64,000 nucleotides of DNA. It comes from a virus. Lineage: Duplodnaviria; Caudoviricetes. Numbering within the stretch: the first letter of the stretch is position 1; each line of letters starts with the position of its first letter. Of the stretch, positions 1 through 64,000 are shown one piece after another. The stretch lies in the IMG/VR virus record IMGVR_UViG_3300020037_004820. One strand, written 5' to 3'. Position numbers and translations under genes: made by a program. The notes below the pieces were generated by a model, which did no database searches, had not been told where the DNA came from, and was given only the letters and a program-made list of their open reading frames with translations.

Positions 1-1
1 T

Positions 2-3000
2 TTAGTTAAATCTAAAAATCTTTTACAAAAAGTATATGATAATATATCTAAAAAATTAAGTAAATCACAACAAACTAAAGTTGATAAACAAGCTTCATCT
101 ATTGTTCATACTGAACCTTCTCATAGAGGAGAATATACTCATTCAACTGAAACTGAAAAAGTTCCAGCGCCAGGAGATCTTTATGATCAAGAAGGCGCTA
201 TTGACCAAGATGTGACAAAAGTTTCAAAACTTGGAAAAGCTGTAAAAAATATTAATGCCCCTTTAGCAGATGCTGAAAATGCAAATCGTGCAAAAGTTGC
301 AGAAGATAATCGTCCAACAAATCCTTATGTTATATATAATAACAAATCTTCTACAGGTTTTTCTAGAGTTGTAGTTAGAGCAGATGGTACAGCAATTACT
401 CAAGATGTACCTCAAGCGGAATATTATGCAACAAGTCATATAGGAGTTCCTACCTTAGATGATAATAGACTTAATGAAGAACAAGAAAGAATTTCTGTTC
501 AAATAGAAAATTTGACAGCAGAAATAGCGGCTAAATCTCGTGAGAATGATGCTATATCTAAAATAGTTGATCCTAAAATTGATCAATATGTTTTACGTGT
601 ACTAAATGTTTCTAATGATGGGACATCTTCTTGGCCTAATGCACAAAGAAGACCTCCACAAGCTAATCCTGCTTCTTCCCCTTTATCATTATATAATCAA
701 GCTATTAAATCGAAAAATCTTGGAGAAGTAAAATCTAATTTTATGGCATTGGAACAAAACGTTGCTCCAATATTTGCTGATTATTTTGGTTTATCAGAGC
801 TTCATTTGGAAGGTATAGTTGATCAAACTACATCAGAGCCAAAGTTTCCTCAAATTCAATTAATGAATTTGATTATATCTAGAGTTATTCAAAAAATTCA
901 TTCGGAAGCTAAGAAAAGTGATTTAATCAAAAGAGAGTTATCTTTAATTTCTGCTGGTGAATCTACAAAGATAAATGATCCCGCAGCTTTCTATACAACT
1001 CCTGGTGGAGAATATAAAGAAAGACTTAATAGAACATTAAAATCTATATCAGAAAATGAAGTAATAGCTTTTCAAAAATTGTTTGCAGAAAACAAATATG
1101 CTGCAATTGGGCAAGCCTTTTCCAATGCAGAAAGACTTATGTATTCAACTATTCAGAAAAATGTGAATGCTATAAATGTCTTTTTAAACCAAAACAAAGG
1201 ATCTGTTTTAGCATATGCTAAATCTTTGCAAGAAAAGATAATAAGATATTCACAAGCTGCTCCTGTTAATCAATATGAAACAGAATATGAAGATATAGGA
1301 CTTACAGATGCTTTTGAAAGTCAATCTTCTTTGATTGGTAAAAAATGGAGAGAACGTTTCTCTAAGATACCCGCAGAAGCAAAACCTTTCTCAGAAATTT
1401 CTGCCTTTATAAAGTTAGTGGATTCTAAATTTTCTAATCAAGAAGCTATAGATCAAGAGAATTTTAAAGTTACAGCTCAAGAAATGTCTTCTACATTTTT
1501 TAATCCTGTTTTATTCTTTTTGAGTTTATTAGATAATCCAAATGTATTAAAAAATGATCAAATTGATGCAACTGAATTAGTACGATCAGATTGGGGCAAA
1601 AACCTTAGAGATTATATGGGAGCTCAAAAAATCTCCTATTCAACTCCTAGAGAAGATTTAGCAGTATTATTAGATATTAACAAATTTATGCGTGATGGTC
1701 TAAGTAAAGTAACTGTTGATAATCCTTCTAGTGAGTTAGGTCAAAGATTACAACAAGCTGGGGAATCTCAACCATCTCCCGTAAAAAATACTGCTGGTTT
1801 ACAACTCATGTCTGGAGACAGAGATGTTCTTGTTAATACAAGAGATTTCATTAATAAACTTAAAACAGAATTACCAACGAGTTATTCTGCTTTGATATTC
1901 TCTGAATTAGGAAGGTTGCGTAAAGAAATATTAGCTAAGAAAGCATCTAAAGAATTTGAAGCAGCAGCTCAAATATTCAATGGTCCATATTCTAAAGCTA
2001 AAGAAGATGTAATTGCCATACTTTCTCCTATATTAAGAGAATTCTTATTTGAAAGATATGCACAAGATACTAGACTTATTGAAACTGAACATTTGTTTTA
2101 TGCAATGCTTCGTGAATTCAATAAATTAGTGGAAAATTATGATCCCGACTCTGGACAAGATATTGAAACTTATCTTTTGTCTGGATTGAAAGATTTTAAT
2201 CGTTCTAAAGTAGTAAGGGCTATGCATGGTGGATCAGATCGTTTGTGGTATATCCCCCAAGATAATGAATCTATTATGGATATTATTCATGCTATATTGG
2301 ATGCTGCTGAAATCAAAGAAATGCATAAGAAAGAATCTTTTCATAGTGTAAGAGAAATTGCATTAAAACCTCCAGAGCCAGAATTTAACTCTAATAGTGC
2401 TTCTTTAGTTAAGAAACGTTATTTAGAAAAACAAGCTTATGAGGCAGAAAAAGCTCGTTCTATAAAAAGAGTAGATAAAAGAACAGGTAGAGAAATTTAT
2501 GAAGTTTTAGATGTTGCAGACAAAGATGTAACATATTATACAATTGAACCTAAAGAATCTATAGTTAGAGATCCTGAACAAGCTGCGCAACTTATAGCTA
2601 AGTTATGGAGCAGTTTGGAAAAAGTATTTTGGAAAAAATTAGAACGTATTGGATTTTCTCCTAAAGTTGTATCTTCGTTAGAAGGTGAAGATAAGATGAG
2701 CACGCCTAGCGATGAAATTCATTCCAGAGCCTCGGCATTCTATTTCCATCAAATAGAGACGGCTTTAGGGTCCAAGACAGCAGGCGGTAAAGGTAAAAAG
2801 GGTAAAAAGGTCCTAGAGCCTATTGCATCCGACGATAAGGATAAACAAAATCAGCATAGAGCTATACCTGCTCAAGAAGCTCAATTGGTTGAAAAAGATA
2901 ACCAAATTATGGAATTGCTATCTATGGCAGGTCTATTATTTGATTCAATCAATATAGACGAAACTGAATTTATGAGCAGAGTTGGTCAAAACATATTTGC

Positions 3001-6000
3001 GCAATTAGATACTTCTGCAAATATAACAGGTTTGATCAAATCAATTGTAGCATCTATGTTCAGAAAAGATTGGGGAACTGTACACTCTCTATTATTTAAA
3101 CCTATTGGTAAAGATGCTAAAAGCGAAGGTCCATGGATAAATGCTAAGCAAATTTCTCCTGAAGAAAGAGCAGATGTAAAGCCACCATTAATGGTTGTAT
3201 TAGGTACTATATTAGCCACTTGTATTGATTTAATCCATACTAGTGCTCAAGCTTTTAAAGAAGGACAAGGTAAAAAACTGAGTCAATCTGGAATATTTGA
3301 AAAATTAGGTGTAGAAGAATTGTACTCAGGATATTCTAGAGTATTAGATTCTTTGAAGGAATTATTAAATTGTGCATTCTTACATAGAATTGGACAAGTT
3401 CAACCAATGAGAGGTATTCCAAAAGGAAGAGGTGTAACCGCTAAAGGAAGATGGGGAGTGATCGGTTTCAATGCTGATCAAACTACTTCAATTAGACACC
3501 CCTTTACTGTTCGTGGAAAATGGGCAAAAATGGCTAAAGGTTTAGGGCACGAGTTTGCTCAAAATCAAGATCCAACTTCTGATACAAGACAACAAGCGAT
3601 GTTAGCTGCACAAAATGCACAAAATCGTTTCATGTATAAATTACAACAACATTATAAAGGAGAAGGTGACCCAGTTAATACAACTAATGTATTGAGAACA
3701 TTAGGAAATTCTATAGAAGGAGAAATTGGTGGAGCATTTAAAGATTTATATCGTTCAAGAAGATTTGCAGGGTCTTCTTGGAAAAATAGAGATTTAGACC
3801 AATATCATTATAAGATCATAAAGCAGTTGAAATCAGATATAGAACAATTAGGTTATAGACCTGATCGTCCTGAATGGTTTGTTCAAAATGAAAACTTACA
3901 AGCTAGAGCTGTGGATATAGTATCTGAGGATATCAAAAAACAATTTTTACAAGGAATTGAAACAGGTAAAACACTTGCGGGTCCAGGTGAAAAAGAAGAT
4001 GCAACTTCGGGCGTAACTGGTCCATCTAATCCATTACATAGAAGTGGTAAAAATCCTTCATCTAGATTATTAGGAGATGTTGCACCGGATTCTAAATTGA
4101 ATCCTAAGCATGATATAGCTTCTAATCAATTTGACTATGAAGCTCCAGTTGAATTAGATATAGATCCTGGTTTTGCAGGAAACACCGCAGTGGATAAATT
4201 GACTGCGGATCAAAAGAAAGCAGATGCTGAAAAACGTCTACAACAATTTATAGAACTTTATCCGCAATTCTTAGAAGAAAAGGCTATGATAAACGTTTCT
4301 ATGTTTGAACCAAAAACTGAGAATCAAACATTAGAAGAAACATTAGAAGGAGCAGCAGCTTCTGATGATGTTAATACATTAAATGTAGCAGTTCATGAAT
4401 TTGATAATGTTTTAGATGATTGTTTTGCAAGAATAAGTCAAAAAGTTGATAAATATAACGACAATAAATTCATTAAATCATATAAGAATTTAGATGAAAC
4501 AGAAACAAAACTTATAAATCAAGATTTAGATAATCTTGATTGGCAAATTACTCAAACTCCTCTTGAATCTAAAAGACATTTTAAAGCTGCTTTATCTTTG
4601 CGACCTGATTCGGACAGAGAACGTGATAAAGCATTTAGAGATATTCTATTTATGAAATATTTTGAATATGTTTACATAAGAGAAGTTTTGCTAAGTGAAA
4701 CTATCATGTATTTGATGAATATAGAAAATAGTAGAAAAGGACCTTCGGAGAAGAAAATAGAATCTATTGCCGAATATATTCAACAATCTAATTTAAATAT
4801 TAGACATATACCTGGAGTAGAATATAAATTCTATAGAACAGATGACGTTGCACATCGAATAAAGATGTCAGATATGCTTAAAGCTATATTTGGAGATGTG
4901 GAAAAAGTTCCACAATTCTTAGCAATTGCTGAAGATATTAAAGAATACATTGGGGGAGCTACGGACCAAGCGGGAGATACTAAAGAAGATAAAGCAGATA
5001 AAGATAGTGCTCAAACTTATGGTATGTCTTCTAAATCAACTGCGCAAACCGATGTTCATGGTGTAGAAGCAACTAAACAAGGAAAACAAGAAAAAACTAG
5101 AGTTAGTGCAATAGATAAACAAATGTTTAATACATTGAATATACAAAATGTATCTAAAATAATGTCTAAAGTTCTTATGTCTGATGCAGAACCAAATTAT
5201 GAAGGAGATGTATCTTATGATAAAGTAAGAAGCTACATTAGATCATTAGTTCAAACATATAATGAACCTATTACCACTAATTCTGCTACAGATAGAATTG
5301 TATGGTTTATATCTCATATAAAAGATAACGTCATAAGAATTAGAAACTTTTTACAATCAGCAGCAAATGCTCAAGCTCTTGTAAAGATGTCTCCGTTTGA
5401 TAGAAAAGAAATATTTGGAGCAATAGATAATGTTCTACGTTTCTCGACATATCAGGCAAGAAATGTTCTGAATCTTAAAAAATCAGTTTATAAGTTGATT
5501 CAATTAATGTATAATGCTCCAATTGGAGAAGAAGTTGATTATGATACATTTGATGTTTCATCTGCATCTGATAAGCTAAAAGAAGTTACTAAAGCAGTTC
5601 AAATAGCAACAAAAACTCCTTATGAATCTTTTGTACCACCATATACAAAAGAATTAGCAACTTCTCTTCAATCATTTGGTAAAATGATTCAAAGTGGAGC
5701 AATAGAAGCACCTGATAAAACTGCTGCATATTTGACAGATAAAGGCGGATTGATACTCACTATTATGTCTTATTTGAAGACAAATGGGAAAAAACCTGTT
5801 GATGTTTCTGTATTTGATAATCTATCTAATTCTCTTGATCAATTATTAGATCAAATAAAGACATTAGCTAAATTGAATGCAGAACCTAAAGCACGTTATA
5901 AAGATCCAAATGCAGGAAAAGTATTACCTCAAGATAAAGCAACATCTGCTTCTTCGGGAAAATTAGGAAGAGCAACTCCTAATCAAAATATTAGTCCAGA

Positions 6001-6361
6001 AGATCAAGAAATAGTTAAAAAACTTCAAGCTAAAAAATCCGTAACTAAAGAAAGTAGAGATTTTGAACCTTTTAAAGAAGCTATTGCTGTAGAAAAAATC
6101 TTAAAATGCATCAAGATGCAAAGTGGCGGGATACAAAGAGTAAGATATTCAGAATATAGCAAAGCTAATCCTGGTAAATTGTCTAGAGTTTTATATGAAT
6201 TATCTAAACAAACTCCAATTGATTTGGATAATTATAGAGTATTCTTGACCGAAGAAAATAAGTCTAAAGTAAATATAGTATTTGAATATAAGAATGAGAA
6301 TAGAGGATTATCTCCAGAATATATATGGATTGTTCCAAAAAGTTCTAATTCTTCTAATTAA
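2..6361 (+). CDS. Very large phage protein (>2100 aa), 5'-truncated by window edge; possibly virion/internal protein
   Basis: Frame is open from position 2 through the ORF-track start at 212 to the stop at 6361; no recognisable catalytic motif. Confidence 0.85.
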   Translation, partial: LVKSKNLLQKVYDNISKKLSKSQQTKVDKQASSIVHTEPSHRGEYTHSTETEKVPAPGDLYDQEGAIDQDVTKVSKLGKAVKNINAPLADAENANRAKVAEDNRPTNPYVIYNNKSSTGFSRVVVRADGTAITQDVPQAEYYATSHIGVPTLDDNRLNEEQERISVQIENLTAEIAAKSRENDAISKIVDPKIDQYVLRVLNVSNDGTSSWPNAQRRPPQANPASSPLSLYNQAIKSKNLGEVKSNFMALEQNVAPIFADYFGLSELHLEGIVDQTTSEPKFPQIQLMNLIISRVIQKIHSEAKKSDLIKRELSLISAGESTKINDPAAFYTTPGGEYKERLNRTLKSISENEVIAFQKLFAENKYAAIGQAFSNAERLMYSTIQKNVNAINVFLNQNKGSVLAYAKSLQEKIIRYSQAAPVNQYETEYEDIGLTDAFESQSSLIGKKWRERFSKIPAEAKPFSEISAFIKLVDSKFSNQEAIDQENFKVTAQEMSSTFFNPVLFFLSLLDNPNVLKNDQIDATELVRSDWGKNLRDYMGAQKISYSTPREDLAVLLDINKFMRDGLSKVTVDNPSSELGQRLQQAGESQPSPVKNTAGLQLMSGDRDVLVNTRDFINKLKTELPTSYSALIFSELGRLRKEILAKKASKEFEAAAQIFNGPYSKAKEDVIAILSPILREFLFERYAQDTRLIETEHLFYAMLREFNKLVENYDPDSGQDIETYLLSGLKDFNRSKVVRAMHGGSDRLWYIPQDNESIMDIIHAILDAAEIKEMHKKESFHSVREIALKPPEPEFNSNSASLVKKRYLEKQAYEAEKARSIKRVDKRTGREIYEVLDVADKDVTYYTIEPKESIVRDPEQAAQLIAKLWSSLEKVFWKKLERIGFSPKVVSSLEGEDKMSTPSDEIHSRASAFYFHQIETALGSKTAGGKGKKGKKVLEPIASDDKDKQNQHRAIPAQEAQLVEKDNQIMELLSMAGLLFDSINIDETEFMSRVGQNIFAQLDTSANITGLIKSIVASMFRKDWGTVHSLLFKPIGKDAKSEGPWINAKQISPEERADVKPPLMVVLGTILATCIDLIHTSAQAFKEGQGKKLSQSGIFEKLGVEELYSGYSRVLDSLKELLNCAFLHRIGQVQPMRGIPKGRGVTAKGRWGVIGFNADQTTSIRHPFTVRGKWAKMAKGLGHEFAQNQDPTSDTRQQAMLAAQNAQNRFMYKLQQHYKGEGDPVNTTNVLRTLGNSIEGEIGGAFKDLYRSRRFAGSSWKNRDLDQYHYKIIKQLKSDIEQLGYRPDRPEWFVQNENLQARAVDIVSEDIKKQFLQGIETGKTLAGPGEKEDATSGVTGPSNPLHRSGKNPSSRLLGDVAPDSKLNPKHDIASNQFDYEAPVELDIDPGFAGNTAVDKLTADQKKADAEKRLQQFIELYPQFLEEKAMINVSMFEPKTENQTLEETLEGAAASDDVNTLNVAVHEFDNVLDDCFARISQKVDKYNDNKFIKSYKNLDETETKLINQDLDNLDWQITQTPLESKRHFKAALSLRPDSDRERDKAFRDILFMKYFEYVYIREVLLSETIMYLMNIENSRKGPSEKKIESIAEYIQQSNLNIRHIPGVEYKFYRTDDVAHRIKMSDMLKAIFGDVEKVPQFLAIAEDIKEYIGGATDQAGDTKEDKADKDSAQTYGMSSKSTAQTDVHGVEATKQGKQEKTRVSAIDKQMFNTLNIQNVSKIMSKVLMSDAEPNYEGDVSYDKVRSYIRSLVQTYNEPITTNSATDRIVWFISHIKDNVIRIRNFLQSAANAQALVKMSPFDRKEIFGAIDNVLRFSTYQARNVLNLKKSVYKLIQLMYNAPIGEEVDYDTFDVSSASDKLKEVTKAVQIATKTPYESFVPPYTKELATSLQSFGKMIQSGAIEAPDKTAAYLTDKGGLILTIMSYLKTNGKKPVDVSVFDNLSNSLDQLLDQIKTLAKLNAEPKARYKDPNAGKVLPQDKATSASSGKLGRATPNQNISPEDQEIVKKLQAKKSVTKESRDFEPFKEAIAVEKILKCIKMQSGGIQRVRYSEYSKANPGKLSRVLYELSKQTPIDLDNYRVFLTEENKSKVNIVFEYKNENRGLSPEYIWIVPKSSNSSN

Positions 6362-6375
6362 GGAGAGGAAATAAT

Positions 6376-6858
6376 ATGTCATTAATAAATCAAAGACCCG
6401 GATTAGGAAGTGCTGCATCTTTTCAAGTTTCTGGGTGGCCTTTTGTAACAGGTTCTATCATATCATCATCTGTAGGATTTGTAAAAGTTGTGTTACCTGC
6501 ATTGGCTAAATCTGTTACTGTCTTTAATAGAGATGCGAATGATATATGGCCTTATAATTTAACAGGATCTACCACATTGCTTGTTTTCTTTGGACAAGAT
6601 TTGACAAGTTCTTATCCTGGTCCACAAACTATATATAATCATGCTATTTCTATTCCCCCATCTGGATCAGCTACCTTTAATGTAAAATGTAGTCAGTTCT
6701 TTGTTGGTAAAAAGAATGCATCTATGTTTGGAGCATTTCAAGCAATTGCTGAAATTACTAATATAGATACTGTAGATATGTATGCTCCAGGTTTAGCTGC
6801 TACTTCTGGAACAAGAGATAGTGTATTAACGGGTTCTGGAATAGATAGTGCAATCTAA
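6376..6858 (+). CDS. Hypothetical, likely virion-associated beta-rich protein
   Basis: 160 aa, Ser/Gly/Thr-rich; SD AGGAGAGG upstream. Confidence 0.7.
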   Translation: MSLINQRPGLGSAASFQVSGWPFVTGSIISSSVGFVKVVLPALAKSVTVFNRDANDIWPYNLTGSTTLLVFFGQDLTSSYPGPQTIYNHAISIPPSGSATFNVKCSQFFVGKKNASMFGAFQAIAEITNIDTVDMYAPGLAATSGTRDSVLTGSGIDSAI

Positions 6859-6875
6859 TATATAATCTCAATAAG

Positions 6876-6938
6876 GGCTCGGTCAAGCATGGCATGGTCA
6901 TTGCATGGCCTTGACAAGCGCTTGACCGAGCCTATCCT
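6876..6938 (+). promoter_or_regulatory. Composite promoter island: sigma54-type site plus TTGACA-N16-TATCCT, with 13-bp inverted repeat
   Basis: TGGCATGGTCATTGCA 6890-6905; TTGACA 6911; TATCCT 6933; GGCTCGGTCAAGC/GCTTGACCGAGCC; near-copy at 9871. Confidence 0.65.
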
Positions 6939-6978
6939 TCATATAGCGTGGCAAACCATCTGTTTCGGAGGAAACTCT

Positions 6979-7191
6979 ATGTCAGACAAGACTCATTATT
7001 ATGAAGTTCGAAAGAATGGGTCATGGACCTTTGGTTTTCTAAAGGCTTCTACTGATTCTGAGGCAATCGAACGACTTGCTCAGGATGAAGTAGGTTTTTT
7101 GCAAAGGTTGGACAATGAAGTCACCCTTATTGATAAAGGCGAAACGGAATGGGCAACCCGTGATTCGGAGGATAAAGATGTCTCAAACTGA
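6979..7191 (+). CDS. Hypothetical protein
   Basis: ATG after GGAGG SD, downstream of promoter island. Confidence 0.7.
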   Translation: MSDKTHYYEVRKNGSWTFGFLKASTDSEAIERLAQDEVGFLQRLDNEVTLIDKGETEWATRDSEDKDVSN

Positions 7192-7336
7192 AAAGGTTTT
7201 TGGCATTCCAAGTTCTAAAGCGGTTGTAGTGAAAAAAGATCAAAAAGGTGATCCAGTTATTATCCGATATGGAGATCCAGATTTTCCAGCTACTGAGCCC
7301 AATCCTTGGCATCCTAAAAAGAAGGATAACATATGA
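7178..7336 (+). CDS. Small hypothetical protein
   Basis: GGAGG SD; overlaps neighbours. Confidence 0.6.
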   Translation: MSQTEKVFGIPSSKAVVVKKDQKGDPVIIRYGDPDFPATEPNPWHPKKKDNI

Positions 7337-7632
7337 GTCAGAAAAATATGTGTCAATTGAGAAAGTTTCCAATTGGAGCTACGTTTCAAGCTCTAAACAT
7401 GGACGATGAATTTACAGTTTTTCATGTAGCAAAATCTGGAAAGTTTAGAACTGATGGACTTATAGAGTGTAAATCTGTTGTTCGCTATAACGTCTTCTCC
7501 AAAGAATGGAACGAATGCACAAGTTACACAACTTATATACATCCTACTACAGAAGTCGAAGTAGTAGAAGTAATTATTACTAAGATCAAAGTTGTTCCTG
7601 CTAACACTTTTTGCGCGGTTAACTCACAATGA
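7333..7632 (+). CDS. Hypothetical protein
   Basis: ORF in coupled run. Confidence 0.7.
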   Translation: MSQKNMCQLRKFPIGATFQALNMDDEFTVFHVAKSGKFRTDGLIECKSVVRYNVFSKEWNECTSYTTYIHPTTEVEVVEVIITKIKVVPANTFCAVNSQ

Positions 7633-7847
7633 CCAAGAAAGAATTGATCGAAGCTCTTTCAAATTTTTCTGATGATACTATTATTGTTGTTCCTAACAAT
7701 TATAATGATGGAATGGACGGTGTAAAATGTCTTTTAAAAGCCTTTGTAAAAGAAGTAAAGTATAAAACAGAATATATGGGTCACTATGAAGAAGTATTAG
7801 ATGGACAATTGGTTTGTTTTATCTCTCCAGAATATGAGGTAGGATAA
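7629..7847 (+). CDS. Hypothetical protein
   Basis: ATGA overlap; MTKKELIEAL N-terminus common in small phage proteins. Confidence 0.7.
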   Translation: MTKKELIEALSNFSDDTIIVVPNNYNDGMDGVKCLLKAFVKEVKYKTEYMGHYEEVLDGQLVCFISPEYEVG

Positions 7848-8092
7848 TGCAATTAGTCAAAGGCGATTTGATTAGACTTATTGGTCCTATTAGTTTATAT
7901 TTAGGAGAAGTTGCTTATTTTGAAGAATTTTGGGATCGACGGACTACGAGCGGGCGCTCTACGCGTGCTCTCCTTAAGAAAGGATGCAATATTTCACTTT
8001 ATAAAGGACCAGTTGATTTATCACGAAAACCTGAAAAAGCAGATATGTTTGTATTTTATCATGAATATTTCCCAATTGGGAGTAAAGAATGA
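7847..8092 (+). CDS. Hypothetical protein
   Basis: TAATG coupling, SD. Confidence 0.6.
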   Translation: MQLVKGDLIRLIGPISLYLGEVAYFEEFWDRRTTSGRSTRALLKKGCNISLYKGPVDLSRKPEKADMFVFYHEYFPIGSKE

Positions 8093-8703
8093 AACTTCTA
8101 GGAAGAATTCCCAATAAAGTTGCAATTGCATTTTCTGGGGGAATTGATTCTGTTGTTGTTGCGCATTTTTTGATGCAATCTAAACGGGAAGTTAGTCTTT
8201 TGTACTTTAACCATGGCACTGATCATGGTAATGATGCAGAAGAATTCGTTTTCAAGTTTGCAGAAGATAATCAAGTAGGCTTGTTGTCGTTTAATATTTC
8301 AAATTATCCTCCAAGACCTGATGATTCTTCTCCTGAAGAATGGTGGCGACTCTGTAGATATGATTTTTTGGAAGGACATATCGATCCAATTATTACTTGT
8401 CATCACTTGGATGACCAAGTTGAAACATGGTTGTTTTCTGCTATGCACAATTATCCTAAACTTATTCCTTATCGCAGAAACAACATCATTCGACCATTTC
8501 TTCTGACAAAGAAATCTGAAATCCATGCATATGCAGCAAAACATAAGCTGTCATGGATTCAAGATGAATCAAATTCCGATGTGAACTATCCTAGAAATAG
8601 GATTAGACACAATATAGTCCCCGAAGCGTTGAAGATCAATCCTGGTCTTCATAAAGTAATTGCTCGTAAAGTAGAAGAGGAATACAATGTCAAAGAAATC
8701 TAA
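8089..8703 (+). CDS. tilS: tRNA(Ile)-lysidine synthase, catalytic PP-loop domain only
   Basis: AFSGGIDS PP-loop, FNHG, HHLDDQVET, IIRPFL, DESN...RNRIRH motifs. Confidence 0.92.
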   Translation: MKLLGRIPNKVAIAFSGGIDSVVVAHFLMQSKREVSLLYFNHGTDHGNDAEEFVFKFAEDNQVGLLSFNISNYPPRPDDSSPEEWWRLCRYDFLEGHIDPIITCHHLDDQVETWLFSAMHNYPKLIPYRRNNIIRPFLLTKKSEIHAYAAKHKLSWIQDESNSDVNYPRNRIRHNIVPEALKINPGLHKVIARKVEEEYNVKEI

Positions 8704-8980
8704 GAAAGCCGCCAGTGAAATGAAGCGTCGCAAGAAGGCTTCGGAAAAGTCTGCGCAGCGCGCCAAGTACGAATCGTATAGAGATTCAGGAAAGAACTCA
8801 AAGTCTAAGCGTTTTCTGAGCAAGGTTAAAGATTATAGCAAGATGAGAGCACATACTCATCCTCATGGACATTGTGGAAACATTGGTTGTAAAAAGTGTA
8901 ATCCGAAGTATAATATTCCAGAACTTCTGGCTACTGTAAAGGGATGGGATAATATCAACTATGCACACTTTGATTGTTAA
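8687..8980 (+). CDS. Small, very basic protein with His/Cys metal-binding cluster
   Basis: K/R-rich N-terminus; HPHGHCGNIGCKKC. Confidence 0.7.
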   Translation: MSKKSKKAASEMKRRKKASEKSAQRAKYESYRDSGKNSKSKRFLSKVKDYSKMRAHTHPHGHCGNIGCKKCNPKYNIPELLATVKGWDNINYAHFDC

Positions 8981-9173
8981 TCAGGTAATTGATAATTACA
9001 CTTCTTATCAAAGAAAGAGCAAAAGGGTTTCTGATCTTCATAAAGAATTATCAGGTACTTGTATTCTTCAACGGTTTATAGAAGCTCAAAATGAATATAC
9101 GATAGCTGCGAAAGAAAAAGAAGAAGCTCTAGCCACGCTGTTATGTTCAATAGAACAGCTTAAGTCAATTTAA
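8961..9173 (+). CDS. Hypothetical protein
   Basis: ORF in run. Confidence 0.55.
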   Translation: MHTLIVNQVIDNYTSYQRKSKRVSDLHKELSGTCILQRFIEAQNEYTIAAKEKEEALATLLCSIEQLKSI

Positions 9174-9242
9174 TGAAGATTAGATCTAAATCTTTTATGC
9201 GTCAAATACTGCAATCTGCCAATTTCGGAAGGATGTGTAACT

Positions 9243-9509
9243 ATGTTCTCTCTGCTTAAGAGAATGTTCCTTTGGGGATTCGATACTCGGGGACATTACT
9301 ATGTCCTTAATTTAGGAATGTGTGCAATTGCTGTCGTTGTTTCGGCAATATTCTTGCCACAATATTTTCAAGATGCTATTAAGCAAGGTAGCGGTTTAAT
9401 GTACTTTATGATGTATATAGATGGTTATATCTATGTAGATAATTTGTATGAACTATATCTGTTCAATAAACAATGGAAAAATCGTGAAAATCAGAGAATT
9501 AATTACTGA
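9243..9509 (+). CDS. Hypothetical membrane protein
   Basis: Hydrophobic segment LGMCAIAVVVSAIFL. Confidence 0.55.
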   Translation: MFSLLKRMFLWGFDTRGHYYVLNLGMCAIAVVVSAIFLPQYFQDAIKQGSGLMYFMMYIDGYIYVDNLYELYLFNKQWKNRENQRINY

Positions 9510-9870
9510 AACCTTGGCAAAGAAAGATATCCATTGGACTTCAATTCATAAATTTTTAGAAGAATTTGGTCAATATAGTTATCCATCTATTGATCAACAT
9601 GAAGATTTAAAGTGTTATGCTATTCATACTTGGGTGTGTACAGATACTTTAGTAGGATACTTTTTATATACGTTCAAAGATGAACCTTGTTGCATTACAT
9701 CGCAAACAGGTAGAAAAAATGATGTTTATTTTCATTGGATCTCAGAAGAGAAATATTTTGAAGTTTTGAAGTTTTGTCTACAATTTGTGCAACCTGAAAA
9801 GCCTTTTATATCAACTTTTGATCTAGATGCAGAAGATGAAACATTAGTAGACAAATATTATTTGCGCTAA
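9448..9870 (+). CDS. Hypothetical protein
   Basis: ORF with WVCTDTLVG segment; true start may be internal. Confidence 0.65.
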   Translation: MNYICSINNGKIVKIRELITETLAKKDIHWTSIHKFLEEFGQYSYPSIDQHEDLKCYAIHTWVCTDTLVGYFLYTFKDEPCCITSQTGRKNDVYFHWISEEKYFEVLKFCLQFVQPEKPFISTFDLDAEDETLVDKYYLR

Positions 9871-9922
9871 GCATGGCACGGTCATTGCATGGCCTTGACC
9901 CATGCCATGCCGTGCATACGCT
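9871..9922 (+). promoter_or_regulatory. Composite promoter island upstream of sigma gene: sigma54 consensus site plus TTGACC-N16-TACGCT
   Basis: TGGCACGGTCATTGCA 9874-9889 matches TGGCACGN4TTGCW; TTGACC 9895; TACGCT 9917. Confidence 0.65.
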
Positions 9923-9965
9923 TGCTATAGCGTGATAAGTGGCTTTGTCAACATAAAGGAACCAC

Positions 9966-10799
9966 ATGGACAATTCAGAGCTTAATGCATTTGTTGTTGA
10001 GATTCAATCTGAATTTCAAGAGACGAAAATCTTCAATAAACAGAAGATGGAAACTCTTTGGAAGGAATTCAAGCCGCTCATCGATAAGCTTTCGTACCAT
10101 AAGTCTGTTAAGACTGGTGGGCAGCATAAGAATGATCTTGTGCAGGTTTGTTATTTGGGTCTTTGTGATGCGGTACGAAAGTATCAAATTGCCAAGATTG
10201 ATTTTAAGAAGTATGCAGTGATTTGGTTCATGGCATATATTCGTCTGGAAAACATTCGAAATGTTTCTATTTTTCGATATTCATCGAGAATGGATCGTAA
10301 ACTCTTTGGAAAGGTATCTCAGGTATCAAACCTTCCTTTGGATGAGCAAGCTGTTATTCTCGGAGTTTCCACAGAAGATTTGGCGGCTTTCCTGCTGTCA
10401 ACTAAGGTAACGAAATCTATTCTTAAGAAGCGATCTGAAGATTCCGATCTGGAAGAAGAAGAATTCATTACGTCGGATTATCCTCAACCAGATTTTCTCT
10501 TTGATGTCAAGGTTATTTATGAGGCTTCGAAAGAAGTATTTGATGATTTTGCAGAATCGTTGGAGACTGATAGAGAGAAAGCAGTTTTGGAACTTCTTCG
10601 TCGTGTTGGTCCTCCTTCGAAGGGAAATTTCAAGGAAGATCCGACTGATACTCTTCCTCAAACCTATCAAGATTTGGCGGATATTTACGGGGTTTCTCGT
10701 GAACGTATTCGTCAGATATCCAAGATGTTGACGGATAAACTTCGTTATCGCTTGGAAAAGAATGGTGTTAGTGCGAGTGCTTATCATGCCTTTATCTAA
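9966..10799 (+). CDS. Sigma70-family RNA polymerase sigma factor (RpoH/RpoD-like)
   Basis: Region 2-like DLVQVCYLGLCDAVRKY..FKKYAVIW; region 4.2 HTH TYQDLADIYGVSRERIRQI. Confidence 0.9.
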   Translation: MDNSELNAFVVEIQSEFQETKIFNKQKMETLWKEFKPLIDKLSYHKSVKTGGQHKNDLVQVCYLGLCDAVRKYQIAKIDFKKYAVIWFMAYIRLENIRNVSIFRYSSRMDRKLFGKVSQVSNLPLDEQAVILGVSTEDLAAFLLSTKVTKSILKKRSEDSDLEEEEFITSDYPQPDFLFDVKVIYEASKEVFDDFAESLETDREKAVLELLRRVGPPSKGNFKEDPTDTLPQTYQDLADIYGVSRERIRQISKMLTDKLRYRLEKNGVSASAYHAFI

Positions 10800-11157
10800 A
10801 AAATTTCAAGAGCACTTGACTATGGTTAAAAATAGTCAAGTGCTTTATATTTGGGATAAACCTTTAAAGGTTATGGATATTTGGTATTCTGAAACAGAAG
10901 ATGCTGCATCAGTAGAACTTCATACAGAGTGTGGAAATGTCGGATATTTAGTTTCCGACATTTTTCTTTTAAGTTCCGCGATTAAACCACGCGGAGGTTT
11001 ACATTCAACTAAATCTTCTGAATATATGAATCGTCATATTCAAACGTGGTGTTTGAACCAACAATTTGCATATGACAATGGACTTGAATTCGACAATACT
11101 ACGAAAGATTATAGTTATCATATAAATGATTATTACTTCAAGAAATATGGAGTATAA
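10786..11157 (+). CDS. Hypothetical protein
   Basis: ORF in run. Confidence 0.6.
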   Translation: MPLSKKFQEHLTMVKNSQVLYIWDKPLKVMDIWYSETEDAASVELHTECGNVGYLVSDIFLLSSAIKPRGGLHSTKSSEYMNRHIQTWCLNQQFAYDNGLEFDNTTKDYSYHINDYYFKKYGV

Positions 11158-11397
11158 ATGAATTGGGAAATAAGTTGGTCATTTTCTATAGGCCAAATTG
11201 ATTTTGAAACAACAGCAGTTATGAATGCGGTTACAGCTACGGATGCAGTAACTAAATTTATACAACTAATGGCTACGGAATTCCCTGAGTATAATTGGGA
11301 AAAACAGATATTTCGTGCCGAAAAGAATTACACATGTTTTCTTTTTATTCTAGAGAAAGGAAAATTGAGAAGACTTGATCCTGCGGAGAACATCTAA
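11158..11397 (+). CDS. Hypothetical protein
   Basis: GGAG SD; abuts neighbours. Confidence 0.6.
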   Translation: MNWEISWSFSIGQIDFETTAVMNAVTATDAVTKFIQLMATEFPEYNWEKQIFRAEKNYTCFLFILEKGKLRRLDPAENI

Positions 11398-12140
11398 TGA
11401 GAGCACTTATTTGTTCCGATTTGCATATTGATGCAGGACATAGACAAGATCCTGATTGGTATGTTGATCCTTCTCTATTTGATGTTGCATTTGTATTAGG
11501 AGATATATCTGATCATGCTAAAACATCTCTGCGTTATATGCGTAAATTTAAAGAGAAAGTTCTTAGCGGTAAACAAGTATTTGTTATTGCGGGTAATCAT
11601 GATCGCTGGGGAAGTTTGTTTAGTTCCTCGGAATATTTTCTAAAACAAATTCCTGGCTTTATAAATCGAGAAGTTGTTGAATATGAAGGTCAAAGAATTT
11701 TGGGCTGTACTCTTTGGTATGAACCTGCTGAGAACGCAGAAAGAAAAGATTGGAGAGATTTTCGATATATTACTGATTGGAAGCAAATTTATCAAGAACA
11801 TAAGTTGGATATGAAATTTCTTGATGAAAATCTTCAAGAAGGAGATATTGTATTAACTCATGTTCTTCCTACTTTGGAATCAATATCCCCACAATGGGTA
11901 TCTGACCCTCACAACAATTATTATGTTGTAGAAATTGGTGCGCTTATTAAGGAAAGAAAACCCAAACTTTGGTGCATGGGGCATTCCCATGAGCCCATAA
12001 TAAAAATGGTGCATAATACTCTTATGCTACGTAATCCTCGGGGGTATCCTGGGGAACTTTCTAATTTTTGCATGTGGATTGTAGATACTGATCGACTTCA
12101 TGAATATGATTCTATTATGGGAATTAATCCCTATGTCTAA
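11397..12140 (+). CDS. Calcineurin-like metallophosphoesterase
   Basis: SDLH, GD, GNHD, THVLP, GHSH and NPRGY motifs. Confidence 0.9.
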   Translation: MRALICSDLHIDAGHRQDPDWYVDPSLFDVAFVLGDISDHAKTSLRYMRKFKEKVLSGKQVFVIAGNHDRWGSLFSSSEYFLKQIPGFINREVVEYEGQRILGCTLWYEPAENAERKDWRDFRYITDWKQIYQEHKLDMKFLDENLQEGDIVLTHVLPTLESISPQWVSDPHNNYYVVEIGALIKERKPKLWCMGHSHEPIIKMVHNTLMLRNPRGYPGELSNFCMWIVDTDRLHEYDSIMGINPYV

Positions 12141-12254
12141 ACAAGCTCTTAAATCGTATGTAGAAGCTCTTAAAGCTTTAGTAGCTATTTTATTAGTCAG
12201 TATACTAACTGTTTTATTTGGACTATTAGTTAGACAATGTACTTGGGGGAATAA

Positions 12255-13394
12255 ATGCGTAAAGACTTCGCAAAATGTTTATCAGGCGCAAGTTCTCGTA
12301 AAAGAGATTGGTCTTCTACAAAAAGCGGAAGACTGAAAAGAAAATCAGCGATTAGAACGAAAGTCTTTTCTACAGAAGATATTGACGAATATACTCTATA
12401 TCCTGAAGAAAAGTTTAAAAATACTGAACCTACACCATTTAAAAATGGTAAAGGCGGATTTCATAGACCAAATATTACGTTTGCGCCGCTAAACAACTTT
12501 ATACAAAGCCGAGTAGGACACCATTGGAACGATGTATATTCAGAAATTTGCAAGGCTATGCCTAAAAAGAAAGAAATCAATTGGTATATACATAATTTAT
12601 TCGGATATAATATCTACAATATAGGTCTAGATAAAGAGGGAGATATATATCTACAAACAATTAGAGGAGAACGATATTATAGTAGATATCAATGTATTCG
12701 AGATTCCGATTATATAATTGATAAGAACGGTATTTTGAGATCTGCTAAAGATTATAGCGAAAAATTATCAACTTTAGCTAGAGCTAAATTGCGAATGAGA
12801 CAATTAGATCATCTATATAAAAATGATTTAGATGGGTATTATTATGAAGAAATTCATGAAGATTATATTGAAAAATATACCTTTTCCAGATTATATCGAC
12901 GACCTAGTGTCACTATTACTGTAACTAAACGTGTTCCCATGGAATGTTTTCAAGTTACTGGTGAAAAAGATTATGTAGTTTATAATAATGTGTGGAATGC
13001 AGAAAAGAAGCAGTATGATAAAGTCGAGAAAAAACTCGATAATCTTCAAAAAATAAAAATTCCTATCTTTGGTAATCCTTTCTATAATCATTTAGATGAA
13101 CCAGTGTATCTTATTTCTTGTACTGACGAATGGAATTATAGAAGAATGCATTATAAAGGTTTAACAGATAATAGATTATATCCAGTCACACTTCATTTTA
13201 AAGTGAAACATAATTCAGATAAAGTTGGTTATACAATTACTAATCCCGTAGCTAACTGGAAAACTTCTTTTAGTTATTCAAAAATACACATATCTAATAT
13301 ATATACGAAATTTTGGGAAGAATATAGAGATACTGAAAATAAAATAGAAGAAGCAACTGCTCAATTGAATGAACTGTATGAGGAGTTAGTATAA
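12255..13394 (+). CDS. Hypothetical protein, 379 aa, basic N-terminus
   Basis: Long ORF; APLNNFIQSRVGHHWNDVYSEIC resembles a bacterial family of unknown function (from memory, unverified). Confidence 0.75.
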   Translation: MRKDFAKCLSGASSRKRDWSSTKSGRLKRKSAIRTKVFSTEDIDEYTLYPEEKFKNTEPTPFKNGKGGFHRPNITFAPLNNFIQSRVGHHWNDVYSEICKAMPKKKEINWYIHNLFGYNIYNIGLDKEGDIYLQTIRGERYYSRYQCIRDSDYIIDKNGILRSAKDYSEKLSTLARAKLRMRQLDHLYKNDLDGYYYEEIHEDYIEKYTFSRLYRRPSVTITVTKRVPMECFQVTGEKDYVVYNNVWNAEKKQYDKVEKKLDNLQKIKIPIFGNPFYNHLDEPVYLISCTDEWNYRRMHYKGLTDNRLYPVTLHFKVKHNSDKVGYTITNPVANWKTSFSYSKIHISNIYTKFWEEYRDTENKIEEATAQLNELYEELV

Positions 13395-13834
13395 TGAATT
13401 TAGGTACAGGTGATGTAATCATATTGCGCAATAGACAATATGATATAGCTCCCGAATATATTAAAAATCTTGGTTGGGAATTAGGAAGACAAGATGCTTT
13501 ATATGTGAAAGCTAAAATATCAATCCCAACTTGTTTGTTGAAAGAAATATCAGATGTGTTTATACAGTACGCAGCCCTTGATACTTGGCATATAAAGGTT
13601 CAATCTTCTATTCCTTTGCATTGTGATCCTGTTACGGATTGTTCGCATTATAGATTCAATGTCTCGTATAAAGGTGATTATTGGTTGAATGTTGAAGATT
13701 CAACATATCTTATAAAAGAAGGTGATGCAGTTTTATTTAGATCGGATATTAGTTTACACGGAATTGATCTTTTTGAAAATAATATTGTCGAAATCTTTTC
13801 TGTAGGTATATTTATTGGACGAGATAACTCATGA
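13394..13834 (+). CDS. Putative 2OG-Fe(II) oxygenase/cupin-like protein
   Basis: PLHCD (HxD) ... GDAVLF ... LHG distal His. Confidence 0.55.
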   Translation: MNLGTGDVIILRNRQYDIAPEYIKNLGWELGRQDALYVKAKISIPTCLLKEISDVFIQYAALDTWHIKVQSSIPLHCDPVTDCSHYRFNVSYKGDYWLNVEDSTYLIKEGDAVLFRSDISLHGIDLFENNIVEIFSVGIFIGRDNS

Positions 13835-13895
13835 TTAATCATGCGTCTTGCTCTATGAAAATTTCATATTCGTTTAGTACGAGCCTGGGCGGCAT

Positions 13896-13952
13896 TGCAA
13901 GCAGCGTGCCAAAGAAAACGGCCCTTGTCTAGTCGTCCACCGTCGTTATGGT
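13896..13952 (+). promoter_or_regulatory. Promoter island: inverted sigma54-type site plus TTGTCT-N16-TATGGT
   Basis: 13896-13911 reads TGGCACGCTGCTTGCA on the - strand; TTGTCT 13925; TATGGT 13947. Confidence 0.6.
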
Positions 13953-14021
13953 GTGAGTGTGAGGGCGACACGGTGTCGCCCGAAACAATCAAGTGGCTGA
14001 TATAGATATAGGGGTCTTACG

Positions 14022-14384
14022 ATGGCAATTCCCGCCCATGTTCGTTCATTTGCTTCGGTTTCGAATCGCCGCATGGAAAAGCTGAATGGTAAGGACTTCG
14101 ATAAGAAGTCGCATTACATTCATGTTCGTCCGGCAGATCAGGCGGATATTTTGGTTCTCGCAGTTCATGGGGACAATAATGACCCGGATATTTGCGATAC
14201 GGCGCGATTCATCGCTATGAATCCTCGATATGCCGCTATTCTGGCGGTTACGATCGAAGATGTCCTTCGAAACGATCTGAATTTCAACTTCGATAAGGTT
14301 CGTAAGGAGACGTTGAAGCGTCTCGCGAAGAAGTACGAACCTGTTTCGGATGCACAGGAACAGCCGGTTGCGGAAGCTGGCTAA
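14022..14384 (+). CDS. Hypothetical protein with GC-richer codon usage; first gene before the RNA cluster
   Basis: 120-aa ORF after promoter island. Confidence 0.75.
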   Translation: MAIPAHVRSFASVSNRRMEKLNGKDFDKKSHYIHVRPADQADILVLAVHGDNNDPDICDTARFIAMNPRYAAILAVTIEDVLRNDLNFNFDKVRKETLKRLAKKYEPVSDAQEQPVAEAG

Positions 14385-14397
14385 TATATAGATAATC

Positions 14398-14473
14398 GGG
14401 AGTGTAGCTCAGTCGGTAGAGCACGGGACTTTTAATCCTTAGGTCGAGAGTTCGATCCTCTCCGCTCCCACCA
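14398..14473 (+). tRNA. tRNA-Lys(UUU)
   Basis: Cloverleaf GGGAGTG..CGCTCCC-A-CCA; loop CT-TTT-AA. Confidence 0.95.
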
Positions 14474-14480
14474 AACAAAT

Positions 14481-14608
14481 ACAGAGGTTCCCACAATGTT
14501 CATAGTGAACATAACAGGTACAGCAACGGCTGTTTCCTAAAAGTTGGAACGCTTAGTCGTAATCCCAAACGAGACTGACTGTCTGGTTAACCTCGTGGGA
14601 ACCTCTGT
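14481..14608 (+). ncRNA. Structured ncRNA closed by a 14-bp perfect stem
   Basis: ACAGAGGTTCCCAC pairs GTGGGAACCTCTGT; internal hairpins. Confidence 0.6.
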
Positions 14609-14621
14609 CATAGCTAAATAA

Positions 14622-14696
14622 CTAGGATATAGCTTACCAGACAAAGCAGCTTTGAGTAAAATCAAAGTACACGTTAGGTCGAACCTGCTATCCTAG
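14622..14696 (+). ncRNA. tRNA-like RNA with extended anticodon stem and aberrant T-loop
   Basis: CTAGGATA/TATCCTAG; D stem GCTT/AAGC; GCTTTGA-GTAAAA-TCAAAGT; TAGG-TCGAA-CCTG. Confidence 0.55.
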
Positions 14697-14706
14697 AAAA
14701 GAGAAG

Positions 14707-14795
14707 AGAGTGAATCTCGGTTCGATTCCGAGCGTACCCGATTCGAGGCCAATTCGGGGTAGATTCGTCGTCTAATATGGAATAGGACGCACTCT
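14707..14795 (+). ncRNA. Circularly permuted tRNA-like RNA (T arm, closed acceptor stem, D arm); YrlA-like topology
   Basis: AGAGTG/CACTCT outer stem; CTCGG-TTCGATT-CCGAG; TACCC/GGGTA capped hairpin; GTCT-AATATGGAATA-GGAC. Confidence 0.7.
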
Positions 14796-14802
14796 TAATC
14801 GC

Positions 14803-14880
14803 GGGACTCTGAACGTAATTGGTTAACGTCCCCGCCTCATAAGCGGAAAATTCTGGGTTCAAATCCCAGGTGTCCCACCA
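14803..14880 (+). tRNA. tRNA with CAU anticodon (elongator Met or Ile2, possible TilS substrate)
   Basis: Loop CT-CAT-AA; G1:C72 paired and no GGG/CCC initiator stem; CCA encoded. Confidence 0.9.
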
Positions 14881-14889
14881 AACCATACG

Positions 14890-15673
14890 TTTCTAATCTG
14901 GTCTTAAAAAGCCACTACTCCGAGCACAGTACAATCACCGCTCAGATCAGATTAGAAAGGGCACGTTTAGTGCCCAATTACATGACTAGTGACAAGTCTC
15001 ATTTTGGAGACGGGTAATCAGTCCTCCTTGTCATTAGTCATCTTGATTAAAGAGCATACCAGTTGCACAATTCGGTGCGATCGGTGGAGTCAAAATGCTC
15101 AAAAAGGTGATCTCCTACTCCTAATGAGTTAATCATCATAGATAAAGATAGCTCATCCATCCTGATAAGATGAAGATGGGACTACTCAAGAGAGAGAATG
15201 CCTGGTATCTCCTGAGTATAGTGGAAGGCAAAATAGAATGATACCAACTTAAAATTACATGGATTTGACAGCGAAAGCTGTCTCTAGCTAAGTTTTGGCA
15301 AGAGAAGTAAGCTAGAGTACACAAAAATTGCAAAGGAAACACTCCTCTGCTGGGAATGTCGCCGGTTGTTGTAGTGAGAAGTCGGTGCCGTAAAACTCTA
15401 CATAAGAGGACGAGTATCTCGCAAGGAGAGAAAGGACTTGAGATAGTAGTAATCCGGTGTGTACGTCGATACCTACCAACTCGGGAAAAACGAAGCACAG
15501 TGAATGCGGTTCTGCTGAAGAGATTATGTTGTCAGAGCTATTCAAACTAGTTCGGATGATGTAGTTGAACAGTTTCCGAGCGGGTTCCCTGCCCGCTCAA
15601 TTCAAACACAACAAGGCAACTTAACACAGTCCTTCTGTGAAAACAGTGAGTTGATAGTGTTTCTTTGCCAAAA
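14890..15673 (+). ncRNA. Large (~780 nt) highly structured ncRNA, GOLLD/ROOL-class candidate
   Basis: Long helices (14891-14904/14944-14957; 14982-14996/15027-15041; 15330-15343/15656-15668); GNRA-capped hairpins; no credible ORF; lies between tRNAs. Confidence 0.65.
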
Positions 15674-15676
15674 CAT

Positions 15677-15768
15677 GGAAGTATGGCCGAGTCTGGCTTA
15701 TGGCTACAGTCTAGAAAACTGTCGCGGTCTAACAACCGCCGTAGGTTCAAATCCTACTGCTTCCTCCA
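15677..15768 (+). tRNA. tRNA-Ser(AGA), A34 anticodon
   Basis: ACAGT-CT-AGA-AA-ACTGT; long variable arm; CCA. Confidence 0.9.
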
Positions 15769-15771
15769 TAA

Positions 15772-15852
15772 ATAGAATACTGGTTTAAGCCCAGCATAGG
15801 AACCGAAGATGATTCGGTAAACCTATGTCAGACGTAAAAGACTGAATTCTAT
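15772..15852 (+). ncRNA. Small four-way-junction structured RNA
   Basis: ATAGAAT/ATTCTAT closing stem; CTGG/CCAG, CATAGG/CCTATG and TCAG/CTGA arms. Confidence 0.45.
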
Positions 15853-15862
15853 CATATAAATT

Positions 15863-15939
15863 GGGAACGTACCTTAACTGGTTAGAGGGCTGTCTTGTCA
15901 AGTCAGAATATGCGGGTTCGAATCCCGTCGTTCCCGCCA
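15863..15939 (+). tRNA. tRNA-Asp(GUC)
   Basis: Loop TT-GTC-AA; G73; CCA. Confidence 0.92.
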
Positions 15940-15959
15940 AAATCCACGGAGAATTAAAC

Positions 15960-16160
15960 ATGCTGCGTGAAGGTTTTATTGAGATTAACTACGGGCAAAA
16001 TGCACGAATTGTTTTGTATGAACTTGCAGATCATTCGTGGGAATATTCAATTGTAAAGAAGGATGGCAATCATTCTTCAAATATTGGAGTTGGAAAAGGA
16101 AAGAGTCCAGGTGAATGTCTGGATGCAGCAATTGCAGTTTGTTTGAAGCATTATTACTGA
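15960..16160 (+). CDS. Small hypothetical protein
   Basis: ATG after GGAG SD; the longer ORF-track start overlaps the tRNA. Confidence 0.65.
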   Translation: MLREGFIEINYGQNARIVLYELADHSWEYSIVKKDGNHSSNIGVGKGKSPGECLDAAIAVCLKHYY

Positions 16161-16207
16161 ATTTTCAACTTTTTTGTGTAGTGAAAATCTTATTGACTAT
16201 TTAGGAT

Positions 16208-16633
16208 ATGAAATACTGTCCTAGATGTGATTTAGAGAAAGAAGATGTAGATTTTTCGAAACGAAAGCTACGATCAGGTAAAGAGATTTTACAATCAATA
16301 TGTAAATTATGTAATAAATTAGCGCATAAAAAACATTATATAGAAAATAAACAAGATTATATAGATAAAGCTAAAAAGAATACATTAAAAAATGTTGAGT
16401 TTGTTAATAAACTCAAAGAAGAATCTCCTTGTAAGGATTGTAGTAAGTTTTATCCTTCTTATGTAATGGATTTTGATCATGTATTAGATAAATTATATGG
16501 AATAGCAAATATAGTTAGAGCAAAATCAAGAAAAACTTTACTAGAAGAAATCGCAAAGTGCGAAATAGTGTGTTCCAATTGTCATAGAATAAGAACACAC
16601 AATAGAATATGGGACTATAAGTTAACAGGTTAA
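16208..16633 (+). CDS. HNH endonuclease (Zn-binding); stop codon lies inside tRNA-Glu
   Basis: CxxC..CxxC; CKDC..MDFDH..KCEIVCSNCHRIRT. Confidence 0.85.
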   Translation: MKYCPRCDLEKEDVDFSKRKLRSGKEILQSICKLCNKLAHKKHYIENKQDYIDKAKKNTLKNVEFVNKLKEESPCKDCSKFYPSYVMDFDHVLDKLYGIANIVRAKSRKTLLEEIAKCEIVCSNCHRIRTHNRIWDYKLTG

Positions 16634-16687
16634 ACTACCGCCCTTTCAAGGCGAAATAGCAGAGTTCGAGTCTCTCTAGTCCTACCA
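16611..16687 (+). tRNA. tRNA-Glu(UUC)
   Basis: Loop CT-TTC-AA; T arm TTCGAGT; CCA. Confidence 0.9.
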
Positions 16688-16705
16688 TAAAACAGAGAAC
16701 CAAAT

Positions 16706-16787
16706 GGGGTAGTAGCCCGATCGGCAAGGGGGAAGTCTGTAAAACTTCTTAACCAGCAAGTAGGTTCAACTCCTGCCTGCCCCACCA
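16706..16787 (+). tRNA. tRNA-Tyr(GUA)
   Basis: GAAGT-CT-GTA-AA-ACTTC; variable arm; CCA. Confidence 0.92.
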
Positions 16788-16916
16788 TAAATACGTGCTT
16801 CGCAAGAAGAAAGATACAAGGTAGAGCATCTTAGTATTAAGCCTCTATCAGTAGTGTCATTTACGGTGATCCAACTATTCCGTCTGTAAAACCGTCCAAA
16901 TGGACGCATAAAATAT

Positions 16917-16992
16917 TGGGGTGTAGTTCAATTGGTAGAACAGCGGCCTTTGAAGCCGTATGTTGAAGGTTCGAATCCTTCCACCCCAACCA
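16917..16992 (+). tRNA. tRNA-Gln(UUG)
   Basis: U1:A72; loop CT-TTG-AA; CCA. Confidence 0.95.
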
Positions 16993-17094
16993 ATATAGTT
17001 AAACCGAACGGGTCCAGTTAGTCTGTACGACTGAAATTAGTTTCTGCGTTGTTGACCCGTGGCGCAGACGGTACACATAAAAAAGGAATAAACA

Positions 17095-17265
17095 ATGGCA
17101 ATCGCAATGTTCGTTGTTGCAATTTTTGTTATACTTTTTGCTCTATTTGCAGTTGTTGTTAATGACAATGATGCTCGAAGTGCAAATACACTTGCACTAA
17201 TAGCAATTTGTTTAACATTTGTTCTTTGTGTTTTGGCGATTATCAATCTTGGACTCAGTATTTAA
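17095..17265 (+). CDS. Small two-TM membrane protein (56 aa; below ORF-track cutoff)
   Basis: AAGGA SD; MAIAMFVVAIFVILFALFAVVV..LALIAICLTFVLCVLAIINL. Confidence 0.6.
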   Translation: MAIAMFVVAIFVILFALFAVVVNDNDARSANTLALIAICLTFVLCVLAIINLGLSI

Positions 17266-17266
17266 T

Positions 17267-17647
17267 ATGAGTAATACGTGGTCAAGTCCTGGCCCTGATT
17301 ACTGGTTGTTCTTTTATTGTCAACAGAAGAAAGAAGTCTTGCGCGAAAGGAATAGGAAAAAGAACCTTTCAGGTGCAGGACTTACTGTACAAAAAGTATA
17401 TGAACTTTATAAGCAAAAGCTATGCAATTATTGTGGAAAAGAATGTATTGTTGATATTGTAGATCAAACTCATAACAAGTTGAAGCATAATCATGCAACA
17501 ATTGATAGAGTTGATCCATTGATTGGATATCAGAATTCTAATATAGTTCTTGCTTGCCATTCTTGCAATCAGAAGAAAAGTAAAAAAGAACAAAAGATTG
17601 TAGAAAAATTTGGTAGAAAACCTCGCGGTAACCCTGTAACCGCTTGA
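17267..17647 (+). CDS. HNH endonuclease
   Basis: CNYCG..ATIDRVDP..GY..SNIVLACHSCNQKKS. Confidence 0.8.
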   Translation: MSNTWSSPGPDYWLFFYCQQKKEVLRERNRKKNLSGAGLTVQKVYELYKQKLCNYCGKECIVDIVDQTHNKLKHNHATIDRVDPLIGYQNSNIVLACHSCNQKKSKKEQKIVEKFGRKPRGNPVTA

Positions 17648-17671
17648 CAGTCCAAGCATGGGGCTTATAGG
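17644..17671 (+). promoter_or_regulatory. Promoter TTGACA-N16-TATAGG before tRNA-His
   Basis: Same 16-bp GC-rich spacer class as other islands. Confidence 0.5.
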
Positions 17672-17685
17672 ATAAGAAGAATGAT

Positions 17686-17764
17686 GGTGTTCGTAGCTCA
17701 AATGGTTTAGAGCGCTGGCTTGTGACGCTAGATGTTGTGGGTTCAAGTCCCATCGAACACACCA
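17686..17764 (+). tRNA. tRNA-His(GUG) with A73 discriminator
   Basis: Loop TT-GTG-AC; genomic G at -1; ends CAC-A-CCA. Confidence 0.92.
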
Positions 17765-17933
17765 AACATAAGGAACAGAAATGGCACATCATTATATCTG
17801 TTATAATAACAAGACGCAGAATGTTGAGTTCATTGGAACTATCAAACAGTTCAATGATCAATATCTTCTAAACTTTACTGAACAGACATTTTTCGATTGG
17901 ATGAAAGGTAATGGTTTGACTGTTTATCAAAAA

Positions 17934-18401
17934 CTAGACATTTGATTTCTTTTTATTCTTTCCTCGATATGTAGAAGTTTGTGCATGACAGTTCGGACAC
18001 AATAAACATAGATTAGAAAGAGTATTATCCATACAGTTACCGTTTATATGTTCTAATTCCAGTGCAATAGGTTGTCCAAGCCATTCCGTTAATTTACATT
18101 TATTACATATTTTTGTAAATATTCCTTCTCGAATAAGTCTATTTTTAAGTTGAAACGTAAGAATTTCAACTTCGTTATTAAGATATTTTTCAATAGGCAC
18201 ACGAATAGGTAATTGTTTATTTTTTGACCAGGCACAGCCTGTAAAATGAGAATAATCTATATCATATAATGCAGCGAATTTCCTAAAAACACGATAGTTT
18301 CCTCCTTTACCTTTTATGCCAAGTATATTTAGTACATTACTTATTGTAGTTGAAGATTTTACAGCGGCTTCAAATTGTTCTTTGGAATAGGAATGTGACA
18401 T
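17934..18401 (-). CDS. HNH endonuclease, antisense within the tRNA cluster
   Basis: CNKC..LELEHING..DNTLSNLCLLCPNCHAQT; ATG 18401 after AGGGAG. Confidence 0.88.
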   Translation of the reverse strand: MSHSYSKEQFEAAVKSSTTISNVLNILGIKGKGGNYRVFRKFAALYDIDYSHFTGCAWSKNKQLPIRVPIEKYLNNEVEILTFQLKNRLIREGIFTKICNKCKLTEWLGQPIALELEHINGNCMDNTLSNLCLLCPNCHAQTSTYRGKNKKKSNV

Positions 18402-18433
18402 TTGTTGTTCTCCCTTTCCATAAATAGTCATGT

Positions 18434-18510
18434 GGCGGTCTAGTCCAATTGGCAGAGACACGAAACTTAAAATTTCGCAAGTGTGGGTTCGAGTCCCACG
18501 ACCGCTACCA
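18434..18510 (+). tRNA. tRNA-Leu(UAA) with short variable loop
   Basis: CGAAA-CT-TAA-AA-TTTCG; 5-nt variable region; CCA. Confidence 0.88.
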
Positions 18511-18522
18511 AAGAAAAATAAT

Positions 18523-18600
18523 GGGAGTTTAGCTCAGTTGGCCTAGAGCGGCAGTCTGTTAAACTGCGGGTCGTTGGTTCGAATCCAACAATTCCCTCCA
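18523..18600 (+). tRNA. tRNA-Asn(GUU) 1
   Basis: GCAGT-CT-GTT-AA-ACTGC; CCA; U73. Confidence 0.9.
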
Positions 18601-18689
18601 TAAACCTTAGTATAGTGTGATCTTAAATACGCGAGCGACTATACTGAGTAGGTTTTGCGGCTTTCCTTGGATAAAAGCCGCCGAGTCAT

Positions 18690-18765
18690 TGCAAAGTCTT
18701 CTAACTGGTCGGAATGGTAGCTGTTAACTACTAAAATGTACGTTCGAATCGTACCTTTGCAGCCA
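18690..18765 (+). tRNA. tRNA-Asn(GUU) 2
   Basis: TGCAAAG/CTTTGCA; GGTAG-CT-GTT-AA-CTACT; GCCA. Confidence 0.9.
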
Positions 18766-18769
18766 AACA

Positions 18770-18939
18770 TAATCAGAGTTAACATAGCGGCAAGTGTGCT
18801 CATACTCTTAACTGAGTAAAGAGAAACAAAGGTTCGAAGGTTGACATTTGCATCAAGTGATTTAGTTATCACTTGAGCTAAACTGAAAAGACGCTAGCAG
18901 CAATCACCTTACCAATTCAAGGAAAAGGCGTCCTGATTA
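18770..18939 (+). ncRNA. Putative structured RNA (~170 nt)
   Basis: TAATCAG/CTGATTA ends; TCAAGTGAT/ATCACTTGA and TACTC/GAGTA hairpins. Confidence 0.4.
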
Positions 18940-19082
18940 AGAACAAAAGGCAGATATGTTAGATGATGACGACATTATTATGATACTGCTTTTATCTAGC
19001 GACACATCTGGATTAAACTGGAAAGGTGTTGTTCTTTGGATAGTTATAGTTACTATTATTGTAACACTTATATCGTTGATAT

Positions 19083-19159
19083 AATTGGTCATAGCATTAC
19101 TGGATAATGCGTTCCGCTAGTACCGGAAAGATTGGGTTCGAATCCCGAGCCAATTACTA
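19083..19159 (+). tRNA. Atypical tRNA-Thr(AGU), A34; 4-nt connector; 3' end ACTA
   Basis: AATTGGT/GCCAATT; GCAT/ATGC; TTCCG-CT-AGT-AC-CGGAA; TTGGG-TTCGAAT-CCCGA. Confidence 0.7.
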
Positions 19160-19166
19160 AACATAG

Positions 19167-19248
19167 CCGGATGTAGTCGCGTTGGCCTTCTAAGCCGATA
19201 AGGGTAATGGAACTGAAAATGCAGGTTCGAGTCCTGTCATCCGGGCCA
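19167..19248 (+). tRNA. D-arm-less tRNA-Arg(UCU)-like RNA with 22-nt variable region
   Basis: CCGGATG/CATCCGG-GCCA; only TAGTCGCG before TTGGC-CT-TCT-AA-GCCGA; canonical T arm. Confidence 0.75.
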
Positions 19249-19306
19249 AATTCAAAGTACAGAGTAATGTCGCACTCTATGACAGTTTGCACAAAAAGGA
19301 ACAAAA

Positions 19307-19900
19307 ATGAGCACTGTAGTAAAGCCCTGGTTGGATAATTCTTTTGATGTGTATTTTTTCGATTTGAACACTGAAACTGGCGCATATTATTACTATGCGG
19401 ATCTGGGTAATATTCCGATTCCTGATCATCTAGATCAAGCGTGGATTAGTAATGAACCAGATTTTTATCTTCTTGATCTGAATGATGAGGAAGGATATTG
19501 GTGTTATTACCCGGAATTCTCTAGCTTGAAGGATTACCTTCTTTGCGAAGGGGATTTTGCAATCAATGAATCTGATTGTGATTATTGTGAATCTGATCCA
19601 TATGATTACTTCTTCGATAAGATCGAGGAATTGGAAACTCGAATGGATCGCATTGCCCAGGATTTGGAGGAATTGATTGCTCAATCTTCCCGCCCTACAT
19701 ATGTCACTACATATGTAGACCAAAGTTTGACAGAGAGTGAACTTTCTTGGGCACGCAATCGTCAAGCAGAATGGTATACTGCTTATCGAAAGGAATACAA
19801 TCTGACTGATGCTGATTATGTTGATTATGTTGATGAGCAGTGCATTTTGGATTGGCTTGCTGCTAAGTTTACTATTTCTAAGCCCGCTCAACATATCTGA
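19307..19900 (+). CDS. Acidic hypothetical protein carrying the shared C-terminal 'LxWLxxxF' segment
   Basis: AAGGA SD; 197 aa. Confidence 0.75.
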   Translation: MSTVVKPWLDNSFDVYFFDLNTETGAYYYYADLGNIPIPDHLDQAWISNEPDFYLLDLNDEEGYWCYYPEFSSLKDYLLCEGDFAINESDCDYCESDPYDYFFDKIEELETRMDRIAQDLEELIAQSSRPTYVTTYVDQSLTESELSWARNRQAEWYTAYRKEYNLTDADYVDYVDEQCILDWLAAKFTISKPAQHI

Positions 19901-19903
19901 TAT

Positions 19904-19977
19904 GCGTCTTTAGCTCAATCGCGTAGAGCACTTTCCTCTTAAGGAATAGGTTTTGAGTTCGAGTCTCAAAAGGCGCA
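19904..19977 (+). tRNA. tRNA-Lys(CUU), CCA not encoded
   Basis: GCGTCTT/AAGGCGC; loop CT-CTT-AA; ends ACGA. Confidence 0.8.
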
Positions 19978-20139
19978 CGAAAACTGTTCGAATCTAACTC
20001 CGATGACACAGCTCGGTTAGATTGTGAAAGTCTAACGATCCCCGTTTGGGATTGCAAATCGACAATAACCGGATCAGACAAGCCGTATGGATTTCGGCTC
20101 CCTTAACAGGGAATAACAAGTGTTCTGATTTAGACATAT

Positions 20140-20222
20140 TCAGGGATGATGTAATTGGAAAACATACCGGGTTAGATAATTTCAAAGCCTGGTTTCTGTA
20201 GGTTCAACTCCTACTCCCTGAT
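20140..20222 (+). ncRNA. tRNA-like RNA with enlarged anticodon arm (12-nt loop)
   Basis: TCAGGGA/TCCCTGA; ATGT/ACAT D arm; CCGGGTT-AGATAATTTCAA-AGCCTGG; GTAGG-TTCAACT-CCTAC. Confidence 0.7.
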
Positions 20223-20242
20223 TTCAAACACAGGATATTAAA

Positions 20243-20515
20243 ATGATTGAAGTTGGAAAAAATTATTATTCGGAAAATAAAATGTATTATTTTACACTTG
20301 TTTGGGAATTTGATATCCCCCGTTATAGGGTCTTTAAAAAACGAGAATATCTTTCCTTTTTTCTAAAGAAAAAGAAAGTTATTTGGGAACAAGTAACTGA
20401 ACTTTATATTGGATCTGCAAGAAATGCAGATGTATTTGAATCTAGAAAGAAAGATACACTTGAATGTATAAATTATTTGGAAAGATGTGATTTACAAAAA
20501 CAAAAATCAATATAG
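20243..20515 (+). CDS. Hypothetical protein
   Basis: AGGA SD; stop overlaps first bases of tRNA-Trp. Confidence 0.65.
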   Translation: MIEVGKNYYSENKMYYFTLVWEFDIPRYRVFKKREYLSFFLKKKKVIWEQVTELYIGSARNADVFESRKKDTLECINYLERCDLQKQKSI

Positions 20516-20583
20516 GCTAGATACAGGGTATGCCGAGAACTCCAAATTCTTGATCGAGAGTTCGAGTCTCTCCTAGCCTGCCA
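20514..20583 (+). tRNA. tRNA-Trp(CCA) with miniature D arm (70 nt)
   Basis: AGGCTAG/CTAGCCT-GCCA; ATAC-AGG-GTAT; GAGAA-CT-CCA-AA-TTCTT. Confidence 0.8.
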
Positions 20584-20626
20584 ATAAACTTGTAAATTTT
20601 TTTTAGAGTTCGATACTATTTAGAGC

Positions 20627-21088
20627 ATGAAATATTGCCCTAAATGTAAAGAAAATAAAGACGAAAAAGAGTTTAATAAAAATTCTAAAAAAGAAGACGG
20701 TCTACAATCCTATTGTAGAGATTGTCAGAAAAAATCTGATCGAAATTCTTATATAAACAATCCTAAACGGCGAGAAGCTATTAGAGTAAGTGACCAGAAA
20801 CGTATATCAGAGATTAGAAATTTCGTATATACGTTTCTGCTTACACATCCCTGTAAAGATTGTGAAGAAAAAGATCCGATAGTTTTAGAATTCGATCATC
20901 AGTTAGATAAAAAATTTGATATATCAGACGGAATGAGAAGATTTAATTTAGATCGAATTAAATCTGAAATTAGCAAATGCGAAGTAGTTTGTTCTAACTG
21001 TCATAAAAGACGAACTGCAAAGCAATACAATAATTGGAAAATAAAATACGCCGACATAGCACAATCTGTTAGTGCAGCGCACTTGTAA
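20627..21088 (+). CDS. HNH endonuclease, paralogue of 16208; stop lies inside tRNA-Thr
   Basis: MKYCPKC..CKDC..VLEFDH..KCEVVCSNCHKRRT. Confidence 0.85.
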   Translation: MKYCPKCKENKDEKEFNKNSKKEDGLQSYCRDCQKKSDRNSYINNPKRREAIRVSDQKRISEIRNFVYTFLLTHPCKDCEEKDPIVLEFDHQLDKKFDISDGMRRFNLDRIKSEISKCEVVCSNCHKRRTAKQYNNWKIKYADIAQSVSAAHL

Positions 21089-21126
21089 TGCGCAGGTTCT
21101 CGGTTAAAATCCGAGTGTCGGCTCCA
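21050..21126 (+). tRNA. tRNA-Thr(UGU)
   Basis: GCGCA-CT-TGT-AA-TGCGC; U73; CCA. Confidence 0.92.
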
Positions 21127-21286
21127 AATACTAAGGAACCTTCTATGTCAGCAGATAGAGAAGTAAGTGATGGCCATGAGTGGAACAAGCAGAAACGTAC
21201 TGATTTCACTATAGCCGAAATTGTTGGAGTTATTATCCTTTTAATAACTGTTATTTGTATTGGTGTCCTTTAATCAAAGGAGATAT

Positions 21287-21994
21287 ATGACTGTTAAAAT
21301 ATATGAAGTGGGTGGAGCAGTTCGCGATCAATTTCGAGGAGTTAAGTCCAACGATATTGATTTTGCAGTTGAGGCTTCGTCTTATGAAGAAATGAAAGAT
21401 TATGTTCTTTTCTCAGGTGCAGCAATTTTTATTGAACATCCTGAATTCGTTACCATTCGCGCAAAATGGTGTCCTCCTGGCTTAACTAAAGCTGTTCCTT
21501 GTGACTTCACATTATGCAGAAAAGAAGGAGAATACCTTGATAATAGGCATCCTTCTTCTTGTGAACCTGGCTCAATCATTGAAGATTTAGCGCGCAGAGA
21601 TTTTACAGTAAATGCTATTGCTAAAGACTGTGTAACTGGTGAATTCATTGATCCTTTTGATGGTAGAAAGGATATCGAACATCGTATAATTCGTTGTGTT
21701 GGAGATCCCAATAAGCGTTTTGTTGAAGACGCTTTGCGTATCATGCGAGCAATTCGCTTTAGCATTTGTATGCAATTTGATATTCATTGTACAACGCAGG
21801 CAGCACTGTTTAACAATCTTGATCTCTTAGATAAGATTTCCGCAGAACGAATCCTGGCGGAATTACATAAGATGTTCAGGTATGATTCTTTGGTGACGCT
21901 TAAAGAACTAAGCAAATTCAATAGATATCAATTATCTAAAATGTTCAATGAGCGAACGGGTATTTGGTTAGAACCTACAATGAGGGAAAAATAA
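21287..21994 (+). CDS. cca: tRNA nucleotidyltransferase (class II CCA-adding/poly(A) polymerase family)
   Basis: VGGAVRD..DID, EDLARRDFTVNAIA, DPFDG, RFVEDALRIMRAIRF, SAERI. Confidence 0.92.
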   Translation: MTVKIYEVGGAVRDQFRGVKSNDIDFAVEASSYEEMKDYVLFSGAAIFIEHPEFVTIRAKWCPPGLTKAVPCDFTLCRKEGEYLDNRHPSSCEPGSIIEDLARRDFTVNAIAKDCVTGEFIDPFDGRKDIEHRIIRCVGDPNKRFVEDALRIMRAIRFSICMQFDIHCTTQAALFNNLDLLDKISAERILAELHKMFRYDSLVTLKELSKFNRYQLSKMFNERTGIWLEPTMREK

Positions 21995-22255
21995 ATGAAA
22001 GTTGTTAATAAACAAGTTCCGACAATTTATGTAGAAGTCCAATCATTAAAAGTTGGAGAATTGTTTAGATATTATCCTAATACAGCCTTGGATGAGGTTT
22101 ATATGGTTGTAGATTCTTCCCGATTTACAACCACTATAAGTGATTTTCCTAATATACAAACTGTTGTGTGTTTGAAAACAGGTAGTCTTTATACATCTCA
22201 AAAAACTTCCAGAGTCATTCCTATGATGGGACAAGTGGAAATTTGGGATAAGTAA
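21995..22255 (+). CDS. Hypothetical protein
   Basis: Abuts cca. Confidence 0.65.
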   Translation: MKVVNKQVPTIYVEVQSLKVGELFRYYPNTALDEVYMVVDSSRFTTTISDFPNIQTVVCLKTGSLYTSQKTSRVIPMMGQVEIWDK

Positions 22256-22429
22256 TGAAGAGAGATTATCAATTTTATTGGATTAAATGGAACCAATCTA
22301 AGGAATTGGTTGTAGCAGAGAAAAAAGAAAGTGGATATTATATCCCTGGATGGGAAATTGCTGTAGATGAGTCCAAGTTTACAGTTTTAAAGAAAATTAA
22401 ATCTCCAGAGAAAAATTAAGGTGTAAATA

Positions 22430-22618
22430 ATGAGTTTGATTACAGCGTTTGTTATTATGTTTTCTAATATGGGAAGTAATGCTCCTAAGTTTGAGGTGAT
22501 TGATATGCCTCCAATGTATATTGTTGCAAATATGAAAGAGTATTCTCCTGAAGATAATGTTCGAGAATCGATAAAGATTCTTCGGAAGTATACTCCAACA
22601 TATATGGACATGGAATGA
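22430..22618 (+). CDS. Small hypothetical protein
   Basis: AAGGTG SD. Confidence 0.5.
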   Translation: MSLITAFVIMFSNMGSNAPKFEVIDMPPMYIVANMKEYSPEDNVRESIKILRKYTPTYMDME

Positions 22619-22730
22619 TTATAGTAGGTGCAATATGTTTAGAGATAGGAATATTTCTAGGTTTATTGCTTAGGTTGAGCTATTTAGCTCGTACTAAACG
22701 AAATGAAAAAATTGTGAAGATATTCACATA

Positions 22731-22942
22731 GATTAGGCGGTAGGCTTAAGAGTAGCCAGAGATTGTAGTTCAATTTCTCATTCCGTTAAAGAGTAATAAC
22801 TGAGGCTAAGATAGACCAATAGGATAACCAGATCTAGTAACGTAGAAATGTTACTAGAGTTATCTAAAGAATCCACTGAACAGGAGAGAGTTTGTTTTAC
22901 AAGGCTATAACCAGTTATTTTTGGTGTAACAACACACTAATC
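22731..22942 (+). ncRNA. RNA mimic of the 23S rRNA L11-binding/GTPase-associated domain (H43-H44) with two helical insertions
   Basis: GATTAG/CTAATC closing stem; GTAGGCTTAAGAGTAGCCA, TTAAAGA and GTGTAACAACACAC are collinear with 23S 1051-1108 motifs. Confidence 0.75.
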
Positions 22943-22945
22943 ACG

Positions 22946-22976
22946 CAAGGATCGGTTAACCGATCCTTTGTCGTTT
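22946..22976 (+). terminator. Intrinsic terminator after rRNA-mimic RNA
   Basis: AAGGATCGG-TTAA-CCGATCCTT then TGTCGTTT. Confidence 0.7.
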
Positions 22977-22986
22977 AAGGATCAAA

Positions 22987-23313
22987 ATGAGTTCCAAAAG
23001 AGTTTGGGAAATTTGGTGCCCAGGTGTTCATGTTATGGAAAGAATTAAATTAGAAATACCTGAGATTGCTGCACGTTTCTTTTTTAATGATCATTGTACA
23101 ATTTATCCAACTGAACCAGAAGTTTATAAGATGGAAATGCTTAATGTTGAAACGAATAAATGGGTTGCATCTGAAAGACTTCGTTGGAATAGAATTGGAA
23201 AATATGTGCATTTTCCAGTAAATAATATGGCAGAGTTTTTCCCTATAAAAGAAGGCTATATCAATGCCGTAAATGATATGGTTAATTATCTGAAAAAGAA
23301 TCCGCGACCGTGA
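22987..23313 (+). CDS. Hypothetical protein
   Basis: AAGGA SD. Confidence 0.65.
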   Translation: MSSKRVWEIWCPGVHVMERIKLEIPEIAARFFFNDHCTIYPTEPEVYKMEMLNVETNKWVASERLRWNRIGKYVHFPVNNMAEFFPIKEGYINAVNDMVNYLKKNPRP

Positions 23314-23336
23314 TCGGCGCCTGTCGAGGCTGGCCC

Positions 23337-23364
23337 TTGCCATCGCCCGCAAGGTGCCTACAGT
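23337..23364 (+). promoter_or_regulatory. Promoter TTGCCA-N16-TACAGT in GC-rich island
   Basis: 16-bp spacer class. Confidence 0.5.
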
Positions 23365-23429
23365 CCATATTGAGGCAATGCGCCACGCTGGCGCGGCCTT
23401 GACCCTACCTTGCCAAGCGGAGGCTCACA

Positions 23430-24098
23430 GTGCAAGACCCTGAATATTTCAATATGGAAAAGCGAGAAACTTATCACTTTCATCAAATGGAAAATGATAA
23501 TATAAGTGTAGATAAATTCTTGGAGTCCTTTCATTCGGAAATTCAAGAGTTTCTAATTCAATTAGAAAGAACCCTAGGATTTTATCCCTCTCCTAGAGAA
23601 GTTAATTTTACATATGAAATTGATTATCCAAATGAGCGTGGTTACGATTTTGAAGGTGTGGCCTACGGAAAGTTTACATATAAACATATAGAAGCAGATA
23701 ATGATCATTATCTGAGAATTTCACAAGAGCTTTCTGCAATGAAAGCTTTTTATGCTTGCAAAGTTAAACAAGCAAATGATCTTGTGGAATCTAAAAAGAT
23801 CACTCCAGTAAACTTGATTCAAGAAGATCATTATAAAACTAAGAGAAATAAAGCTCTTGCTCATCTTATGACATTGGCTTTCAATGATTCAACTTATGAA
23901 GCTGTTCTTCGAGAGATAAAGAAATATTCTCCTGAGCAATTGAAAGCTGAAAACGATCAACGTAAAGCGAATGCGAATATTGATCTCGAACATCACATTA
24001 AGGCTCTAGAGCGTCAAATTAGATTTTTGAAAAAAACAGATATTCTCATTCAATATCTTAATGAATTGTATCCGCAATTTGCGAAGAAAGGAGAATAA
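23430..24098 (+). CDS. Hypothetical protein
   Basis: GGAGG SD, GTG start, 222 aa. Confidence 0.7.
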   Translation: MQDPEYFNMEKRETYHFHQMENDNISVDKFLESFHSEIQEFLIQLERTLGFYPSPREVNFTYEIDYPNERGYDFEGVAYGKFTYKHIEADNDHYLRISQELSAMKAFYACKVKQANDLVESKKITPVNLIQEDHYKTKRNKALAHLMTLAFNDSTYEAVLREIKKYSPEQLKAENDQRKANANIDLEHHIKALERQIRFLKKTDILIQYLNELYPQFAKKGE

Positions 24099-24099
24099 C

Positions 24100-24393
24100 A
24101 TGAAGAAATATGAAATTGATTGTTGGGAATTGACAACACTATCTGGAGATGGTGTAAGAGATGAACATGTTGCATTTATTGCTTCAAAATCAGAAGCAGA
24201 TAAGTATGCGAAAAAACACTCAATTGGATGGCCAGTATCTGTAACTCGTTATAGGAAGACTATAGTTGTCTGGGATTCAGAAGAAGAACTGGAATATAAT
24301 TCTCCATTAAGCATTAAGAAAAGAGCCTTGAACAAGATTAAGACTTTGGAGTTATCGGAAGAAGAATTGCGTATTCTAGGAATAGCGCTCTAA
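24100..24393 (+). CDS. Hypothetical protein
   Basis: AGGAG SD; LSEEELRILG tail. Confidence 0.7.
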   Translation: MKKYEIDCWELTTLSGDGVRDEHVAFIASKSEADKYAKKHSIGWPVSVTRYRKTIVVWDSEEELEYNSPLSIKKRALNKIKTLELSEEELRILGIAL

Positions 24394-24801
24394 TATGAAT
24401 TTATCAGCAATCATATCTAAATTCCTAAACGAATTATGGTTGCTTATTGTACAATTTTGGTCAAGTTGGAAAACGATTAGGTTAGAAGGAAGATAAATTG
24501 CTTTTGACAATTACTGCGGGCAATGTGTTGACAGGATTAGCATTTCTTGGTGTGTTTACTCTCTTTTGCTGCATATCTTTATTCATAGTAGTAGCAACAC
24601 ATGTTCCAGTTCCAGAAAAACCTTTGAAGGAGAACGATGATGAGCTTTTTTGATATATGGGGAGCATGTATAGTTTTAGTATTGGGAGTTGGACTAAGCA
24701 TAGTGTTGATAATGCTATTGCTGCATTTTACATTCTCTACTAAATGGATAAAGGCTAAAAACAATAAGCCTAGTAAATTGACATAGCATATTGGAGTGAG
24801 T

Positions 24802-25128
24802 ATGTTTGTCTTAGATATGCTAAATAAAGACAAAGTGTTTCGTCAGATAATAAGAGAGATTCGATCAGAATTTTCTTCTTTTGAGTATTTAAGAATTGTA
24901 CCTCAAGAGGTATATATCAATATTGTTATTCCGATTATGAATACTGTATGTAATAAATATCTCGGAGGTCCAGATATTTATTATTCTTTTGCCTTAGAAC
25001 GTGCTGCGCATGATAAGACAAGAGATAGGATTGAATTAGAAATTGGACTCTTTATTAAAGAAGCTTATGAAGAAGAATCATTTAAACGTTATAAGTTTTC
25101 TTTATCTTTCCAAGGAAATGGAAAATGA
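24802..25128 (+). CDS. Hypothetical protein
   Basis: GGAG SD; coupled to mnmA. Confidence 0.6.
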   Translation: MFVLDMLNKDKVFRQIIREIRSEFSSFEYLRIVPQEVYINIVIPIMNTVCNKYLGGPDIYYSFALERAAHDKTRDRIELEIGLFIKEAYEEESFKRYKFSLSFQGNGK

Positions 25129-26189
25129 AAATTGCAGTTTTAACAAGTGGTGGTGTTGATTCTGCTTTTGCATTGCATAATTTGCAACGTGAAGGACATG
25201 ATGTTACAGCTCATTATTTGAAGATCTGGAATCCTCAATATGAACAAGAAGGATCATCTTGTCCTTGGCAAGAAGATGTCGATAGCGTTAAAGCTATTTG
25301 TACGTTATTGAACGTTCCAATGGTGATTCACAATCTCCAGATTGAGTATGAATTTACAGTAATGGCGTATATGCTTGAGGAATTGAAAGCAGGCAGAACA
25401 CCTAATCCAGATGTTTACTGCAATCCTTATATCAAATTCGGAGCATTCTTCGATAATATTTCATTTAAAGAATATGATTATGTTGCTTCGGGACATTATG
25501 CAACAAAGAAGAATATAGAGGATGATCACATTTATTGGCATTCTGGTGATCCTCTTAAGGATCAATCATTCTTTCTATCTAAAGTAAAACCTGAACAGTT
25601 CAAAAAGATTATCTTTCCTTGTTCGACATTTGGAAAGAAATATATTAGAGCTTATGCAGCGACTTATAATCTTCCTCAAAAAGATAAGAAAGATTCGCAA
25701 GGATTATGCTTCATCGGAAAGGTGAACTATTCAGAATTTATTAGCAAATATATCCCCAATGTCCCTGGTCCAATTATTGATGTGACAACTTCACAAGTTG
25801 TTGGGGAACATAATGGATTACATTTATATACGATTGGTCAAAGGCATGGAATAGAAGTTAGCAATGGTCCATGGTATGTATCGTCTAAAAATATAGACAG
25901 TAATATATTGTATATTATTAACAGAGTGCATCTTCATCGAACTATGACTGATATAATGCCAATTACCAAAGCTAATTGGAATGGTATACCTAAGTATTTC
26001 AAATATAAGCATCCACAAGTCAAACTATTGACTGGAAAATATGTAATTAACTCTTCTTTTCATAATCCTCAGCAGGATGAAGCTATATTGTTAGATGAGA
26101 AAATTTCTTATCTTTCTTTTTCACCTGGACAAGTTGTTGCAGTTTATGACGAAGATCATAAACTGATAGGAAATTGTGTGGTGAGATGA
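25125..26189 (+). CDS. mnmA: tRNA-specific 2-thiouridylase
   Basis: SGGVDS, TPNPDVYCN, SGHYA, KDQSFFL, DSQGLCF, YTIGQR and PGQ motifs. Confidence 0.95.
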   Translation: MKIAVLTSGGVDSAFALHNLQREGHDVTAHYLKIWNPQYEQEGSSCPWQEDVDSVKAICTLLNVPMVIHNLQIEYEFTVMAYMLEELKAGRTPNPDVYCNPYIKFGAFFDNISFKEYDYVASGHYATKKNIEDDHIYWHSGDPLKDQSFFLSKVKPEQFKKIIFPCSTFGKKYIRAYAATYNLPQKDKKDSQGLCFIGKVNYSEFISKYIPNVPGPIIDVTTSQVVGEHNGLHLYTIGQRHGIEVSNGPWYVSSKNIDSNILYIINRVHLHRTMTDIMPITKANWNGIPKYFKYKHPQVKLLTGKYVINSSFHNPQQDEAILLDEKISYLSFSPGQVVAVYDEDHKLIGNCVVR

Positions 26190-26190
26190 T

Positions 26191-26403
26191 ATGATATCAA
26201 AAGAAAAATCAATTGAAACAGATTATTCACCTTATGTTGGAAAAAAAGTTATTAAAGCTAACAAACCCTTTAAAAGTGGAAATAAAATAAATACTGTGTT
26301 ATCTGTAACGGAACATCCTATGTTACATATTCCTGCTTTTACATTTATAGAGGATGATTCTATTGTGGAATGTAGACGTTGTGAATTACTTGATAAAGGA
26401 TAA
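26191..26403 (+). CDS. Small hypothetical protein
   Basis: ORF in run (KPFKSG..VECRRC). Confidence 0.65.
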   Translation: MISKEKSIETDYSPYVGKKVIKANKPFKSGNKINTVLSVTEHPMLHIPAFTFIEDDSIVECRRCELLDKG

Positions 26404-26408
26404 GGATT

Positions 26409-27185
26409 GTGATAAATCTACAAGATTGGGTAAAACGTCCAGTAATAAAGCTTAAAGATGCCAAGGGCATATCTGTTATAGAATATGATTACATATATGA
26501 ACTAATAACCTTTATTAGAAATGGGATATCAGATTTATTGTCAAAAAATAGTTTTTTATCTCCGTTTGAAGAAACAGAGATATATGATGATTTGATTATA
26601 AAGTCTGATCTAGCTATTTTTATAGCTAATATGTTTTATGAAGGAAGTAATATACCTCAAAATGAGGTAATCAATAGCTTCCTAAAAGCTTCTTCACAAG
26701 ATACATATATAGATGTTTTTATACCAACTGCGCTTCATAATAAATTGGCATTATTGTACTTAAGTAAAGAATATCATTATTCTACATTTATTTTTACATT
26801 TTTTACTTTAGAAGAACTGAATGGTTTATTTAAACCATCTTCTAGTATAGATTCTTATATTCATAAAAATAAATCTAATTGGGATGTATATGGATTAGTT
26901 GATTATACGAATAGAGGGGATGTTGAAATTTATGAAAAAGCTACATTTTATTGGCATAGTCCTTTATTTGTATACATTAAAAATGTATATGTAACTACTC
27001 TAGAACTTAAAGAGTATTTAACAAATGCCTCTTACGCATTACAACTTCCTTGGGAATACTATCCTTATCTTTCATTTAATGATCCACTCTTATATGAAGA
27101 AGATGTATGTCAACCTTGTAAAGAAAAATTGAAATGGATTAATCTTTATCTACAATGTCCTAACTGTAAAAAACTATACGGGTAA
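26409..27185 (+). CDS. Hypothetical protein with C-terminal Zn ribbon
   Basis: CQPC..CPNC at C-terminus. Confidence 0.7.
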   Translation: MINLQDWVKRPVIKLKDAKGISVIEYDYIYELITFIRNGISDLLSKNSFLSPFEETEIYDDLIIKSDLAIFIANMFYEGSNIPQNEVINSFLKASSQDTYIDVFIPTALHNKLALLYLSKEYHYSTFIFTFFTLEELNGLFKPSSSIDSYIHKNKSNWDVYGLVDYTNRGDVEIYEKATFYWHSPLFVYIKNVYVTTLELKEYLTNASYALQLPWEYYPYLSFNDPLLYEEDVCQPCKEKLKWINLYLQCPNCKKLYG

Positions 27186-27189
27186 TAAA

Positions 27190-27471
27190 ATGAATAAGCC
27201 AATAGAACCTTACTATGTTTTGAGCTTAGATGAATACGATGAAAAGACTCTTAGATCAGAAATAAACAGAAGAGAACGTCTAAGACGAGACAATAAATGT
27301 GATTATTGTGAAAGATTATATAACACAGTTCCATCTTGTAGATTTCCAGAAAGACATAATCTTAGAATAATAGATTATGAAAAAGCAGAAGAAGATCAAG
27401 CTAGAATGAATTATGATAGAGATCATCCTGGTCCATATTGCATGTGTGGAAAATGTAGATACGGTTACTAA
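27190..27471 (+). CDS. Cys-rich hypothetical protein
   Basis: CDYC..C..H; CMCGKC. Confidence 0.65.
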   Translation: MNKPIEPYYVLSLDEYDEKTLRSEINRRERLRRDNKCDYCERLYNTVPSCRFPERHNLRIIDYEKAEEDQARMNYDRDHPGPYCMCGKCRYGY

Positions 27472-27544
27472 AGATGAATGAAATGTCAGAAACTCAATTG
27501 TTTATTCTAGGTAAATTGGAAGTTAGAGATCCCAGGAGTGTGAA

Positions 27545-27793
27545 ATGATAAATACTACAGTGTATTACGTCTTTCGACGAGATGATGGTTATATAAATGC
27601 CACAACTAATCCAGTTTTAAAAAACATAAAGATTCTATTTCAGTCTACTTCTTGGGCAGAAGCTAAGGCTGTTATAGAACAAGAAACTAACTTCAAAAGA
27701 GGATTATGCTGGAATCCATATAAGCAAGAGTTTCAGAGGTATAATAGCATTTTAACTGAACTTAATCAACCTGCATATATGGGAGTTGGATAA
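27545..27793 (+). CDS. Hypothetical protein
   Basis: AGGAG SD. Confidence 0.6.
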   Translation: MINTTVYYVFRRDDGYINATTNPVLKNIKILFQSTSWAEAKAVIEQETNFKRGLCWNPYKQEFQRYNSILTELNQPAYMGVG

Positions 27794-28092
27794 TGGCAAT
27801 TAATACAGTAACGATTAGTACAAAGGGACCTTTGTGTATGCGTAGGCTGCGTACAGAAGGCTTCTATGATAAGGATCTGATTGTAAAATCAGAAAATGGG
27901 TATAATTTTATAGATTTAGAGTATTTCACTGATAACACTGTTAAGATAACTTGTATGGAAGATCTAGAAGGAACTATAGCATATGATGCTTGTATAGATA
28001 TTGACGAGTTGATAGTTGCATTGAACAGGTTGAAATATTTACATGGAAACAAAAATAAAAACAAAGACAAAAAAGAAGAAGAAAACATATGA
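27793..28092 (+). CDS. Hypothetical protein
   Basis: TAATG coupling. Confidence 0.6.
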   Translation: MAINTVTISTKGPLCMRRLRTEGFYDKDLIVKSENGYNFIDLEYFTDNTVKITCMEDLEGTIAYDACIDIDELIVALNRLKYLHGNKNKNKDKKEEENI

Positions 28093-28255
28093 AGAAGGAT
28101 TAGAGAAAGGATTTAAGAAAGGATACGATGAAGGTTTTGAAGATGGGCAAGAAAAAGGTTATAACGAAGGATATCAAAAAGCATTAGGCGAAGGCACTCA
28201 AATTTATGAAGTATTTAGTTCATCCGCAGGATTCAATAGGTACTACAATCAATGA
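28043..28255 (+). CDS. Small protein with FliH/Yae1-type GxxxG repeats
   Basis: EEGLEKGFKKGYDEGFEDGQEKGYNEGY. Confidence 0.6.
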   Translation: METKIKTKTKKKKKTYEEGLEKGFKKGYDEGFEDGQEKGYNEGYQKALGEGTQIYEVFSSSAGFNRYYNQ

Positions 28256-28446
28256 ATATAGAACAAATACTTGAGCAATTTGCAGGAAAAGCTCCTCCTT
28301 GGGGGAACAAGTTGACACCTTCTGCATTAGATGATTTGAAAAAATCATTGGAAGCATTATGTGCACAAATTTATCAGGAAGGCATGACTGCGGGATATAA
28401 AGAAGCAGAAAAAGACCGTCCAAAACATGGAGTTTGGGATTATTAA
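28252..28446 (+). CDS. Hypothetical protein
   Basis: ATGA overlap. Confidence 0.55.
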   Translation: MNIEQILEQFAGKAPPWGNKLTPSALDDLKKSLEALCAQIYQEGMTAGYKEAEKDRPKHGVWDY

Positions 28447-28447
28447 T

Positions 28448-28678
28448 ATGGAAAATTCATCGGAAATCAAAAAGATTAAACGTCTTATTAAGAAGTTAAA
28501 ATCGAAAAAATTAGATGCTTTTTCCTCGAAAGAGCAGGCAGCATTGAAATATTGGAAATATCATCGTTTGTCCAAAGAGTCAGATGATTTAGTATATGCT
28601 TATCAAGCAGAATGTGATAGATTACAATGCTTAATAAGTGATTTATCGGAAGTTGTCACTAAAGCGGAAAGAAAATGA
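28448..28678 (+). CDS. Hypothetical protein
   Basis: ORF in run. Confidence 0.55.
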   Translation: MENSSEIKKIKRLIKKLKSKKLDAFSSKEQAALKYWKYHRLSKESDDLVYAYQAECDRLQCLISDLSEVVTKAERK

Positions 28679-28905
28679 TTTGGTTTTATATAACAGCTTT
28701 CTTATTGTTAAGCTTTTTTCTATATCTAGTATGGCGACATCGAAAAAGTGATGAAGCCTATGCACTGCTAGATAAAGCAGTTATGACAAATGATTATAAA
28801 ACAATATATTCGGTACTAAAACAATACAAGAAATATATACCTAAATATACTCATGAAGCATATGAAACTCATGCAATGAGTTTAGAAAATAACAAAAGGA
28901 AATAA
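28675..28905 (+). CDS. Small membrane-anchored protein
   Basis: N-terminal TM helix. Confidence 0.6.
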   Translation: MIWFYITAFLLLSFFLYLVWRHRKSDEAYALLDKAVMTNDYKTIYSVLKQYKKYIPKYTHEAYETHAMSLENNKRK

Positions 28906-28906
28906 A

Positions 28907-29125
28907 ATGGAAGAGTTCGTAGCGATGCTGTTTATGATTATTATCATAGGTTCAATTGTCGCATTAATCGATAAATGTGATACAGAAGCAGCAAATAGAC
29001 CCGAATGTATTAAAAAAGTCCTTGTCTTAGGAAGATTTGAATGTGTAGAATACTCAGGATGTAAAACTAAAGTAAAAGTCGGAAACGAATGGATTTGTCA
29101 AAAAGATGAAGAGGATGCTAAATGA
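28907..29125 (+). CDS. Small membrane-anchored Cys-rich protein
   Basis: N-terminal TM plus 5 Cys. Confidence 0.6.
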   Translation: MEEFVAMLFMIIIIGSIVALIDKCDTEAANRPECIKKVLVLGRFECVEYSGCKTKVKVGNEWICQKDEEDAK

Positions 29126-29409
29126 GTAATCCAGATAAGAAGTTTATATTTTTTCAAGATGTTGATAGCACTCAAGTAATTGACAATCCTGATTGTTGTT
29201 ATTTTTGGATCACGTCAGTAAAGACATATAATAAATACAAATTATATGCGTATGATCAACTAACTGCGGAAAAGTTATATAAGACTTATCCATTGTTTAG
29301 AGGCATAGATGACATGGAAGGTCATTTTGAATTTCTGTCAAATAATGTAGAAAAGGTTAGAGAATATCTGATTGAGTTAGGAATGAAGGACGGCGGAATA
29401 GCTACATAA
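29122..29409 (+). CDS. Hypothetical protein
   Basis: GAGGA SD. Confidence 0.6.
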   Translation: MSNPDKKFIFFQDVDSTQVIDNPDCCYFWITSVKTYNKYKLYAYDQLTAEKLYKTYPLFRGIDDMEGHFEFLSNNVEKVREYLIELGMKDGGIAT

Positions 29410-29414
29410 TAGGC

Positions 29415-29442
29415 TTGACATAGGCATATCAGCGCTTATGGC
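29415..29442 (+). promoter_or_regulatory. Promoter TTGACA-N16-TATGGC
   Basis: 16-bp spacer class, intergenic. Confidence 0.5.
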
Positions 29443-29664
29443 CTATTAGGCATACCTGTCTCATAAATACACAATCGTTTAGGCAAGGCAAAACATAATA
29501 ATGAGTGTTAAGAAAAAGAAGTGTTTTCAATGTAAAGTTAGTAAGAAATTTTTACCAGGAGACTTTATAAAGGTATTAGATCTTTGGTATTGTTTACCAT
29601 GTGCTATTAAAGTTCATCCTGACGCAGTTAAAAATCAACTGAAAATATCATTGGAAAATACAGA

Positions 29665-29997
29665 ATGAAATTCGTACTTGCATTAGCGGTTGAAACTATT
29701 GATAATAAAAAGCTTTTAGCCAGAACATGGGATTGTGAGACTTGGCCAGTTTTGCAAGAAGAATATTCTCGTCAGAAAAAGGTTCTGGCTGGAAAATTTC
29801 GTGCATTTAACAACATCATCTCTAGAGAGAATCAAGACCATGTTGCGAAGTTTAAAAATAAACTAAATGAAGATTTTCTGGAGCTATTTGGTCCAGAAGA
29901 GATTCATCAATTTTATTTTGAATGGGAAGCAGTTCCTGAAACTCCTAATGAGCGTATTTATCTTTTTGAACAAAGATTCCCAGAGTTGTGTAAATGA
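29665..29997 (+). CDS. Hypothetical protein
   Basis: ORF in run. Confidence 0.6.
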   Translation: MKFVLALAVETIDNKKLLARTWDCETWPVLQEEYSRQKKVLAGKFRAFNNIISRENQDHVAKFKNKLNEDFLELFGPEEIHQFYFEWEAVPETPNERIYLFEQRFPELCK

Positions 29998-30302
29998 GCA
30001 AAAATAAGTTAAAACTTAGAATTCTTGTCAAACCCCCTTCTACAAATAGGGCATATAAGACATATTATATTCAAAGAAAACATGGATGGTTTGAATGGAT
30101 TGACCTTTGGCAGCAAACTATCGATGATTTCTCATCTGAGGAGGAAGTTTATAATAAATGTATTCTTTATATGAAAGAATACATAAACAATTATCCAGTT
30201 CCAGGTAAACCTAAAGTTATAGAAGAACAAGAATACAGAATTAATTCCAGAGGAAAATGGCAAAAATATGAGAACGAATCCAACGATATCAGAATCATCT
30301 GA
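29994..30302 (+). CDS. Hypothetical protein (YxxQxK..W family)
   Basis: YYIQRKHGWFEW. Confidence 0.6.
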   Translation: MSKNKLKLRILVKPPSTNRAYKTYYIQRKHGWFEWIDLWQQTIDDFSSEEEVYNKCILYMKEYINNYPVPGKPKVIEEQEYRINSRGKWQKYENESNDIRII

Positions 30303-30948
30303 TATTCAAGATAATCCATTTTTAGAGGAACCAGAAGATACGTTCGCTTTAGAGGAGATTAATCATATATTAAGGAGAGAAGAGGAAGAAATTGAAGAAT
30401 TTCATGACGCATTTCCCGAAACAGGTGCTATTACTGCACTTGAAGGAGATTTATTAGCTCAACCTTTTATTGATGAATTAAGAGATTCTATACGACATAC
30501 AAATGTAGATACTGAACAAGCTCTTGAAAGGCAATACTGGGATCGTCTCAATATTCCTATTGATTATACGAGAGTTGAAAGAAATGTTATCGAGGATGTC
30601 CAGGTATATCATGGGATCGATATAAGAGATGAAGAAAGAAGAAGAGCAATAGAACGAGATTTTAACCGAACTAGAAACAATTGGTCTATGCGTTATACAG
30701 ATCTTGACGTGATGAATAATGCTCCAACGACACACAATTATTGGCGAAATACAATTGCTAACTCACTTAACATTACTTGGCCAGAATCTAGTAGTAAAAA
30801 TAAACCTGATCCAGAAATTGAAGCACGTATAAATCATTGGAAAGAAGAGTATATTAAAGAGAAGAATATAGACATTCATGCCTTAGTAAGCAATGAATCA
30901 TTATTAAGATGGCTGGCGAAAAACTTTATAACAACGAGAATAAAATGA
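30268..30948 (+). CDS. Acidic hypothetical protein with shared C-terminal 'LxWLxxxF' segment
   Basis: 226-aa ORF. Confidence 0.7.
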   Translation: MRTNPTISESSDIQDNPFLEEPEDTFALEEINHILRREEEEIEEFHDAFPETGAITALEGDLLAQPFIDELRDSIRHTNVDTEQALERQYWDRLNIPIDYTRVERNVIEDVQVYHGIDIRDEERRRAIERDFNRTRNNWSMRYTDLDVMNNAPTTHNYWRNTIANSLNITWPESSSKNKPDPEIEARINHWKEEYIKEKNIDIHALVSNESLLRWLAKNFITTRIK

Positions 30949-31313
30949 GTAATAAGCTTTATGTTCTGGTGAAATATATTGAAGATTGGCGAGAACAATT
31001 ACATCCAGTCAATGTTATTGCTTGCAAAACAAAAGAACAAGCAGAACTTGAAAAAAAAGAATTTCTGAAAAAATTCAAATTTGATCCATCACATCTTATT
31101 ATTGAAGAAATAGACTTTGCGGAGGAAGTAGATTCAGTACAGGTTCAAGAATCTACAGATATCAATTCTCTGATAGAAAAATATCTAACAGAAAATCTAA
31201 GACTAGATATAACTTCGAGATCTGCGTGGTATGATGGAAGAGTAGTTATTATAAAACTTATGCTAAAAGAACAATGTATTTCCAGTGAAAGCTTTAGTAT
31301 AGAGGCTAAATAA
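30945..31313 (+). CDS. Hypothetical protein
   Basis: ATGA overlap. Confidence 0.6.
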   Translation: MSNKLYVLVKYIEDWREQLHPVNVIACKTKEQAELEKKEFLKKFKFDPSHLIIEEIDFAEEVDSVQVQESTDINSLIEKYLTENLRLDITSRSAWYDGRVVIIKLMLKEQCISSESFSIEAK

Positions 31314-31534
31314 TGGATGAAAAACTAAAACGCTTATCGCATTTTGCAAAGCTCTTATCTGATGTTTATGATATGTCAGACTTGCGAGATAATGCATCTA
31401 TTAGTGATATTCATGAATTAGGTGATCTAATAACTGATCTTATAGTAGGTTTTATTTCACAGAAAAAAATTGTAGAAGAAAGAGAGTATTGGAAACTTCA
31501 CGGTAACAGAGATCATGATTACGATAGGATGTAA
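31313..31534 (+). CDS. Hypothetical protein
   Basis: TAATG coupling. Confidence 0.6.
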   Translation: MDEKLKRLSHFAKLLSDVYDMSDLRDNASISDIHELGDLITDLIVGFISQKKIVEEREYWKLHGNRDHDYDRM

Positions 31535-31920
31535 TGAACACTCTTACAATTAAGAAATTAGAACCTACTCAACGTCGTATAAAGAAAAATAAATATCAAA
31601 TTATATTAGAATTAATGTTTCATGATTCTGATGATCATATTATGAAAAGAATAACAACTTCTTCAAAAGAAACCTTTTTGTATAAAGCTTCTGTTATTCA
31701 AGAATGGTTAGATGATGTAAAAATATATTCCTTCTCTCCCAATAGATATGAAGAATTCATCATGAAATATGATTGGTTAAACAATTGTTTACCTTATGCA
31801 TATGCGTCTTCTTTTACTATAAATCTTTATGAAGCGTCTACTAAGACTGCTATGATTGTCTCAATGAGATGCCGTTATTATAATGAGATCGGCTCTAAAT
31901 TTGAAATAACATTAGGATAA
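31534..31920 (+). CDS. Hypothetical protein
   Basis: TAATG coupling. Confidence 0.6.
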   Translation: MNTLTIKKLEPTQRRIKKNKYQIILELMFHDSDDHIMKRITTSSKETFLYKASVIQEWLDDVKIYSFSPNRYEEFIMKYDWLNNCLPYAYASSFTINLYEASTKTAMIVSMRCRYYNEIGSKFEITLG

Positions 31921-31923
31921 ATA

Positions 31924-32112
31924 ATGCTTGTATATATTGTAGAAAGACATCAATTACTTGATCATTATCATATCAAAGTAGATATTGAAGCCATTTACGG
32001 TAATGAATTACAAGCTCTAGAGCGCAAATCAGATTTAGCGCAATCAAACAAGAAGTCTAATGTATCTTATAAAATAAAATGTCATAATGTATTGGGAAAA
32101 ATAGGAAAATGA
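31924..32112 (+). CDS. Hypothetical protein
   Basis: ORF in run. Confidence 0.5.
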   Translation: MLVYIVERHQLLDHYHIKVDIEAIYGNELQALERKSDLAQSNKKSNVSYKIKCHNVLGKIGK

Positions 32113-32459
32113 TAATGACTAGATATATTGTGAGCTTTGGTATGTATCAATATAACTCAGGAGCTCCGGATAATGGAACACGTCGCTGCTCAAAATATTT
32201 TGAAAACTTAACTGCTGCATATCAATTTCAACTTAAATTAAAGTCTATATGTAAATGGTGGAGCGATTGTTATATAATGCATTCTACGAAAATAGATTAT
32301 AATTCCGCAGAACATTTGAACATGGAACAAGAACATAAAGAGATTATTGAAACTTATTTAAATTATGATGGATTTTTAAATTATGTTGATGATTTTATTA
32401 TGATGACGACTACTGAAACAATAAAACTAACTCCTCCTTTCCAATTAAAGGAAAATTGA
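32109..32459 (+). CDS. Hypothetical protein
   Basis: ATGA overlap. Confidence 0.6.
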   Translation: MIMTRYIVSFGMYQYNSGAPDNGTRRCSKYFENLTAAYQFQLKLKSICKWWSDCYIMHSTKIDYNSAEHLNMEQEHKEIIETYLNYDGFLNYVDDFIMMTTTETIKLTPPFQLKEN

Positions 32460-32460
32460 T

Positions 32461-32970
32461 ATGTCAGATAGAATAATATTTTTAGATGTTGATGGTGTTT
32501 TGAATAGCGATCAAGTTTGTTTTGAAATCAGAATGAACGATATTAATCAAAATGGTTACGGTGGATTTTTTGGCGGAACAGTTACTCCAACACATGCTCT
32601 TGTTTGTTGGGGACAAGAACTTGTTGATAACCTTAGAGAAATTGTAGAAAAGACTAATGCACAAATTGTTATTTCTTCTACATGGAGAATAACTCATCCT
32701 GTAAAACAATTTATAGAAATGTTTAAAATATATGGTTGGGACAATGCTCCAGTTATAGATAAAACTGAACATTTAGGTACTCAGCGCGGGTACGAAATTT
32801 CTAAATGGTTAGAAAGACATTCAGAAGTTAAACAATATGTCATATTAGATGATAACTCTGATATGTTAAAAGAACAAAAAGATAACTTTGTTCAAACAGA
32901 TGAAAAAGTAGGTTTATCTAAACAAGATGTATTGAAAGCAATTGCTATTTTGGAGAAAAATAATGAATGA
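32461..32970 (+). CDS. HAD-family phosphatase (HAD_SAK / RNA-repair-associated type)
   Basis: FLDVDGVLN, IVISSTWR, RGYEI..WL, YVILDD. Confidence 0.88.
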   Translation: MSDRIIFLDVDGVLNSDQVCFEIRMNDINQNGYGGFFGGTVTPTHALVCWGQELVDNLREIVEKTNAQIVISSTWRITHPVKQFIEMFKIYGWDNAPVIDKTEHLGTQRGYEISKWLERHSEVKQYVILDDNSDMLKEQKDNFVQTDEKVGLSKQDVLKAIAILEKNNE

Positions 32971-33331
32971 TTTAATAGAAGAGTTAAACCTAAAACCAAT
33001 TATATCTTTAAAAGATAAATTCGAACAAGATATTCATGCATTTAAAGTTTTAGATTATCCACAATGGAGCACTTTACTTCAATATATATTAAACAAGGGA
33101 AAAGCTATTTATGGGGATAATTTGTTTGATATGCAAATATCTGAATTAGTTGTTTCTCATATAAATGAAAATCATGAGATGATTAGGAAACTAAACCTGA
33201 TAACTAATCAGTTAGAAGTTAAACAGTTAATCAACGAAAATTATCTCTTAATTGATTACGTGGCTGTCGCAGTCTGCAACGCTCCAAACCCCGAGCAAGC
33301 GCTCGGTCGCTATGCAAGCTCTGTGCCATAA
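32963..33331 (+). CDS. Hypothetical protein
   Basis: GGAG SD. Confidence 0.55.
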   Translation: MNDLIEELNLKPIISLKDKFEQDIHAFKVLDYPQWSTLLQYILNKGKAIYGDNLFDMQISELVVSHINENHEMIRKLNLITNQLEVKQLINENYLLIDYVAVAVCNAPNPEQALGRYASSVP

Positions 33332-33388
33332 ATTTCTAGCAGAAATGGGCCGCTTAAGGCTTGTCTGGTCGGGCAGCGTGCATATTGT
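33313..33388 (+). promoter_or_regulatory. Promoter island: inverted sigma54-type site plus TTGTCT-N16-TATTGT
   Basis: 33313-33328 reads TGGCACAGAGCTTGCA on the - strand; downstream part resembles the 13925 island. Confidence 0.6.
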
Positions 33389-33474
33389 GTAAGTGTAGGG
33401 CAGAGAGGCCCTAGACTGGAAAGGACGAGCGGAGTGCCCGTTCTACGAAAACTTGCTAAATAAGGAAACACACC

Positions 33475-33927
33475 ATGACCGCTACCATTACTGCCAATAC
33501 CAATACCAAGAAGCTCGCGTCGCGTACTCTCGAAAACATGTGCCTCAAGGCGAGCCATGTTCTCTTGCAGAAGTCGCCGAAGGATCTCGCCGAGTTTTCG
33601 AAGATTCTCGACCGTAGCAAGCGTGAGATTGCGCTCGCTCGCGGTGAAAACTCGGCGTTGAAGCGAGTTTATGCCGTCGAAACCGAGGCTCGATACAACT
33701 TGCTCGTCAAGGTTCTCGGAACTTCGGGTGAAGCTCTCACGACCGAGCGTTTGAACAATGATACCTCGTTGACGCCGGAAGATATTCGCATCTTCATGCT
33801 TTTCCGCGGTGTCAATCTCGACAATGTTTTCTCGTCGGAGGAGCAGGAGATCTTCGCGGATCTCAATGAATCCGATATGAAGCAGAACATCTACCTCGGG
33901 GTGGACTGCACGAAGACCGACAAGTAA
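33475..33927 (+). CDS. Stand-alone hypothetical protein with GC-richer codon usage
   Basis: TAAGGA SD; own promoter island and terminator. Confidence 0.8.
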   Translation: MTATITANTNTKKLASRTLENMCLKASHVLLQKSPKDLAEFSKILDRSKREIALARGENSALKRVYAVETEARYNLLVKVLGTSGEALTTERLNNDTSLTPEDIRIFMLFRGVNLDNVFSSEEQEIFADLNESDMKQNIYLGVDCTKTDK

Positions 33928-33947
33928 TGATTGTCGGAAGTTGAGTA

Positions 33948-33984
33948 AAAGGGTCACACTCGAAAGGGTGTGACCCTTTCTCAG
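33948..33984 (+). terminator. Intrinsic terminator
   Basis: AAAGGGTCACACTC-GAAA-GGGTGTGACCCTTT. Confidence 0.8.
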
Positions 33985-34024
33985 TTTAAGTTGCGTTCAA
34001 AACGTATAGAAACGGAGAACTCTA

Positions 34025-34342
34025 ATGAAAAAGATTTTGATTAGTTTGTTTATATTCACAGCTTGTGACGTTAATTTTGGAACTAAAACAAAAGAATCAT
34101 CAAAACCAGAACAATGCGAACAACGTCCATTGTGCGGATATTGTTTATGCAATTCTGTAATGAATTCAGGGGGAAACGAAGTTTGGTTTGATGATTGGAA
34201 GAAATGCCCTAAATATACAGGTTTGGATTGTTATTTTCCTATTCCAGATACTAATCTGGATGATAATATATCGTTGATGCAATACTATGCTCCTTGTGTT
34301 TTCAATCCTTTGGAGTGCAGAGGAATTTGCGAGGAGGAATAA
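34025..34342 (+). CDS. Cys-rich putative lipoprotein
   Basis: MKKILISLFIFTA-C lipobox-like signal; many Cys. Confidence 0.65.
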   Translation: MKKILISLFIFTACDVNFGTKTKESSKPEQCEQRPLCGYCLCNSVMNSGGNEVWFDDWKKCPKYTGLDCYFPIPDTNLDDNISLMQYYAPCVFNPLECRGICEEE

Positions 34343-34441
34343 AATGTCTAAACAAATAGATGATGGACCTCGTTACAAACTTCTGAATTGTAAATTGTGC
34401 AATGCTCCTTTCGAAGAGCATAAGAAATCATTTGGACATTT

Positions 34442-35011
34442 ATGATCATTGAATATAATGATATAAAGTTTGATTTTGATGAAGTATCAGATCATTATAA
34501 TGATGATGTTGGAACAATCAATGCTTATATTCCTATTGAATTGTGGGAAAAATATGCAGATTATTGCAAAAATGATCAATTGTTTGATAAAGTATTTTAT
34601 GATGAATTTGATACCGATTCAGAAAATGAAATTCCATATTCTTTTTATGTGAACAAATTAACATCTCATTATGAAGTTACATCTCCTGATGTTTATATAT
34701 GTTTTCTTCATTGGTTATTTTATTTTTCGCAAGTAAAAAATGAAACAATTAGAGTCCAATATAGTTGTATATCTTGGATGTTTCATGATATATTTCATGC
34801 CGAAAAACATGTAGATGATTTTTCAATTATGGTAGATCAATATGGAGAATATGATGCTTTACATTTTGGATTAAAAAATGGTCAAAAGTATACTTCATAT
34901 TCTTATGAATTTTTAGATCATATTGAAAGATTATTTTCTGAAAGATTTTCAAGATATTATTCAAGTACGGCAAATATTGAATTAATTGATATTTATCTGG
35001 AGAAAGAATGA
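34442..35011 (+). CDS. Acidic hypothetical protein
   Basis: 189-aa ORF. Confidence 0.65.
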   Translation: MIIEYNDIKFDFDEVSDHYNDDVGTINAYIPIELWEKYADYCKNDQLFDKVFYDEFDTDSENEIPYSFYVNKLTSHYEVTSPDVYICFLHWLFYFSQVKNETIRVQYSCISWMFHDIFHAEKHVDDFSIMVDQYGEYDALHFGLKNGQKYTSYSYEFLDHIERLFSERFSRYYSSTANIELIDIYLEKE

Positions 35012-35412
35012 ATTTTGACGTAGAAAAAAGAACAATTTTAAAAGTTAAACATGGAAGTCATGCATATGGACTTAATACGCCCGAAAGTGATATAGACTAC
35101 AGAGGAGTTTGTATTGAGCCATTTGATCATACAGTCTCAGTTGAGAATAACTTTGAACAACTTGAAGAACATGTAAGTAAAGGATTTCCAGTTGATTCAA
35201 CAATTTTTGGTTTATTTAAATTCATTCGTCTTGCAATTCCTTCTAATCCAAACGTAGGAACTTATACAAGACCTCTAGAAAATATAAGCATTTCATTAGT
35301 AGATATGAAAGTTGTTTGGAACACGCAATGTGTTGCAACAGCTTTCGTGGACTTTACCAAAGAACGAATTATGGATGAAAACAATGATTCAAAATCAAAT
35401 AACAATGTCTGA
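35008..35412 (+). pseudogene. Truncated DNA pol beta-superfamily nucleotidyltransferase (Nuc-transf/RlaP-like N-terminus)
   Basis: HGSHAYGLNTPESDIDYRGV..NPN, then unrelated-looking tail; only 134 aa. Confidence 0.6.
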
Positions 35413-35596
35413 TCTTAGAGAGGCTTCGAAGCTTATTCAGAAAGTTTCAAAAGAAAAGCCACATTTTGATCAAGAAATTCTTTGGGAAAAAGCCAAAGAA
35501 ATAATGAGGCAAAGAATGTGGAGAGAACTCTACAAAGAAAAGTAATAAAATGATCGTGCTAATTCTTATTATATTGCTTTTAGTTTATGTTGCTTT

Positions 35597-36009
35597 ATGG
35601 GTTATCAAGCTTCTAAATCTCTTGATATAGAAGTAAGAAAACTCTTTAGCAAAGATACTCCTCCAAATGCCTGGCTTACTAATATTCATATATTAGGTCC
35701 TTGGAAACAATTGACTCCAAGTCAGGCTAAGAAGAAAGGTAGAAATATAGAAATTAGAAAAAATTGGGAACAAATTAAAGTTCCTGTTATGCAACACTTT
35801 ACAAGAGAAAAATATAAAAATGAGTTACTTGCGCAACGCTTAGCTAATACTTGGCCTGCCGTCCTTATAGAAGGAAATACTTGGAATGATACCTTTTGGG
35901 AGTTTGTAATGGAATTGGAGAAAATAACTTAGGTAAAATTCTAATGCAAGAAAGAGCACGTATTATGATAACGGGACAATTAGCTGATATGGCTTTAGGA
36001 ATAATGTAA
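35597..36009 (+). pseudogene. NADAR (YbiA-like) family, frameshifted near 35900
   Basis: AKKKGR..WEQIK..LIEGNTWNDTFW continues in the -1 frame as GVCNGIGENNLGKILM. Confidence 0.75.
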
Positions 36010-36010
36010 A

Positions 36011-36265
36011 ATGGAAACAGCACCTAAAGATCAATTACATATGGATTGGTCAAAGAAAAGACCTTCCAATATGTGGCAAATGTTATTGTGTCCTAATGCT
36101 GAAATTATGGACCCAGATGGATGGGATAGATCCCCAACAAGATGGATATATTCATTTTATGAAGAGGAAATAACTCTGCAAGAATTTGCAGATAGAATCA
36201 TGCGATCAACAACTTCCAAACTAGATGTAAATACATGGTGGTTGAGCTATGAAACTAAGAGTTAA
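36011..36265 (+). CDS. Small hypothetical protein
   Basis: IMDPDGWDR..EEITLQEF. Confidence 0.65.
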   Translation: METAPKDQLHMDWSKKRPSNMWQMLLCPNAEIMDPDGWDRSPTRWIYSFYEEEITLQEFADRIMRSTTSKLDVNTWWLSYETKS

Positions 36266-36647
36266 GTACAAGAAAGTAAAAGAATCTCATTATGATTCTT
36301 CTGTCAAAGTCGATGCCTATATTGTTCAAAAAAGAATATTGTTCTTTTTTTGGATAACATTGATGCAATTTGTAATTAGAAATACTTCTCATAGTCATGG
36401 ATTTCTAATAGAAAATGATAGCACAAGACATTCAAAAGAACAAGCTATTAGATATATGAATGGTTATGAAGCAAGCTTAAAATCCGCAAAATTGGAAAAA
36501 AAGAAAATAGAAGAAAAATTCTATACTTGGAAAAATAGTCAAATAACTTATCTTGATCCAAAGAAAACAAATGGATCAAAAAGCGGAGCACTATCTCTTG
36601 TTGACGAAGAGTATACAACAAAACAAAGGAAACAAAGTAATGGCTAA
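36249..36647 (+). CDS. Hypothetical protein (YxxQxK..W family)
   Basis: YIVQKRILFFFW. Confidence 0.6.
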   Translation: MKLRVKYKKVKESHYDSSVKVDAYIVQKRILFFFWITLMQFVIRNTSHSHGFLIENDSTRHSKEQAIRYMNGYEASLKSAKLEKKKIEEKFYTWKNSQITYLDPKKTNGSKSGALSLVDEEYTTKQRKQSNG

Positions 36648-36924
36648 GACATTAAAAACAAGATATAAAGATATATTACAAAAATTATGTCTTCCTAATG
36701 TTTTTACTCAAAATGGCTTATACATATTTGATATGCTTACTGATTTTGATGATCGAATATATAATGGGAAATCAGGTACAATTCATGGGATTGTAGAAGA
36801 AACAAAAGAAGAACTTATGTTAGAATTTTATACATATGAATCTCCATTAAAAGGAATGATACAAATTATGTTATGTTCTGAACATGGTGATGTAATCTAC
36901 GAAAGTGAGTGTGAATACCTATGA
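36640..36924 (+). CDS. Hypothetical protein
   Basis: AAGGA SD. Confidence 0.55.
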   Translation: MAKTLKTRYKDILQKLCLPNVFTQNGLYIFDMLTDFDDRIYNGKSGTIHGIVEETKEELMLEFYTYESPLKGMIQIMLCSEHGDVIYESECEYL

Positions 36925-37163
36925 TATATGAAAAAATGAAAGTGTTCAATTGTCAAAACATGCCTAATAAGGTTAAAGAAGCTTTTTTCAAAGCTAGTGA
37001 AGATACAGGTAACGATTGTTATATTAAATGGTATATAAAAGGAAACTCAGATCGATCTGAATACCAAATATTAGTTGATGATTGGTTGATAGCAAATGGA
37101 GCAGAAGATGCTCCAGATGAAGAAACTAGCGGCGAAGAAGTATTGATTCAACATTGGTGGTAA
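36921..37163 (+). CDS. Hypothetical protein
   Basis: ATGA overlap. Confidence 0.6.
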   Translation: MIYEKMKVFNCQNMPNKVKEAFFKASEDTGNDCYIKWYIKGNSDRSEYQILVDDWLIANGAEDAPDEETSGEEVLIQHWW

Positions 37164-37164
37164 A

Positions 37165-37482
37165 ATGCATAAAGGACACTCAGGAACACTTGTCTCGTCT
37201 AATAGAAATAATAAAATATGGACATTATCATGGACACAGAATAGGTACTTTACGCCTATTCCAAAAGAACCTTCAATAGAATATTGTAGACTCATAATAT
37301 ATGAAGTATTTGAATACTTTAGTATAGATCAATATATTCAAAAAATCGTTTGGGATACTCCAGATGCTATATTTCCTGCAATATCTTTTCCAGACGCTCC
37401 AAGAGATAAATGGGAATATATTCATAGCATAGCAAATGACCTTATCGCTATTATCAGATCAGCATGGAATTTAGGGGGATAA
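37165..37482 (+). CDS. Hypothetical protein
   Basis: ORF in run. Confidence 0.55.
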   Translation: MHKGHSGTLVSSNRNNKIWTLSWTQNRYFTPIPKEPSIEYCRLIIYEVFEYFSIDQYIQKIVWDTPDAIFPAISFPDAPRDKWEYIHSIANDLIAIIRSAWNLGG

Positions 37483-37483
37483 T

Positions 37484-37708
37484 ATGAAAGAAACATTGCC
37501 CAGCTTTTATATGGTTGACAAAATTCATACGGATAAACTAAAAACAAGATTCCTAACAAGGAAGCTAGATGAAGAAAGCAAGTTCAGAATAGAATGGGTA
37601 TATTCTGTATATGAAATCGATAGAGAAAATCATACAATAAACATAATTTTAACAGATTCTCATTCATATAATGATGCTAATGATCTCATTTATAAACGAA
37701 ATGACTAA
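37484..37708 (+). CDS. Hypothetical protein
   Basis: ORF in run. Confidence 0.55.
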   Translation: MKETLPSFYMVDKIHTDKLKTRFLTRKLDEESKFRIEWVYSVYEIDRENHTINIILTDSHSYNDANDLIYKRND

Positions 37709-37717
37709 GGAGTAATA

Positions 37718-37903
37718 ATGAGTAATCTATCTAATCAAGAATTTACAGTTATTACAGATAATATAAAAGAAGCACAGGATGCTTTAGCATATATTGTTAA
37801 ATATGGTATATCAACAGGTGGAGAAGAAAGCTATAATGCGTTGCATCTAGCACAGATAGAAAAGAATCTATCTATATTGTTAGATTGGATAAATAAAATA
37901 TGA
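37718..37903 (+). CDS. Hypothetical protein
   Basis: AAGGAG SD. Confidence 0.55.
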   Translation: MSNLSNQEFTVITDNIKEAQDALAYIVKYGISTGGEESYNALHLAQIEKNLSILLDWINKI

Positions 37904-38526
37904 AAACAAAAGACTTAATAAAGCTTTTACAAGAAGCTGATCCAGAAGGTGAAACAGAATGTTGTATAGGTAATGCAGATATACATTTTGTGGAAAAATT
38001 ACCTGCTTATTATGATGGAACGTTGCAGGTTCTACTAAGGGATCATTCCAAAGATCCTTATTACAATATATGCGGAGCCAAATATACTTCACAAGGATCT
38101 AAGATACAAATCAGATCCTTATCCATAACAGATGCAATTGCCAATGATAAAGAATTGCCAATTGATTATTCTGAAATGGGCAATAAAGATAAAGCAAAAG
38201 CTTATGAAGAAGCAAACAATAGAACAAGACAAGCTGAAGCTGATATAGAAAACAATGTCGAGCTTTGGTTATTTACCGAATGGGCAAAGCAACAAGCCCA
38301 CGACATAGCAGGCGATATTGATACATTAGCAGAGAATGCCTCAGCATATTACCATAATAACCTTAAGCGTTCCGATCCAATACCAAAGGACATTTCGGAA
38401 CAAACCAAAGAAGATAAATATGGAAAATCATCTCTTTCGTATAGAGATATGAGATTCATGCAATGGACTGGATCAATCAATCTAGAATTCGATGGTTTTG
38501 ATTGGAAACTATCTAAAAAGGAATAA
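37900..38526 (+). CDS. Hypothetical protein
   Basis: 208-aa ORF. Confidence 0.7.
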   Translation: MKTKDLIKLLQEADPEGETECCIGNADIHFVEKLPAYYDGTLQVLLRDHSKDPYYNICGAKYTSQGSKIQIRSLSITDAIANDKELPIDYSEMGNKDKAKAYEEANNRTRQAEADIENNVELWLFTEWAKQQAHDIAGDIDTLAENASAYYHNNLKRSDPIPKDISEQTKEDKYGKSSLSYRDMRFMQWTGSINLEFDGFDWKLSKKE

Positions 38527-38527
38527 T

Positions 38528-38857
38528 ATGTCATACACATTAGAAATAACATTCTATGATGATCTGAATACTCTATCAGATATATGTAAAGAGTTACTCA
38601 TAACTCTTCCAGTAGAACAAGTCTTTGATCAATTACCTATCAATCTAAAATGTCTTGTTGCAATGTATGGATCAAGCGATTCTGTATTTAGAGATGAAGT
38701 ATACATATATCTCATCAAATTATATGGTATTCCGGTAAAAGACACAGAAGAATATAAAAAGATACTGAATACAGTATCTCCACCTATTATGCCTTATATA
38801 GCAGCCGATGATATAGATGATGGATCAGTTGAATGGTACTTAAGGAGCTTAACTTAA
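38528..38857 (+). CDS. Hypothetical protein
   Basis: AAGGA SD. Confidence 0.6.
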   Translation: MSYTLEITFYDDLNTLSDICKELLITLPVEQVFDQLPINLKCLVAMYGSSDSVFRDEVYIYLIKLYGIPVKDTEEYKKILNTVSPPIMPYIAADDIDDGSVEWYLRSLT

Positions 38858-38902
38858 AGAAGTATCAAATAACTCATTCATAATCACTGAAGATAACAAA
38901 GA

Positions 38903-39142
38903 ATGAAAACATATAAACTAAGAATCAAACTAAACGAATATGGACATGACTACTGTCATCATGTTCAAAGAAAATATTTCAACCTTATTTGGTTTAGAAT
39001 ATCTGTAAACATATCATCCATTAGAGAATGTCAAGAATTTATCAATAGATATCCAACAGATATGGATAATGAAAGAAAAGAAAAGAAACATAGAAAATAT
39101 ATTCAAAGAACACAAAAGATATCATTAGGAACTAAAACATGA
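38903..39142 (+). CDS. Hypothetical protein (YxxQxK..W family)
   Basis: HHVQRKYFNLIW. Confidence 0.55.
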   Translation: MKTYKLRIKLNEYGHDYCHHVQRKYFNLIWFRISVNISSIRECQEFINRYPTDMDNERKEKKHRKYIQRTQKISLGTKT

Positions 39143-39342
39143 ATATAGATGATATAATCTTAGAAAAAGATCTAACTTATGATCAAGGAAAAGAAAGACA
39201 ACTTAGATGGAAAATAACTCTATCTAAAGAACCTTCATATTATGGTATGCCCATAAAAGATATATCAGATACTGATCTACTCAATTGGTTATCTATGAAC
39301 TTCACTATCATTAGAAAAATATCCTCAATTCAAGAGATATAA
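39139..39342 (+). CDS. Small protein consisting mostly of the shared 'LxWLxxxF' segment
   Basis: ISDTDLLNWLSMNFTIIRK. Confidence 0.6.
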   Translation: MNIDDIILEKDLTYDQGKERQLRWKITLSKEPSYYGMPIKDISDTDLLNWLSMNFTIIRKISSIQEI

Positions 39343-39344
39343 TA

Positions 39345-39569
39345 ATGGAACAATTTACAATTGGGGAACTTGTTTCTTTCTTCTTTAGAGAAGGTGATCT
39401 ACAAAAACGATTAGACTTTATCGAGGAACACTATAAAGATAAATCTCCTCTCAAAAAAGATATGCTTATATCCTATATAACAAAGCTATACGAAATACAT
39501 AATAGCTGGTATACAACAAGAGATAAAGCTCAAGCAATTTTAGAAGAATTCAATAAAGAAGAGATATAA
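39345..39569 (+). CDS. Hypothetical protein
   Basis: ORF in run. Confidence 0.55.
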   Translation: MEQFTIGELVSFFFREGDLQKRLDFIEEHYKDKSPLKKDMLISYITKLYEIHNSWYTTRDKAQAILEEFNKEEI

Positions 39570-39814
39570 CACTATCCCATACGCATTTGGAACATATCCA
39601 ATATTGAGCCCAATCACTATCTATGATCAACTCTATAACATTTGTACAATATATAGCAAATGCACAATCTAAGCACTCTGTAAACCATATGGAGAGAGTT
39701 GTTTAAAAGATTACCAATATTATGAAGCGTCAAACCCGCTCAATATTTAACAATATGTTTAAAAGTTGAACAATTCTGAACAGATAATTATAGCGGAACA
39801 TTAATGCAAAATAA

Positions 39815-40108
39815 GTGAAACAAAAGATGGAACATTACAGACTAGATAATAGAATCATCTATAGTAAAAGTAGTAGACCTCAATCATTTAAAGATAAAGA
39901 AGTTAGATATGAATTGCGGAGAACTACTATAAAAGGCTATTCAGGACTTATTTATGGTTTTCATTTATCTTATAGAGAACCAACTGATCGATGGTGGCAA
40001 ACGTTCCTTTGTTGGAAAATATATGATACAGATGATGCAGCCTATAAAGATTATGTTGATTCAGTAATAAAAAAACTTATTGACAAACTAAACAATGTAC
40101 CTATTTAG
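39815..40108 (+). CDS. Hypothetical protein
   Basis: ORF. Confidence 0.5.
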   Translation: MKQKMEHYRLDNRIIYSKSSRPQSFKDKEVRYELRRTTIKGYSGLIYGFHLSYREPTDRWWQTFLCWKIYDTDDAAYKDYVDSVIKKLIDKLNNVPI

Positions 40109-40228
40109 GATGTAATAGAACGAGAATTAACATGCTCCCGCAATCAATAAGTCGGATTTACAGTGATGAATCTCTTGAACTAAAACAACACAATACTCTT
40201 TGACATTCTGTTCCAAAACGCTTCACTA

Positions 40229-40567
40229 ATGTTAGAAGCATTTTCCTGTTTAAACTCTATGAAACATTCTATTGGACAACACTTATACATCCTTCAAAAC
40301 TCTTTAACTAAAGATATTAAAATAGGTAGATCTAATGATCCTTATATTAGATTAGATCAATTACAAACTGCTAATTCTAATAAATTAAGAATGTTAATCA
40401 TTTTAACTAATCAAGGATTAAGAGAAAAAACATTACATAAACTATTAAGGAAATATAATAAGAATGGAGAATGGTTCTCCGAAGCAGCTTTACCAGAATT
40501 ACCAATTGATATTTATGAGCAATTTGATCTTGATCAACTCTTAGGAGTTAAGATTAGTTTGAACTAA
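40229..40567 (+). CDS. T5orf172/MUG113 (GIY-YIG-like) domain protein
   Basis: LYILQ..IKIGRSNDP..RL..LQTAN..EKTLH..GEWF. Confidence 0.85.
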   Translation: MLEAFSCLNSMKHSIGQHLYILQNSLTKDIKIGRSNDPYIRLDQLQTANSNKLRMLIILTNQGLREKTLHKLLRKYNKNGEWFSEAALPELPIDIYEQFDLDQLLGVKISLN

Positions 40568-40655
40568 ACAGACTCTCCTCTTCTGTGTCTATACAGTTTA
40601 GTATCTGTATATCTATGTCTCACACAGAACAGTCTGTTTAGGGACTGTTCTGATT

Positions 40656-40690
40656 AAAAAGAGATTGACCAGCCTTGCGGCTGGTCAATC
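40656..40690 (-). terminator. Strong terminator ending the minus-strand cassette module
   Basis: GATTGACCAGCC-GCAA-GGCTGGTCAATC-TCTTTTT on - strand. Confidence 0.85.
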
Positions 40691-40693
40691 ATA

Positions 40694-40858
40694 TTACTTC
40701 TTCTCCTTATTCAAATAACCGTTCAAAGTTTTCTCTTTGATCGATTTGTACATACTATCAGGCACTTTCATCGTCAGTTCCCCATCGAAACCAAAGATGT
40801 ATGCTTTATCATTAACAGTATCGATCACGAGCAGATCAACAAACTTGTTCTCAGCCAT
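40694..40858 (-). CDS. Cassette gene 15, 54-aa hypothetical protein (not in ORF track)
   Basis: AAGGAG SD; MAENKFVDLLVIDTVNDKAYIFGFDG... Confidence 0.7.
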   Translation of the reverse strand: MAENKFVDLLVIDTVNDKAYIFGFDGELTMKVPDSMYKSIKEKTLNGYLNKEKK

Positions 40859-40923
40859 GATAACTCCTTGTGGGCAGGATTGCCTTAAAAAGAAAGCGAG
40901 CCCACCTTTCGGTGGGCGTTTGC

Positions 40924-41235
40924 TTAGCTCTTATCTTTACGATTGTCTTTGGTCCCAGAAGGACCGTTCGTATAGACCAGCATATTCTTGAAGACAGTGG
41001 ATCGATATGCAGAGAACTTCTCTGTATGCAACCATGCGCCTCCAGTTGAATCGATCCTCATCATCGGTCGTTCGAAATGAACCAGATCAGGAAAGCGATC
41101 CCCACGAGTGAGATCCTCTATCTTGACGATGATTGCAGATTCGAATGCACCAGTAAAGGTTTTCACAACGTCACCGACGCTGATTTCATCCATACTGATG
41201 TAATTACGATAGATCGAGGGAATGTTGTCGTCCAC
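40924..41235 (-). CDS. Cassette gene 14, hypothetical protein
   Basis: GGAGG SD, GTG start. Confidence 0.75.
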   Translation of the reverse strand: MDDNIPSIYRNYISMDEISVGDVVKTFTGAFESAIIVKIEDLTRGDRFPDLVHFERPMMRIDSTGGAWLHTEKFSAYRSTVFKNMLVYTNGPSGTKDNRKDKS

Positions 41236-41308
41236 GATAAACCTCCATAGGGATTGAATATCCCTTAAAAAAAAGAAACAGCCCCAGCTTTCGCTGGGGC
41301 AATCTCCA

Positions 41309-41560
41309 TTATGCTAAACGGCGTCTCATGTGCATATTTCTCAGCTCTCTGAGATCCAAAGCGATACGAGCAGAAGCGAGAACTTCGATAGGCTTGCGAC
41401 CTTGCTTCACAAGATCATAACAAGCCTTGACATGCCAATGGTCCATGATAGGGATATAAACCCCTTGATCCGGCTCAGGACAGTCTTTTGACTGAGATTT
41501 CTCCCAATCAATTACCATGAACTCGCCGTTGACCACTGCTAAAAAGTCACAGGTGAACAT
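41309..41560 (-). CDS. Cassette gene 13, hypothetical protein
   Basis: GGAGG SD before MFTCDF. Confidence 0.7.
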   Translation of the reverse strand: MFTCDFLAVVNGEFMVIDWEKSQSKDCPEPDQGVYIPIMDHWHVKACYDLVKQGRKPIEVLASARIALDLRELRNMHMRRRLA

Positions 41561-41831
41561 TGTTCCTCCGGTCGAGAATATCTTGAATAACCTGAAGACG
41601 CTCATGATCGTCGAGGTCAATTCCTTTGCGATCCATTTCATGACAGAGTTCTTCGAGAAGTTCTTCTGCATCATATGGATAATCTGTTGTAAGCAGCTTA
41701 CTTTTCTCTATAAGCTGCTCGATGTCCCAAGCCTTTTGTAGATAGCTTTCACCATCTGCATCTGCTTTGGCATCGTTGAACTCTTCGTCGCAGGAACTGC
41801 CATCTTCGTAAGCGCCATAATCAGTGCGCAT
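41547..41831 (-). CDS. Cassette gene 12, highly acidic small protein
   Basis: GGAGG SD; D/E-rich. Confidence 0.75.
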   Translation of the reverse strand: MRTDYGAYEDGSSCDEEFNDAKADADGESYLQKAWDIEQLIEKSKLLTTDYPYDAEELLEELCHEMDRKGIDLDDHERLQVIQDILDRRNNVHL

Positions 41832-41884
41832 AATGCACCTCCATTAAACAACAAAGCGAGCCCACCTTTCGGTGGGCGTTTGCT

Positions 41885-42151
41885 TTACAGTTGCTTATGT
41901 GACGCCGAAGCCATCGAAGTCTGCTCCATCACATAAGCTATTATCAGGTTCTTGACTGCTTCTCGTTGTGTTCTACCGGAAACAGAACGCCCCCTCCAGT
42001 TATCCCCACCCGGAGAAGGAGGAGGAATATGGAAGGATGCACGCCATTCGATCAGCGGATTGGATTCGCTGCGAAAGTTGTGCTTCTCCACAACTGCCTG
42101 ATACTTGATGTTGCAGATGTGAAAAGTAACAAGCTGCTCGAACTTGAACAT
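41885..42151 (-). CDS. Cassette gene 11, hypothetical protein
   Basis: GGAGG SD before MFKFEQ. Confidence 0.7.
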   Translation of the reverse strand: MFKFEQLVTFHICNIKYQAVVEKHNFRSESNPLIEWRASFHIPPPSPGGDNWRGRSVSGRTQREAVKNLIIAYVMEQTSMASASHKQL

Positions 42152-42227
42152 AATAACCTCCAGTTGGGATGAGATATCCCTTAAAAAGAAAACCCTCCCG
42201 TCTTTCGACGGGAGGATTCTCAATTGA

Positions 42228-43460
42228 TTAGGCTACCAAGCTGAGAACCTTCTGGAAGGCGTCTTGCTTGCCCTTGATGTTGGTATCGAGGAGCAGCCCG
42301 TTCATGTAACGCTTCTCTTCTTCGAGACGCGGGTTCTTGTCCAATCCGTTCACCTGAGCGAAGTGATCGGTCTGAGCCGTCCATCCGCACCAGAGATCGA
42401 ACAAGGTTTCGCAGTTCTTGCCACCACCAAGATCGTCGTTGTAGACGGCCTTGGTCAGAACTGCATCCAGCATGTTCGTCGCTCGGGTAAGACCAGTTTT
42501 GGTCTTGCCGCTCATGTCCAGATCCATCTGGTCGATGACGAACTGCTTGATAATCGCATCACGCTTGTTCTGCGTTTCTGCGATCTTGGTCGATGCCATC
42601 TTCTTGAACACCTCCAGAATCTCCAAAGATCCCACGAGAACATTCGAGAAGCCAGCATGCCATTCTGCCAGGCGAGTAGTGAACATTGCAGTCCGGCGAG
42701 GACCACGCTGACGCATTTTCTCCAATCCCGTGAGCTTACCCCATCCTTCATGGTGAGCATGCGCCATCGTGTTTTCACACACGATGCGAATGATGGTGAG
42801 ATAGAAACTTCCCACCTTGCTACCATCCAACGGGCTGATCACGGTCAGATAAACGCGATGCTTATCCCCACCACGCGGCTCGAACTCACCAAGCAGATAT
42901 TGCACGGAAACAACTCGACCGTCGGACCAGCAATTGCAGCCAGCCGGGGTAACGAGATTGTTCACGGCAATTTCTACTTCATTGATCTCAACATTGGGAT
43001 GCTGACTCTGGAGGAAGTCCAAGACTGCTTTCTGTTCCGCGAAATCGCTGGCCTTGATCGTCACCTCATCGGGGATGATCACGACCTCACGATGCGGATT
43101 GGTTGCATAACTTGCACCCACACCGACCTGAAGCGTAACATCCGGTCGATCCGCTCGAAGCAGATTGTACTGCTTCGGATTGGACTCGATGAAGGTGTTA
43201 TCAGGGAGTTTCGTTCCGGTCAAGCCTTTGATCACATCGAAGTCAGCGCCTGCGCCTCGAACGATGGGAAGCATGGTCGGTGAGAACTCCTTGAGTGAGG
43301 CGCAATTGCTTGCATCCCACCAGCTCGGTTCACTACCCTTGTTGAAACAATGCGAGTTGCCAGCCGGGTCATACGCAAGACGACCGTTATCGGGACCAAC
43401 GCCCTTATCCGAATCCATCTTGGGAGCATTCGCCTGAGCAATCTTCGCGAGAATCGACAT
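42228..43460 (-). CDS. Cassette gene 10, DUF932-family protein
   Basis: SPLDGS..IRIVCENT signature; C-terminal TLFDLWCGWT..DH; AGGAGG SD. Confidence 0.75.
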   Translation of the reverse strand: MSILAKIAQANAPKMDSDKGVGPDNGRLAYDPAGNSHCFNKGSEPSWWDASNCASLKEFSPTMLPIVRGAGADFDVIKGLTGTKLPDNTFIESNPKQYNLLRADRPDVTLQVGVGASYATNPHREVVIIPDEVTIKASDFAEQKAVLDFLQSQHPNVEINEVEIAVNNLVTPAGCNCWSDGRVVSVQYLLGEFEPRGGDKHRVYLTVISPLDGSKVGSFYLTIIRIVCENTMAHAHHEGWGKLTGLEKMRQRGPRRTAMFTTRLAEWHAGFSNVLVGSLEILEVFKKMASTKIAETQNKRDAIIKQFVIDQMDLDMSGKTKTGLTRATNMLDAVLTKAVYNDDLGGGKNCETLFDLWCGWTAQTDHFAQVNGLDKNPRLEEEKRYMNGLLLDTNIKGKQDAFQKVLSLVA

Positions 43461-43560
43461 AGAAACCTCCTATAAAGACACCATGGAATAGTATCCTACT
43501 CACCCTGAGCGGGATATCAAGACACAAAAAAGTGTGCCCCTCCGAAGAGGGGCAGAGACT

Positions 43561-43713
43561 TTAGAACTTACTGCTTATGCGATTCGTCACGTTTTTGGCG
43601 TAACGATCAGACTGAGCAGGTTGTTCCATCTTTTTGGCAGGAGGAGCAGGTTGCGGAGGAACATACCTATCGTAATAGTTCTGCCTCCAATATCTTTCTG
43701 AATAATAATCCAT
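43561..43713 (-). CDS. Cassette gene 9, 50-aa protein (not in ORF track)
   Basis: GGAG SD; MDYYSERYWRQNYYDRYVPPQPAPP... Confidence 0.55.
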   Translation of the reverse strand: MDYYSERYWRQNYYDRYVPPQPAPPAKKMEQPAQSDRYAKNVTNRISSKF

Positions 43714-43715
43714 GA

Positions 43716-44051
43716 TCACAACTCCAACAAGCGAACATTGCCGACCGATCCATCATCCTGCTTAGACCAGCGTTCGGCACGTTTCTTGCCTGAACTGATC
43801 TGAACAACATTATCTGGAACGGTGTACATTCCTTCATCGCCGATTGACGCGCGCTTCGGAGCATTACGGTTCAGAAGATCTGAGAGCTTCAAACCGTAGA
43901 ACTTGAGCACGCGCAACGGTGGAAGGAACGACTGTTGCATTTCCGCGTTGGCGTTGCTGATCTGACCAAGTAGCTCAGAGGACTTCACGATATACTGTTC
44001 AGTGATATCGCTCCATTCTTTGAGAACTTTGAGATCCTTATCTGTTGACAT
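43716..44051 (-). CDS. Cassette gene 8, hypothetical protein
   Basis: AGGAG SD. Confidence 0.75.
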   Translation of the reverse strand: MSTDKDLKVLKEWSDITEQYIVKSSELLGQISNANAEMQQSFLPPLRVLKFYGLKLSDLLNRNAPKRASIGDEGMYTVPDNVVQISSGKKRAERWSKQDDGSVGNVRLLEL

Positions 44052-44128
44052 GAGAACTCCTATATAGGCAGGATTGCCTTAAAAAAGAAACTGCTCCTGC
44101 TTTCGCAGGAGCAATCTCGGTCAGTTGG

Positions 44129-44389
44129 TTAGGCGATACGCTTGATCACAGCCGTATGTCGCACACCTTCTTTGATGATGAAGAAGGGCTTGGTCGCTTT
44201 GTACAGCGTCACAGTTGCGAACAGTTTGAATTCGGGAGCGAACTCCACGAATCGGTCATGGTCGAGCAGAAGTGGAGGAAGTTCCTCACCTTTACGGGTG
44301 TGCGGTCCTTTCTCACCGCTGGCGGTAACCATCGGCCAGAGACGGACCTGGAACATCTTGCCAGCATTCGGATTCGATTCGATCTCCAT
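44129..44389 (-). CDS. Cassette gene 7, hypothetical protein
   Basis: GAGG SD before MEIESN. Confidence 0.75.
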   Translation of the reverse strand: MEIESNPNAGKMFQVRLWPMVTASGEKGPHTRKGEELPPLLLDHDRFVEFAPEFKLFATVTLYKATKPFFIIKEGVRHTAVIKRIA

Positions 44390-44468
44390 GATAAACCTCA
44401 CATAAGGACGGGATTGTCCCTTAAAAAGAAAACCCTCCCGTCCGAAGACGGGAGGATTCCCAGGTTAT

Positions 44469-44804
44469 TTATCCAGCAAACTCTTCGACAGGAGCGACCT
44501 TGACCCAGAGAATCTGAGCAAAGTCTCTCTCTTCGCGGCACACCTCGGCAGCCTGCTTTGCAGAGAAGTAAACCAGCTTGGTCAGCGTGTCACGTCCTTT
44601 CTGCACAGGAACTTCCTCGAAGCAGCGATCCAAGCTCTCGATGCTCGGCTTGTTGACGTGATTGGGAAATTCACGCTCACCTCGCGTCGGAACACGCTTG
44701 TTCGTCCTGAGCTGATTGTGCACATACTCCAGATCATGGTTATCCAGGGCAGTGGCTTCGGCTTCCGAACGAACGAGAGTGATCGCGTAATCGACATTCG
44801 ACAT
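44469..44804 (-). CDS. Cassette gene 6, hypothetical protein
   Basis: AGGAG SD. Confidence 0.75.
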   Translation of the reverse strand: MSNVDYAITLVRSEAEATALDNHDLEYVHNQLRTNKRVPTRGEREFPNHVNKPSIESLDRCFEEVPVQKGRDTLTKLVYFSAKQAAEVCREERDFAQILWVKVAPVEEFAG

Positions 44805-44891
44805 GATAGACTCCTAACTCAGTTTGGGGACGAAATTATCCCTTAAAAAAGAAACAGCCCCAGCCGAAGCTGGGGTGTTCCATTCACTTAC

Positions 44892-45233
44892 TTAGCTCTT
44901 CTTGGCACGGGCCAATGCCTGCGAAGAACGAACCACCGCGTTGTGGAACGATTCTGTACAGGTTCCGTAGAAGAATCGTTCCCAATTCCTCAACGTCGCC
45001 TCTGAATAACCCGTATCTTTTGCAGCAGCTTGCGACGAGAAACCATTCGCCTTATTCAAGCGAAAGAGCTCGACGTTGACACGACGTTGAAGATTGCACA
45101 CATCGTTCGAATAGTCGTTGTCAGCTCGACCACGACCGATGCGCTTAAATCCCGTAACGTCATGCGTCTCGAACGGCGCATCTTCATTCTGGAGGATGGC
45201 GCGAAGGTTCGAACGATTGCTGGGCTTGGACAT
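44892..45233 (-). CDS. Cassette gene 5, putative HTH DNA-binding protein
   Basis: SQAAAKDTGYSEATLRNWE HTH-like; GGAG SD. Confidence 0.65.
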   Translation of the reverse strand: MSKPSNRSNLRAILQNEDAPFETHDVTGFKRIGRGRADNDYSNDVCNLQRRVNVELFRLNKANGFSSQAAAKDTGYSEATLRNWERFFYGTCTESFHNAVVRSSQALARAKKS

Positions 45234-45311
45234 GAAAAACTCCATTGCATAAGATGAGCGACATGCTCACAAAAAAGCAACCCCAGCCGAAGCTGGGGCG
45301 CTTATTGAGGA

Positions 45312-45776
45312 TTAGGCGAGACACTTCACATAAAGTGTCGTCCTCCAAACTACTCTCTCACTGTTCTGAATGTCTCTTTCGAAGTGTTGAATATCGCCGA
45401 AGCGCATCAACTTGCAGACTTCCAAGAGAGACGGCCACCGCTGGCTGATCCACTTTTCGTCCACGTTCTCTTCACAGAGAAGCGGTGCAGTATCAATGTA
45501 CTGCACCACCTTATCCCGACTAACCTGTTCGGGTTTGGCAGCGTAGAAGGCCCATCGCCGACTGTACAAGCCACCATTGGCGGGAAACATTTCACTGACC
45601 GTTTCCAGACTCGCTTCGGGTCGGATATACCGATCCTCCTTCGCGAGCGAGAAGCGAAGCTCCTTCTGAGTCTTGTTCTTGCCAGAACCGGCAGCTTTCG
45701 CAGCCTTCTTAGCACGACGGACTTCAGTTGCGGCAGCTTCACGAGTCGCGATGTCAACCGAACCACCCTTAGCCAT
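45312..45776 (-). CDS. Cassette gene 4, hypothetical protein with Ala/Lys-rich N-terminus
   Basis: AGGAG SD. Confidence 0.75.
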   Translation of the reverse strand: MAKGGSVDIATREAAATEVRRAKKAAKAAGSGKNKTQKELRFSLAKEDRYIRPEASLETVSEMFPANGGLYSRRWAFYAAKPEQVSRDKVVQYIDTAPLLCEENVDEKWISQRWPSLLEVCKLMRFGDIQHFERDIQNSERVVWRTTLYVKCLA

Positions 45777-45848
45777 ATTCATTCTCCTAGCAGATTGGGG
45801 CTTGATTGCCCACAAAAAAGCGTGCCCCTCCGAAGAGGGGCGATTGCT

Positions 45849-46094
45849 TTATACTTTCACGATGCCGAGCGGAGTTGCTGCCATCGTCAGAGCCATTTGT
45901 GCAGCGCTCTGATAACCGCGAACGATTTGAGCACGAACCTGCACGCCCATGCCGAGTTGCATCCCATCGATATCATCCATCGCGATGTCAATGAGTTCAT
46001 CGGCCTGCGCTTTGTTCTGAGTCGAGAACTGATAGATATAGTTCCCGAGGTTGAACGCGAGGTCAGCGATCACCTTGTCTTTCGGATCACCCAT
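45849..46094 (-). CDS. Cassette gene 3, hypothetical protein
   Basis: AGGAG SD before MGDPKD. Confidence 0.7.
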   Translation of the reverse strand: MGDPKDKVIADLAFNLGNYIYQFSTQNKAQADELIDIAMDDIDGMQLGMGVQVRAQIVRGYQSAAQMALTMAATPLGIVKV

Positions 46095-46168
46095 GAGAAT
46101 TCTCCTGTTGTGTGCATGATTGCACAAAAAAGTTGCCCACTCCGAAGAGTGGGCAGAGACTTTAGTTG

Positions 46169-46402
46169 TTAGGCTTCGATCACATCCCAACCCTTCGGAG
46201 CACGAAGGTCAGTGATATCGCTCATGCTCGCAGGAACATCCTGAATTCCCAACGAAACCTTTCCCGACGGGAAGTGAGCCAGCGCCTTGCTGATCGCGAT
46301 GTCATCCTTTTGCTCGGAAAAGTAGAATTCCTGATCGCCACAGGTCGCGACGAAACGGGTGAATTCAGCGCCGAGGACAGTGACCTTGCTATTGTTCGAC
46401 AT
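46169..46402 (-). CDS. Cassette gene 2, hypothetical protein
   Basis: AAGGA SD. Confidence 0.7.
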   Translation of the reverse strand: MSNNSKVTVLGAEFTRFVATCGDQEFYFSEQKDDIAISKALAHFPSGKVSLGIQDVPASMSDITDLRAPKGWDVIEA

Positions 46403-46479
46403 GATAGATTCCTTACTGATAGAGGAACGAAATTGTTCCTTAAAAAAGAAAGCTGCCCCGCTTTCGCGGGGCGCTTCTC

Positions 46480-46881
46480 TCAGGCAGACTGACGTTGATC
46501 GAACGTATCCAATTCAATCTCACGTTGCATGCCCGCTTCGTAAAGCTCATCGTGCATCGCATTCAGCTCATCGTCCAACTCGTCCCGCTTACGCTGGAGA
46601 GTACGGATATGGCTATAGATATCTGCACGAAGCTGTTCATAGCGACGCTCGATATCATCCCGTGCCTTACCCACGGTGAACGCATTGTACAACTCACGCT
46701 CAGTAACATTCATATCACTGAGCTGTTCCTTCACCACGTTCGAGAGATCCTTTCGATGGGACCGCCAAAACTGGCGACGGATGAAGCGCATGATGCCAGG
46801 TTTGCAATCCCGCGAATGCGGGCGCATATACTTGACCTCACTTGCCCACTTGCTCACCTTGATCAAGGTGACCTTATGCAT
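46480..46881 (-). CDS. Cassette gene 1, basic N-terminus plus coiled coil
   Basis: AGGAAGGGAG upstream of MHKVTL. Confidence 0.7.
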   Translation of the reverse strand: MHKVTLIKVSKWASEVKYMRPHSRDCKPGIMRFIRRQFWRSHRKDLSNVVKEQLSDMNVTERELYNAFTVGKARDDIERRYEQLRADIYSHIRTLQRKRDELDDELNAMHDELYEAGMQREIELDTFDQRQSA

Positions 46882-46883
46882 CG

Positions 46884-47120
46884 CTCCCTTCCTATTGATA
46901 GTGGTATGCCACGCAATCAACAACCGACCAGGATAGACAATGGCATGATTAGTGCTTATGTCCTTATCCTATTGACGATCACTAACGCCGTGAATACCTC
47001 TATCAGTCTAAGGTAGTTAGAGCATGGACACTGCGTCCTTACTCTCTCTCCCTTCCTATTGATAGTGGTATGCTACCCAAACATGACGCGCCCACTATCC
47101 ACAATGGCATGAAAGGTGCA
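46884..47120 (-). promoter_or_regulatory. Tandemly duplicated promoter-like unit heading the cassette module
   Basis: 26-bp identical repeat at 46884-46909 and 47048-47073; sigma54-like TGGCATGA..GTGC at 46941 and 47105; both offsets 164 bp. Confidence 0.65.
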
Positions 47121-47226
47121 TAGCGGAAACTAGATGAGAGGTAACACAGAAAGCCCCGGGACCCCCAATTGACCCTTTCTTTAAACGCAGCTCATTTTAA
47201 CAGAATTATAAAAGTTTTGTAAAAAA

Positions 47227-47994
47227 TCATCCGTATTTTGATGATTTTTGTAAATTTTCTTTAGCACTAATAAGACGTAAATTACTTAGTGACCAACATT
47301 CTAAAAATTCTTTAGATAATGGATTCGTTAATTGTTCTTTATCAAAAGCTGACAAAGGTTTTATATGATCAATATGGCAATCAATTAGTTTTAAATTTAG
47401 AGGTTTAGTATTTAATAAATATTTAACAAATTCTTCTTTTGTATAGGGAAGATATCTTAGTTTACCTATTGTTTGTTTAGTTAAACATCTTCTAAGAGCT
47501 TTTCTCATTCTATTAATAATAATTCTATGAGGCTGTTTATTATATTCTTTACGCTTTTCTGTTATTAATGCTTTATTCTTTTGATAATAAGCATATTTCC
47601 ACTTTTGAAGTCGATCAACATTTTTAATTTGATAATCCTTTTGATATTTACTCCAAAGTTCAGGATTTTTCTCACGTTGTTTTTTATTTCGTTTACGTTC
47701 ACTTTCTTTATTTTTTGGAAGTTGTTGTTTATATAAATTTTTACATTTTTTACATTCTCTTCCTTGAGAGACTTCTGATTTATGTTTTATTTCTTTGCAA
47801 CTACTGCAAGTAAATACTTCTAACTCTTGTTTTATAAGAGGTTTTGGTTCTTTTATATCTGCCCAAGTTGTTCCATTTATAGCAGCATATAAAGCAGATT
47901 GTTTGCAATTTAACAATAATGCTATATCTGATATTTTTTTGCCTTCCCAAGCTAAAGTCCGAGCTTGGATTACTATATTTTTCGTAAGTTTCAT
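47227..47994 (-). CDS. HNH homing-endonuclease-like protein
   Basis: CSSC..CKKC; HIDHIKPLSAF..WSLSNLRLISAKENLQKS. Confidence 0.8.
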   Translation of the reverse strand: MKLTKNIVIQARTLAWEGKKISDIALLLNCKQSALYAAINGTTWADIKEPKPLIKQELEVFTCSSCKEIKHKSEVSQGRECKKCKNLYKQQLPKNKESERKRNKKQREKNPELWSKYQKDYQIKNVDRLQKWKYAYYQKNKALITEKRKEYNKQPHRIIINRMRKALRRCLTKQTIGKLRYLPYTKEEFVKYLLNTKPLNLKLIDCHIDHIKPLSAFDKEQLTNPLSKEFLECWSLSNLRLISAKENLQKSSKYG

Positions 47995-48056
47995 AAAATA
48001 AATAGTGTCTTAAATTTAAATGCGCGCCAAATTTTTCAATCTGTTAAAGTCATTTA

Positions 48057-49808
48057 TCAGGGTTTTGGAGCAGGATTAATATCCACAGCAGGAATTGGTT
48101 CATATATATCCTTATCATATTTACCCTGAGTGTGATATAGATCTGCTAAATAAGCTTGACCATGTACAGTGCTATATCCATATAATCTTGTATATCCGCC
48201 TACTATAGCTTTATCCCAGACTCTAGTTCCATCAAATAATTTAGCATTATCTCTTATTATAGCCTTTCCATAGACTCTAGTATTATCTGTAACAATTGCA
48301 CTATCTGTAACGAAAGCATTTTCATATACACATGCCGAACTATCTACTCTAGCTCTTCCAGTCACTTTAGCATTATCTTTTATTACAGCACTATCTCCGA
48401 CAAAAGCTTTACCAGATATATGAGCATTACCTATAACAGCAGCATTATATGCTATCCAACAATCGTCATTTGCTGCTATATTATGAGGTCCTGATACAAA
48501 ACCACCATCTTGATCTTTGTATATATCAGCATGGGTTCCTTGTATATTTTCTCGTGCTCTAATTCTAAAATATTTTCCAGGAGGTAAACTTGGAGGTAAA
48601 CTGTTTCCATCTGCTGGAACAAAGTAATATTTTGTAGAAACTTCTCCATAATCTAATAATTTAGTATTTGGAAAGATATTTTCTTGATTTAATAAAACTC
48701 CACCTTTTTCTGGTTCAAAGAAAACAGCTTGAGTTGGTTCATTGCCGTGAATTGTTGATGAATCATCTCTATCATAAATGCAAGAGATATTCAGAACATT
48801 GCATAATATATTTGCCCAGACTGCTGCATCTTGATCAGCAATTAATCTTGCTAAGTTATATATTTTGTTAAAATATGTTCCTTTATAAGAACCTTTTAAT
48901 CCTCTTTCTAAAGTATCATCTACAGTTTCTTGAAAAGAGTTTCTATAAAGATCAATATGATCTTTTAATTTTTTTTCTGAGTCAAAAGGTAATCCTTCTT
49001 TTTTTGCTTTATTGTTAAAATCAATAATTTCTTTTATTTTTCTTTGTAATTTTTTCTCTTGTTCAGTCATTAGAAGTTCTTCTAATAATTTATAATCTTT
49101 AGCGAAAGCAGATTTATCATAACCCATTGCATTTCCGTTAGAATCAAGAACAATTGATCTTTTTGGTGTGCTTGCTGGGTCCCATTTGAATATAATAACC
49201 CCTGATTCATTGAATGCGTATGGAATTTTCTTATTTTTTATTTTTTCTATCCATTTTGGATTAAAAGGATAAGCATATGTGCCTTTTGGTGTATCATATG
49301 AATAATTTGGATTTATTCCAATTCCATGTTCTCTTGCGCTTGTGAAGCGAATGAATAATAAAGATTTGTTATTTTCTCTCCAAATTAGTTCCAATTTTTT
49401 TAAAATTGGATTAGAATTATGTTCATCATCTTTTAAAGTATAATGAGATGGAGGAGCGGATGGTTTTACTTGTGGAGTTTGTTTTGCTGCCCATTTTTTA
49501 GGTTTGACTTGTTTTTCCCATTCGTCCAGGGCTTCATTATATTTTATGCGTTCATCAAACCATATATTATATTTTTTTATATAATCATCATAATCTTTTT
49601 GCCAAGCTGGTAATACATATGTATTATAATAATGTTTTTGATCTGATGATGCAAATACGGAAAGGTAAGGTTTTTGTCCAGGGCTTACTGGTTCAATAGG
49701 TGCTATAGGTTTTTTAACAGGTTTCCATTTTTTTTCTTTAGGTGCTTCTGTTAAAGAAGATAAATCAAAATTTATTGTGTTCATATTGTTGATGGATTCT
49801 TTGCTCAT
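48057..49808 (-). CDS. Protein with C-terminal left-handed beta-helix (hexapeptide repeats); probably virion-associated
   Basis: CWIAYNAAVIGNAHISGKAFVGDSAVIKDNAKVTGRARV repeats. Confidence 0.75.
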   Translation of the reverse strand: MSKESINNMNTINFDLSSLTEAPKEKKWKPVKKPIAPIEPVSPGQKPYLSVFASSDQKHYYNTYVLPAWQKDYDDYIKKYNIWFDERIKYNEALDEWEKQVKPKKWAAKQTPQVKPSAPPSHYTLKDDEHNSNPILKKLELIWRENNKSLLFIRFTSAREHGIGINPNYSYDTPKGTYAYPFNPKWIEKIKNKKIPYAFNESGVIIFKWDPASTPKRSIVLDSNGNAMGYDKSAFAKDYKLLEELLMTEQEKKLQRKIKEIIDFNNKAKKEGLPFDSEKKLKDHIDLYRNSFQETVDDTLERGLKGSYKGTYFNKIYNLARLIADQDAAVWANILCNVLNISCIYDRDDSSTIHGNEPTQAVFFEPEKGGVLLNQENIFPNTKLLDYGEVSTKYYFVPADGNSLPPSLPPGKYFRIRARENIQGTHADIYKDQDGGFVSGPHNIAANDDCWIAYNAAVIGNAHISGKAFVGDSAVIKDNAKVTGRARVDSSACVYENAFVTDSAIVTDNTRVYGKAIIRDNAKLFDGTRVWDKAIVGGYTRLYGYSTVHGQAYLADLYHTQGKYDKDIYEPIPAVDINPAPKP

Positions 49809-49824
49809 ATGGATAATTAGAGTT

Positions 49825-50685
49825 ATGACATTAACACATATAACATTTAACAATGTTTTGAATGAATATAATAACCCTGAACTGTTTGAATTGGATGAAG
49901 CTGGAGAGATTGCATTTTATCTTATAAAGCAAATGACGAGTTTGCCGAAAGAGAAATGGATAACTGTTGATGATAATTTTCCAGATTCAGATAAGGTTGT
50001 TGCAAATCGAGGATTTTTGGGAACAACACTTATATTGGATAGAAACATATTGGATCAATTATCCAAAAATATTAGACCAGATGTTAAAAAAATATTGGTT
50101 AATTTTATTGTGGGCAAAAATTTAAAGGAACCGATCAATTCTTGGGGAGCTGCGGAAGCTGCGGGTGAAATTGAGGTTAACATATTATTTACAGCTAAAT
50201 CATCTTTGGTAGAGATTCGAAATGAATTGACTCAGACATTGGCGCACGAGTTGAATCATGCTTATGATTATTATGATTTTAATAAACCTAAACAAACCAA
50301 ATCTGCAATGTTACGTAATGATGCAATGAATAAGATGTTTGCGGATATTCAGAAAAGCAAAGCTGATGTTATGCAATATATAAAATCCAAAAATATACAA
50401 GTTGATCAAAATTATATAGAGTTTATACAATGGTTATTAGATTTTAACGAGATAAAAAGCATATCAAAAGAAATTATATATGAAATGGAATATCGTTCAG
50501 TGCCTTATACAGATGCTAATCATATTAGAGTTAGAAATATGATAACGAGTCATTTAATTAAGAAGGTAATAAGAAACAACGCCAATAGTGCAAACGTTAA
50601 TTTGACTAGAGGCGTTGTTAAGATAGCTACAAACTATATTCAACAAATTATTGATATATATAATCAAAGACTGGTTACACCTTGA
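49825..50685 (+). CDS. Hypothetical protein with HExxH zinc-metallopeptidase motif
   Basis: TLAHELNHAYD. Confidence 0.65.
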   Translation: MTLTHITFNNVLNEYNNPELFELDEAGEIAFYLIKQMTSLPKEKWITVDDNFPDSDKVVANRGFLGTTLILDRNILDQLSKNIRPDVKKILVNFIVGKNLKEPINSWGAAEAAGEIEVNILFTAKSSLVEIRNELTQTLAHELNHAYDYYDFNKPKQTKSAMLRNDAMNKMFADIQKSKADVMQYIKSKNIQVDQNYIEFIQWLLDFNEIKSISKEIIYEMEYRSVPYTDANHIRVRNMITSHLIKKVIRNNANSANVNLTRGVVKIATNYIQQIIDIYNQRLVTP

Positions 50686-51613
50686 ACTCAGGTGCTACAG
50701 TATAATTTGGATTTAAAGCTTTTTCTAATAATGGACTTTCAACTATAGGTTCTGACGGATCATCTTTAGTGATCAATTCTTTAAGAATTTCTTGATTTTT
50801 TGCTTGAATATCTGCAACTGGAGGTAATTGTATAACTGTTTCACCAGTGAACATTGCAGAATTTATCTTATCTCTAAATTGATCATTTCTAGTTTTAATA
50901 TCTAATTCTCGTTCATATGCATTTTTTGCGGGCCAGTTATATTTAACTCTTTCTTTAGATAATTCTAACTGTTGAGCCTCTGCTTTACGCATATTTTCTC
51001 TTTTAATTTCTTGTTCTTGTACATATTTTGAGTCTTTTACAGGCTTTTTAGGGATATTTTGTTTCATAATCGAAGCTTTTTGAGCTTCTATCATTTCTTT
51101 AAATTCATCTTTTAAAATTCGTAAAGTTAATGGATCTGTTGTATTTTGAATTTTTTTAACAATTATATCTAAAGGAGTTTCTCTATTTTTTCCGAAGAAT
51201 TTTTCATATAAATCATCAACAATAGGAACTTCTAAAGGTTCAGGTGGTTCTAAATGTTTTTTAGCATTATCTGCCAACCATTTTTCAAAATCTTCCTCAG
51301 TTTCTAAATTAATATATTTTTCTAAAGCATTTTGTGCTTTTTTATGTACATCTTTAACAACATTTACTTTATCTACAACCACTATATTATTATCTATTTT
51401 ATCAGATATTTCTTCAAAAATTTCTACAGGTTCAACAACTAATTTACGTATTTTATCTTTAGGTATGACTGTAGTTTTACTAGGAACAGGTTCCGTATAA
51501 TCTATATATTCTTTATCTTCTGCTTCTTCTTTATCAGATAGACTGCTTAATACTTGCACAAGTTTAGGCGTATCTAATTGATTTAGGAATTCTAATATAA
51601 ACTGTTTATTCAT
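50675..51613 (-). CDS. Charged coiled-coil hypothetical protein
   Basis: 312-aa E/K-rich ORF. Confidence 0.7.
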   Translation of the reverse strand: MNKQFILEFLNQLDTPKLVQVLSSLSDKEEAEDKEYIDYTEPVPSKTTVIPKDKIRKLVVEPVEIFEEISDKIDNNIVVVDKVNVVKDVHKKAQNALEKYINLETEEDFEKWLADNAKKHLEPPEPLEVPIVDDLYEKFFGKNRETPLDIIVKKIQNTTDPLTLRILKDEFKEMIEAQKASIMKQNIPKKPVKDSKYVQEQEIKRENMRKAEAQQLELSKERVKYNWPAKNAYERELDIKTRNDQFRDKINSAMFTGETVIQLPPVADIQAKNQEILKELITKDDPSEPIVESPLLEKALNPNYTVAPEFKV

Positions 51614-52514
51614 TATCTTCATTTTCAATTTCCTCTTCTATAATATCTATATTATCGCCGACATTATAGAAATAATTAATATCAATATCTGGATAATCTG
51701 ATTTTATTCGGTTTTTTATTACGTCAATTGCATCAGGATTAGAATCGATTAATATGAATGATTTATTTTGAGAAGCTGCTGCTAAACCAGTTGTTCCAGA
51801 TCCTGCAAAAAAATCTAAAACAATTCCATTATCAGGACATGATGCATTTAATATGCGTTGTAATAGCTTTATAGGTTTTTGCGTTGGATACCCTGTCTTT
51901 TCTTTACCTGTTGGAGACACTATGGTCATCCACCACGTATCTGTGGGCAGTTTTCCTATTTCTGCCTTATCAGGGCCGACTAATCCTGGTGCCATGTAGG
52001 GAATGCGATCAATTCGCGTAGAATCAAAAAAGTAATTGTTTATATCCTTGACATATACAAGGATGTTATCATGTTTGGTAGGCCATTTAGATTTTTGTTT
52101 TGCGCCATAATCATATGCCCAGATAACTTCATTTAGAAAATTTTCTCTTCCAAATATTGTATCACATAAAACTTTAGCATAATGTACTTCTCTATAATCA
52201 AGATGAAGATAAAATGTTCCAGTTGATTTTAATAATCTATGTGCTTCTTCTATTCTAGGTCTAAGAAAAGATTCTATATAATCATCAAATGTATCATTAT
52301 ATTGAATATTCTTTTCATCAGAAATCTGAATGGTCTTATACGTTTTTCCGCCGAAGCCTTGTCTATCACCTGTTGAAGACGCTTCGGTTTTTATATTTTT
52401 TCTTTTTTGAATTTTACCAGTATTGAAAGGAGGATCAATATAGATAAGATCTATTGATTGTGATTCCATTGATAAAAGGACGGAGAGATTATCTGATCTA
52501 TATACTTCATTCAT
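51606..52514 (-). CDS. Orphan amino-DNA methyltransferase, beta class (likely N6-adenine)
   Basis: IYIDPPF before YPTQKP and LDFFAGSGTTG. Confidence 0.92.
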   Translation of the reverse strand: MNEVYRSDNLSVLLSMESQSIDLIYIDPPFNTGKIQKRKNIKTEASSTGDRQGFGGKTYKTIQISDEKNIQYNDTFDDYIESFLRPRIEEAHRLLKSTGTFYLHLDYREVHYAKVLCDTIFGRENFLNEVIWAYDYGAKQKSKWPTKHDNILVYVKDINNYFFDSTRIDRIPYMAPGLVGPDKAEIGKLPTDTWWMTIVSPTGKEKTGYPTQKPIKLLQRILNASCPDNGIVLDFFAGSGTTGLAAASQNKSFILIDSNPDAIDVIKNRIKSDYPDIDINYFYNVGDNIDIIEEEIENEDNE

Positions 52515-52515
52515 A

Positions 52516-52971
52516 TTATCCCACCAAATGGTCTACAATAATTTCTTGTTCATTCAATAAACCAGGATTTATTAAAATTTTATTTCGTTTAAAATAAGGA
52601 TCACAATATAATGTCCAAGTTTTTGTATTTTGAAAAGTCAATGTTCCCAATTTTGTTTGGGTATATACATCAAACATAGATTTAACTTCATCATTTACAT
52701 ACATGTGAAAATTTAAAGTTGATTCAAATATACAAGCAACTTCGGGAGAAGTTATAATATCTCCTCCATCACTTATTCGAGCAACAAGTTGTAACAGACT
52801 ATCATACCAGTCTATTACTCGACCCGGAAAATCAGGAGGAACTCTTCTGCTCCAAATATGAACTTGATTATTATGAACATCTTTGAGAACTTTATCAAAA
52901 GTATCTTTATCTATTAGATCAATAGTTACTTTAATAGATTCTCTAATAGCTTTTTCATCTTTTTTGGTCAT
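52516..52971 (-). CDS. Short protein resembling the C-terminal part of T4 gp23-type major capsid protein
   Basis: IITSPEVACIFE..KLGTL..LYCDPYFKRNKILI. Confidence 0.55.
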   Translation of the reverse strand: MTKKDEKAIRESIKVTIDLIDKDTFDKVLKDVHNNQVHIWSRRVPPDFPGRVIDWYDSLLQLVARISDGGDIITSPEVACIFESTLNFHMYVNDEVKSMFDVYTQTKLGTLTFQNTKTWTLYCDPYFKRNKILINPGLLNEQEIIVDHLVG

Positions 52972-53156
52972 GAGTCCTCGGGCATGATATTCATCACCCC
53001 TAGTATATAACCATAGAGATATACAGTCCAAAAAGGATGTGTGGGCGCATAAGGGTTCTTATATTCCCAGATTAGCCCAGAATCATAACCCCATAACATC
53101 GCGGAGCTTTCTTCACCAAGTAAGGTATTAATAGGATGTTCAGTATTGTTTTCCAA
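52968..53156 (-). CDS. Small hypothetical protein
   Basis: ORF coupled to neighbour. Confidence 0.5.
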   Translation of the reverse strand: MENNTEHPINTLLGEESSAMLWGYDSGLIWEYKNPYAPTHPFWTVYLYGYILGVMNIMPEDS

Positions 53157-53169
53157 TCATCTTGTCCTC

Positions 53170-53958
53170 TTAGAATGATCCAGTGTAAACAAGCTCAGTT
53201 TTAAATACAATTTCAGGTCTAGTTTCTTGTCGTATAACTGTTGGACCTTTATCATTCGCATCACCATGATGTATATAACCTTTAACAGTTATTCCAAAGG
53301 TATATTCTACTACACGCTCTGTATCAGATATATCATCTAAATTAGATGAATTATTTATATCTTCATCAAATGTCACTTCATATCCATGACCATTGTGAAT
53401 CAATTTAAAACCATTGATGTTAGATGAATATTTGATAAAAGGATTCAAAATTTCATTCATTTGTTGTTGAAAGTTTGATATACAAGATATTTCATATTTG
53501 ATTTCAACATAAGAAGGAACAGGTATAGAGTATATATTATACACTGGACGTTTAGTTTTTAACTTAGGTGTATTAATAGTACCAACGAATCGTTTAGAAT
53601 CTGCATTTGCTCTATCAGATGTTTTATCGTGATTGAGTTCACTATGAACAGGTAGTATAAGAGTTGTAGATGTATTTTTAAAAGCTGTACCTTGTAAAGA
53701 TCCATTTTTCTTATTAGGTTTAGATATGTTCCCTCGTACAATAGCTATAACAGGATATTTGAGAGTATATTTATTATCTACAAGATCTTTATTTCGTTTA
53801 GATAAAAATGCTCTTTCTGCGACAGCAAAATTCACATTTACTTTTTTAACGCCTTCATGAGTATTAACAGATATGTTAAGAATATTATCGACCCAATCTA
53901 ATACGGCTGAGTCGATATTTTCCAGTGATGAAGGTATGTAAATTGGTATATCAGTCAT
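53170..53958 (-). CDS. Tail completion/terminator protein, T4 gp15-like
   Basis: KYPVIAIVR..PVPSYVEIKYEI..QQMNEIL..ERVVEYTFGITVKGYI. Confidence 0.7.
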   Translation of the reverse strand: MTDIPIYIPSSLENIDSAVLDWVDNILNISVNTHEGVKKVNVNFAVAERAFLSKRNKDLVDNKYTLKYPVIAIVRGNISKPNKKNGSLQGTAFKNTSTTLILPVHSELNHDKTSDRANADSKRFVGTINTPKLKTKRPVYNIYSIPVPSYVEIKYEISCISNFQQQMNEILNPFIKYSSNINGFKLIHNGHGYEVTFDEDINNSSNLDDISDTERVVEYTFGITVKGYIHHGDANDKGPTVIRQETRPEIVFKTELVYTGSF

Positions 53959-53979
53959 GTTGAAATTTTTAGGTCGGGA

Positions 53980-54318
53980 TTACAGCCATGGATCACAATC
54001 GAGAAACCCTTTATTTAAATTCATATTTTTAGCATCTTGGGTTAACTCTTGAGAAAGTTCGACCATTCCATTATCTAATGCTGCTCTTAAAGTCTTAGCC
54101 AGACGTGTTCCATCGTGCATAACCAAATAAACATCATTTTTAGCAGATTCGAACAAGGTTTTACCTAATTCTCTAAGTGCTGAATCTTCTACATTCGCCA
54201 GAATCGATGTAATTTCAAGTAGGTCTATTTCTGTAATGGCACATTTCTGTCCATCAACTGTTTGACCAAACCAGGTATCAAATTCTGTATCTGCTGTTAT
54301 TTTTTCATTTTCTTCCAT
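53980..54318 (-). CDS. Hypothetical protein
   Basis: GAGG SD. Confidence 0.65.
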   Translation of the reverse strand: MEENEKITADTEFDTWFGQTVDGQKCAITEIDLLEITSILANVEDSALRELGKTLFESAKNDVYLVMHDGTRLAKTLRAALDNGMVELSQELTQDAKNMNLNKGFLDCDPWL

Positions 54319-54383
54319 AAGAACCTCGCTGGATGTATAAACACTGTGACTATAAAGTCAATGTCTATCTAATTATCATTAGT

Positions 54384-54806
54384 ATGGAAAATCCTCAAAA
54401 GAAAAAAAATTTGGCATTAAAGCAATTTCTTGTTTATGTAATGTCCAGTAAAAAAACGCATATAACTGATATTATCACTCAAATTAGGGCTATTAAAGGT
54501 GTTGTCACCATATCTATATTTGAATCTAGCAAATCTATTGCAGCAGATAAAGACTTTACAAAACTTAAATTAAAATTTTTGCAATATTCGGAAAATACAG
54601 AAGAAAATATAAAACAATTAAAAAAAGATATATTAATGGTTCCTGGAGTATTTAATATCATTTTGAAAATTAAAAAAACAGACTTAGAAGCAAAAGGAGG
54701 AGGTTCTCAACCAACCGCAATTCGTGGAACAGGTGGAGCACCAGTTGTTAAAACTACTAAACCTACAGAAGAGGATTCAGCCGATGGCATCAATAAGAAA
54801 GAATAA
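54384..54806 (+). CDS. Hypothetical (likely late) protein
   Basis: IRAIKGVVTI segment; TCTAATTA upstream. Confidence 0.65.
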   Translation: MENPQKKKNLALKQFLVYVMSSKKTHITDIITQIRAIKGVVTISIFESSKSIAADKDFTKLKLKFLQYSENTEENIKQLKKDILMVPGVFNIILKIKKTDLEAKGGGSQPTAIRGTGGAPVVKTTKPTEEDSADGINKKE

Positions 54807-55104
54807 GTTATGGAAAGAGTTGTATAATAAATCATTTGAAAATAATCTTGCAATTTTACAAGATAAAGATTGGGAATCAATGTTTCAGGATATTATAACA
54901 GAATTTTTAACAACAGGAATTGATCCTTTTATTTTATTAGCGCATAAGAATAATAATTTATCTTCTATAGAAAAAACTAAAGAAGATATTGATAAAGCAG
55001 TTGAAATTTTATTGCAAGAAATACATGAGCATGAAGGTGCAATTCAAAAAGAATTGGAAGAAATACCTTCTTATATTAAGAAATCAAAAAAGGATAAAAA
55101 ATAA
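54784..55104 (+). CDS. Hypothetical protein
   Basis: GAGGA SD. Confidence 0.6.
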   Translation: MASIRKNKLWKELYNKSFENNLAILQDKDWESMFQDIITEFLTTGIDPFILLAHKNNNLSSIEKTKEDIDKAVEILLQEIHEHEGAIQKELEEIPSYIKKSKKDKK

Positions 55105-56168
55105 TGCAAGAATATATTCAAAAATTAGATAATTATTTAGCCGAAATAAAAAAAATATTATCTATCTTATCAGCTAAAGATGTTAGTTCACCTACAGTAA
55201 GCGCTGTAAAGGTAATAGAAGCTTGGCTAAATCAAATAAAAGCATTGTTCGGAGAGATGGCTAAGACGGCTAAATCCCCCGAATCCACTCCTATAGCAAG
55301 AGCAGATGCTCAAACTGCTCAAGGTCAATCTCCTGATAACCAGAAACCTATTCAGCAAGAAATGTCCAGCATGGCAGCGTCTAGTGCCAGTGGCGTATCA
55401 GGTGGAATTGATTTAGGCTCTGATGACGAAATAGAAGAAGAAACAGATGAAGATGAAGATTCTTTATTTCTAAAAGAAGGTACACTTCCTTTACGTGAAA
55501 TAATAAGAAAAGCAATCTCTACATTACATACTACAGGTAAAATAGTAGATTTTTCTTCTCTATATGAAGAATTAGATTTAGGAGAACCTCCGCAAGTAGG
55601 TGCACCTGCTCAGCAACCAGAAAAAGTTGATACAGGAAAAAGCTTAGCAAATGAATTGTTTCCTCAAATATCTACTTTAGTAGAAAAACAGTATAATTTG
55701 CTAAAAACTTCAGATGCTCAAAGACAGGCATATACACAACAATTGTTAAAAGCACTAGAAGTTGGATTTTCAAAATTAGAAGTTCAATTTAATGTTGCAA
55801 TGGCAGGAGGAGGAACACCTATTAAGACAAAAACTGGTGATAAAAGTGAAGAAGATTCTTTCCATGCAGCAATTGATATTCCAGGAATAGATCCTACAGG
55901 AAAGAGCTTTGCAATACAAACATATAAAGCAGTTTTTCCTAAAATATCTACTGCTTTAAATGGAGAACCTCCACAATTTGGATTAACAGATCCATCTGAT
56001 CGTCAATCTTTTTCAACAACTGTAACATCTAAAGTACAAGAGTTGTGCACAAGTTTAGAGCAGCATATGTCTCAAGCAGCTAAACCGCCTGCGCCAGCAC
56101 CCGCGCAAGCATTACAAGGGCAACCACCTGCTAAAACAAATGCTAATAGCAACTTCTTAATGCCATAA
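55104..56168 (+). CDS. Hypothetical protein, 354 aa, low-complexity linkers
   Basis: Long ORF, TAATG coupling. Confidence 0.75.
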   Translation: MQEYIQKLDNYLAEIKKILSILSAKDVSSPTVSAVKVIEAWLNQIKALFGEMAKTAKSPESTPIARADAQTAQGQSPDNQKPIQQEMSSMAASSASGVSGGIDLGSDDEIEEETDEDEDSLFLKEGTLPLREIIRKAISTLHTTGKIVDFSSLYEELDLGEPPQVGAPAQQPEKVDTGKSLANELFPQISTLVEKQYNLLKTSDAQRQAYTQQLLKALEVGFSKLEVQFNVAMAGGGTPIKTKTGDKSEEDSFHAAIDIPGIDPTGKSFAIQTYKAVFPKISTALNGEPPQFGLTDPSDRQSFSTTVTSKVQELCTSLEQHMSQAAKPPAPAPAQALQGQPPAKTNANSNFLMP

Positions 56169-56271
56169 GCTAAGTTATCGGACATACACTCTCTTTTTGG
56201 AAGACAATTAGAGGGTGTCTATTAATTAATTGCTTAATAGCAGTTAAAAATTAAACATAGGTTAACAGTAG

Positions 56272-56652
56272 ATGTACAGTCCGTTAAACATAGTTAACAG
56301 TGCTGATCAACTGATCAAATCTGATCAGAAGTATATAAGCTATCAAAAGCTATTTAAAGAGAAATATAATATAACATCTGAGATCGTTAATCTGATCGAT
56401 ATGATAGCATTGGAAGATTTAATAGCTTTTAAAATAGAAAAAAGTTTAAATATTTTTAATGGAAGGAATTTATTTCCTTTAAAATCGATTTATATGACTT
56501 TGTTAGAACTTGCTTATGCTCAAGTAATAAACTCGTATGAGGATACTAAAATACGTAAAAATATTCGATCTACATTTAATGGAATTAAACATAGTCTTTA
56601 CTATAAAGTAAAAAAAGAAGAAGAAAGACTTGAGAAATTAAAAAATGCATAA
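56272..56652 (+). CDS. Hypothetical protein
   Basis: ORF; start uncertain. Confidence 0.6.
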   Translation: MYSPLNIVNSADQLIKSDQKYISYQKLFKEKYNITSEIVNLIDMIALEDLIAFKIEKSLNIFNGRNLFPLKSIYMTLLELAYAQVINSYEDTKIRKNIRSTFNGIKHSLYYKVKKEEERLEKLKNA

Positions 56653-57289
56653 TACAAAAATATTTAATGTGTATAATGTAACATTTTTTATATCTAATTT
56701 ACAATTAAACATAGAAGATGTTAAGAAAGATATAATACGTTTACCCAAATTTTGCTTCTTAGAAGTCAATAAAGTTTACATATATAATGCAGAAGATTTG
56801 GATAACTATGATTTAGATAGTTCATATGGTCACAGAATTGTAAAAATAGACTCATCTAAGATAGCTTCTAGAAAAGATTTAGTTAAAACATTGATTCATG
56901 AATTATATCATTCTATTCAAGATCAAATTAAAGAAAAATTCAATGAACAATTTGAGAAAGTTTGTTTTGAGTATCTCGTAAAAAAGAAAAAAATTCTTGA
57001 TATATTTAAATCAGATAGTCGATTCACTCCTCCTGAACCTTCCTTCTACACGGCGTTATTTTATAATGAAAAGTTTGATGATTATCTATATAATATCATT
57101 GGATATAATGTTATTAATAATCGTTTGAAGGATTATTTTCCATCATCCTATTCTATGACATCAATCGATGAATATATCGCCACATGTTTTGAAATTTTCT
57201 ACTTTGAAAATCAGAAGTGGTTGTCTATATATTGTCCAGAGGTTTTTGATTTAATCAAAACAATAGGAAGTTATGAAAAAGAAAATTAA
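56645..57289 (+). CDS. Putative zinc metallopeptidase (HExxH)
   Basis: TLIHELYHS..YSMTSIDEYIATCFE. Confidence 0.65.
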   Translation: MHNTKIFNVYNVTFFISNLQLNIEDVKKDIIRLPKFCFLEVNKVYIYNAEDLDNYDLDSSYGHRIVKIDSSKIASRKDLVKTLIHELYHSIQDQIKEKFNEQFEKVCFEYLVKKKKILDIFKSDSRFTPPEPSFYTALFYNEKFDDYLYNIIGYNVINNRLKDYFPSSYSMTSIDEYIATCFEIFYFENQKWLSIYCPEVFDLIKTIGSYEKEN

Positions 57290-58631
57290 TATTCTAACAT
57301 TAGGTGATCATCCTTTACATTTATCAGGTGTTGCACATTGTTTAAGAGATATATGTAATGCTTTATTGAAAACAGGAAATTATACAATCACTTCATTAGG
57401 TGCAGCAATTCATCATGATGATATGCGACCTGTCAAACTAAATGAAGATTGGATAATTATTCCAGTAGAAGGTTTTGGTACAATAGATCAAGTTACTTCT
57501 TTATGTAAAGAAAGAAAGATTGATATAATTCTGTTTCAATCAGATCCTAGATTTTATAATTGGCTTCTAACTAAAGAAAACGAATTACGACGTAACATAC
57601 CTTTGATTTGGTATACAGTTTGGGATAACTATCCATATCCTGTATTCAATAATTGGATATGGAACTCTGTAGATTATTCTGTAGCAATTTCAAGATTAAC
57701 AGAAGATTTAATAAAAACAGTTTGTTTAAAAACAAATGTTCTATATCAACCTCATGCTATTAATAGAGATGTTTTTAAACCTTTATCTAAAGATGAATCA
57801 GAATCTTTCACCAGAAATCATTTACCTTTTGCAAAAGATAGATTTTTAGTATTCTGGAATAACAGAAATGGTAGACGTAAAAATGCAGGAATGTTAGTAT
57901 CTGCATTTGCAAAGTTTGCAAACATGGTCGGCAGAGATAAAGTCTGTTTACTAATGAAAACCGATCCAGTAGACGGAGTAGGATTTAATATACCTGAGAT
58001 CATTCGAGGATATGATGTTCAGGATTGTGTAGTTATAAATGCAGAGAAGTTACCAGAAGAAATACTTTGTAAGATATATAATGCAGCAGATTGTACAATT
58101 AATATATCTAATAATGAAGGTTTTGGAATGGGGACTTTAGAGTCTTTATCATGTGGAACACCTATTATAGCAACTTGGACAGGCGGTATGAGGGAGCAAT
58201 TAGCTGATAATATAGATGATCCAACTGAGTTTTTCGGCGTACCTCTATTTCCTGCTACTAAAACCTTAATAGGTTCCCCAGAACTTCCTTGGATTAATGA
58301 AGATCAATGTTCTGAGGAAGATCTTGTAGAAGCATTACTGTTTATGTATCAATTAGGTCCTGATAATAGATATAATTGGGGACAAAGAGGATGCGATCAC
58401 GTTCAAAACAATTTTAATTGGGAAAATTTTAATAAGTTTTGGCCAGCATTATTTGAAGATGTACACAATAAACACGGGTCATGGCCTAATATATTACATG
58501 AAAAATATAGAGCGGAAGAAATTACATGTCTAAAACGGTACGAATCGACGAAGAAACCTACAGACTCGCCACTATCAACCAGCATCAACAAAACGCACTT
58601 TCTCAAATTTTTACAAAGCTCTCCGCAATAA
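57273..58631 (+). CDS. GT-B (GT4-like) glycosyltransferase
   Basis: NNRNGRRKN; YNAADC..EGFGMGTLESLSCGTPII. Confidence 0.88.
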   Translation: MKKKINILTLGDHPLHLSGVAHCLRDICNALLKTGNYTITSLGAAIHHDDMRPVKLNEDWIIIPVEGFGTIDQVTSLCKERKIDIILFQSDPRFYNWLLTKENELRRNIPLIWYTVWDNYPYPVFNNWIWNSVDYSVAISRLTEDLIKTVCLKTNVLYQPHAINRDVFKPLSKDESESFTRNHLPFAKDRFLVFWNNRNGRRKNAGMLVSAFAKFANMVGRDKVCLLMKTDPVDGVGFNIPEIIRGYDVQDCVVINAEKLPEEILCKIYNAADCTINISNNEGFGMGTLESLSCGTPIIATWTGGMREQLADNIDDPTEFFGVPLFPATKTLIGSPELPWINEDQCSEEDLVEALLFMYQLGPDNRYNWGQRGCDHVQNNFNWENFNKFWPALFEDVHNKHGSWPNILHEKYRAEEITCLKRYESTKKPTDSPLSTSINKTHFLKFLQSSPQ

Positions 58632-58918
58632 AACATGATTTCACATTTATTTTTGAATATGATACAGATTCTTTAACCATCACAACTAGTGCATGGATTA
58701 TAGGAAGAAAACTAAAAATAGAGTTACCTTTTATAAAAAGAAAAAATAGAATATTTCGAGATGAAACTATTATTATACCTGAGAGATATTTGTTTAGTGG
58801 AGAAAATATGATATATATTTTGAGAGATTTACTTCTTCCTTTTGAAGAGGAAGTAAAATTTAAAGATATTATAGCGAATATAAAAAATTTAGAATTTGAA
58901 ACCAATGAGGTAGGATAA
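58526..58918 (+). CDS. Hypothetical protein overlapping GT 3' end
   Basis: 130-aa ORF. Confidence 0.5.
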   Translation: MSKTVRIDEETYRLATINQHQQNALSQIFTKLSAIKHDFTFIFEYDTDSLTITTSAWIIGRKLKIELPFIKRKNRIFRDETIIIPERYLFSGENMIYILRDLLLPFEEEVKFKDIIANIKNLEFETNEVG

Positions 58919-58924
58919 TAATCT

Positions 58925-60148
58925 ATGAGTAAATTAAAAGTTTTGGTTGCAGCTTGTCCTTTTGCAACAAGCGGATATGCTGAGCATTCGAGAGTTGTTT
59001 TACGAGCATTACGTCAAATTGAAGATAAAATAGATTTAGTCTTATTACCTTATAGATGGTCAAATACTTCTAACACATATGATAATGATGAAGAAGTTAA
59101 GTGGTTTGAATATTTAATGTCAAAATTTGATCAAAATATGCTTGGACATTTTGATATCTCTATTCAACTAGGCGTACCTTCTGAATGGAAAAGATTTGCA
59201 CAGTATAATATCGGGGTAACTGCGGGCGTTGAAACTACCACAATTCCTCCAGAATGGGTTGAACACTGTAATGCAATTGATAAAGTCATTACTGTATCGA
59301 ATTTTTCTAAAAATTCCATGCTAAATACTGTAAAAGATGATAAAAAAATAACAACTCCTATAGAAGTTATAGGTTTTCCCGTTAAAAAAGATTTAGATGT
59401 TGTACCTATCAATTTAGAATTAACTACAAAATTCAATTTTCTATGTGTAACTCAATGGGCTCCACGTAAGAATTTAGAATTTATGGTTAAAATGTTTGTT
59501 GAAACATTTAAAAATTGTCCAGATGTAGGTCTTATACTAAAAACTTATACACAATCAAATTGTATACAAGATTATTATGATGCTAAATTGAAACTATTCG
59601 ACTTAATTCCTTCTATAGAAAATAGAAAATGTAAAGTATATCTTATTCATGGTGACTTATCTGATCATGAAATGAATTCTCTATATAAATTAGATAGTGT
59701 AAAAGCTTATGTAAATGCTGCATCAGGTGAAGGTTGGTGTATTCCTATGTTCCAAGCTGTTTACAATGGTATACCTGTTATTGCACCTGATTTCTCTGGA
59801 TATAAAGATTATCTCTATCAAAATAGAGAGGAAAAGAAAGGTAAATTCAAATTAAAACCTTATTTTCAACGAGTTGTTGCAGATATAAATCCTGTTCAAC
59901 AGCATCAATTAATGCCGGGGATTATTAATCCTGGTATGCTTTGGTCATTTCCTCAACCATTAGATTTTAAATTTAAATTGCAGGAAGTATATAAAGATTA
60001 TGGACGTTTCAAAACTCAAGCTGAACAATTACAAAAGATTGTATTAGAAAAATATACTCCTGAAATGATTTATTCTCAAATTCTACAAGCTATATTTGAA
60101 AAGTTTGTCATAGAAGATAAAGTTGATGAAATAATTGAGGTTGACTAA
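58925..60148 (+). CDS. GT-B (GT4-like) glycosyltransferase
   Basis: SGY..; PRKN; GEGWCIPMFQA..GIPVIA. Confidence 0.85.
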   Translation: MSKLKVLVAACPFATSGYAEHSRVVLRALRQIEDKIDLVLLPYRWSNTSNTYDNDEEVKWFEYLMSKFDQNMLGHFDISIQLGVPSEWKRFAQYNIGVTAGVETTTIPPEWVEHCNAIDKVITVSNFSKNSMLNTVKDDKKITTPIEVIGFPVKKDLDVVPINLELTTKFNFLCVTQWAPRKNLEFMVKMFVETFKNCPDVGLILKTYTQSNCIQDYYDAKLKLFDLIPSIENRKCKVYLIHGDLSDHEMNSLYKLDSVKAYVNAASGEGWCIPMFQAVYNGIPVIAPDFSGYKDYLYQNREEKKGKFKLKPYFQRVVADINPVQQHQLMPGIINPGMLWSFPQPLDFKFKLQEVYKDYGRFKTQAEQLQKIVLEKYTPEMIYSQILQAIFEKFVIEDKVDEIIEVD

Positions 60149-60333
60149 TGAAATCTGATGTTTACGATTTAGATATCTTTTTAACAATTATAGATGTAAA
60201 GATAAAAAACACTAAGGCAATGACTTATGATGAATTTCTTAAAACAATAGATAATATGTTAGATGATATTGAGAAGTTAAGAGACGGAAATCCGGAGTTG
60301 ACTCATATTGGATTTACTAATGGTGGAATATGA
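60148..60333 (+). CDS. Small hypothetical protein
   Basis: Coupled on both sides. Confidence 0.5.
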   Translation: MKSDVYDLDIFLTIIDVKIKNTKAMTYDEFLKTIDNMLDDIEKLRDGNPELTHIGFTNGGI

Positions 60334-61943
60334 AGTATGTTTTTATAAGTGATTTTTTTCAAGAAATTGGTGGAGGAGAGATGGTAGATGCTCGTCTTCG
60401 AGAATTTCTTGGAGGAGAGCAAATTCTTATAAGGTCTGTAGATTGTAATATAGAAAAATTATCTAAAGTCAAAGATTATAGATTTATAATCAGTAATTTC
60501 ATAGCATTGTCTCAAACTTGTAAAGAATATATAGCTAAAAATTGTAACTATATTATATGGGAACATGATCATAAATATTTAAGAACTCGTAACCCATCAG
60601 TTTTTAAAGATTGGAAAGCGCCATCAGATCAATTACAAAATATCGAATTTTATCAATCAGCTAAATCTGTTATATGTCAAACTCAGCAACATTTAGATGT
60701 TGTATTTTTAAATACAGGCTTAAATAATCTTGTAAATTATGGTGGATCATTATGGTCTAATGCTCAATTAGATTGGCTAAAACAGTGTGCAACTCAGTGT
60801 GATCCGCATGGAACTGCTGTATTATCTTCTGAAATTGTTCATAAAGGAACAAAACAGGCTTTAGAATACTGCACATCTAAAAATATAGAACCTGTATTAT
60901 TAGAAGTAATGGATTGGGAAGATTTTGTTAGAGAGTTATCTTATTGTAAAGAATTATTATTTTTTCCACAAGTTTTAGAAACATGTTCGCGAATTGCAGT
61001 CGAAGCTAGAATGCTCGGATTAAGAGTCATAGGAAACAATAACCTTTCAGCGCTTAAAGAGGATTGGTTTAAGAAATATAAGGGTGTAGAATTAATTGAA
61101 TATTTTAAAGAGAAGAATAATAATATTCAAAAATTCATTGATACATGCTTTTGGCCTATAAAAGTTGAAAAAGTTCAAGAAGCAGATATTACTGTAATTC
61201 TTAATCTTTATAAACGACCACAAAATTTGGAAAAACAAATTGATGCTTTTAGAAATCAGACAGTAAAACCAAAAGAAATATGGGTTTGGCAAAATGCTGC
61301 TCTGCCTTTTGTAGAAGGAGATTCTTGGCAGCGCCACGCTTTACATTTTAAAGGTATTGATAAATGGATAACCTCCAATAATAATTGGGGAGTTTATGGT
61401 CGATTTACTATGGCACAAATGGCTCAAACCAAATTTGTCTGCGTAAATGACGACGATACAATACCTGGTCCACAATGGCTAGAAACGTGCTTAGAATCAT
61501 ATAAAACTAATCCTGGTTTGCAAGGCGGCATCGGTGTACGACTTGAAGCTGACAATTACAGACAACATCACAGAATAGGCTGGGCCGATCCTAGACCTAC
61601 AACTGAGGAAGTTGATCTGGTTGGTCATTCATGGTTTTTTCCCAAGGAATATCTCAAATATATATGGATGGAGGAGCCTTTTACCTGGAATATGGAAGAC
61701 GCTCATTTTAGCTATTGTTTACAGAAATATGGTAATATAAAGACATTTGTACCTCCTCAATTTGGAGATAAATCGTCCAGTGTATTAGGATATGAATTGG
61801 GTGTTGATGCTAATGCAATGAGTCATCCCAAGAATCATGAAAAATTTTATAAAGAACGTGATGAAGCTATAAAATATTATATAGATAACGGATGGAAAAG
61901 AATGATAAAAAAAGTTGAAAGATTAAAAGCATTGGAAAAATAA
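60330..61943 (+). CDS. Two-domain glycosyltransferase (GT-B-like N-terminus plus GT2/GT-A C-terminus)
   Basis: ETCSRIAVEARMLG; ITVILNLYKRP..NDDDTIPG. Confidence 0.8.
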   Translation: MKYVFISDFFQEIGGGEMVDARLREFLGGEQILIRSVDCNIEKLSKVKDYRFIISNFIALSQTCKEYIAKNCNYIIWEHDHKYLRTRNPSVFKDWKAPSDQLQNIEFYQSAKSVICQTQQHLDVVFLNTGLNNLVNYGGSLWSNAQLDWLKQCATQCDPHGTAVLSSEIVHKGTKQALEYCTSKNIEPVLLEVMDWEDFVRELSYCKELLFFPQVLETCSRIAVEARMLGLRVIGNNNLSALKEDWFKKYKGVELIEYFKEKNNNIQKFIDTCFWPIKVEKVQEADITVILNLYKRPQNLEKQIDAFRNQTVKPKEIWVWQNAALPFVEGDSWQRHALHFKGIDKWITSNNNWGVYGRFTMAQMAQTKFVCVNDDDTIPGPQWLETCLESYKTNPGLQGGIGVRLEADNYRQHHRIGWADPRPTTEEVDLVGHSWFFPKEYLKYIWMEEPFTWNMEDAHFSYCLQKYGNIKTFVPPQFGDKSSSVLGYELGVDANAMSHPKNHEKFYKERDEAIKYYIDNGWKRMIKKVERLKALEK

Positions 61944-61944
61944 T

Positions 61945-62256
61945 ATGTGCGACTTTAGGATTATAAAGAAAATTAAACTAACAGAAACTAATGAAGAAAT
62001 TGATATTGAAGAACCTTTTTCAATATCATACTATGATTATTACAATAATTTTTCTAAAGAAAGAGAAAAAGGATTATATTATCTACAAATAACAGGTACA
62101 CATAGAGCTTATTGGAATGGAGAAGGTTGGATAGAAGAGAACGGATCACTTAAGTATGAATGTGATATTAATAATAAGTATATAACACATTCTTATATAA
62201 AAAATGGATTTGATATAATCGAGATTGAGCCAAATCACTCCCACGACCCATATTGA
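61945..62256 (+). CDS. Hypothetical protein
   Basis: ORF in run. Confidence 0.55.
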   Translation: MCDFRIIKKIKLTETNEEIDIEEPFSISYYDYYNNFSKEREKGLYYLQITGTHRAYWNGEGWIEENGSLKYECDINNKYITHSYIKNGFDIIEIEPNHSHDPY

Positions 62257-62272
62257 ACAAGGACTGAACAGC

Positions 62273-63322
62273 ATGATATTAGTAGCACTAGGAACTAGAC
62301 CAGAATTACTTAAAATTGAACCTTTACTGAAATATTGGAAATCTATAGGTTTTGAAGATTGGAAAATTTGGTTAACATGTCAACATGAAGAATTATGCAG
62401 ATCATTAAAAAATGATTGGGAATTTTCAAATAAAGTAAATTCCAGCTATAGAATAGACGATTTTGATAATAGATTAGATGACATAACTATAAGCATTGTA
62501 GGGTCTTCACGGTTTGCGTTAGATAGAAATAGACCAACTGCTTTATTAGTTCAGGGCGATACAGCCTCTGCATATGCTTGTGCTTTAGCTGCTTTTCATA
62601 GAAAGATTCCTATTATTCATTTAGAAGCCGGGTTACGATCATATGATAATGACAATCCTTATCCAGAAGAATTTTATCGTAGATCTATATCTATGATGGC
62701 AAATGTCAATTTATGTCCAACAGAAGATAATAAACTATCATTAATAGAAGAAAGAGTTCCGGGTTCTAAATTTGTTGTGGGCAACACTATTTTAGATTCT
62801 ATTGCGCATATTAAGAAATCACATACTCCTAAAAATTATATATTATGTACTTTACATAGAAGAGAAAATTTAGATCAAATTAAAGAATGGTTTGATGTTT
62901 TAGAAGCATTAGCAGAAAAATCTAGAGGCTTTGAATTCATATTACCGATTCATAAAAATCCAGAAATATATAAATATAAAGAGAGTTTTAAATATGTGAA
63001 ATGTGTTGAACCTTTGAATCATGATGAATTTATTGATATTCTTAAAGATTCTGCATGTATAATAAGTGATTCTGGTGGTGTAGCGGAAGAAGCTAGTTGG
63101 TTTGGTAAAAACATATTTTTATGCAGAAAATTTACAGAAAGACCAGAAGCTTCTAATTTTTACGTATTTTGCCCGACTCCTAAAGATTTATTGGATAACT
63201 TTACTAATGAGATAAAAATGCATTATCCTTTTAATAGAACAGGAGAATGTCCATTTGGAGACGGTAAAGCTTCTGAAAAAATTACTAACGTATTAAAGGA
63301 ACTAAAGATAATTACAGTATAA
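62273..63322 (+). CDS. wecB: UDP-N-acetylglucosamine 2-epimerase (non-hydrolysing)
   Basis: GTRPE, QGDT, HLEAGLRS, PEE, TLHRREN, DSGG, TERPE, FGDG. Confidence 0.93.
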   Translation: MILVALGTRPELLKIEPLLKYWKSIGFEDWKIWLTCQHEELCRSLKNDWEFSNKVNSSYRIDDFDNRLDDITISIVGSSRFALDRNRPTALLVQGDTASAYACALAAFHRKIPIIHLEAGLRSYDNDNPYPEEFYRRSISMMANVNLCPTEDNKLSLIEERVPGSKFVVGNTILDSIAHIKKSHTPKNYILCTLHRRENLDQIKEWFDVLEALAEKSRGFEFILPIHKNPEIYKYKESFKYVKCVEPLNHDEFIDILKDSACIISDSGGVAEEASWFGKNIFLCRKFTERPEASNFYVFCPTPKDLLDNFTNEIKMHYPFNRTGECPFGDGKASEKITNVLKELKIITV

Positions 63323-64000
63323 TGAATATTCAATTTGACAATTTGTTTAGCAAAGAGGGATATATTATCCCTCTTTCTATTATTATGTACTTAAATGAAA
63401 CTTATGAAGATAAGGATATTTCATTTAAAGTTTTACATTATTTTTTATGCCATCTAGCTGACGTTAGGAAAAATAAATTATTAGAATCTTATAGAAATGA
63501 TAAAAATGAGATAAAAATTGCATTAAATGGTTTATCTAATAAGAGTTTAGAGTTTAATTCTAAGCTAAATGATCAGTTAGTAACTGAATTTTGCGACTTT
63601 ATAAGGCTAAAAGAAGATAATGTTAATATTCTTATAGAAAATATTGAAGATTTTCCAGAAGATGTTAACTTTGTAAATGTGTATGAAAATTTCTGTTATA
63701 GATTATTAGAACAAAAACGAAAAGATGAAAAAGATTCTGAAATAATAGAATTAGATATAGAAGATGATCCAGTAGAAGAACAAACAAATTCTGAAAATAC
63801 AGAATTGTCTGAAGATTCTACTGTTAAACGTTTGTTTTCTAAATATTTTGGTGATAAAGTATTATCGGAAAAAATTGTCAAAGGATCACCTCCTGAATAT
63901 GAATGGAATCAAACTTCATTAAGATTTAAAAATCCTGATGGAACTTGGGGAAAATGGGTAGATCTAAAAGGATCTAGCGGTAAATCTGGGGGTGGTTCAA
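63322..64000 (+). CDS. 3'-truncated ORF, probable fibre/collagen-associated virion protein
   Basis: Open from ATG 63322 to window end; PEYEWNQTSLRFKNPDGTWGKWVDLKG motif. Confidence 0.6.
   Translation, partial: MNIQFDNLFSKEGYIIPLSIIMYLNETYEDKDISFKVLHYFLCHLADVRKNKLLESYRNDKNEIKIALNGLSNKSLEFNSKLNDQLVTEFCDFIRLKEDNVNILIENIEDFPEDVNFVNVYENFCYRLLEQKRKDEKDSEIIELDIEDDPVEEQTNSENTELSEDSTVKRLFSKYFGDKVLSEKIVKGSPPEYEWNQTSLRFKNPDGTWGKWVDLKGSSGKSGGGS

Follow-up and report, generated by a model that had tools for sequence, protein, structure and literature searches.

Candidate sigma-54 docking sites in PeSL-type promoter cassettes of a presumed T4-like phage

Sigma-54 promoters, non-canonical sites and phage promoter cassettes

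Transcription in T4-type phages is described in terms of sigma-70, MotA/AsiA and gp55, and among published phages sigma-54 input is not known to us beyond YuA. Non-canonical sigma-54 binding sites in E. coli and Salmonella were reportedly the topic of Samuels et al. 2013. The DNA analyzed here, a window of 64,000 nt, to which all our scans are confined, out of a 221-kb genome, belongs to what we take to be an uncultured, giant, T4-like phage.

Sigma-54 (RpoN) promoters of the -24/-12 type, such as glnAp2 and pspG, are enhancer-dependent, and rpoH of E. coli has a confirmed sigma-54 site 30 nt upstream (PMC4591121). The six boxes described below share with the bacterial promoters the GG-N10-GC core with TGGCAC...TTGCA, perfect in two of them, and boxes A1 and A2 lie upstream of genes, co-directional with them and at a typical leader distance, A2 preceding an RpoH-like sigma gene much as the E. 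coli site precedes rpoH. They differ in that four of the six face away from any gene and each abuts a sigma-70-type promoter. Against a sigma-54 reading stands that RpoN is missing in some AT-rich aquatic lineages, for example freshwater SAR11 (PMC12113158).

The non-canonical sigma-54 sites of E. coli and Salmonella are intragenic, antisense and mostly transcriptionally silent (Bonocora et al. 2015, PMC4591121). [quoted passage not shown] Like these sites, the phage boxes are of consensus quality in antisense or gene-distal positions, but they are few, intergenic and integral to a repeated promoter cassette.

In T4-type phages, mobile cassettes with a regulatory role, called PeSLs (promoter-early stem-loops), have been described (Arbiol et al. 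2010, PMC2839356; Comeau et al. 2014, PMC4122927). The phage cassettes resemble them as repeated units of about 70-100 bp that lie in variable regions of the genome, standing ahead of unrelated orphan genes and carrying a sigma-70-like promoter, a GC stem-loop between or over -35 and -10, and an SD; such a repeated promoter, stem-loop and SD unit before unrelated genes was found in repeats D12 and D8 and in the B3/B4 cassettes, the promoter spacers being GC-rich and A1 and A2 both having inverted repeats. However, the published units are AT-rich upstream of the -35, where the phage cassettes hold the GC-rich box in either orientation, and the phage -10 hexamers are weak TAYNNT (TATCCT, TACGCT, TATGGT, TATTGT). 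A sigma-54-like promoter was published for phage YuA (2008, cited in PMC10914365). As far as it is presented in that citing paper, YuA likewise has a sigma-54-type promoter beside sigma-70-type ones in its genome, but this siphovirus has a host known to be RpoN-positive, and its site has been interpreted as a promoter, whereas here a box is combined with an adjacent promoter, and in both orientations.

Six boxes and their likeness to the sigma-54 consensus

The pattern TGGCAY-N5-KTGCW occurs exactly six times in the window, at 6890(+), 9874(+), 13896(-), 33313(-), 46941(+) and 47105(+), which bears out the six positions given by the initial annotation:

6890 to 6905, plus strand: box A1, TGGCATGGTCATTGCA; one mismatch to the strict consensus; co-directional with the genes
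9874 to 9889, plus strand: box A2, TGGCACGGTCATTGCA; perfect consensus; begins 3 nt past the stop codon of the gene before it
13896 to 13911, minus strand: box B3, TGGCACGCTGCTTGCA; perfect consensus; directed away from the downstream gene
33313 to 33328, minus strand: box B4, TGGCACAGAGCTTGCA; one mismatch; directed away from the downstream gene
46941 to 46956, plus strand: box C5, TGGCATGATTAGTGCT; two mismatches; antisense to the cassette array
47105 to 47120, plus strand: box C6, TGGCATGAAAGGTGCA; two mismatches; antisense to the cassette array

The orientations also agree with what had been annotated: the boxes at 6890 and 9874 are co-directional with their genes and followed 5 bp on by the -35 hexamers TTGACA and TTGACC, the other four are each opposed to the local genes, and all six lie beside promoter-like sequences in islands of about 50% GC in a genome of 31% GC. 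A shuffled control and a weight-matrix scan had been proposed as checks. Against the six copies observed, 0.13 were expected from dinucleotide shuffles, 0.17 from shuffles of 100-nt blocks and 0.11 from an analytical estimate on local composition, and with a crude weight matrix the boxes take the top six scores of the window (16.3 for four, 14.7 for two; next 13.3).

Measured against the strict sigma-54 consensus TGGCACG-N4-TTGCW, of 12 positions and fixed in advance, the boxes at 9874 and 13896 are perfect and those at 6890 and 33313 have one mismatch each; four sites with at most one mismatch stand in the window versus 0.25 expected, and the two perfect matches, in non-homologous islands, versus 0.005 expected (P about 1e-5; 1.2e-5). 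The shorter form TGGCA-N6-TTGCA has four copies in the window versus 0.03-0.06 expected, while the same half-sites at N5 or N7 spacing and the symmetric TGGCA-N6-TGCCA are absent from it, and the GG-N10-GC core is present in 6/6 boxes. Pair C has two mismatches to the strict consensus, a quality of match expected 4.4 times per window; pair C-like variants do occur among bound E. coli sites, as at fdhF (GTGGCATAAAAGATGCA). The resemblance of the boxes to the sigma-54 consensus exceeds chance. Exact box-block patterns gave 0 matches in viral contigs or GTDB genomes. A palindrome TGCAA-N6-TTGCA at 17181, within the ORF of a small membrane protein, was set aside as probably fortuitous.

These numbers bear on the reading that the boxes are functionless, a chance likeness in GC-rich DNA that was copied passively as the cassettes duplicated. 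The degenerate pattern had indeed been fitted to all six sites in the initial annotation, but the two perfect matches to a consensus fixed beforehand, in cassettes that are not homologous, speak against such an origin.

Three paralogous pairs of cassettes

The count of six stood, but the boxes are not independent because they form three duplication pairs: A (6890/9874) in repeat D12 (66 nt, 77% identity), B (13896/33313) in the B3/B4 cassette as defined by alignment, and C (46941/47105) in repeat D8 (78 nt, 78% identity, copies 164 nt apart). Counted by family, two are strong and independent (A, B) and one is weaker (C). The cassettes of pair A and a third, related island comprise:

6875 to 6887 and 6920 to 6932: 13-bp inverted repeat of cassette A1, flanking box and -35
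6911 to 6938, plus strand: sigma-70-type promoter of cassette A1, TTGACA, 16-nt GC-rich spacer, TATCCT; 5 bp past the box
6979 to 7191, plus strand: 70-aa gene past cassette A1, SD GGAGG
9895 to 9922, plus strand: sigma-70-type promoter of cassette A2, TTGACC, 16 nt, TACGCT
9926 to 9934: shared block TATAGCGTG, after the cassette A2 promoter
9966 to 10799, plus strand: phage gene for a sigma-70-family sigma factor with regions 2 and 4
23380 to 23404, plus strand: third island, with GGCCTTGAC in common with A1 and A2 and the palindrome GCGCCA-CGC-TGGCGC in place of the box

The sigma factor, at whose 5' side box A2 stands, has its nearest cellular matches, about 30% identical, among RpoH proteins from marine Gammaproteobacteria. 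IMG/VR yielded no relative of it (searched as single sequence and as alignment), of the B4 gene family (alignment) or of a 379-aa neighbour (single sequence), a metagenome scan for relatives of the sigma factor returned distant cellular sigma factors only, and a collection of cultured phages (blastn, tblastn) held nothing close to the window DNA, the array, the sigma factor, the DUF932 protein, the B4 gene or a 2049-aa protein; close protein relatives (50-82% identity) were found only in Logan, ENA and JGI assemblies. Host inference through MnmA gave no match in GTDB genomes, and a search of representatives gave one match at 51%, the remainder being at about 45% identity or less. An explanation of the boxes by RNA structure was rejected: an Rfam search found tRNAs only, and since A1 and A2 have their inverted repeats at different positions, no conserved RNA structure takes in the box.

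The promoters next to the boxes of pairs A and B are members of a GC-rich class, TTG(A/T)CN-16 nt-TAY, and in four of the six coding-strand copies of TTG(A/T)CN-16-TAY in the window a box is found 5-32 nt 5' of the -35. The remaining two are without a box:

17644 to 17671, plus strand: TTGACA-16-TATAGG, 16 nt before tRNA-His
29415 to 29442, plus strand: TTGACA-16-TATGGC

A sigma-32-type reading of the islands was discarded, as no CCCCAT-like -10 occurs at a fixed distance and TTGAC-16-TAYNNT fits better. Linkage to promoters, as proposed in the initial annotation, is upheld, but its label 'early' is unproven because the box-bearing promoters, with their 16-nt spacer, are a separate GC-rich class, unlike the AT-rich T4-early type. 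Pair B carries the same class of promoter:

13925 to 13952, plus strand: cassette B3 promoter, TTGTCT, 16 nt, TATGGT, then GTGAGTGT
13966 to 13984: GC hairpin of cassette B3, after the promoter and GTGAGTGT
33361 to 33388, plus strand: cassette B4 promoter, TTGTCT, 16 nt, TATTGT, then GTAAGTGT and a hairpin

Cassette B3 heads a GC-rich gene (14022-14384) and a tRNA cluster starting at 14398, and cassette B4 heads a GC-rich gene (33475-33927) whose family is kept in 12 relatives; the two genes are unrelated to each other. When the cassettes are aligned, both TGCAAGC and GTGCCA are preserved unchanged, whereas the flanks and the 3-nt spacer have diverged and the distance to the -35 shifts by 19 nt, which is the pattern expected for a bipartite -24/-12 element.

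Passive copying finds further points in its favor here, as the six sites collapse to three duplication pairs and the boxes of pairs A and C are conserved no better than the surrounding repeat. Moreover, the box region of B3/B4 reads I/Y-A-S-S-V-P in the frame of the upstream ORF, the spacer change AGC to TCT leaving serine in both, and box B4 overlaps the final codons and stop of ORF 32942-33331, for which a protein-tail comparison of the box found no homologue; since the boxes read in upstream ORF frames, some of the conservation could be coding history. Yet the half-sites of pair B are identical codon for codon where neighboring codons changed synonymously and the flanks diverged, and the two ORFs that supply the frames are unrelated, at least one simply running into the cassette. 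We consider it quite improbable that the boxes are without function.

Pair C differs in its setting:

46881 to 46958 and 47045 to 47122, minus strand: two copies of a 78-nt repeat, each a reversed box, then GCATACCACTATCAAT, then an SD
47194 to 47223, minus strand: AT-rich T4-early-like promoter, TTTACA-18-TAAAAT with TG, upstream of C6, C5 and the array
40694 to 46881, minus strand: small-gene array, 51% GC, with a GC hairpin and T-run ending each gene; a PeSL-like hyperplastic region

A gene follows only the first copy of the 78-nt repeat. The array includes a 410-aa DUF932 protein, whose relatives are viral (Atlas).

Possible occupants of the boxes

Another DNA-binding protein of the phage or host could use the box as an operator regulating the GC-rich promoters, its likeness to a sigma-54 site being coincidental. 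That the boxes occur upstream of the -35 in both orientations and at differing distances (5, 13, 17 and 32 nt) is usual for sites of regulators and unusual for promoters, and the motif has a partial dyad symmetry, TG..A-N6-T..CA. Against this, the asymmetric half-sites TGGCA and TTGCA are kept in 4/4 strong sites, the 12-position textbook consensus would improbably have been reproduced twice without fault by an unrelated operator, and by our own count the box centers are not helically phased with the presumed start points of transcription. Nor did a candidate regulator emerge; the conserved B4 gene product was tried as the box-binding protein and dropped, its AlphaFold model being all-helical (pLDDT 78.6) with 0 matches to solved folds. 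We hold an operator of this kind to be fairly unlikely.

The boxes might instead all be active, activator-dependent sigma-54 promoters, A1 and A2 driving their genes and the others making antisense or divergent RNAs. Read in this way, transcripts from A1 and A2 would have a leader of about 63-67 nt, in each case ahead of a gene that has an SD, and RNAs from B3, B4, C5 and C6 would interfere with upstream genes or with the AT-rich promoter at 47223, C6 and C5 facing that promoter (47223-47194); in box orientation, B3, B4 and C5 are preceded at 70-87 nt by GC elements with dyad symmetry, and antisense transcription from sigma-54 sites is a matter of discussion in E. coli (PMC4591121). However, these dyads differ in sequence and are better explained as 5' hairpins of plus-strand mRNAs, and one as a coding-region palindrome; no upstream activator sequence is common to the six upstream regions. 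Downstream of B3, B4, C5 and C6 in box direction we found no credible ORF, terminator or other common feature, and the larger ORFs of the window include no RpoN-sized, activator-like or Sigma54_activat-domain gene. That all six are active promoters thus appears decidedly doubtful.

We tentatively favor, at a little short of even credence, the reading that the boxes are putative docking sites for host sigma-54 polymerase, which would compete with the adjacent promoters or add input to them. Exact spacing, consensus quality, linkage to promoters and the half-site conservation of pair B argue for sigma-54; against it argue the two promoters of the same class and the third GGCCTTGAC island that are without a box, the poor match of pair C, the four boxes opposed to the local genes, and the absence of a common upstream activator sequence and, among the larger ORFs of the window, of an activator or rpoN gene. 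The boxes resemble docking or competition sites more than ordinary promoters because their orientation goes both ways. From the boxes we infer binding of sigma-54, a regulatory effect and the presence of rpoN in the host; it is the boxes themselves that suggest an RpoN-containing host. The initial annotation had cast bound sigma-54 polymerase as a repressor, timer or sink, and of this the roadblock form disagrees with the data on intragenic E. coli sites, while competition at intergenic promoters fits the same data (PMC4591121).

Under docking, three families of promoter cassettes, all small, GC-rich, mobile and of PeSL type, would carry candidate sigma-54 sites. A closed sigma-54 complex on box A1 or A2 would lie over the -35 and upstream portion of the sigma-70-type promoter, and therefore the two forms of polymerase would compete; were a host activator switched on, the 70-aa gene and the RpoH-like sigma gene could be transcribed by the sigma-54 form itself. 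In pairs B and C, where the box faces away from the gene 13-32 nt upstream of the presumed -35, occupancy and competition or divergent initiation would be most likely, rather than a promoter serving a gene. A more far-reaching version, which we regard as unlikely, is that high-affinity sites for closed sigma-54 complexes, in either orientation, would act in cis as gates on the GC-rich promoter class, the RpoH-like sigma gene and the tRNA operon included. If so, part of the phage program would be tied to the sigma-54 and activator state of the host, and a cascade from sigma-54 to the phage sigma factor would mirror that from sigma-54 to rpoH in E. coli.

If another protein binds, the boxes would define the operator of a regulator of a mobile promoter family. 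If host sigma-54 polymerase docks at them, part of phage expression, its own sigma gene included, would be wired to the enhancer-dependent machinery by which the host handles stress and nitrogen, a form of polymerase that binds but does not fire would serve as a built-in gate, and the boxes may offer a cheap host-prediction marker for an rpoN-positive host.

Sigma-54-type boxes and their expectation by chance

The initial annotation claimed six sigma-54-type -24/-12 sequences (boxes), which fall into three paralogous pairs, A, B and C:

6890, plus strand: box A1, co-directional with the genes
9874, plus strand: box A2, co-directional with the genes
13896, minus strand: box B3, directed away from the downstream gene
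33313, minus strand: box B4, directed away from the downstream gene
46941, plus strand: box C5, antisense to the cassette array on the minus strand
47105, plus strand: box C6, antisense to the same array

TGGCAY-N5-KTGCW, a motif tailored in that annotation once the sites were seen, matched the window exactly six times, each time at a reported site and on the stated strand, where 0.11-0.17 matches would be expected; we therefore searched with the textbook consensus TGGCACG-N4-TTGCW as well. Boxes 9874 and 13896 agree with it at every position, and 6890 and 33313 at all but one, while the window is expected to hold 0.25 matches at ≤1 mismatch and 0.005 perfect ones. With a crude weight matrix run over 128,000 positions, the six sites were the six best scores, followed by a gap. 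TGGCA-N6-TTGCA occurred four times in the window (0.03-0.06 expected), and the same half-sites at N5 or N7 spacing not once. As two perfect matches in non-homologous families have P ~1e-5, chance alone is not a good explanation for families A and B.

Duplication and constraint

The six sites are not independent. Boxes A1 and A2 lie in a 66-nt repeat with a single base difference in its first 31 nt, C5 and C6 in two copies, spaced 164 nt, of a 78-nt repeat, and the cassettes (small GC-rich promoter units) around B3 and B4 can be aligned to each other; this leaves A and B as independent strong families and C as a weaker one. Between B3 and B4, TGCAAGC and GTGCCA are identical while the three bases in between and the flanks differ, and the distance from box to -35 changes by 19 nt. 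A bipartite -24/-12 element would be expected to be conserved in this way, which is evidence that the box may be under constraint. In the pairwise alignments of pairs A and C, the box was conserved no more than its surroundings. That the boxes are chance matches carried along by passive hitch-hiking appears to us quite improbable.

The B boxes (13894-13911 and 33311-33328) also encode (I/Y)-A-S-S-V-P in the frame of upstream ORFs, the variable triplet being AGC in one box and TCT in the other, both serine codons. Since these ORFs are mutually unrelated, one has no homologue, and the four flanking codons are identical as DNA, we treat the shared peptide as coincidence, at most a second constraint. 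The start of ORF 13831-13932 overlaps the stop of the upstream gene as ATGA.

Promoter cassettes and the genes behind them

Most of the window has a GC content of 29-36%, with short islands of about 50% and one 6-kb block of 51%. It holds 14 tRNA genes (ARAGORN), genes for a tRNA thiolase (MnmA), a CCA-adding enzyme, glycosyltransferases and a DNA methylase, and numerous orphans; SD-like words precede 44% of gene starts (n=52) against 12% of random positions. One further gene lies among glycosyltransferase genes:

56645-57289, plus strand: 214-aa protein matching the Pfam anthrax lethal factor N/C-terminal domain family PF07737 (E 3.5e-7, above cut-off)

A1 and A2 were said to stand in sense orientation 5 bp before a -35 box, and indeed TTGACA (A1) or TTGACC (A2) begins 5 bp past the box, followed by a 16-nt GC-rich spacer, TATCCT/TACGCT and a common block, TATAGCGTG. 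Read in the gene direction, B3 and B4 show the reversed box, 13 or 32 nt, TTGTCT, 16 nt and TATGGT/TATTGT, with GTRAGTGT and a GC hairpin downstream of the -10. Scanning the window for TTG(A/T)CN-16-TAY with a GC-rich spacer gave nine matches where shuffles gave 2.1; six lie on the coding strand ahead of genes or tRNA:

6911, plus strand: promoter
9895, plus strand: promoter
13925, plus strand: promoter
17644, plus strand: promoter
29415, plus strand: promoter
33361, plus strand: promoter

The box is present at four of these six. One copy of the class lies 16 nt upstream of tRNA-His and another heads a tRNA cluster; the class may be read by host sigma-70 or a phage RpoH-like factor. A GC-rich island at 23380-23404 has GGCCTTGAC in common with A1 and A2, the palindrome GCGCCA-CGC-TGGCGC replacing the box; a GTG start at 23430 is too near for an ordinary -35.

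Behind A1 is a 70-aa orphan and behind A2 a sigma-70-family factor (9966-10799, plus strand; Pfam regions 2 and 4), whose nearest cellular matches are RpoH of marine Gammaproteobacteria at ~30% identity and whose 12 relatives (50-80% identity) come exclusively from Logan and JGI assemblies. B3 is followed by a GC-rich orphan gene and a tRNA cluster, B4 by a conserved orphan (33475-33927, plus strand). B3 and B4 thus precede unrelated genes, and the unit they share is therefore a regulatory cassette and not a duplicated gene. The B4 gene has ~50% GC in a 31% GC genome, a stable trait and not a recent import, since it is kept in 12 related phages at 61-81% identity; its product gave an all-helical AlphaFold model (pLDDT 78.6) with no match among solved folds.

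Pair C heads a hairpin-punctuated 15-gene array, all orphans except one DUF932 protein, and sits between the first gene of the array and a promoter:

47223-47194, minus strand: AT-rich T4-early-like promoter

A perfect 18-bp palindrome, TCACCTTGATCAAGGTGA, occupies 46853-46870, within the opening codons of the first gene of the array, and begins 87 nt upstream of C5 in box orientation. The second 78-nt promoter/SD repeat (47045-47122, minus strand) is followed by just a 2-codon ORF and no gene; its role is that of a spare tandem promoter or else of a small-RNA unit in the array leader.

Possible readers of the boxes

Sigma-54 holoenzyme would be the simplest candidate to recognise a perfect TGGCACG-N4-TTGCA. 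For four of the six boxes, orientation speaks against their being simple promoters; at these four, downstream ORFs were absent and no common downstream feature was seen, and no shared sequence marked activator sites upstream of them. The larger ORFs of the window yielded neither an activator gene nor one of RpoN size. That all six are active promoters making antisense RNAs has little probability. An operator of another protein would fit the free orientation of the boxes but is at odds with their exact, consistently asymmetric consensus, and we hold it to be unlikely. Because many sigma-54 consensus sites in E. coli are occupied yet silent (PMC4591121), we tentatively favour the boxes being predicted sigma-54 docking sites, which would compete with the neighbouring sigma-70-type promoter or give it a second input, A1 and A2 possibly also firing as true sigma-54 promoters. 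In E. coli, rpoH has a confirmed sigma-54 site 30 nt upstream (PMC4591121), and the placement of A2 ahead of the phage RpoH-like gene therefore has a cellular parallel. It is solely from the boxes that we infer an rpoN-positive host, since freshwater SAR11, at least, has no annotated RpoN (PMC12113158). No close relative was found in IMG/VR, a JGI metagenome scan, GTDB genomes or GenBank phages.

Sigma-54-type promoters in phage have a precedent in at least one published account, of phage YuA (PMC10914365). Like the promoter-early stem-loop (PeSL), a mobile regulatory cassette of T4-type phages, the present cassettes combine a promoter, a GC stem-loop inside it and an SD ahead of orphan genes; upstream of the -35, however, PeSLs carry an AT-rich stretch and these cassettes the box. 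The distinctive feature of the present case is that a single box is fused, in either orientation, to a PeSL-like GC-rich cassette in a presumed T4-like phage, and that such a box cassette stands ahead of the phage's own sigma-factor gene.

Follow-up and report, generated by a model that had tools for sequence, protein, structure and literature searches.

The tRNA cluster and its long spacer

The window, that is, the whole 64,000-nt stretch of DNA analysed (IMG/VR record IMGVR_UViG_3300020037_004820), belonged to a large (jumbo) uncultured phage, and the interval under study sat within its tRNA cluster. The window encoded a sigma factor, a tRNA nucleotidyltransferase and HNH nucleases, together with 14-15 tRNAs. 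A 221-kb contig carried a protein identical to one of the window's. One JGI contig (L022) was identical to the window over the whole locus, and contigs of further studies carried pieces of the locus with 0-2 differences. These ruled out an assembly artefact. Runs labelled RNA-Seq were flagged as probably DNA and kept as contigs; they were taken as sequence, not as expression data.

A sequence-only reading of this DNA had placed one ornate non-coding RNA of about 780 nt between tRNA(CAU) and tRNA-Ser. Both flanking tRNAs were indeed called, and the gap between them measured 796 nt. The features of the interval were as follows.

14803..14880, + strand: tRNA-Met(CAT), the neighbour of B on its upstream side in 8 of 8 distinct B-bearing loci
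14890..15045, + strand: Module A, three strong hairpins; variable, 67-172 nt in relatives
15049..15124, + strand: Module B, a pseudoknot of about 75 nt, with covariation in relatives
15125..15260, + strand: Module C, a variable hairpin series followed by an A-rich linker (z +0.2)
15267..15598, + strand: Module D, a conserved domain of about 330 nt, with homologues in 4 other close phages
15608..15674, + strand: Segment E, a GAAA-capped hairpin seen in this phage only
15677..15768, + strand: tRNA-Ser(AGA), the 3' flank of the spacer

No conserved ORF was found in the spacer; among five homologous spacers, the longest stop-free frames varied in frame and strand. A promoter scan gave chance level only.

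Folding of the spacer

The + strand of the spacer folded far better than shuffles (z -6.93, compared with -3.74 for the minus strand), which upheld the structured RNA read there. By module, z was -6.1 for A, -2.2 for B, +0.2 for C, -2.3 for D and -2.9 for E. Much of the folding signal was supplied by the variable 5' hairpins, and the description of the interval as near-continuous helices was overstated.

A GAAA hairpin at 15267-15282 was present as described. The hairpin described as capped by GCAA did exist near 15417-15429, but its stem was 4 bp long, its loop had 5 nt, and it lay in a variable arm. The long-range helix that had been proposed, 15330-15343/15656-15668, could be formed, but it was not conserved and had a pair probability of about 0.01 when the whole spacer was folded. 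In the 3' half folded alone, the probability was 0.25-0.43, in competition with a local hairpin. The alternative pairing of the same 3' segment with 15292-15301 had a probability of 0.00. The 3' strand of both pairings, which Segment E supplies, was absent from all four full homologues.

Homologous loci

No DNA match to the locus was found among 50,697 phage records. A plasmid search gave chance matches only, and scanning IMG/VR, JGI metagenomes and GTDB for motifs brought nothing or chance matches. Protein-led scans of IMG/VR gave no relatives, and a structure model (R2, with helix P1) had no match in 13 phage records. Since direct DNA searches had given none, homologous loci were fetched via a 120-aa protein encoded upstream. 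Four full homologues (L013, L015, L018 and L107), one partial (L021) and three distant ones (L096, L097 and L104) were recovered. Within the close group, the spacer 3' of tRNA-Met measured 664, 737, 796, 1070 or 1146 nt; in two distant phages it measured about 98 or 179 nt.

Both ends of the interval assigned to the single RNA, 14890-15673, turned out to be variable. The conserved parts were 15049-15124 and 15267-15598, which occurred apart or duplicated in relatives. What stood of the earlier proposal was that this phage tRNA array contains a conserved locus for structured, non-coding RNA. The proposed boundaries and main helix were wrong, and a single 780-nt RNA is no more than a possible product.

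Module B

The predicted helices of Module B were as follows.

15052-57/15095-100, + strand: P1
15058-68/15075-85, + strand: P2
15105-07/15120-22, + strand: P3
15086-89/15112-15, + strand: pseudoknot helix

In this layout, P1 surrounds hairpin P2 and a junction, which in turn pairs with the P3 loop, P3 being a 3' hairpin. Eight distinct sequences, 61-83% identical to the window copy, carried B. In seven sequences, 94.6% of the cells were paired, and 17 of 24 pairs showed two-sided change (2 of 4 in the pseudoknot helix). Slid controls were 36-48% paired. Two-sided changes occurred in all four helices. The variety of pair types was convincing, though kinship inflates the counts, and the predicted B fold was strongly supported. 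The held-out L107 copy scored 73 bits.

The distance from tRNA-Met to B ranged from 8 to 172 nt across loci. In L096 and L097, B lay between tRNA-Met and tRNA-Arg, and D was not adjacent. B was not detected in GOLLD loci, ROOL loci or L104.

Module D

Module D opened with a small hairpin and the hairpin P-alpha. A conserved, A-rich linker led into a domain of about 240 nt, which P-beta closed, and the terminal hairpin P-omega came last.

15282..15317, + strand: P-alpha hairpin (helix 2), 97.5% paired, 3 two-sided changes
15335-15339/15573-15577, + strand: P-beta, the conserved closing helix of D; both strands change together in second copies
15371..15510, + strand: raiA-like core, with hairpin 15371-74/15398-401, of which loop 15387-92 can pair with 15505-10
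15578..15598, + strand: P-omega terminal hairpin (helix 6), conserved loop U(U/C)CCCUG, 5 of 8 pairs two-sided

The conserved internal loop of P-alpha is, by inference, loop-E-like. In the five first copies of D, 92% of the helix positions were paired and 11 of 35 pairs were two-sided; as with B, such counts are inflated by the few, related sequences. All the two-sided pairs in the tool count lay within the two 5' hairpins and P-omega, and this count underrates P-beta, where two rows were one column out of register. In the raiA-like core, helix 5 was 90% paired with no two-sided change in the tool alignment. The putative pseudoknot 15387-92/15505-10 was overlapped by a rival helix, 15390-97/15508-15, and both fit equally. 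The predicted outer helices of D were well supported by comparison, and the core weakly. A further pseudoknot, of 15352-56 with the terminal loop, was dropped; L107 lacked it, and in L015 it was out of register.

In L015 and L107, a second, longer copy of D lay in tandem directly 3' of the first. The first-copy profile recovered both ends of the second L107 copy (E 3e-5 and 0.004). A terminal hairpin of the P-omega type was found 3-15 nt 5' of a tRNA in five loci. In L104, where B was undetected, it lay 3-4 nt 5' of tRNA-Arg. The D profiles had no match in L104 or L097, with which only the terminal hairpin was in common, and the D homology of these two loci is tentative.

Other elements of the tRNA clusters

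The 120-aa protein (window 14022-14384), which is without known family, is encoded immediately 5' of the tRNA cluster, and it preceded the cluster in every fetched locus with downstream DNA. It is a candidate partner of the B and D RNAs. HNH endonuclease genes lay between tRNAs at 16208-16633, 17934-18461 (PHROGs-confirmed) and 20627-21088 (by eye).

A second conserved structured element (window 14478-14612), with a long closing helix and a z of about -5, was found between tRNA-Lys and tRNA-Met. It was 79-91% identical in L016-L020, was also present in L021 and L107, and had no match in Rfam. Two tRNA-like elements missed by ARAGORN (window 14620-14795) were both near-identical in L107. The counterpart of the first was called tRNA-Gln(CTG) in L016, and the second was circularly permuted in appearance. 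Several tRNAs (Thr AGT, Ser AGA, Phe AAA and Val AAC; window 19083-19157 and 15677-15768, L107:7251-7327 and L104:11762-11833) had A as the wobble base, an unusual feature in bacteria. A dCMP/MafB19-type deaminase gene lay nearby in L104.

Directly 3' of Module D in L013, a tRNA with a TGA anticodon (9457-9541) was missed by ARAGORN; its best score was to tRNA-Sec (40.6 bits). In L104 (10930-11700), a tRNA gene was apparently split by a group I-like intron bearing a reverse-strand HNH gene, as judged by eye. Bacterial raiA RNA genes often have a ribosome-hibernation gene adjacent. The tRNA cluster of L107 contained a gene for ribosome modulation factor (2823-2993; PF04957).

Searches against known RNA families

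An Rfam search of the spacer gave no match at E<=10, and neither Rfam nor ARAGORN found a group I or II intron, RNase P, tmRNA or self-cleaving ribozyme in it. The GOLLD model (RF02032; gathering 150 bits) had no match at E<=10 in the window and L107, or at E<=1 in L013, L015 and L018; five known GOLLDs from the accession list of PMC12286853 served as positive controls and scored 151-216 bits. The ROOL model (RF03087; 99 bits) had no match here, while the ROOL controls scored 214 and 261 bits, and the B and D profiles had no match in the ROOL of EFDG1 and Lb338-1. Membership in GOLLD or ROOL, which the sequence-only reading had entertained, was not borne out. Its remark that the RNA may be new held, as no catalogued family matched. 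The B/D locus is absent from Rfam and from the literature searched, a scope that leaves aside the sequence sets of Fremin 2023 (PMC10690425) and Weinberg 2017 (PMC5737381).

The raiA model (RF03072; 101 bits) had no match, the positive controls for the models being GOLLD and ROOL only. The D profiles did not match a Nonomuraea raiA-like locus (identified by motif), and local alignment of D with raiA was not significant (best p 0.04 of 9 tests). On the other hand, the putative strands GCCGUA/UGCGGU of D agreed with GCCGCA/UGCGGC of the Nonomuraea raiA at 5 of 6 positions each. In raiA, PK1 connects the P3 loop with the P5-P6 linker. The PK1-like strands of D paired in all five first copies, with two-sided change only in L015 (hand alignment) and none in the tool count. 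D was built of three units in series with a motif order unlike that of raiA. The end-closing P1 and the P3b stem of raiA were both lacking, and the order P3-P5-PK1-P6 did not occur.

Interpretation

We lean towards the reading that B and D are two separable structured RNAs outside the catalogued families, encoded in a spacer that is otherwise filled with variable hairpins. This modularity rests on B alone in L096 and L097, D doubled in L015 and L107, the terminal hairpin without detectable B in L104, and spacer lengths of 664 to 1146 nt within the close group. Folding and comparison of the sequences establish the strand of B and D, their separability and their association with tRNAs. From standard tRNA-operon biology, we infer that both would be co-transcribed with the tRNA cluster. 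Cutting by host RNase P at the 5' end of the next tRNA, together with the 3' trimming that matures tRNA-Met, would release the RNA, and the terminal hairpin would shield the 3' end of D. B, C and D are always collinear in the five close phages and no tRNA intervenes, so a single molecule would be released unless it is cut again. Given the structure, action in trans is the function that we favour, tentatively. B and D might act during infection as stable, compact RNAs; as scaffolds or decoys, they would engage the machinery of translation or of tRNAs. Their conserved unpaired loops would be docking sites for RNA or protein partners, as proposed for GOLLD, ROOL and raiA.

The main rival to this modular reading is a single GOLLD-like RNA with separable domains. 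It would be an ornate RNA of about 700 nt that assembles into a cage as GOLLD and ROOL do, GOLLD forming a homo-oligomeric nanocage, with a variable 5' part (A/B/C) and a conserved 3' part (D), and the distant relatives would have lost a domain or hold linker tRNAs. The size and setting are GOLLD-like, the order is constant in five phages, and GOLLD-like short motifs occur, as does a terminal hairpin whose loop is conserved. Nothing visible divides B from D in this phage. However, B occurs alone in spacers of 98-179 nt and D duplicates without B, no B-D pairing was noticed in an unsystematic look, and neither the GOLLD nor the ROOL model scores. We consider a single RNA rather unlikely. We give no more weight to D being a rearranged, enlarged raiA-motif RNA, which would be compatible with two modules. 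The pseudoknot strands, matching at 5/6 each, are accompanied by a similar hairpin context and three more raiA-like short motifs. Against these stand the missing match to RF03072 or the profiles, the alignment that was not significant, the different motif order and the lack of P1 and P3b. The strands are about 115-123 nt apart instead of about 55, and the overlapping, competing helix fits as well. The raiA likeness of D is a lead with a small chance of proving true, not membership.

B and D may instead be processing or stability signals that work in cis on the tRNA precursor, with B possibly a self-cleaving ribozyme. This would fit with tRNA-Met always preceding B, with a tRNA lying 3-15 nt beyond the terminal hairpin in five loci, and with the size and invariant unpaired bases of B, which are typical of small ribozymes. 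It fits poorly with a tRNA-Met-to-B distance of 8 to 172 nt, the lack of a ribozyme match in Rfam, and D being both duplicated and big for a processing signal. To our knowledge, the topology of B is unlike those of the pistol, twister and HDV ribozymes, which we counted against a ribozyme. A cis role or ribozyme activity of B is less likely than the trans and single-RNA readings, and appears doubtful. A neutral, hairpin-rich spacer or a set of decayed tRNAs is very improbable. A, C and E do vary, and the fold of C is no better than that of shuffles, but two-sided changes occurred in four helices of B at 61-83% identity and in three of D. For B and D, the neutral reading appears largely refuted.

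Beyond the two-module reading, B and D may represent two new phage RNA classes shuffled and duplicated in tRNA operons, D having a rearranged raiA-type fold and B being a new ligand-binding or self-cleaving pseudoknot. We regard this fuller version as improbable. Structured RNAs in phage tRNA arrays are a known kind; new here are B and D, outside Rfam. The functions of GOLLD, ROOL and raiA are still open, and the locus contributes two covariation-supported folds from the same setting. Its natural variants, with B alone, D doubled and possibly D without B, resemble experiments in deletion and duplication, and the small size of B permits direct tests of cleavage, binding and structure. A true raiA link would reveal the extent to which the raiA fold tolerates rearrangement, and a raiA-type D would tie raiA to tRNA or translation during infection.

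Comparison with known systems

Species I and II of phage T4 are small stable non-tRNA RNAs embedded in a tRNA precursor. B and D resemble them as non-tRNA RNAs within such a precursor, with no likeness of sequence or structure noticed. ROOL (RF03087) is alike in its occurrence in phage tRNA islands, its pseudoknots and a hairpin near the 3' end, and differs in that its model gives no score.

GOLLD (RF02032; PMC12286853, PMC12990946) is alike in the phage tRNA array, the upstream tRNA-Met, the span of 700-800 nt, the variable 5' and conserved 3' parts, and the terminal hairpin with a conserved loop. Short motifs in common include CAAAAG and GAGUA. A Met-tRNA precedes the env-38 GOLLD, and tRNAs may occur in GOLLD linkers (PMC12286853). 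The P27 terminal loop of GOLLD is GUAAUCUCA, with P26 directly before it, whereas the loop of the locus is U(U/C)CCCUG and its P26-like motif lies about 120 nt upstream. The P15-P26 layout of GOLLD could not be mapped onto the locus. Unlike GOLLD, the locus has no score with the model, and its modules separate or duplicate.

With the raiA motif (RF03072; PMC10861870, PMC12968392), D has in common similar pseudoknot-like strands and several short motifs. It differs from raiA in motif order, in its larger size and in its setting in a phage tRNA array.

Follow-up and report, generated by a model that had tools for sequence, protein, structure and literature searches.

Conserved two-hairpin elements punctuate a 15-gene early-type array in a giant phage: a possible translation-gated operon

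The genes of a GC-rich, early-type island in an uncultured giant phage (~31% GC) are separated by a recurrent two-hairpin element: a stem-loop (hairpin 1), a U-tract and, usually, a further small hairpin (hairpin 2) ahead of the Shine-Dalgarno (SD) sequence of the next gene. The original prediction placed this element at 12 of 14 minus-strand junctions. All 12 were confirmed where they had been predicted and a 13th lies behind the last gene; within the window – the whole 64-kb stretch of DNA that was analysed – the elements occur in the island only. By score and geometry, hairpin 1 plus U-tract qualifies as an intrinsic terminator. The reading that we tentatively prefer is that the array is a single early operon in which read-through of these terminators is gated by translation.

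The island (40562..47190, minus strand) is GC-rich (~50%). As expected from the earlier impression of GC-richer genes, its GC content is 0.45-0.55 compared with ~0.31 for the phage, and GC3 of its genes is 0.58 vs 0.17. Terminator-like sites number 31 against 8.7 +/- 2.9 in shuffles, and a single stable-tetraloop hairpin (at 15272) occurs outside the array in 64 kb. The covariance model that had been proposed as a check was built and run on the window: every match fell within the island. Because the register of hairpin 2 varies, this model covers hairpin 1 only; the sole Rfam matches were tRNAs. Beyond the last element is a conserved non-coding tail (40562..40655, minus strand) composed of a longer hairpin followed by a purine-rich motif (40587-40571), the motif being present at 8/8 array ends. 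A genome end at 47190 was considered and dropped, since L023 and L037 continue past this position (a terminal repeat is still compatible).

The same layout is found in eight relatives (L023, L024, L026-L030 and L033; 60-75% protein identity), recovered from a protein collection; L037, which is 99.8% identical to the window, was excluded from every count. Scans of viral, metagenome and genome data with the DUF932 protein, gene 1, gene 7, MnmA and the sigma factor gave no close loci, and pattern scans for the element and for the tail returned single or chance matches only. The elements are also the sites at which array genes come, go and change places: the order of genes 5, 7, 11 and 14 varies, and a 450-aa gene is present in some genomes and missing in others.

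All elements lie on the minus strand. Elements 1 (46423..46472), 5 (44827..44875), 6 (44404..44461), 7 (44066..44118), 9 (42166..42221), 11 (41249..41300) and 12 (40873..40917) are of the AAG type, and elements 2 (46112..46155), 3 (45798..45841), 4 (45255..45299) and 8 (43491..43554; hairpin 2 expanded) of the GTG type. Element 10 (41846..41877) has a G-interrupted U-tract, no hairpin 2, an SD directly adjacent and the sole negative terminator score; element 13 (40656..40690), the terminal terminator, has a 12-bp stem and a GNRA (GCAA) loop. Across window and relatives the terminator score is above zero for 88/89 scored elements (median 34.7), and six to eight of the last 9 nt are T in 92/92. 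Contiguous stems measure 7-17 bp; those of the final terminators are 10-13 bp where measured (three were not measurable by script), and the internal mean is 8.8. The predicted tetraloops, GAAA in six elements and UUCG in six, are present with a U-tract behind each. Such extra-stable loops are nevertheless not essential to the element, because L023 uses many others. What does not vary is the pyrimidine/purine boundary behind the U-tract: the distance to it from the loop is 20 nt in the AAG type (44/68) and 17 nt in the GTG type (20/22).

Hairpin 2 stems agree with those originally listed, including the absence at the 41845 copy and the enlargement at the 43525 copy. The claim that every loop starts with A also holds: the first A is invariant, and an A...pyrimidine loop is found in 50/54. 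Hairpin 2 begins 0-2 nt past the U-tract boundary in 63/66 cases; its loops are of 5-6 nt and variable apart from these fixed ends, unlike the stable tetraloops of hairpin 1. Covariation and conservation of hairpin 2 among homologues, on which the original prediction was staked, are both evident across the relatives, with pairing and loop ends preserved over 33 loop sequences. Hairpin 2 moreover tracks its downstream gene (0.55-0.60 vs 0.43): together with the preserved pairing and loop ends, this indicates selection on the RNA. Hairpins were counted loop-centred, a definition biased to pairing (92% paired vs 30-44% when slid), and such a hairpin arises in 9.6% of shuffles. Hairpin 2 is absent from nine junctions, that at 41845 among them, and strong terminators follow these; the one next after 41845 has the highest score in the window. 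The U-tract is purine-interrupted at 7/9 junctions where the SD comes right after the tract vs 3/52 with hairpin 2 (the copies are not independent).

The genes, all on the minus strand, begin with gene 1 (46480..46881; 133 aa), a helical protein with a conserved basic motif, RxFWRxHRK, kept in seven homologues. There follow genes 2 (46169..46402; 77 aa), 3 (45849..46094; 81 aa), 4 (45312..45776; 154 aa; basic N-terminus, 63-92% identity in relatives), 5 (44892..45233; 113 aa; a weak XRE-like HTH under the Pfam cut-off), 6 (44469..44804; 111 aa) and 7 (44129..44389; 86 aa), the last present in 8/8 relatives at variable position. The unit 43561..44051 holds gene 8 (111 aa) together with a doubtful 50-aa ORF (43713-43561) that is coupled to it. 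Gene 10 (42228..43460; 410 aa) is a DUF932 protein over the Pfam cut-off, distantly TIGR03299-like; then come gene 11 (41885..42151; 88 aa), the overlapping genes 12 (94 aa) and 13 (83 aa) at 41309..41831, gene 14 (40924..41235; 103 aa) and gene 15 (40694..40858; 54 aa). The description of these genes as mostly orphans is apt for families – matches are limited to DUF932 and the weak HTH – but fails among related phages, where 13/15 have homologues, the 50-aa ORF and the 83-aa ORF (41560-41309) having none. Gene 1 gave no family or fold match and gene 7 no clear fold match (best Z 4.3), and atlas matches in the fold searches were <0.85; such absences are not counted as evidence.

Upstream of gene 1 lies a head block, conserved in all four genomes that reach that far and built of two repeats. 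Repeat 1 (47045..47136, minus strand) comprises a conserved 13-mer (47136-47124), a sigma54 (-24/-12) consensus box on the plus strand (47105..47120) that is aimed away from the array, 29 nt, a -10-like motif (47075-47070) and a purine-rich start. It is followed by a small leader hairpin (47026..47038, minus strand), of which A-loop versions exist in L030, L033 and L023 (in the last after repeat 2). Repeat 2 (46881..46958, minus strand) has its own reversed sigma54 box (46941-46956, plus strand), 29 nt, a -10-like motif (46911-46906) and the SD of gene 1. The interval from box to -10-like motif is 29-30 nt in each head repeat, GG-N10-GC is kept in 9/9 head-box copies from four genomes, and the sigma54 consensus is matched six times vs 0.09 expected. 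Four further boxes stand at other early-type promoters; the early genes next to the boxes in the head, at 13911 and at 33328 lie behind them with respect to their orientation. The reversed boxes had escaped the original prediction, as had the closeness of stem to stop codon, by which read-through could occur without a phage factor.

Inside the array the absence of -35/-10 boxes is upheld with one exception, a sigma70-like candidate (43520-43493; 16-nt spacer) within element 8, before the DUF932 gene, which is kept in 4/9 genomes; no conserved internal promoter is otherwise evident. A position profile shows no sequence information over the 30 nt that precede hairpin 1 (<= ~0.2 bit per position). 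The idea of an unrecognised -10 near the stop codons was considered and dropped. Clear TTG-N16-TAnnnT boxes are, for comparison, present at four early-type units of one gene each in the window. Also set aside, as relatives do not retain them, were a leader word resembling boxA and a look-alike of a T7 promoter.

Under translation gating, host RNA polymerase would transcribe the island from the two head repeats as one early operon. A ribosome trailing the polymerase would cover the 5' arm of hairpin 1, whose stem lies near the stop codon, and block its folding; passage of polymerase through each terminator would depend mainly on ongoing translation of the gene before it. Leakage at the stops would give nested mRNAs with protected 3' ends and expression declining downstream. 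Hairpin 2 would serve each following cassette as a common 5' leader, separating U-tract from SD and shielding a 5' end formed at the U-tract; a protein may recognise its fixed A...pyrimidine loop, and the repeated joints would allow cassette exchange. The distance from stop codon to stem is consistent with this: the median is 8 nt, with <=12 nt in 70/84 and <=22 nt in 82/84 (3-16 nt in the window). Retention of the array in L033, where gene 1 appears truncated, also favours gating. In E. coli the efficiency of tR2 falls from ~90% to <10% when it is moved from 28 to 5 bp behind the stop codon, an effect lost once translation is uncoupled (PMC4824070). However, in bacteria with runaway transcription short stop-to-stem distances are normal and terminators are not silenced (PMC7858274), so the spacing may merely reflect such a host, or else compact intergenic space. 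The two clear terminators available from this phage outside the array, 9 and 29 nt behind the stop, are too few to serve as a control, and spacing at the terminal element is equally short. Against gating, too, 12 successive gates would each have to be read through efficiently, and ribosome gating does not explain the invariant loop of hairpin 2, the U-tract/AAG boundary or the fixed 17/20 nt from loop to boundary.

Several alternatives bear on these residual features. The originally proposed antitermination module retains its early host-adapted island, single head block, terminator-grade hairpins and covarying hairpin 2. In its general form – the gene 1 product and/or leader RNA modifies polymerase started at the head, with hairpin 2 loading or reloading the factor – it is a somewhat doubtful but serious possibility. 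Gene 1 alone precedes the first terminator and on sequence grounds encodes a candidate antiterminator (its role is unproven), the basic motif persists in homologues, leader RNAs are predicted to form long structures, which in L030, L033 and L023 include an A-loop like that of hairpin 2, the variable hairpin 2 loops with fixed ends differ from the tetraloops of hairpin 1, and the logic is that of conAn (PMC8191782) and of phage p7 or gp39. The strict version, a relay reloaded at each hairpin 2, is weakened because the nine junctions lacking hairpin 2 precede strong terminators and because gene 1 appears truncated in L033, where the array is nonetheless retained; the leader structures also differ in sequence among relatives, and the last terminator stem, where measured, is ordinary (compare PMC10325885). 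The truncation in L033 and the junctions lacking hairpin 2 also tell against the general form. That the elements are mainly recombination joints, alike through copying and with no function of hairpin 2 itself, is highly improbable: reordering at elements and homogenised hairpin 1 copies in L023 (0.65 within, 0.55 between) speak for it, but homogenisation is slight in the window, L026 and L030, and hairpin 2 follows its downstream gene with pairing kept.

Two readings place a new 5' end at the junction. RNA might end in the U-tract and restart at the next purine by a phage-made or phage-modified polymerase that uses either a T-rich -10 or a hairpin promoter of the N4 kind; hairpin 2 would then be the 5' stem-loop of a primary mRNA. 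The invariant boundary at its fixed distance, with hairpin 2 just beyond, would fit, as would the similar GT-purine hairpins that open the predicted starts of two other early units and the U-tract/GTG boundary before the same two genes in the distant L163. We regard this as unlikely: N4 promoters depend on a template-strand loop that is conserved and has its centre at -11 (PMC4496689), and here the loop lies at ~-20, is free to vary in L023 and is of an RNA-stable kind on the coding strand; no polymerase gene was found among the window ORFs scanned and the phage's own sigma factor stands behind a host-type promoter. Slightly less probable again is a nuclease that cuts the U-rich linker to yield single-gene mRNAs, protected at the 3' end by hairpin 1 and at the 5' end by either hairpin 2 or an SD alone. 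Hairpin 2 abuts the boundary directly, intact U-tracts accompany it, and L163 has stems of 16-26 bp at the corresponding place; yet the hairpins, of 7-15 bp with G-U pairs, are shorter than classic RNase III stems, geometry and U-content suit termination well, and no known nuclease motif was found. Processing would still require read-through and can be combined with gating or antitermination. A wider proposal, which we hold to be doubtful, makes the junction a transcription hand-over module: hairpin 1 would end one RNA, the same site would give the next 5' end by promoter-less restart or dedicated cut, the hairpin 2 loop would be protein-read, and the whole would be switched on from promoters docking sigma54 polymerase in reverse.

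The array sets a strong predicted stop behind nearly every gene with no visible restart, a design kept in at least nine genomes. To our knowledge phage early cassettes have either a promoter per unit, as in PeSL, or processing stems. If translation gating is true, the array would be a natural chain of translation checkpoints that would halt toxic early genes when host defences block translation, and coupling of the two processes in the host would be demonstrated; should a factor prove necessary, gene 1 and hairpin 2 would point to a new antitermination system. The array also marks out a dozen conserved genes as candidates for takeover or anti-defence roles.

Among known systems, the T7 early RNase III sites and the SPO1 host-takeover module likewise present an early train of host-adapted small genes with intergenic signals; the former are long irregular stems without U-tracts, and the latter has many strong promoters. 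A T7-type RNase III signal, taken as about two helical turns with an internal loop, does not match the short contiguous stems of the array. An integron attC array was considered and dropped, the position profile showing no conserved RYYYAAC ... GTTRRRY core on either side of the hairpin. N4 virion-polymerase promoters (PMC4496689) share an inverted repeat, a T-run and a coding-strand purine; a promoter of this type fits poorly with the ~20 nt between loop and boundary, the 19 loop sequences, the RNA-type tetraloops and the missing conserved loop at -11, and no virion polymerase was seen among the window ORFs scanned. As with Xp10 p7, P23-45 gp39 and lambda N/boxB (PMC6624301, PMC3351154, PMC4499122), passage of host polymerase through intrinsic terminators could rest on a small early protein, and gene 1 is first and basic; gene 1 has no sequence or fold match, and hairpin 2 sits after each terminator and has no GNRA-like loop of the boxB kind.

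ConAn of pLS20 (PMC8191782, PMC10325885), put, EAR and LoaP resemble the array as predicted, with a putative single head promoter, many internal candidate terminators and a small first gene with structured leader. Gene 1 has no family or fold match and the leader no Rfam match. The array differs in that terminators stand behind nearly every gene, each paired with a conserved downstream hairpin, and in that the final stem, where measured, is not extra-long. For ribosome masking (tR2, PMC4824070; attenuation), the array stems, 1-22 nt behind the stop, are within the suppressing range; the effect is known for single engineered terminators or leader attenuators in E. coli, which may not resemble this phage's host, and we found no literature report of a natural chain of 12 stop-proximal terminators in a phage operon. 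The PeSL cassettes of T4-type phages RB49 and phi1 (PMC2839356) have, like the array, a repeated intergenic terminator hairpin and SD between small genes without annotated function, repeats at which genes are acquired, lost and shuffled, and a large tailed phage that uses host polymerase early. Each PeSL unit, however, carries a consensus sigma70 promoter, for which the array has one candidate in 12 junctions, and PeSL has no conserved second hairpin, whereas in the array hairpin 2 is conserved.

Elements occupy the 12 originally predicted junctions of the minus-strand array (genes 1-15, 47190-40562): each runs from a stop codon through a terminator-type stem-loop (hairpin 1) and a U-tract, usually followed by a second hairpin (hairpin 2), to the SD and the next start. 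The loop is GAAA in six of them and UUCG in the other six; a 13th element lies 3' of the last gene. Relatives were reached via homologues of the DUF932 gene (gene 10; 61-74% identity): eight independent loci share the array, giving 92 elements including those of the window. Of 89 combinations of hairpin 1 and U-tract scored in the window and relatives, 88 rate as intrinsic terminators; the hairpin 1 loop is GAAA or UUCG in 62/92 elements, with 19 loop sequences overall. The U-tract stops at one of two boundaries, AAG (~20 nt from the hairpin 1 loop) or GTG (17 nt). A GAAA terminator (33949-33990) 19 nt past the stop of a lone GC-rich gene (33475-33927, +) likewise has a U-tract ending at AAG, and L023, one of the eight relatives, has the same ending.

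Under a strict criterion, which 9.6% of shuffled sequences also pass, 66/92 elements have hairpin 2; the other 26 are SD-only junctions, terminal elements, three cases with short stems and the expanded leader of DUF932. In 63/66, hairpin 2 begins 0-2 nt past the U-tract. Among 54 distinct copies, with 33 loop sequences between them, 50 have A as the first loop base (vs 32% of shuffled hits) and 51 have a pyrimidine as the last. The loop is mostly closed by a C-G pair, and inner pairs alternate between G-C and A-U. Conservation and covariation of hairpin 2 in homologues, on which the original prediction depended, are both present. Since its sequence goes with the downstream gene, hairpin 2 is the leader of that gene.

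Gene order is fluid. Gene 7 precedes gene 8 in the window, as it does in L028, but follows gene 10 in six other relatives; gene 5 changes place, and genes 11 and 14 exchange order. A 450-aa cassette gene (L023:11669-13030 and homologues), present in seven relatives, is missing from the window; the L024 copy has a weak MPN635_N match. A distant relative (L163, 42% identity) carries, at six junctions (1412-6910), a repeated element made of a 16-26 bp hairpin and a U-tract, unrelated in sequence to the array elements: junction layout thus persists longer than sequence. In L033 (870-1151) the gene 1 homologue departs after ~30 codons and reads through the first terminator, probably a partial deletion.

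How are these genes transcribed? A position profile of the elements revealed no conserved sequence information upstream of hairpin 1, and the predicted absence of -35/-10 boxes inside units holds at every junction except that before DUF932, which has one sigma70-like box. Because no restart is visible, polymerase from the head (the predicted promoter block upstream of gene 1) must get past 12 terminators. The stems lie close behind the stop codon (median 8 nt; ≤12 nt in 70/84). At E. coli tR2 a trailing ribosome lowers efficiency from ~90% to <10% at 5 bp, and efficiency is fully regained only past ~27 nt from the stop codon (PMC4824070). By the same proximity, each terminator in a coupled host would be open during translation of its gene and otherwise closed. 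We tentatively favor such ribosome gating as the explanation of read-through, at somewhat below even chances; it requires no phage factor, consistent with the seemingly truncated gene 1 of L033. At the pre-DUF932 junction the upstream 50-aa ORF is doubtful, so gating may be lacking at this terminator, and the box, retained in 4/9 genomes, may be a real internal promoter.

In hosts with runaway transcription such short stop-to-stem spacing is ordinary (PMC7858274), and a processive antiterminator would be required instead of gating. That a phage antiterminator carries polymerase past the terminators we consider less likely than gating. Gene 1, upstream of the first terminator and bearing a conserved basic motif, is a candidate, as is the folded head leader; the two would be analogous to the pLS20 system conAn. 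Being 3' of its own terminator, hairpin 2 cannot act on it in cis; as a loading site it could serve the next terminator only, and nine junctions do without it. Hairpin 2 sits at a boundary that does not vary, and two predicted starts elsewhere in the window have similar hairpins; this points to the U-tract boundary as a possible site of 5' end formation, by cleavage or start. An unrecognised transcription start there is improbable, and cleavage as the main role of the element less probable still. An N4-type hairpin promoter does not fit in loop position or loop conservation.

The head consists of two 78-nt repeats, 164 nt apart. In each, the opposite strand carries a sigma54 consensus box; a TAnnnT-like motif follows at 29-30 nt, and then a purine-rich run. 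This layout is retained in all four genomes reaching the head. In L030 (20-40) and L033 (525-540) the AT-rich sequence immediately bordering the head block on the outside contains a T4 late-promoter octamer, which was not found at the matching place in the window. The window contains six sigma54 consensus boxes (0.09 expected). The four beyond the head, all exact matches (6890 and 9874, +; 13911 and 33328, -), each immediately precede a TTG-N16-TAnnnT promoter, which is followed by a gene of elevated GC3; two are forward and two reversed, and one forward box precedes the phage gene for a sigma70-family factor (9966-10799). The 33328 unit is kept in L023. Five unrelated viral contigs (L055, L067, L094, L124, L143) contain 3-7 boxes, several reversed and directed away from neighboring sigma70-like promoters; a sigma54-like promoter is present in YuA (PMC10914365).

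The array forms a ~50% GC island with abrupt borders near 47190 and 40570, and within the window elements are found only inside it. GC3 is 0.58 for island genes vs 0.17 for the rest; the A-ending codons AAA, CAA, TTA, ATA, ACA and AGA, dominant elsewhere, are avoided in the island. Gene scans of the window indicate a large low-GC phage encoding 14 tRNA genes, TilS, MnmA, a CCA-adding enzyme and glycosyltransferases; near-identical DUF932 proteins occur on 115-kb and 221-kb contigs. Likeness to T4 proteins was seen only as a faint gp15 match in a relative. Several avoided codons are read by phage tRNAs or tRNA enzymes, from which we infer that the island is expressed before phage tRNAs build up, in a host GC-richer than the phage. 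Two tRNAs, tRNA-Ser(AGA) (15677-15768) and tRNA-Thr(AGT) (19083-19157), have A at the wobble position, which is uncommon among bacteria. Six of 15 island proteins end in Ala, mostly preceded by a hydrophobic residue, with several such ends kept in relatives; they may mark early proteins for degradation from the C-terminus as tags.

Beyond the last terminator a structured non-coding tail (40562-40655) adjoins a convergent T5orf172 gene and is conserved at the array ends of seven relatives (L023, L024, L026, L028-L030, L033). No Rfam match was found for it; it is possibly a small RNA or a stop signal. At the other border an AT-rich HNH-like gene (47227-47994, -), missing there in L023, separates the upstream long gene from the island head. 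Elsewhere, a 214-aa protein (56645-57289, +) matches the Pfam ATLF domain above cut-off (E 3.5e-7), probably a zinc peptidase-like domain.

A literature search found no description of a two-hairpin junction of this kind. The array shuffles its cassettes like the PeSL (promoter-early stem-loop) arrays of T4-type phages, but those have a promoter in every unit (PMC2839356); lacking per-unit promoters, the window array is not PeSL. In build it would be similar to a processive-antitermination operon. The array is a real, conserved early-cassette array of a new form.
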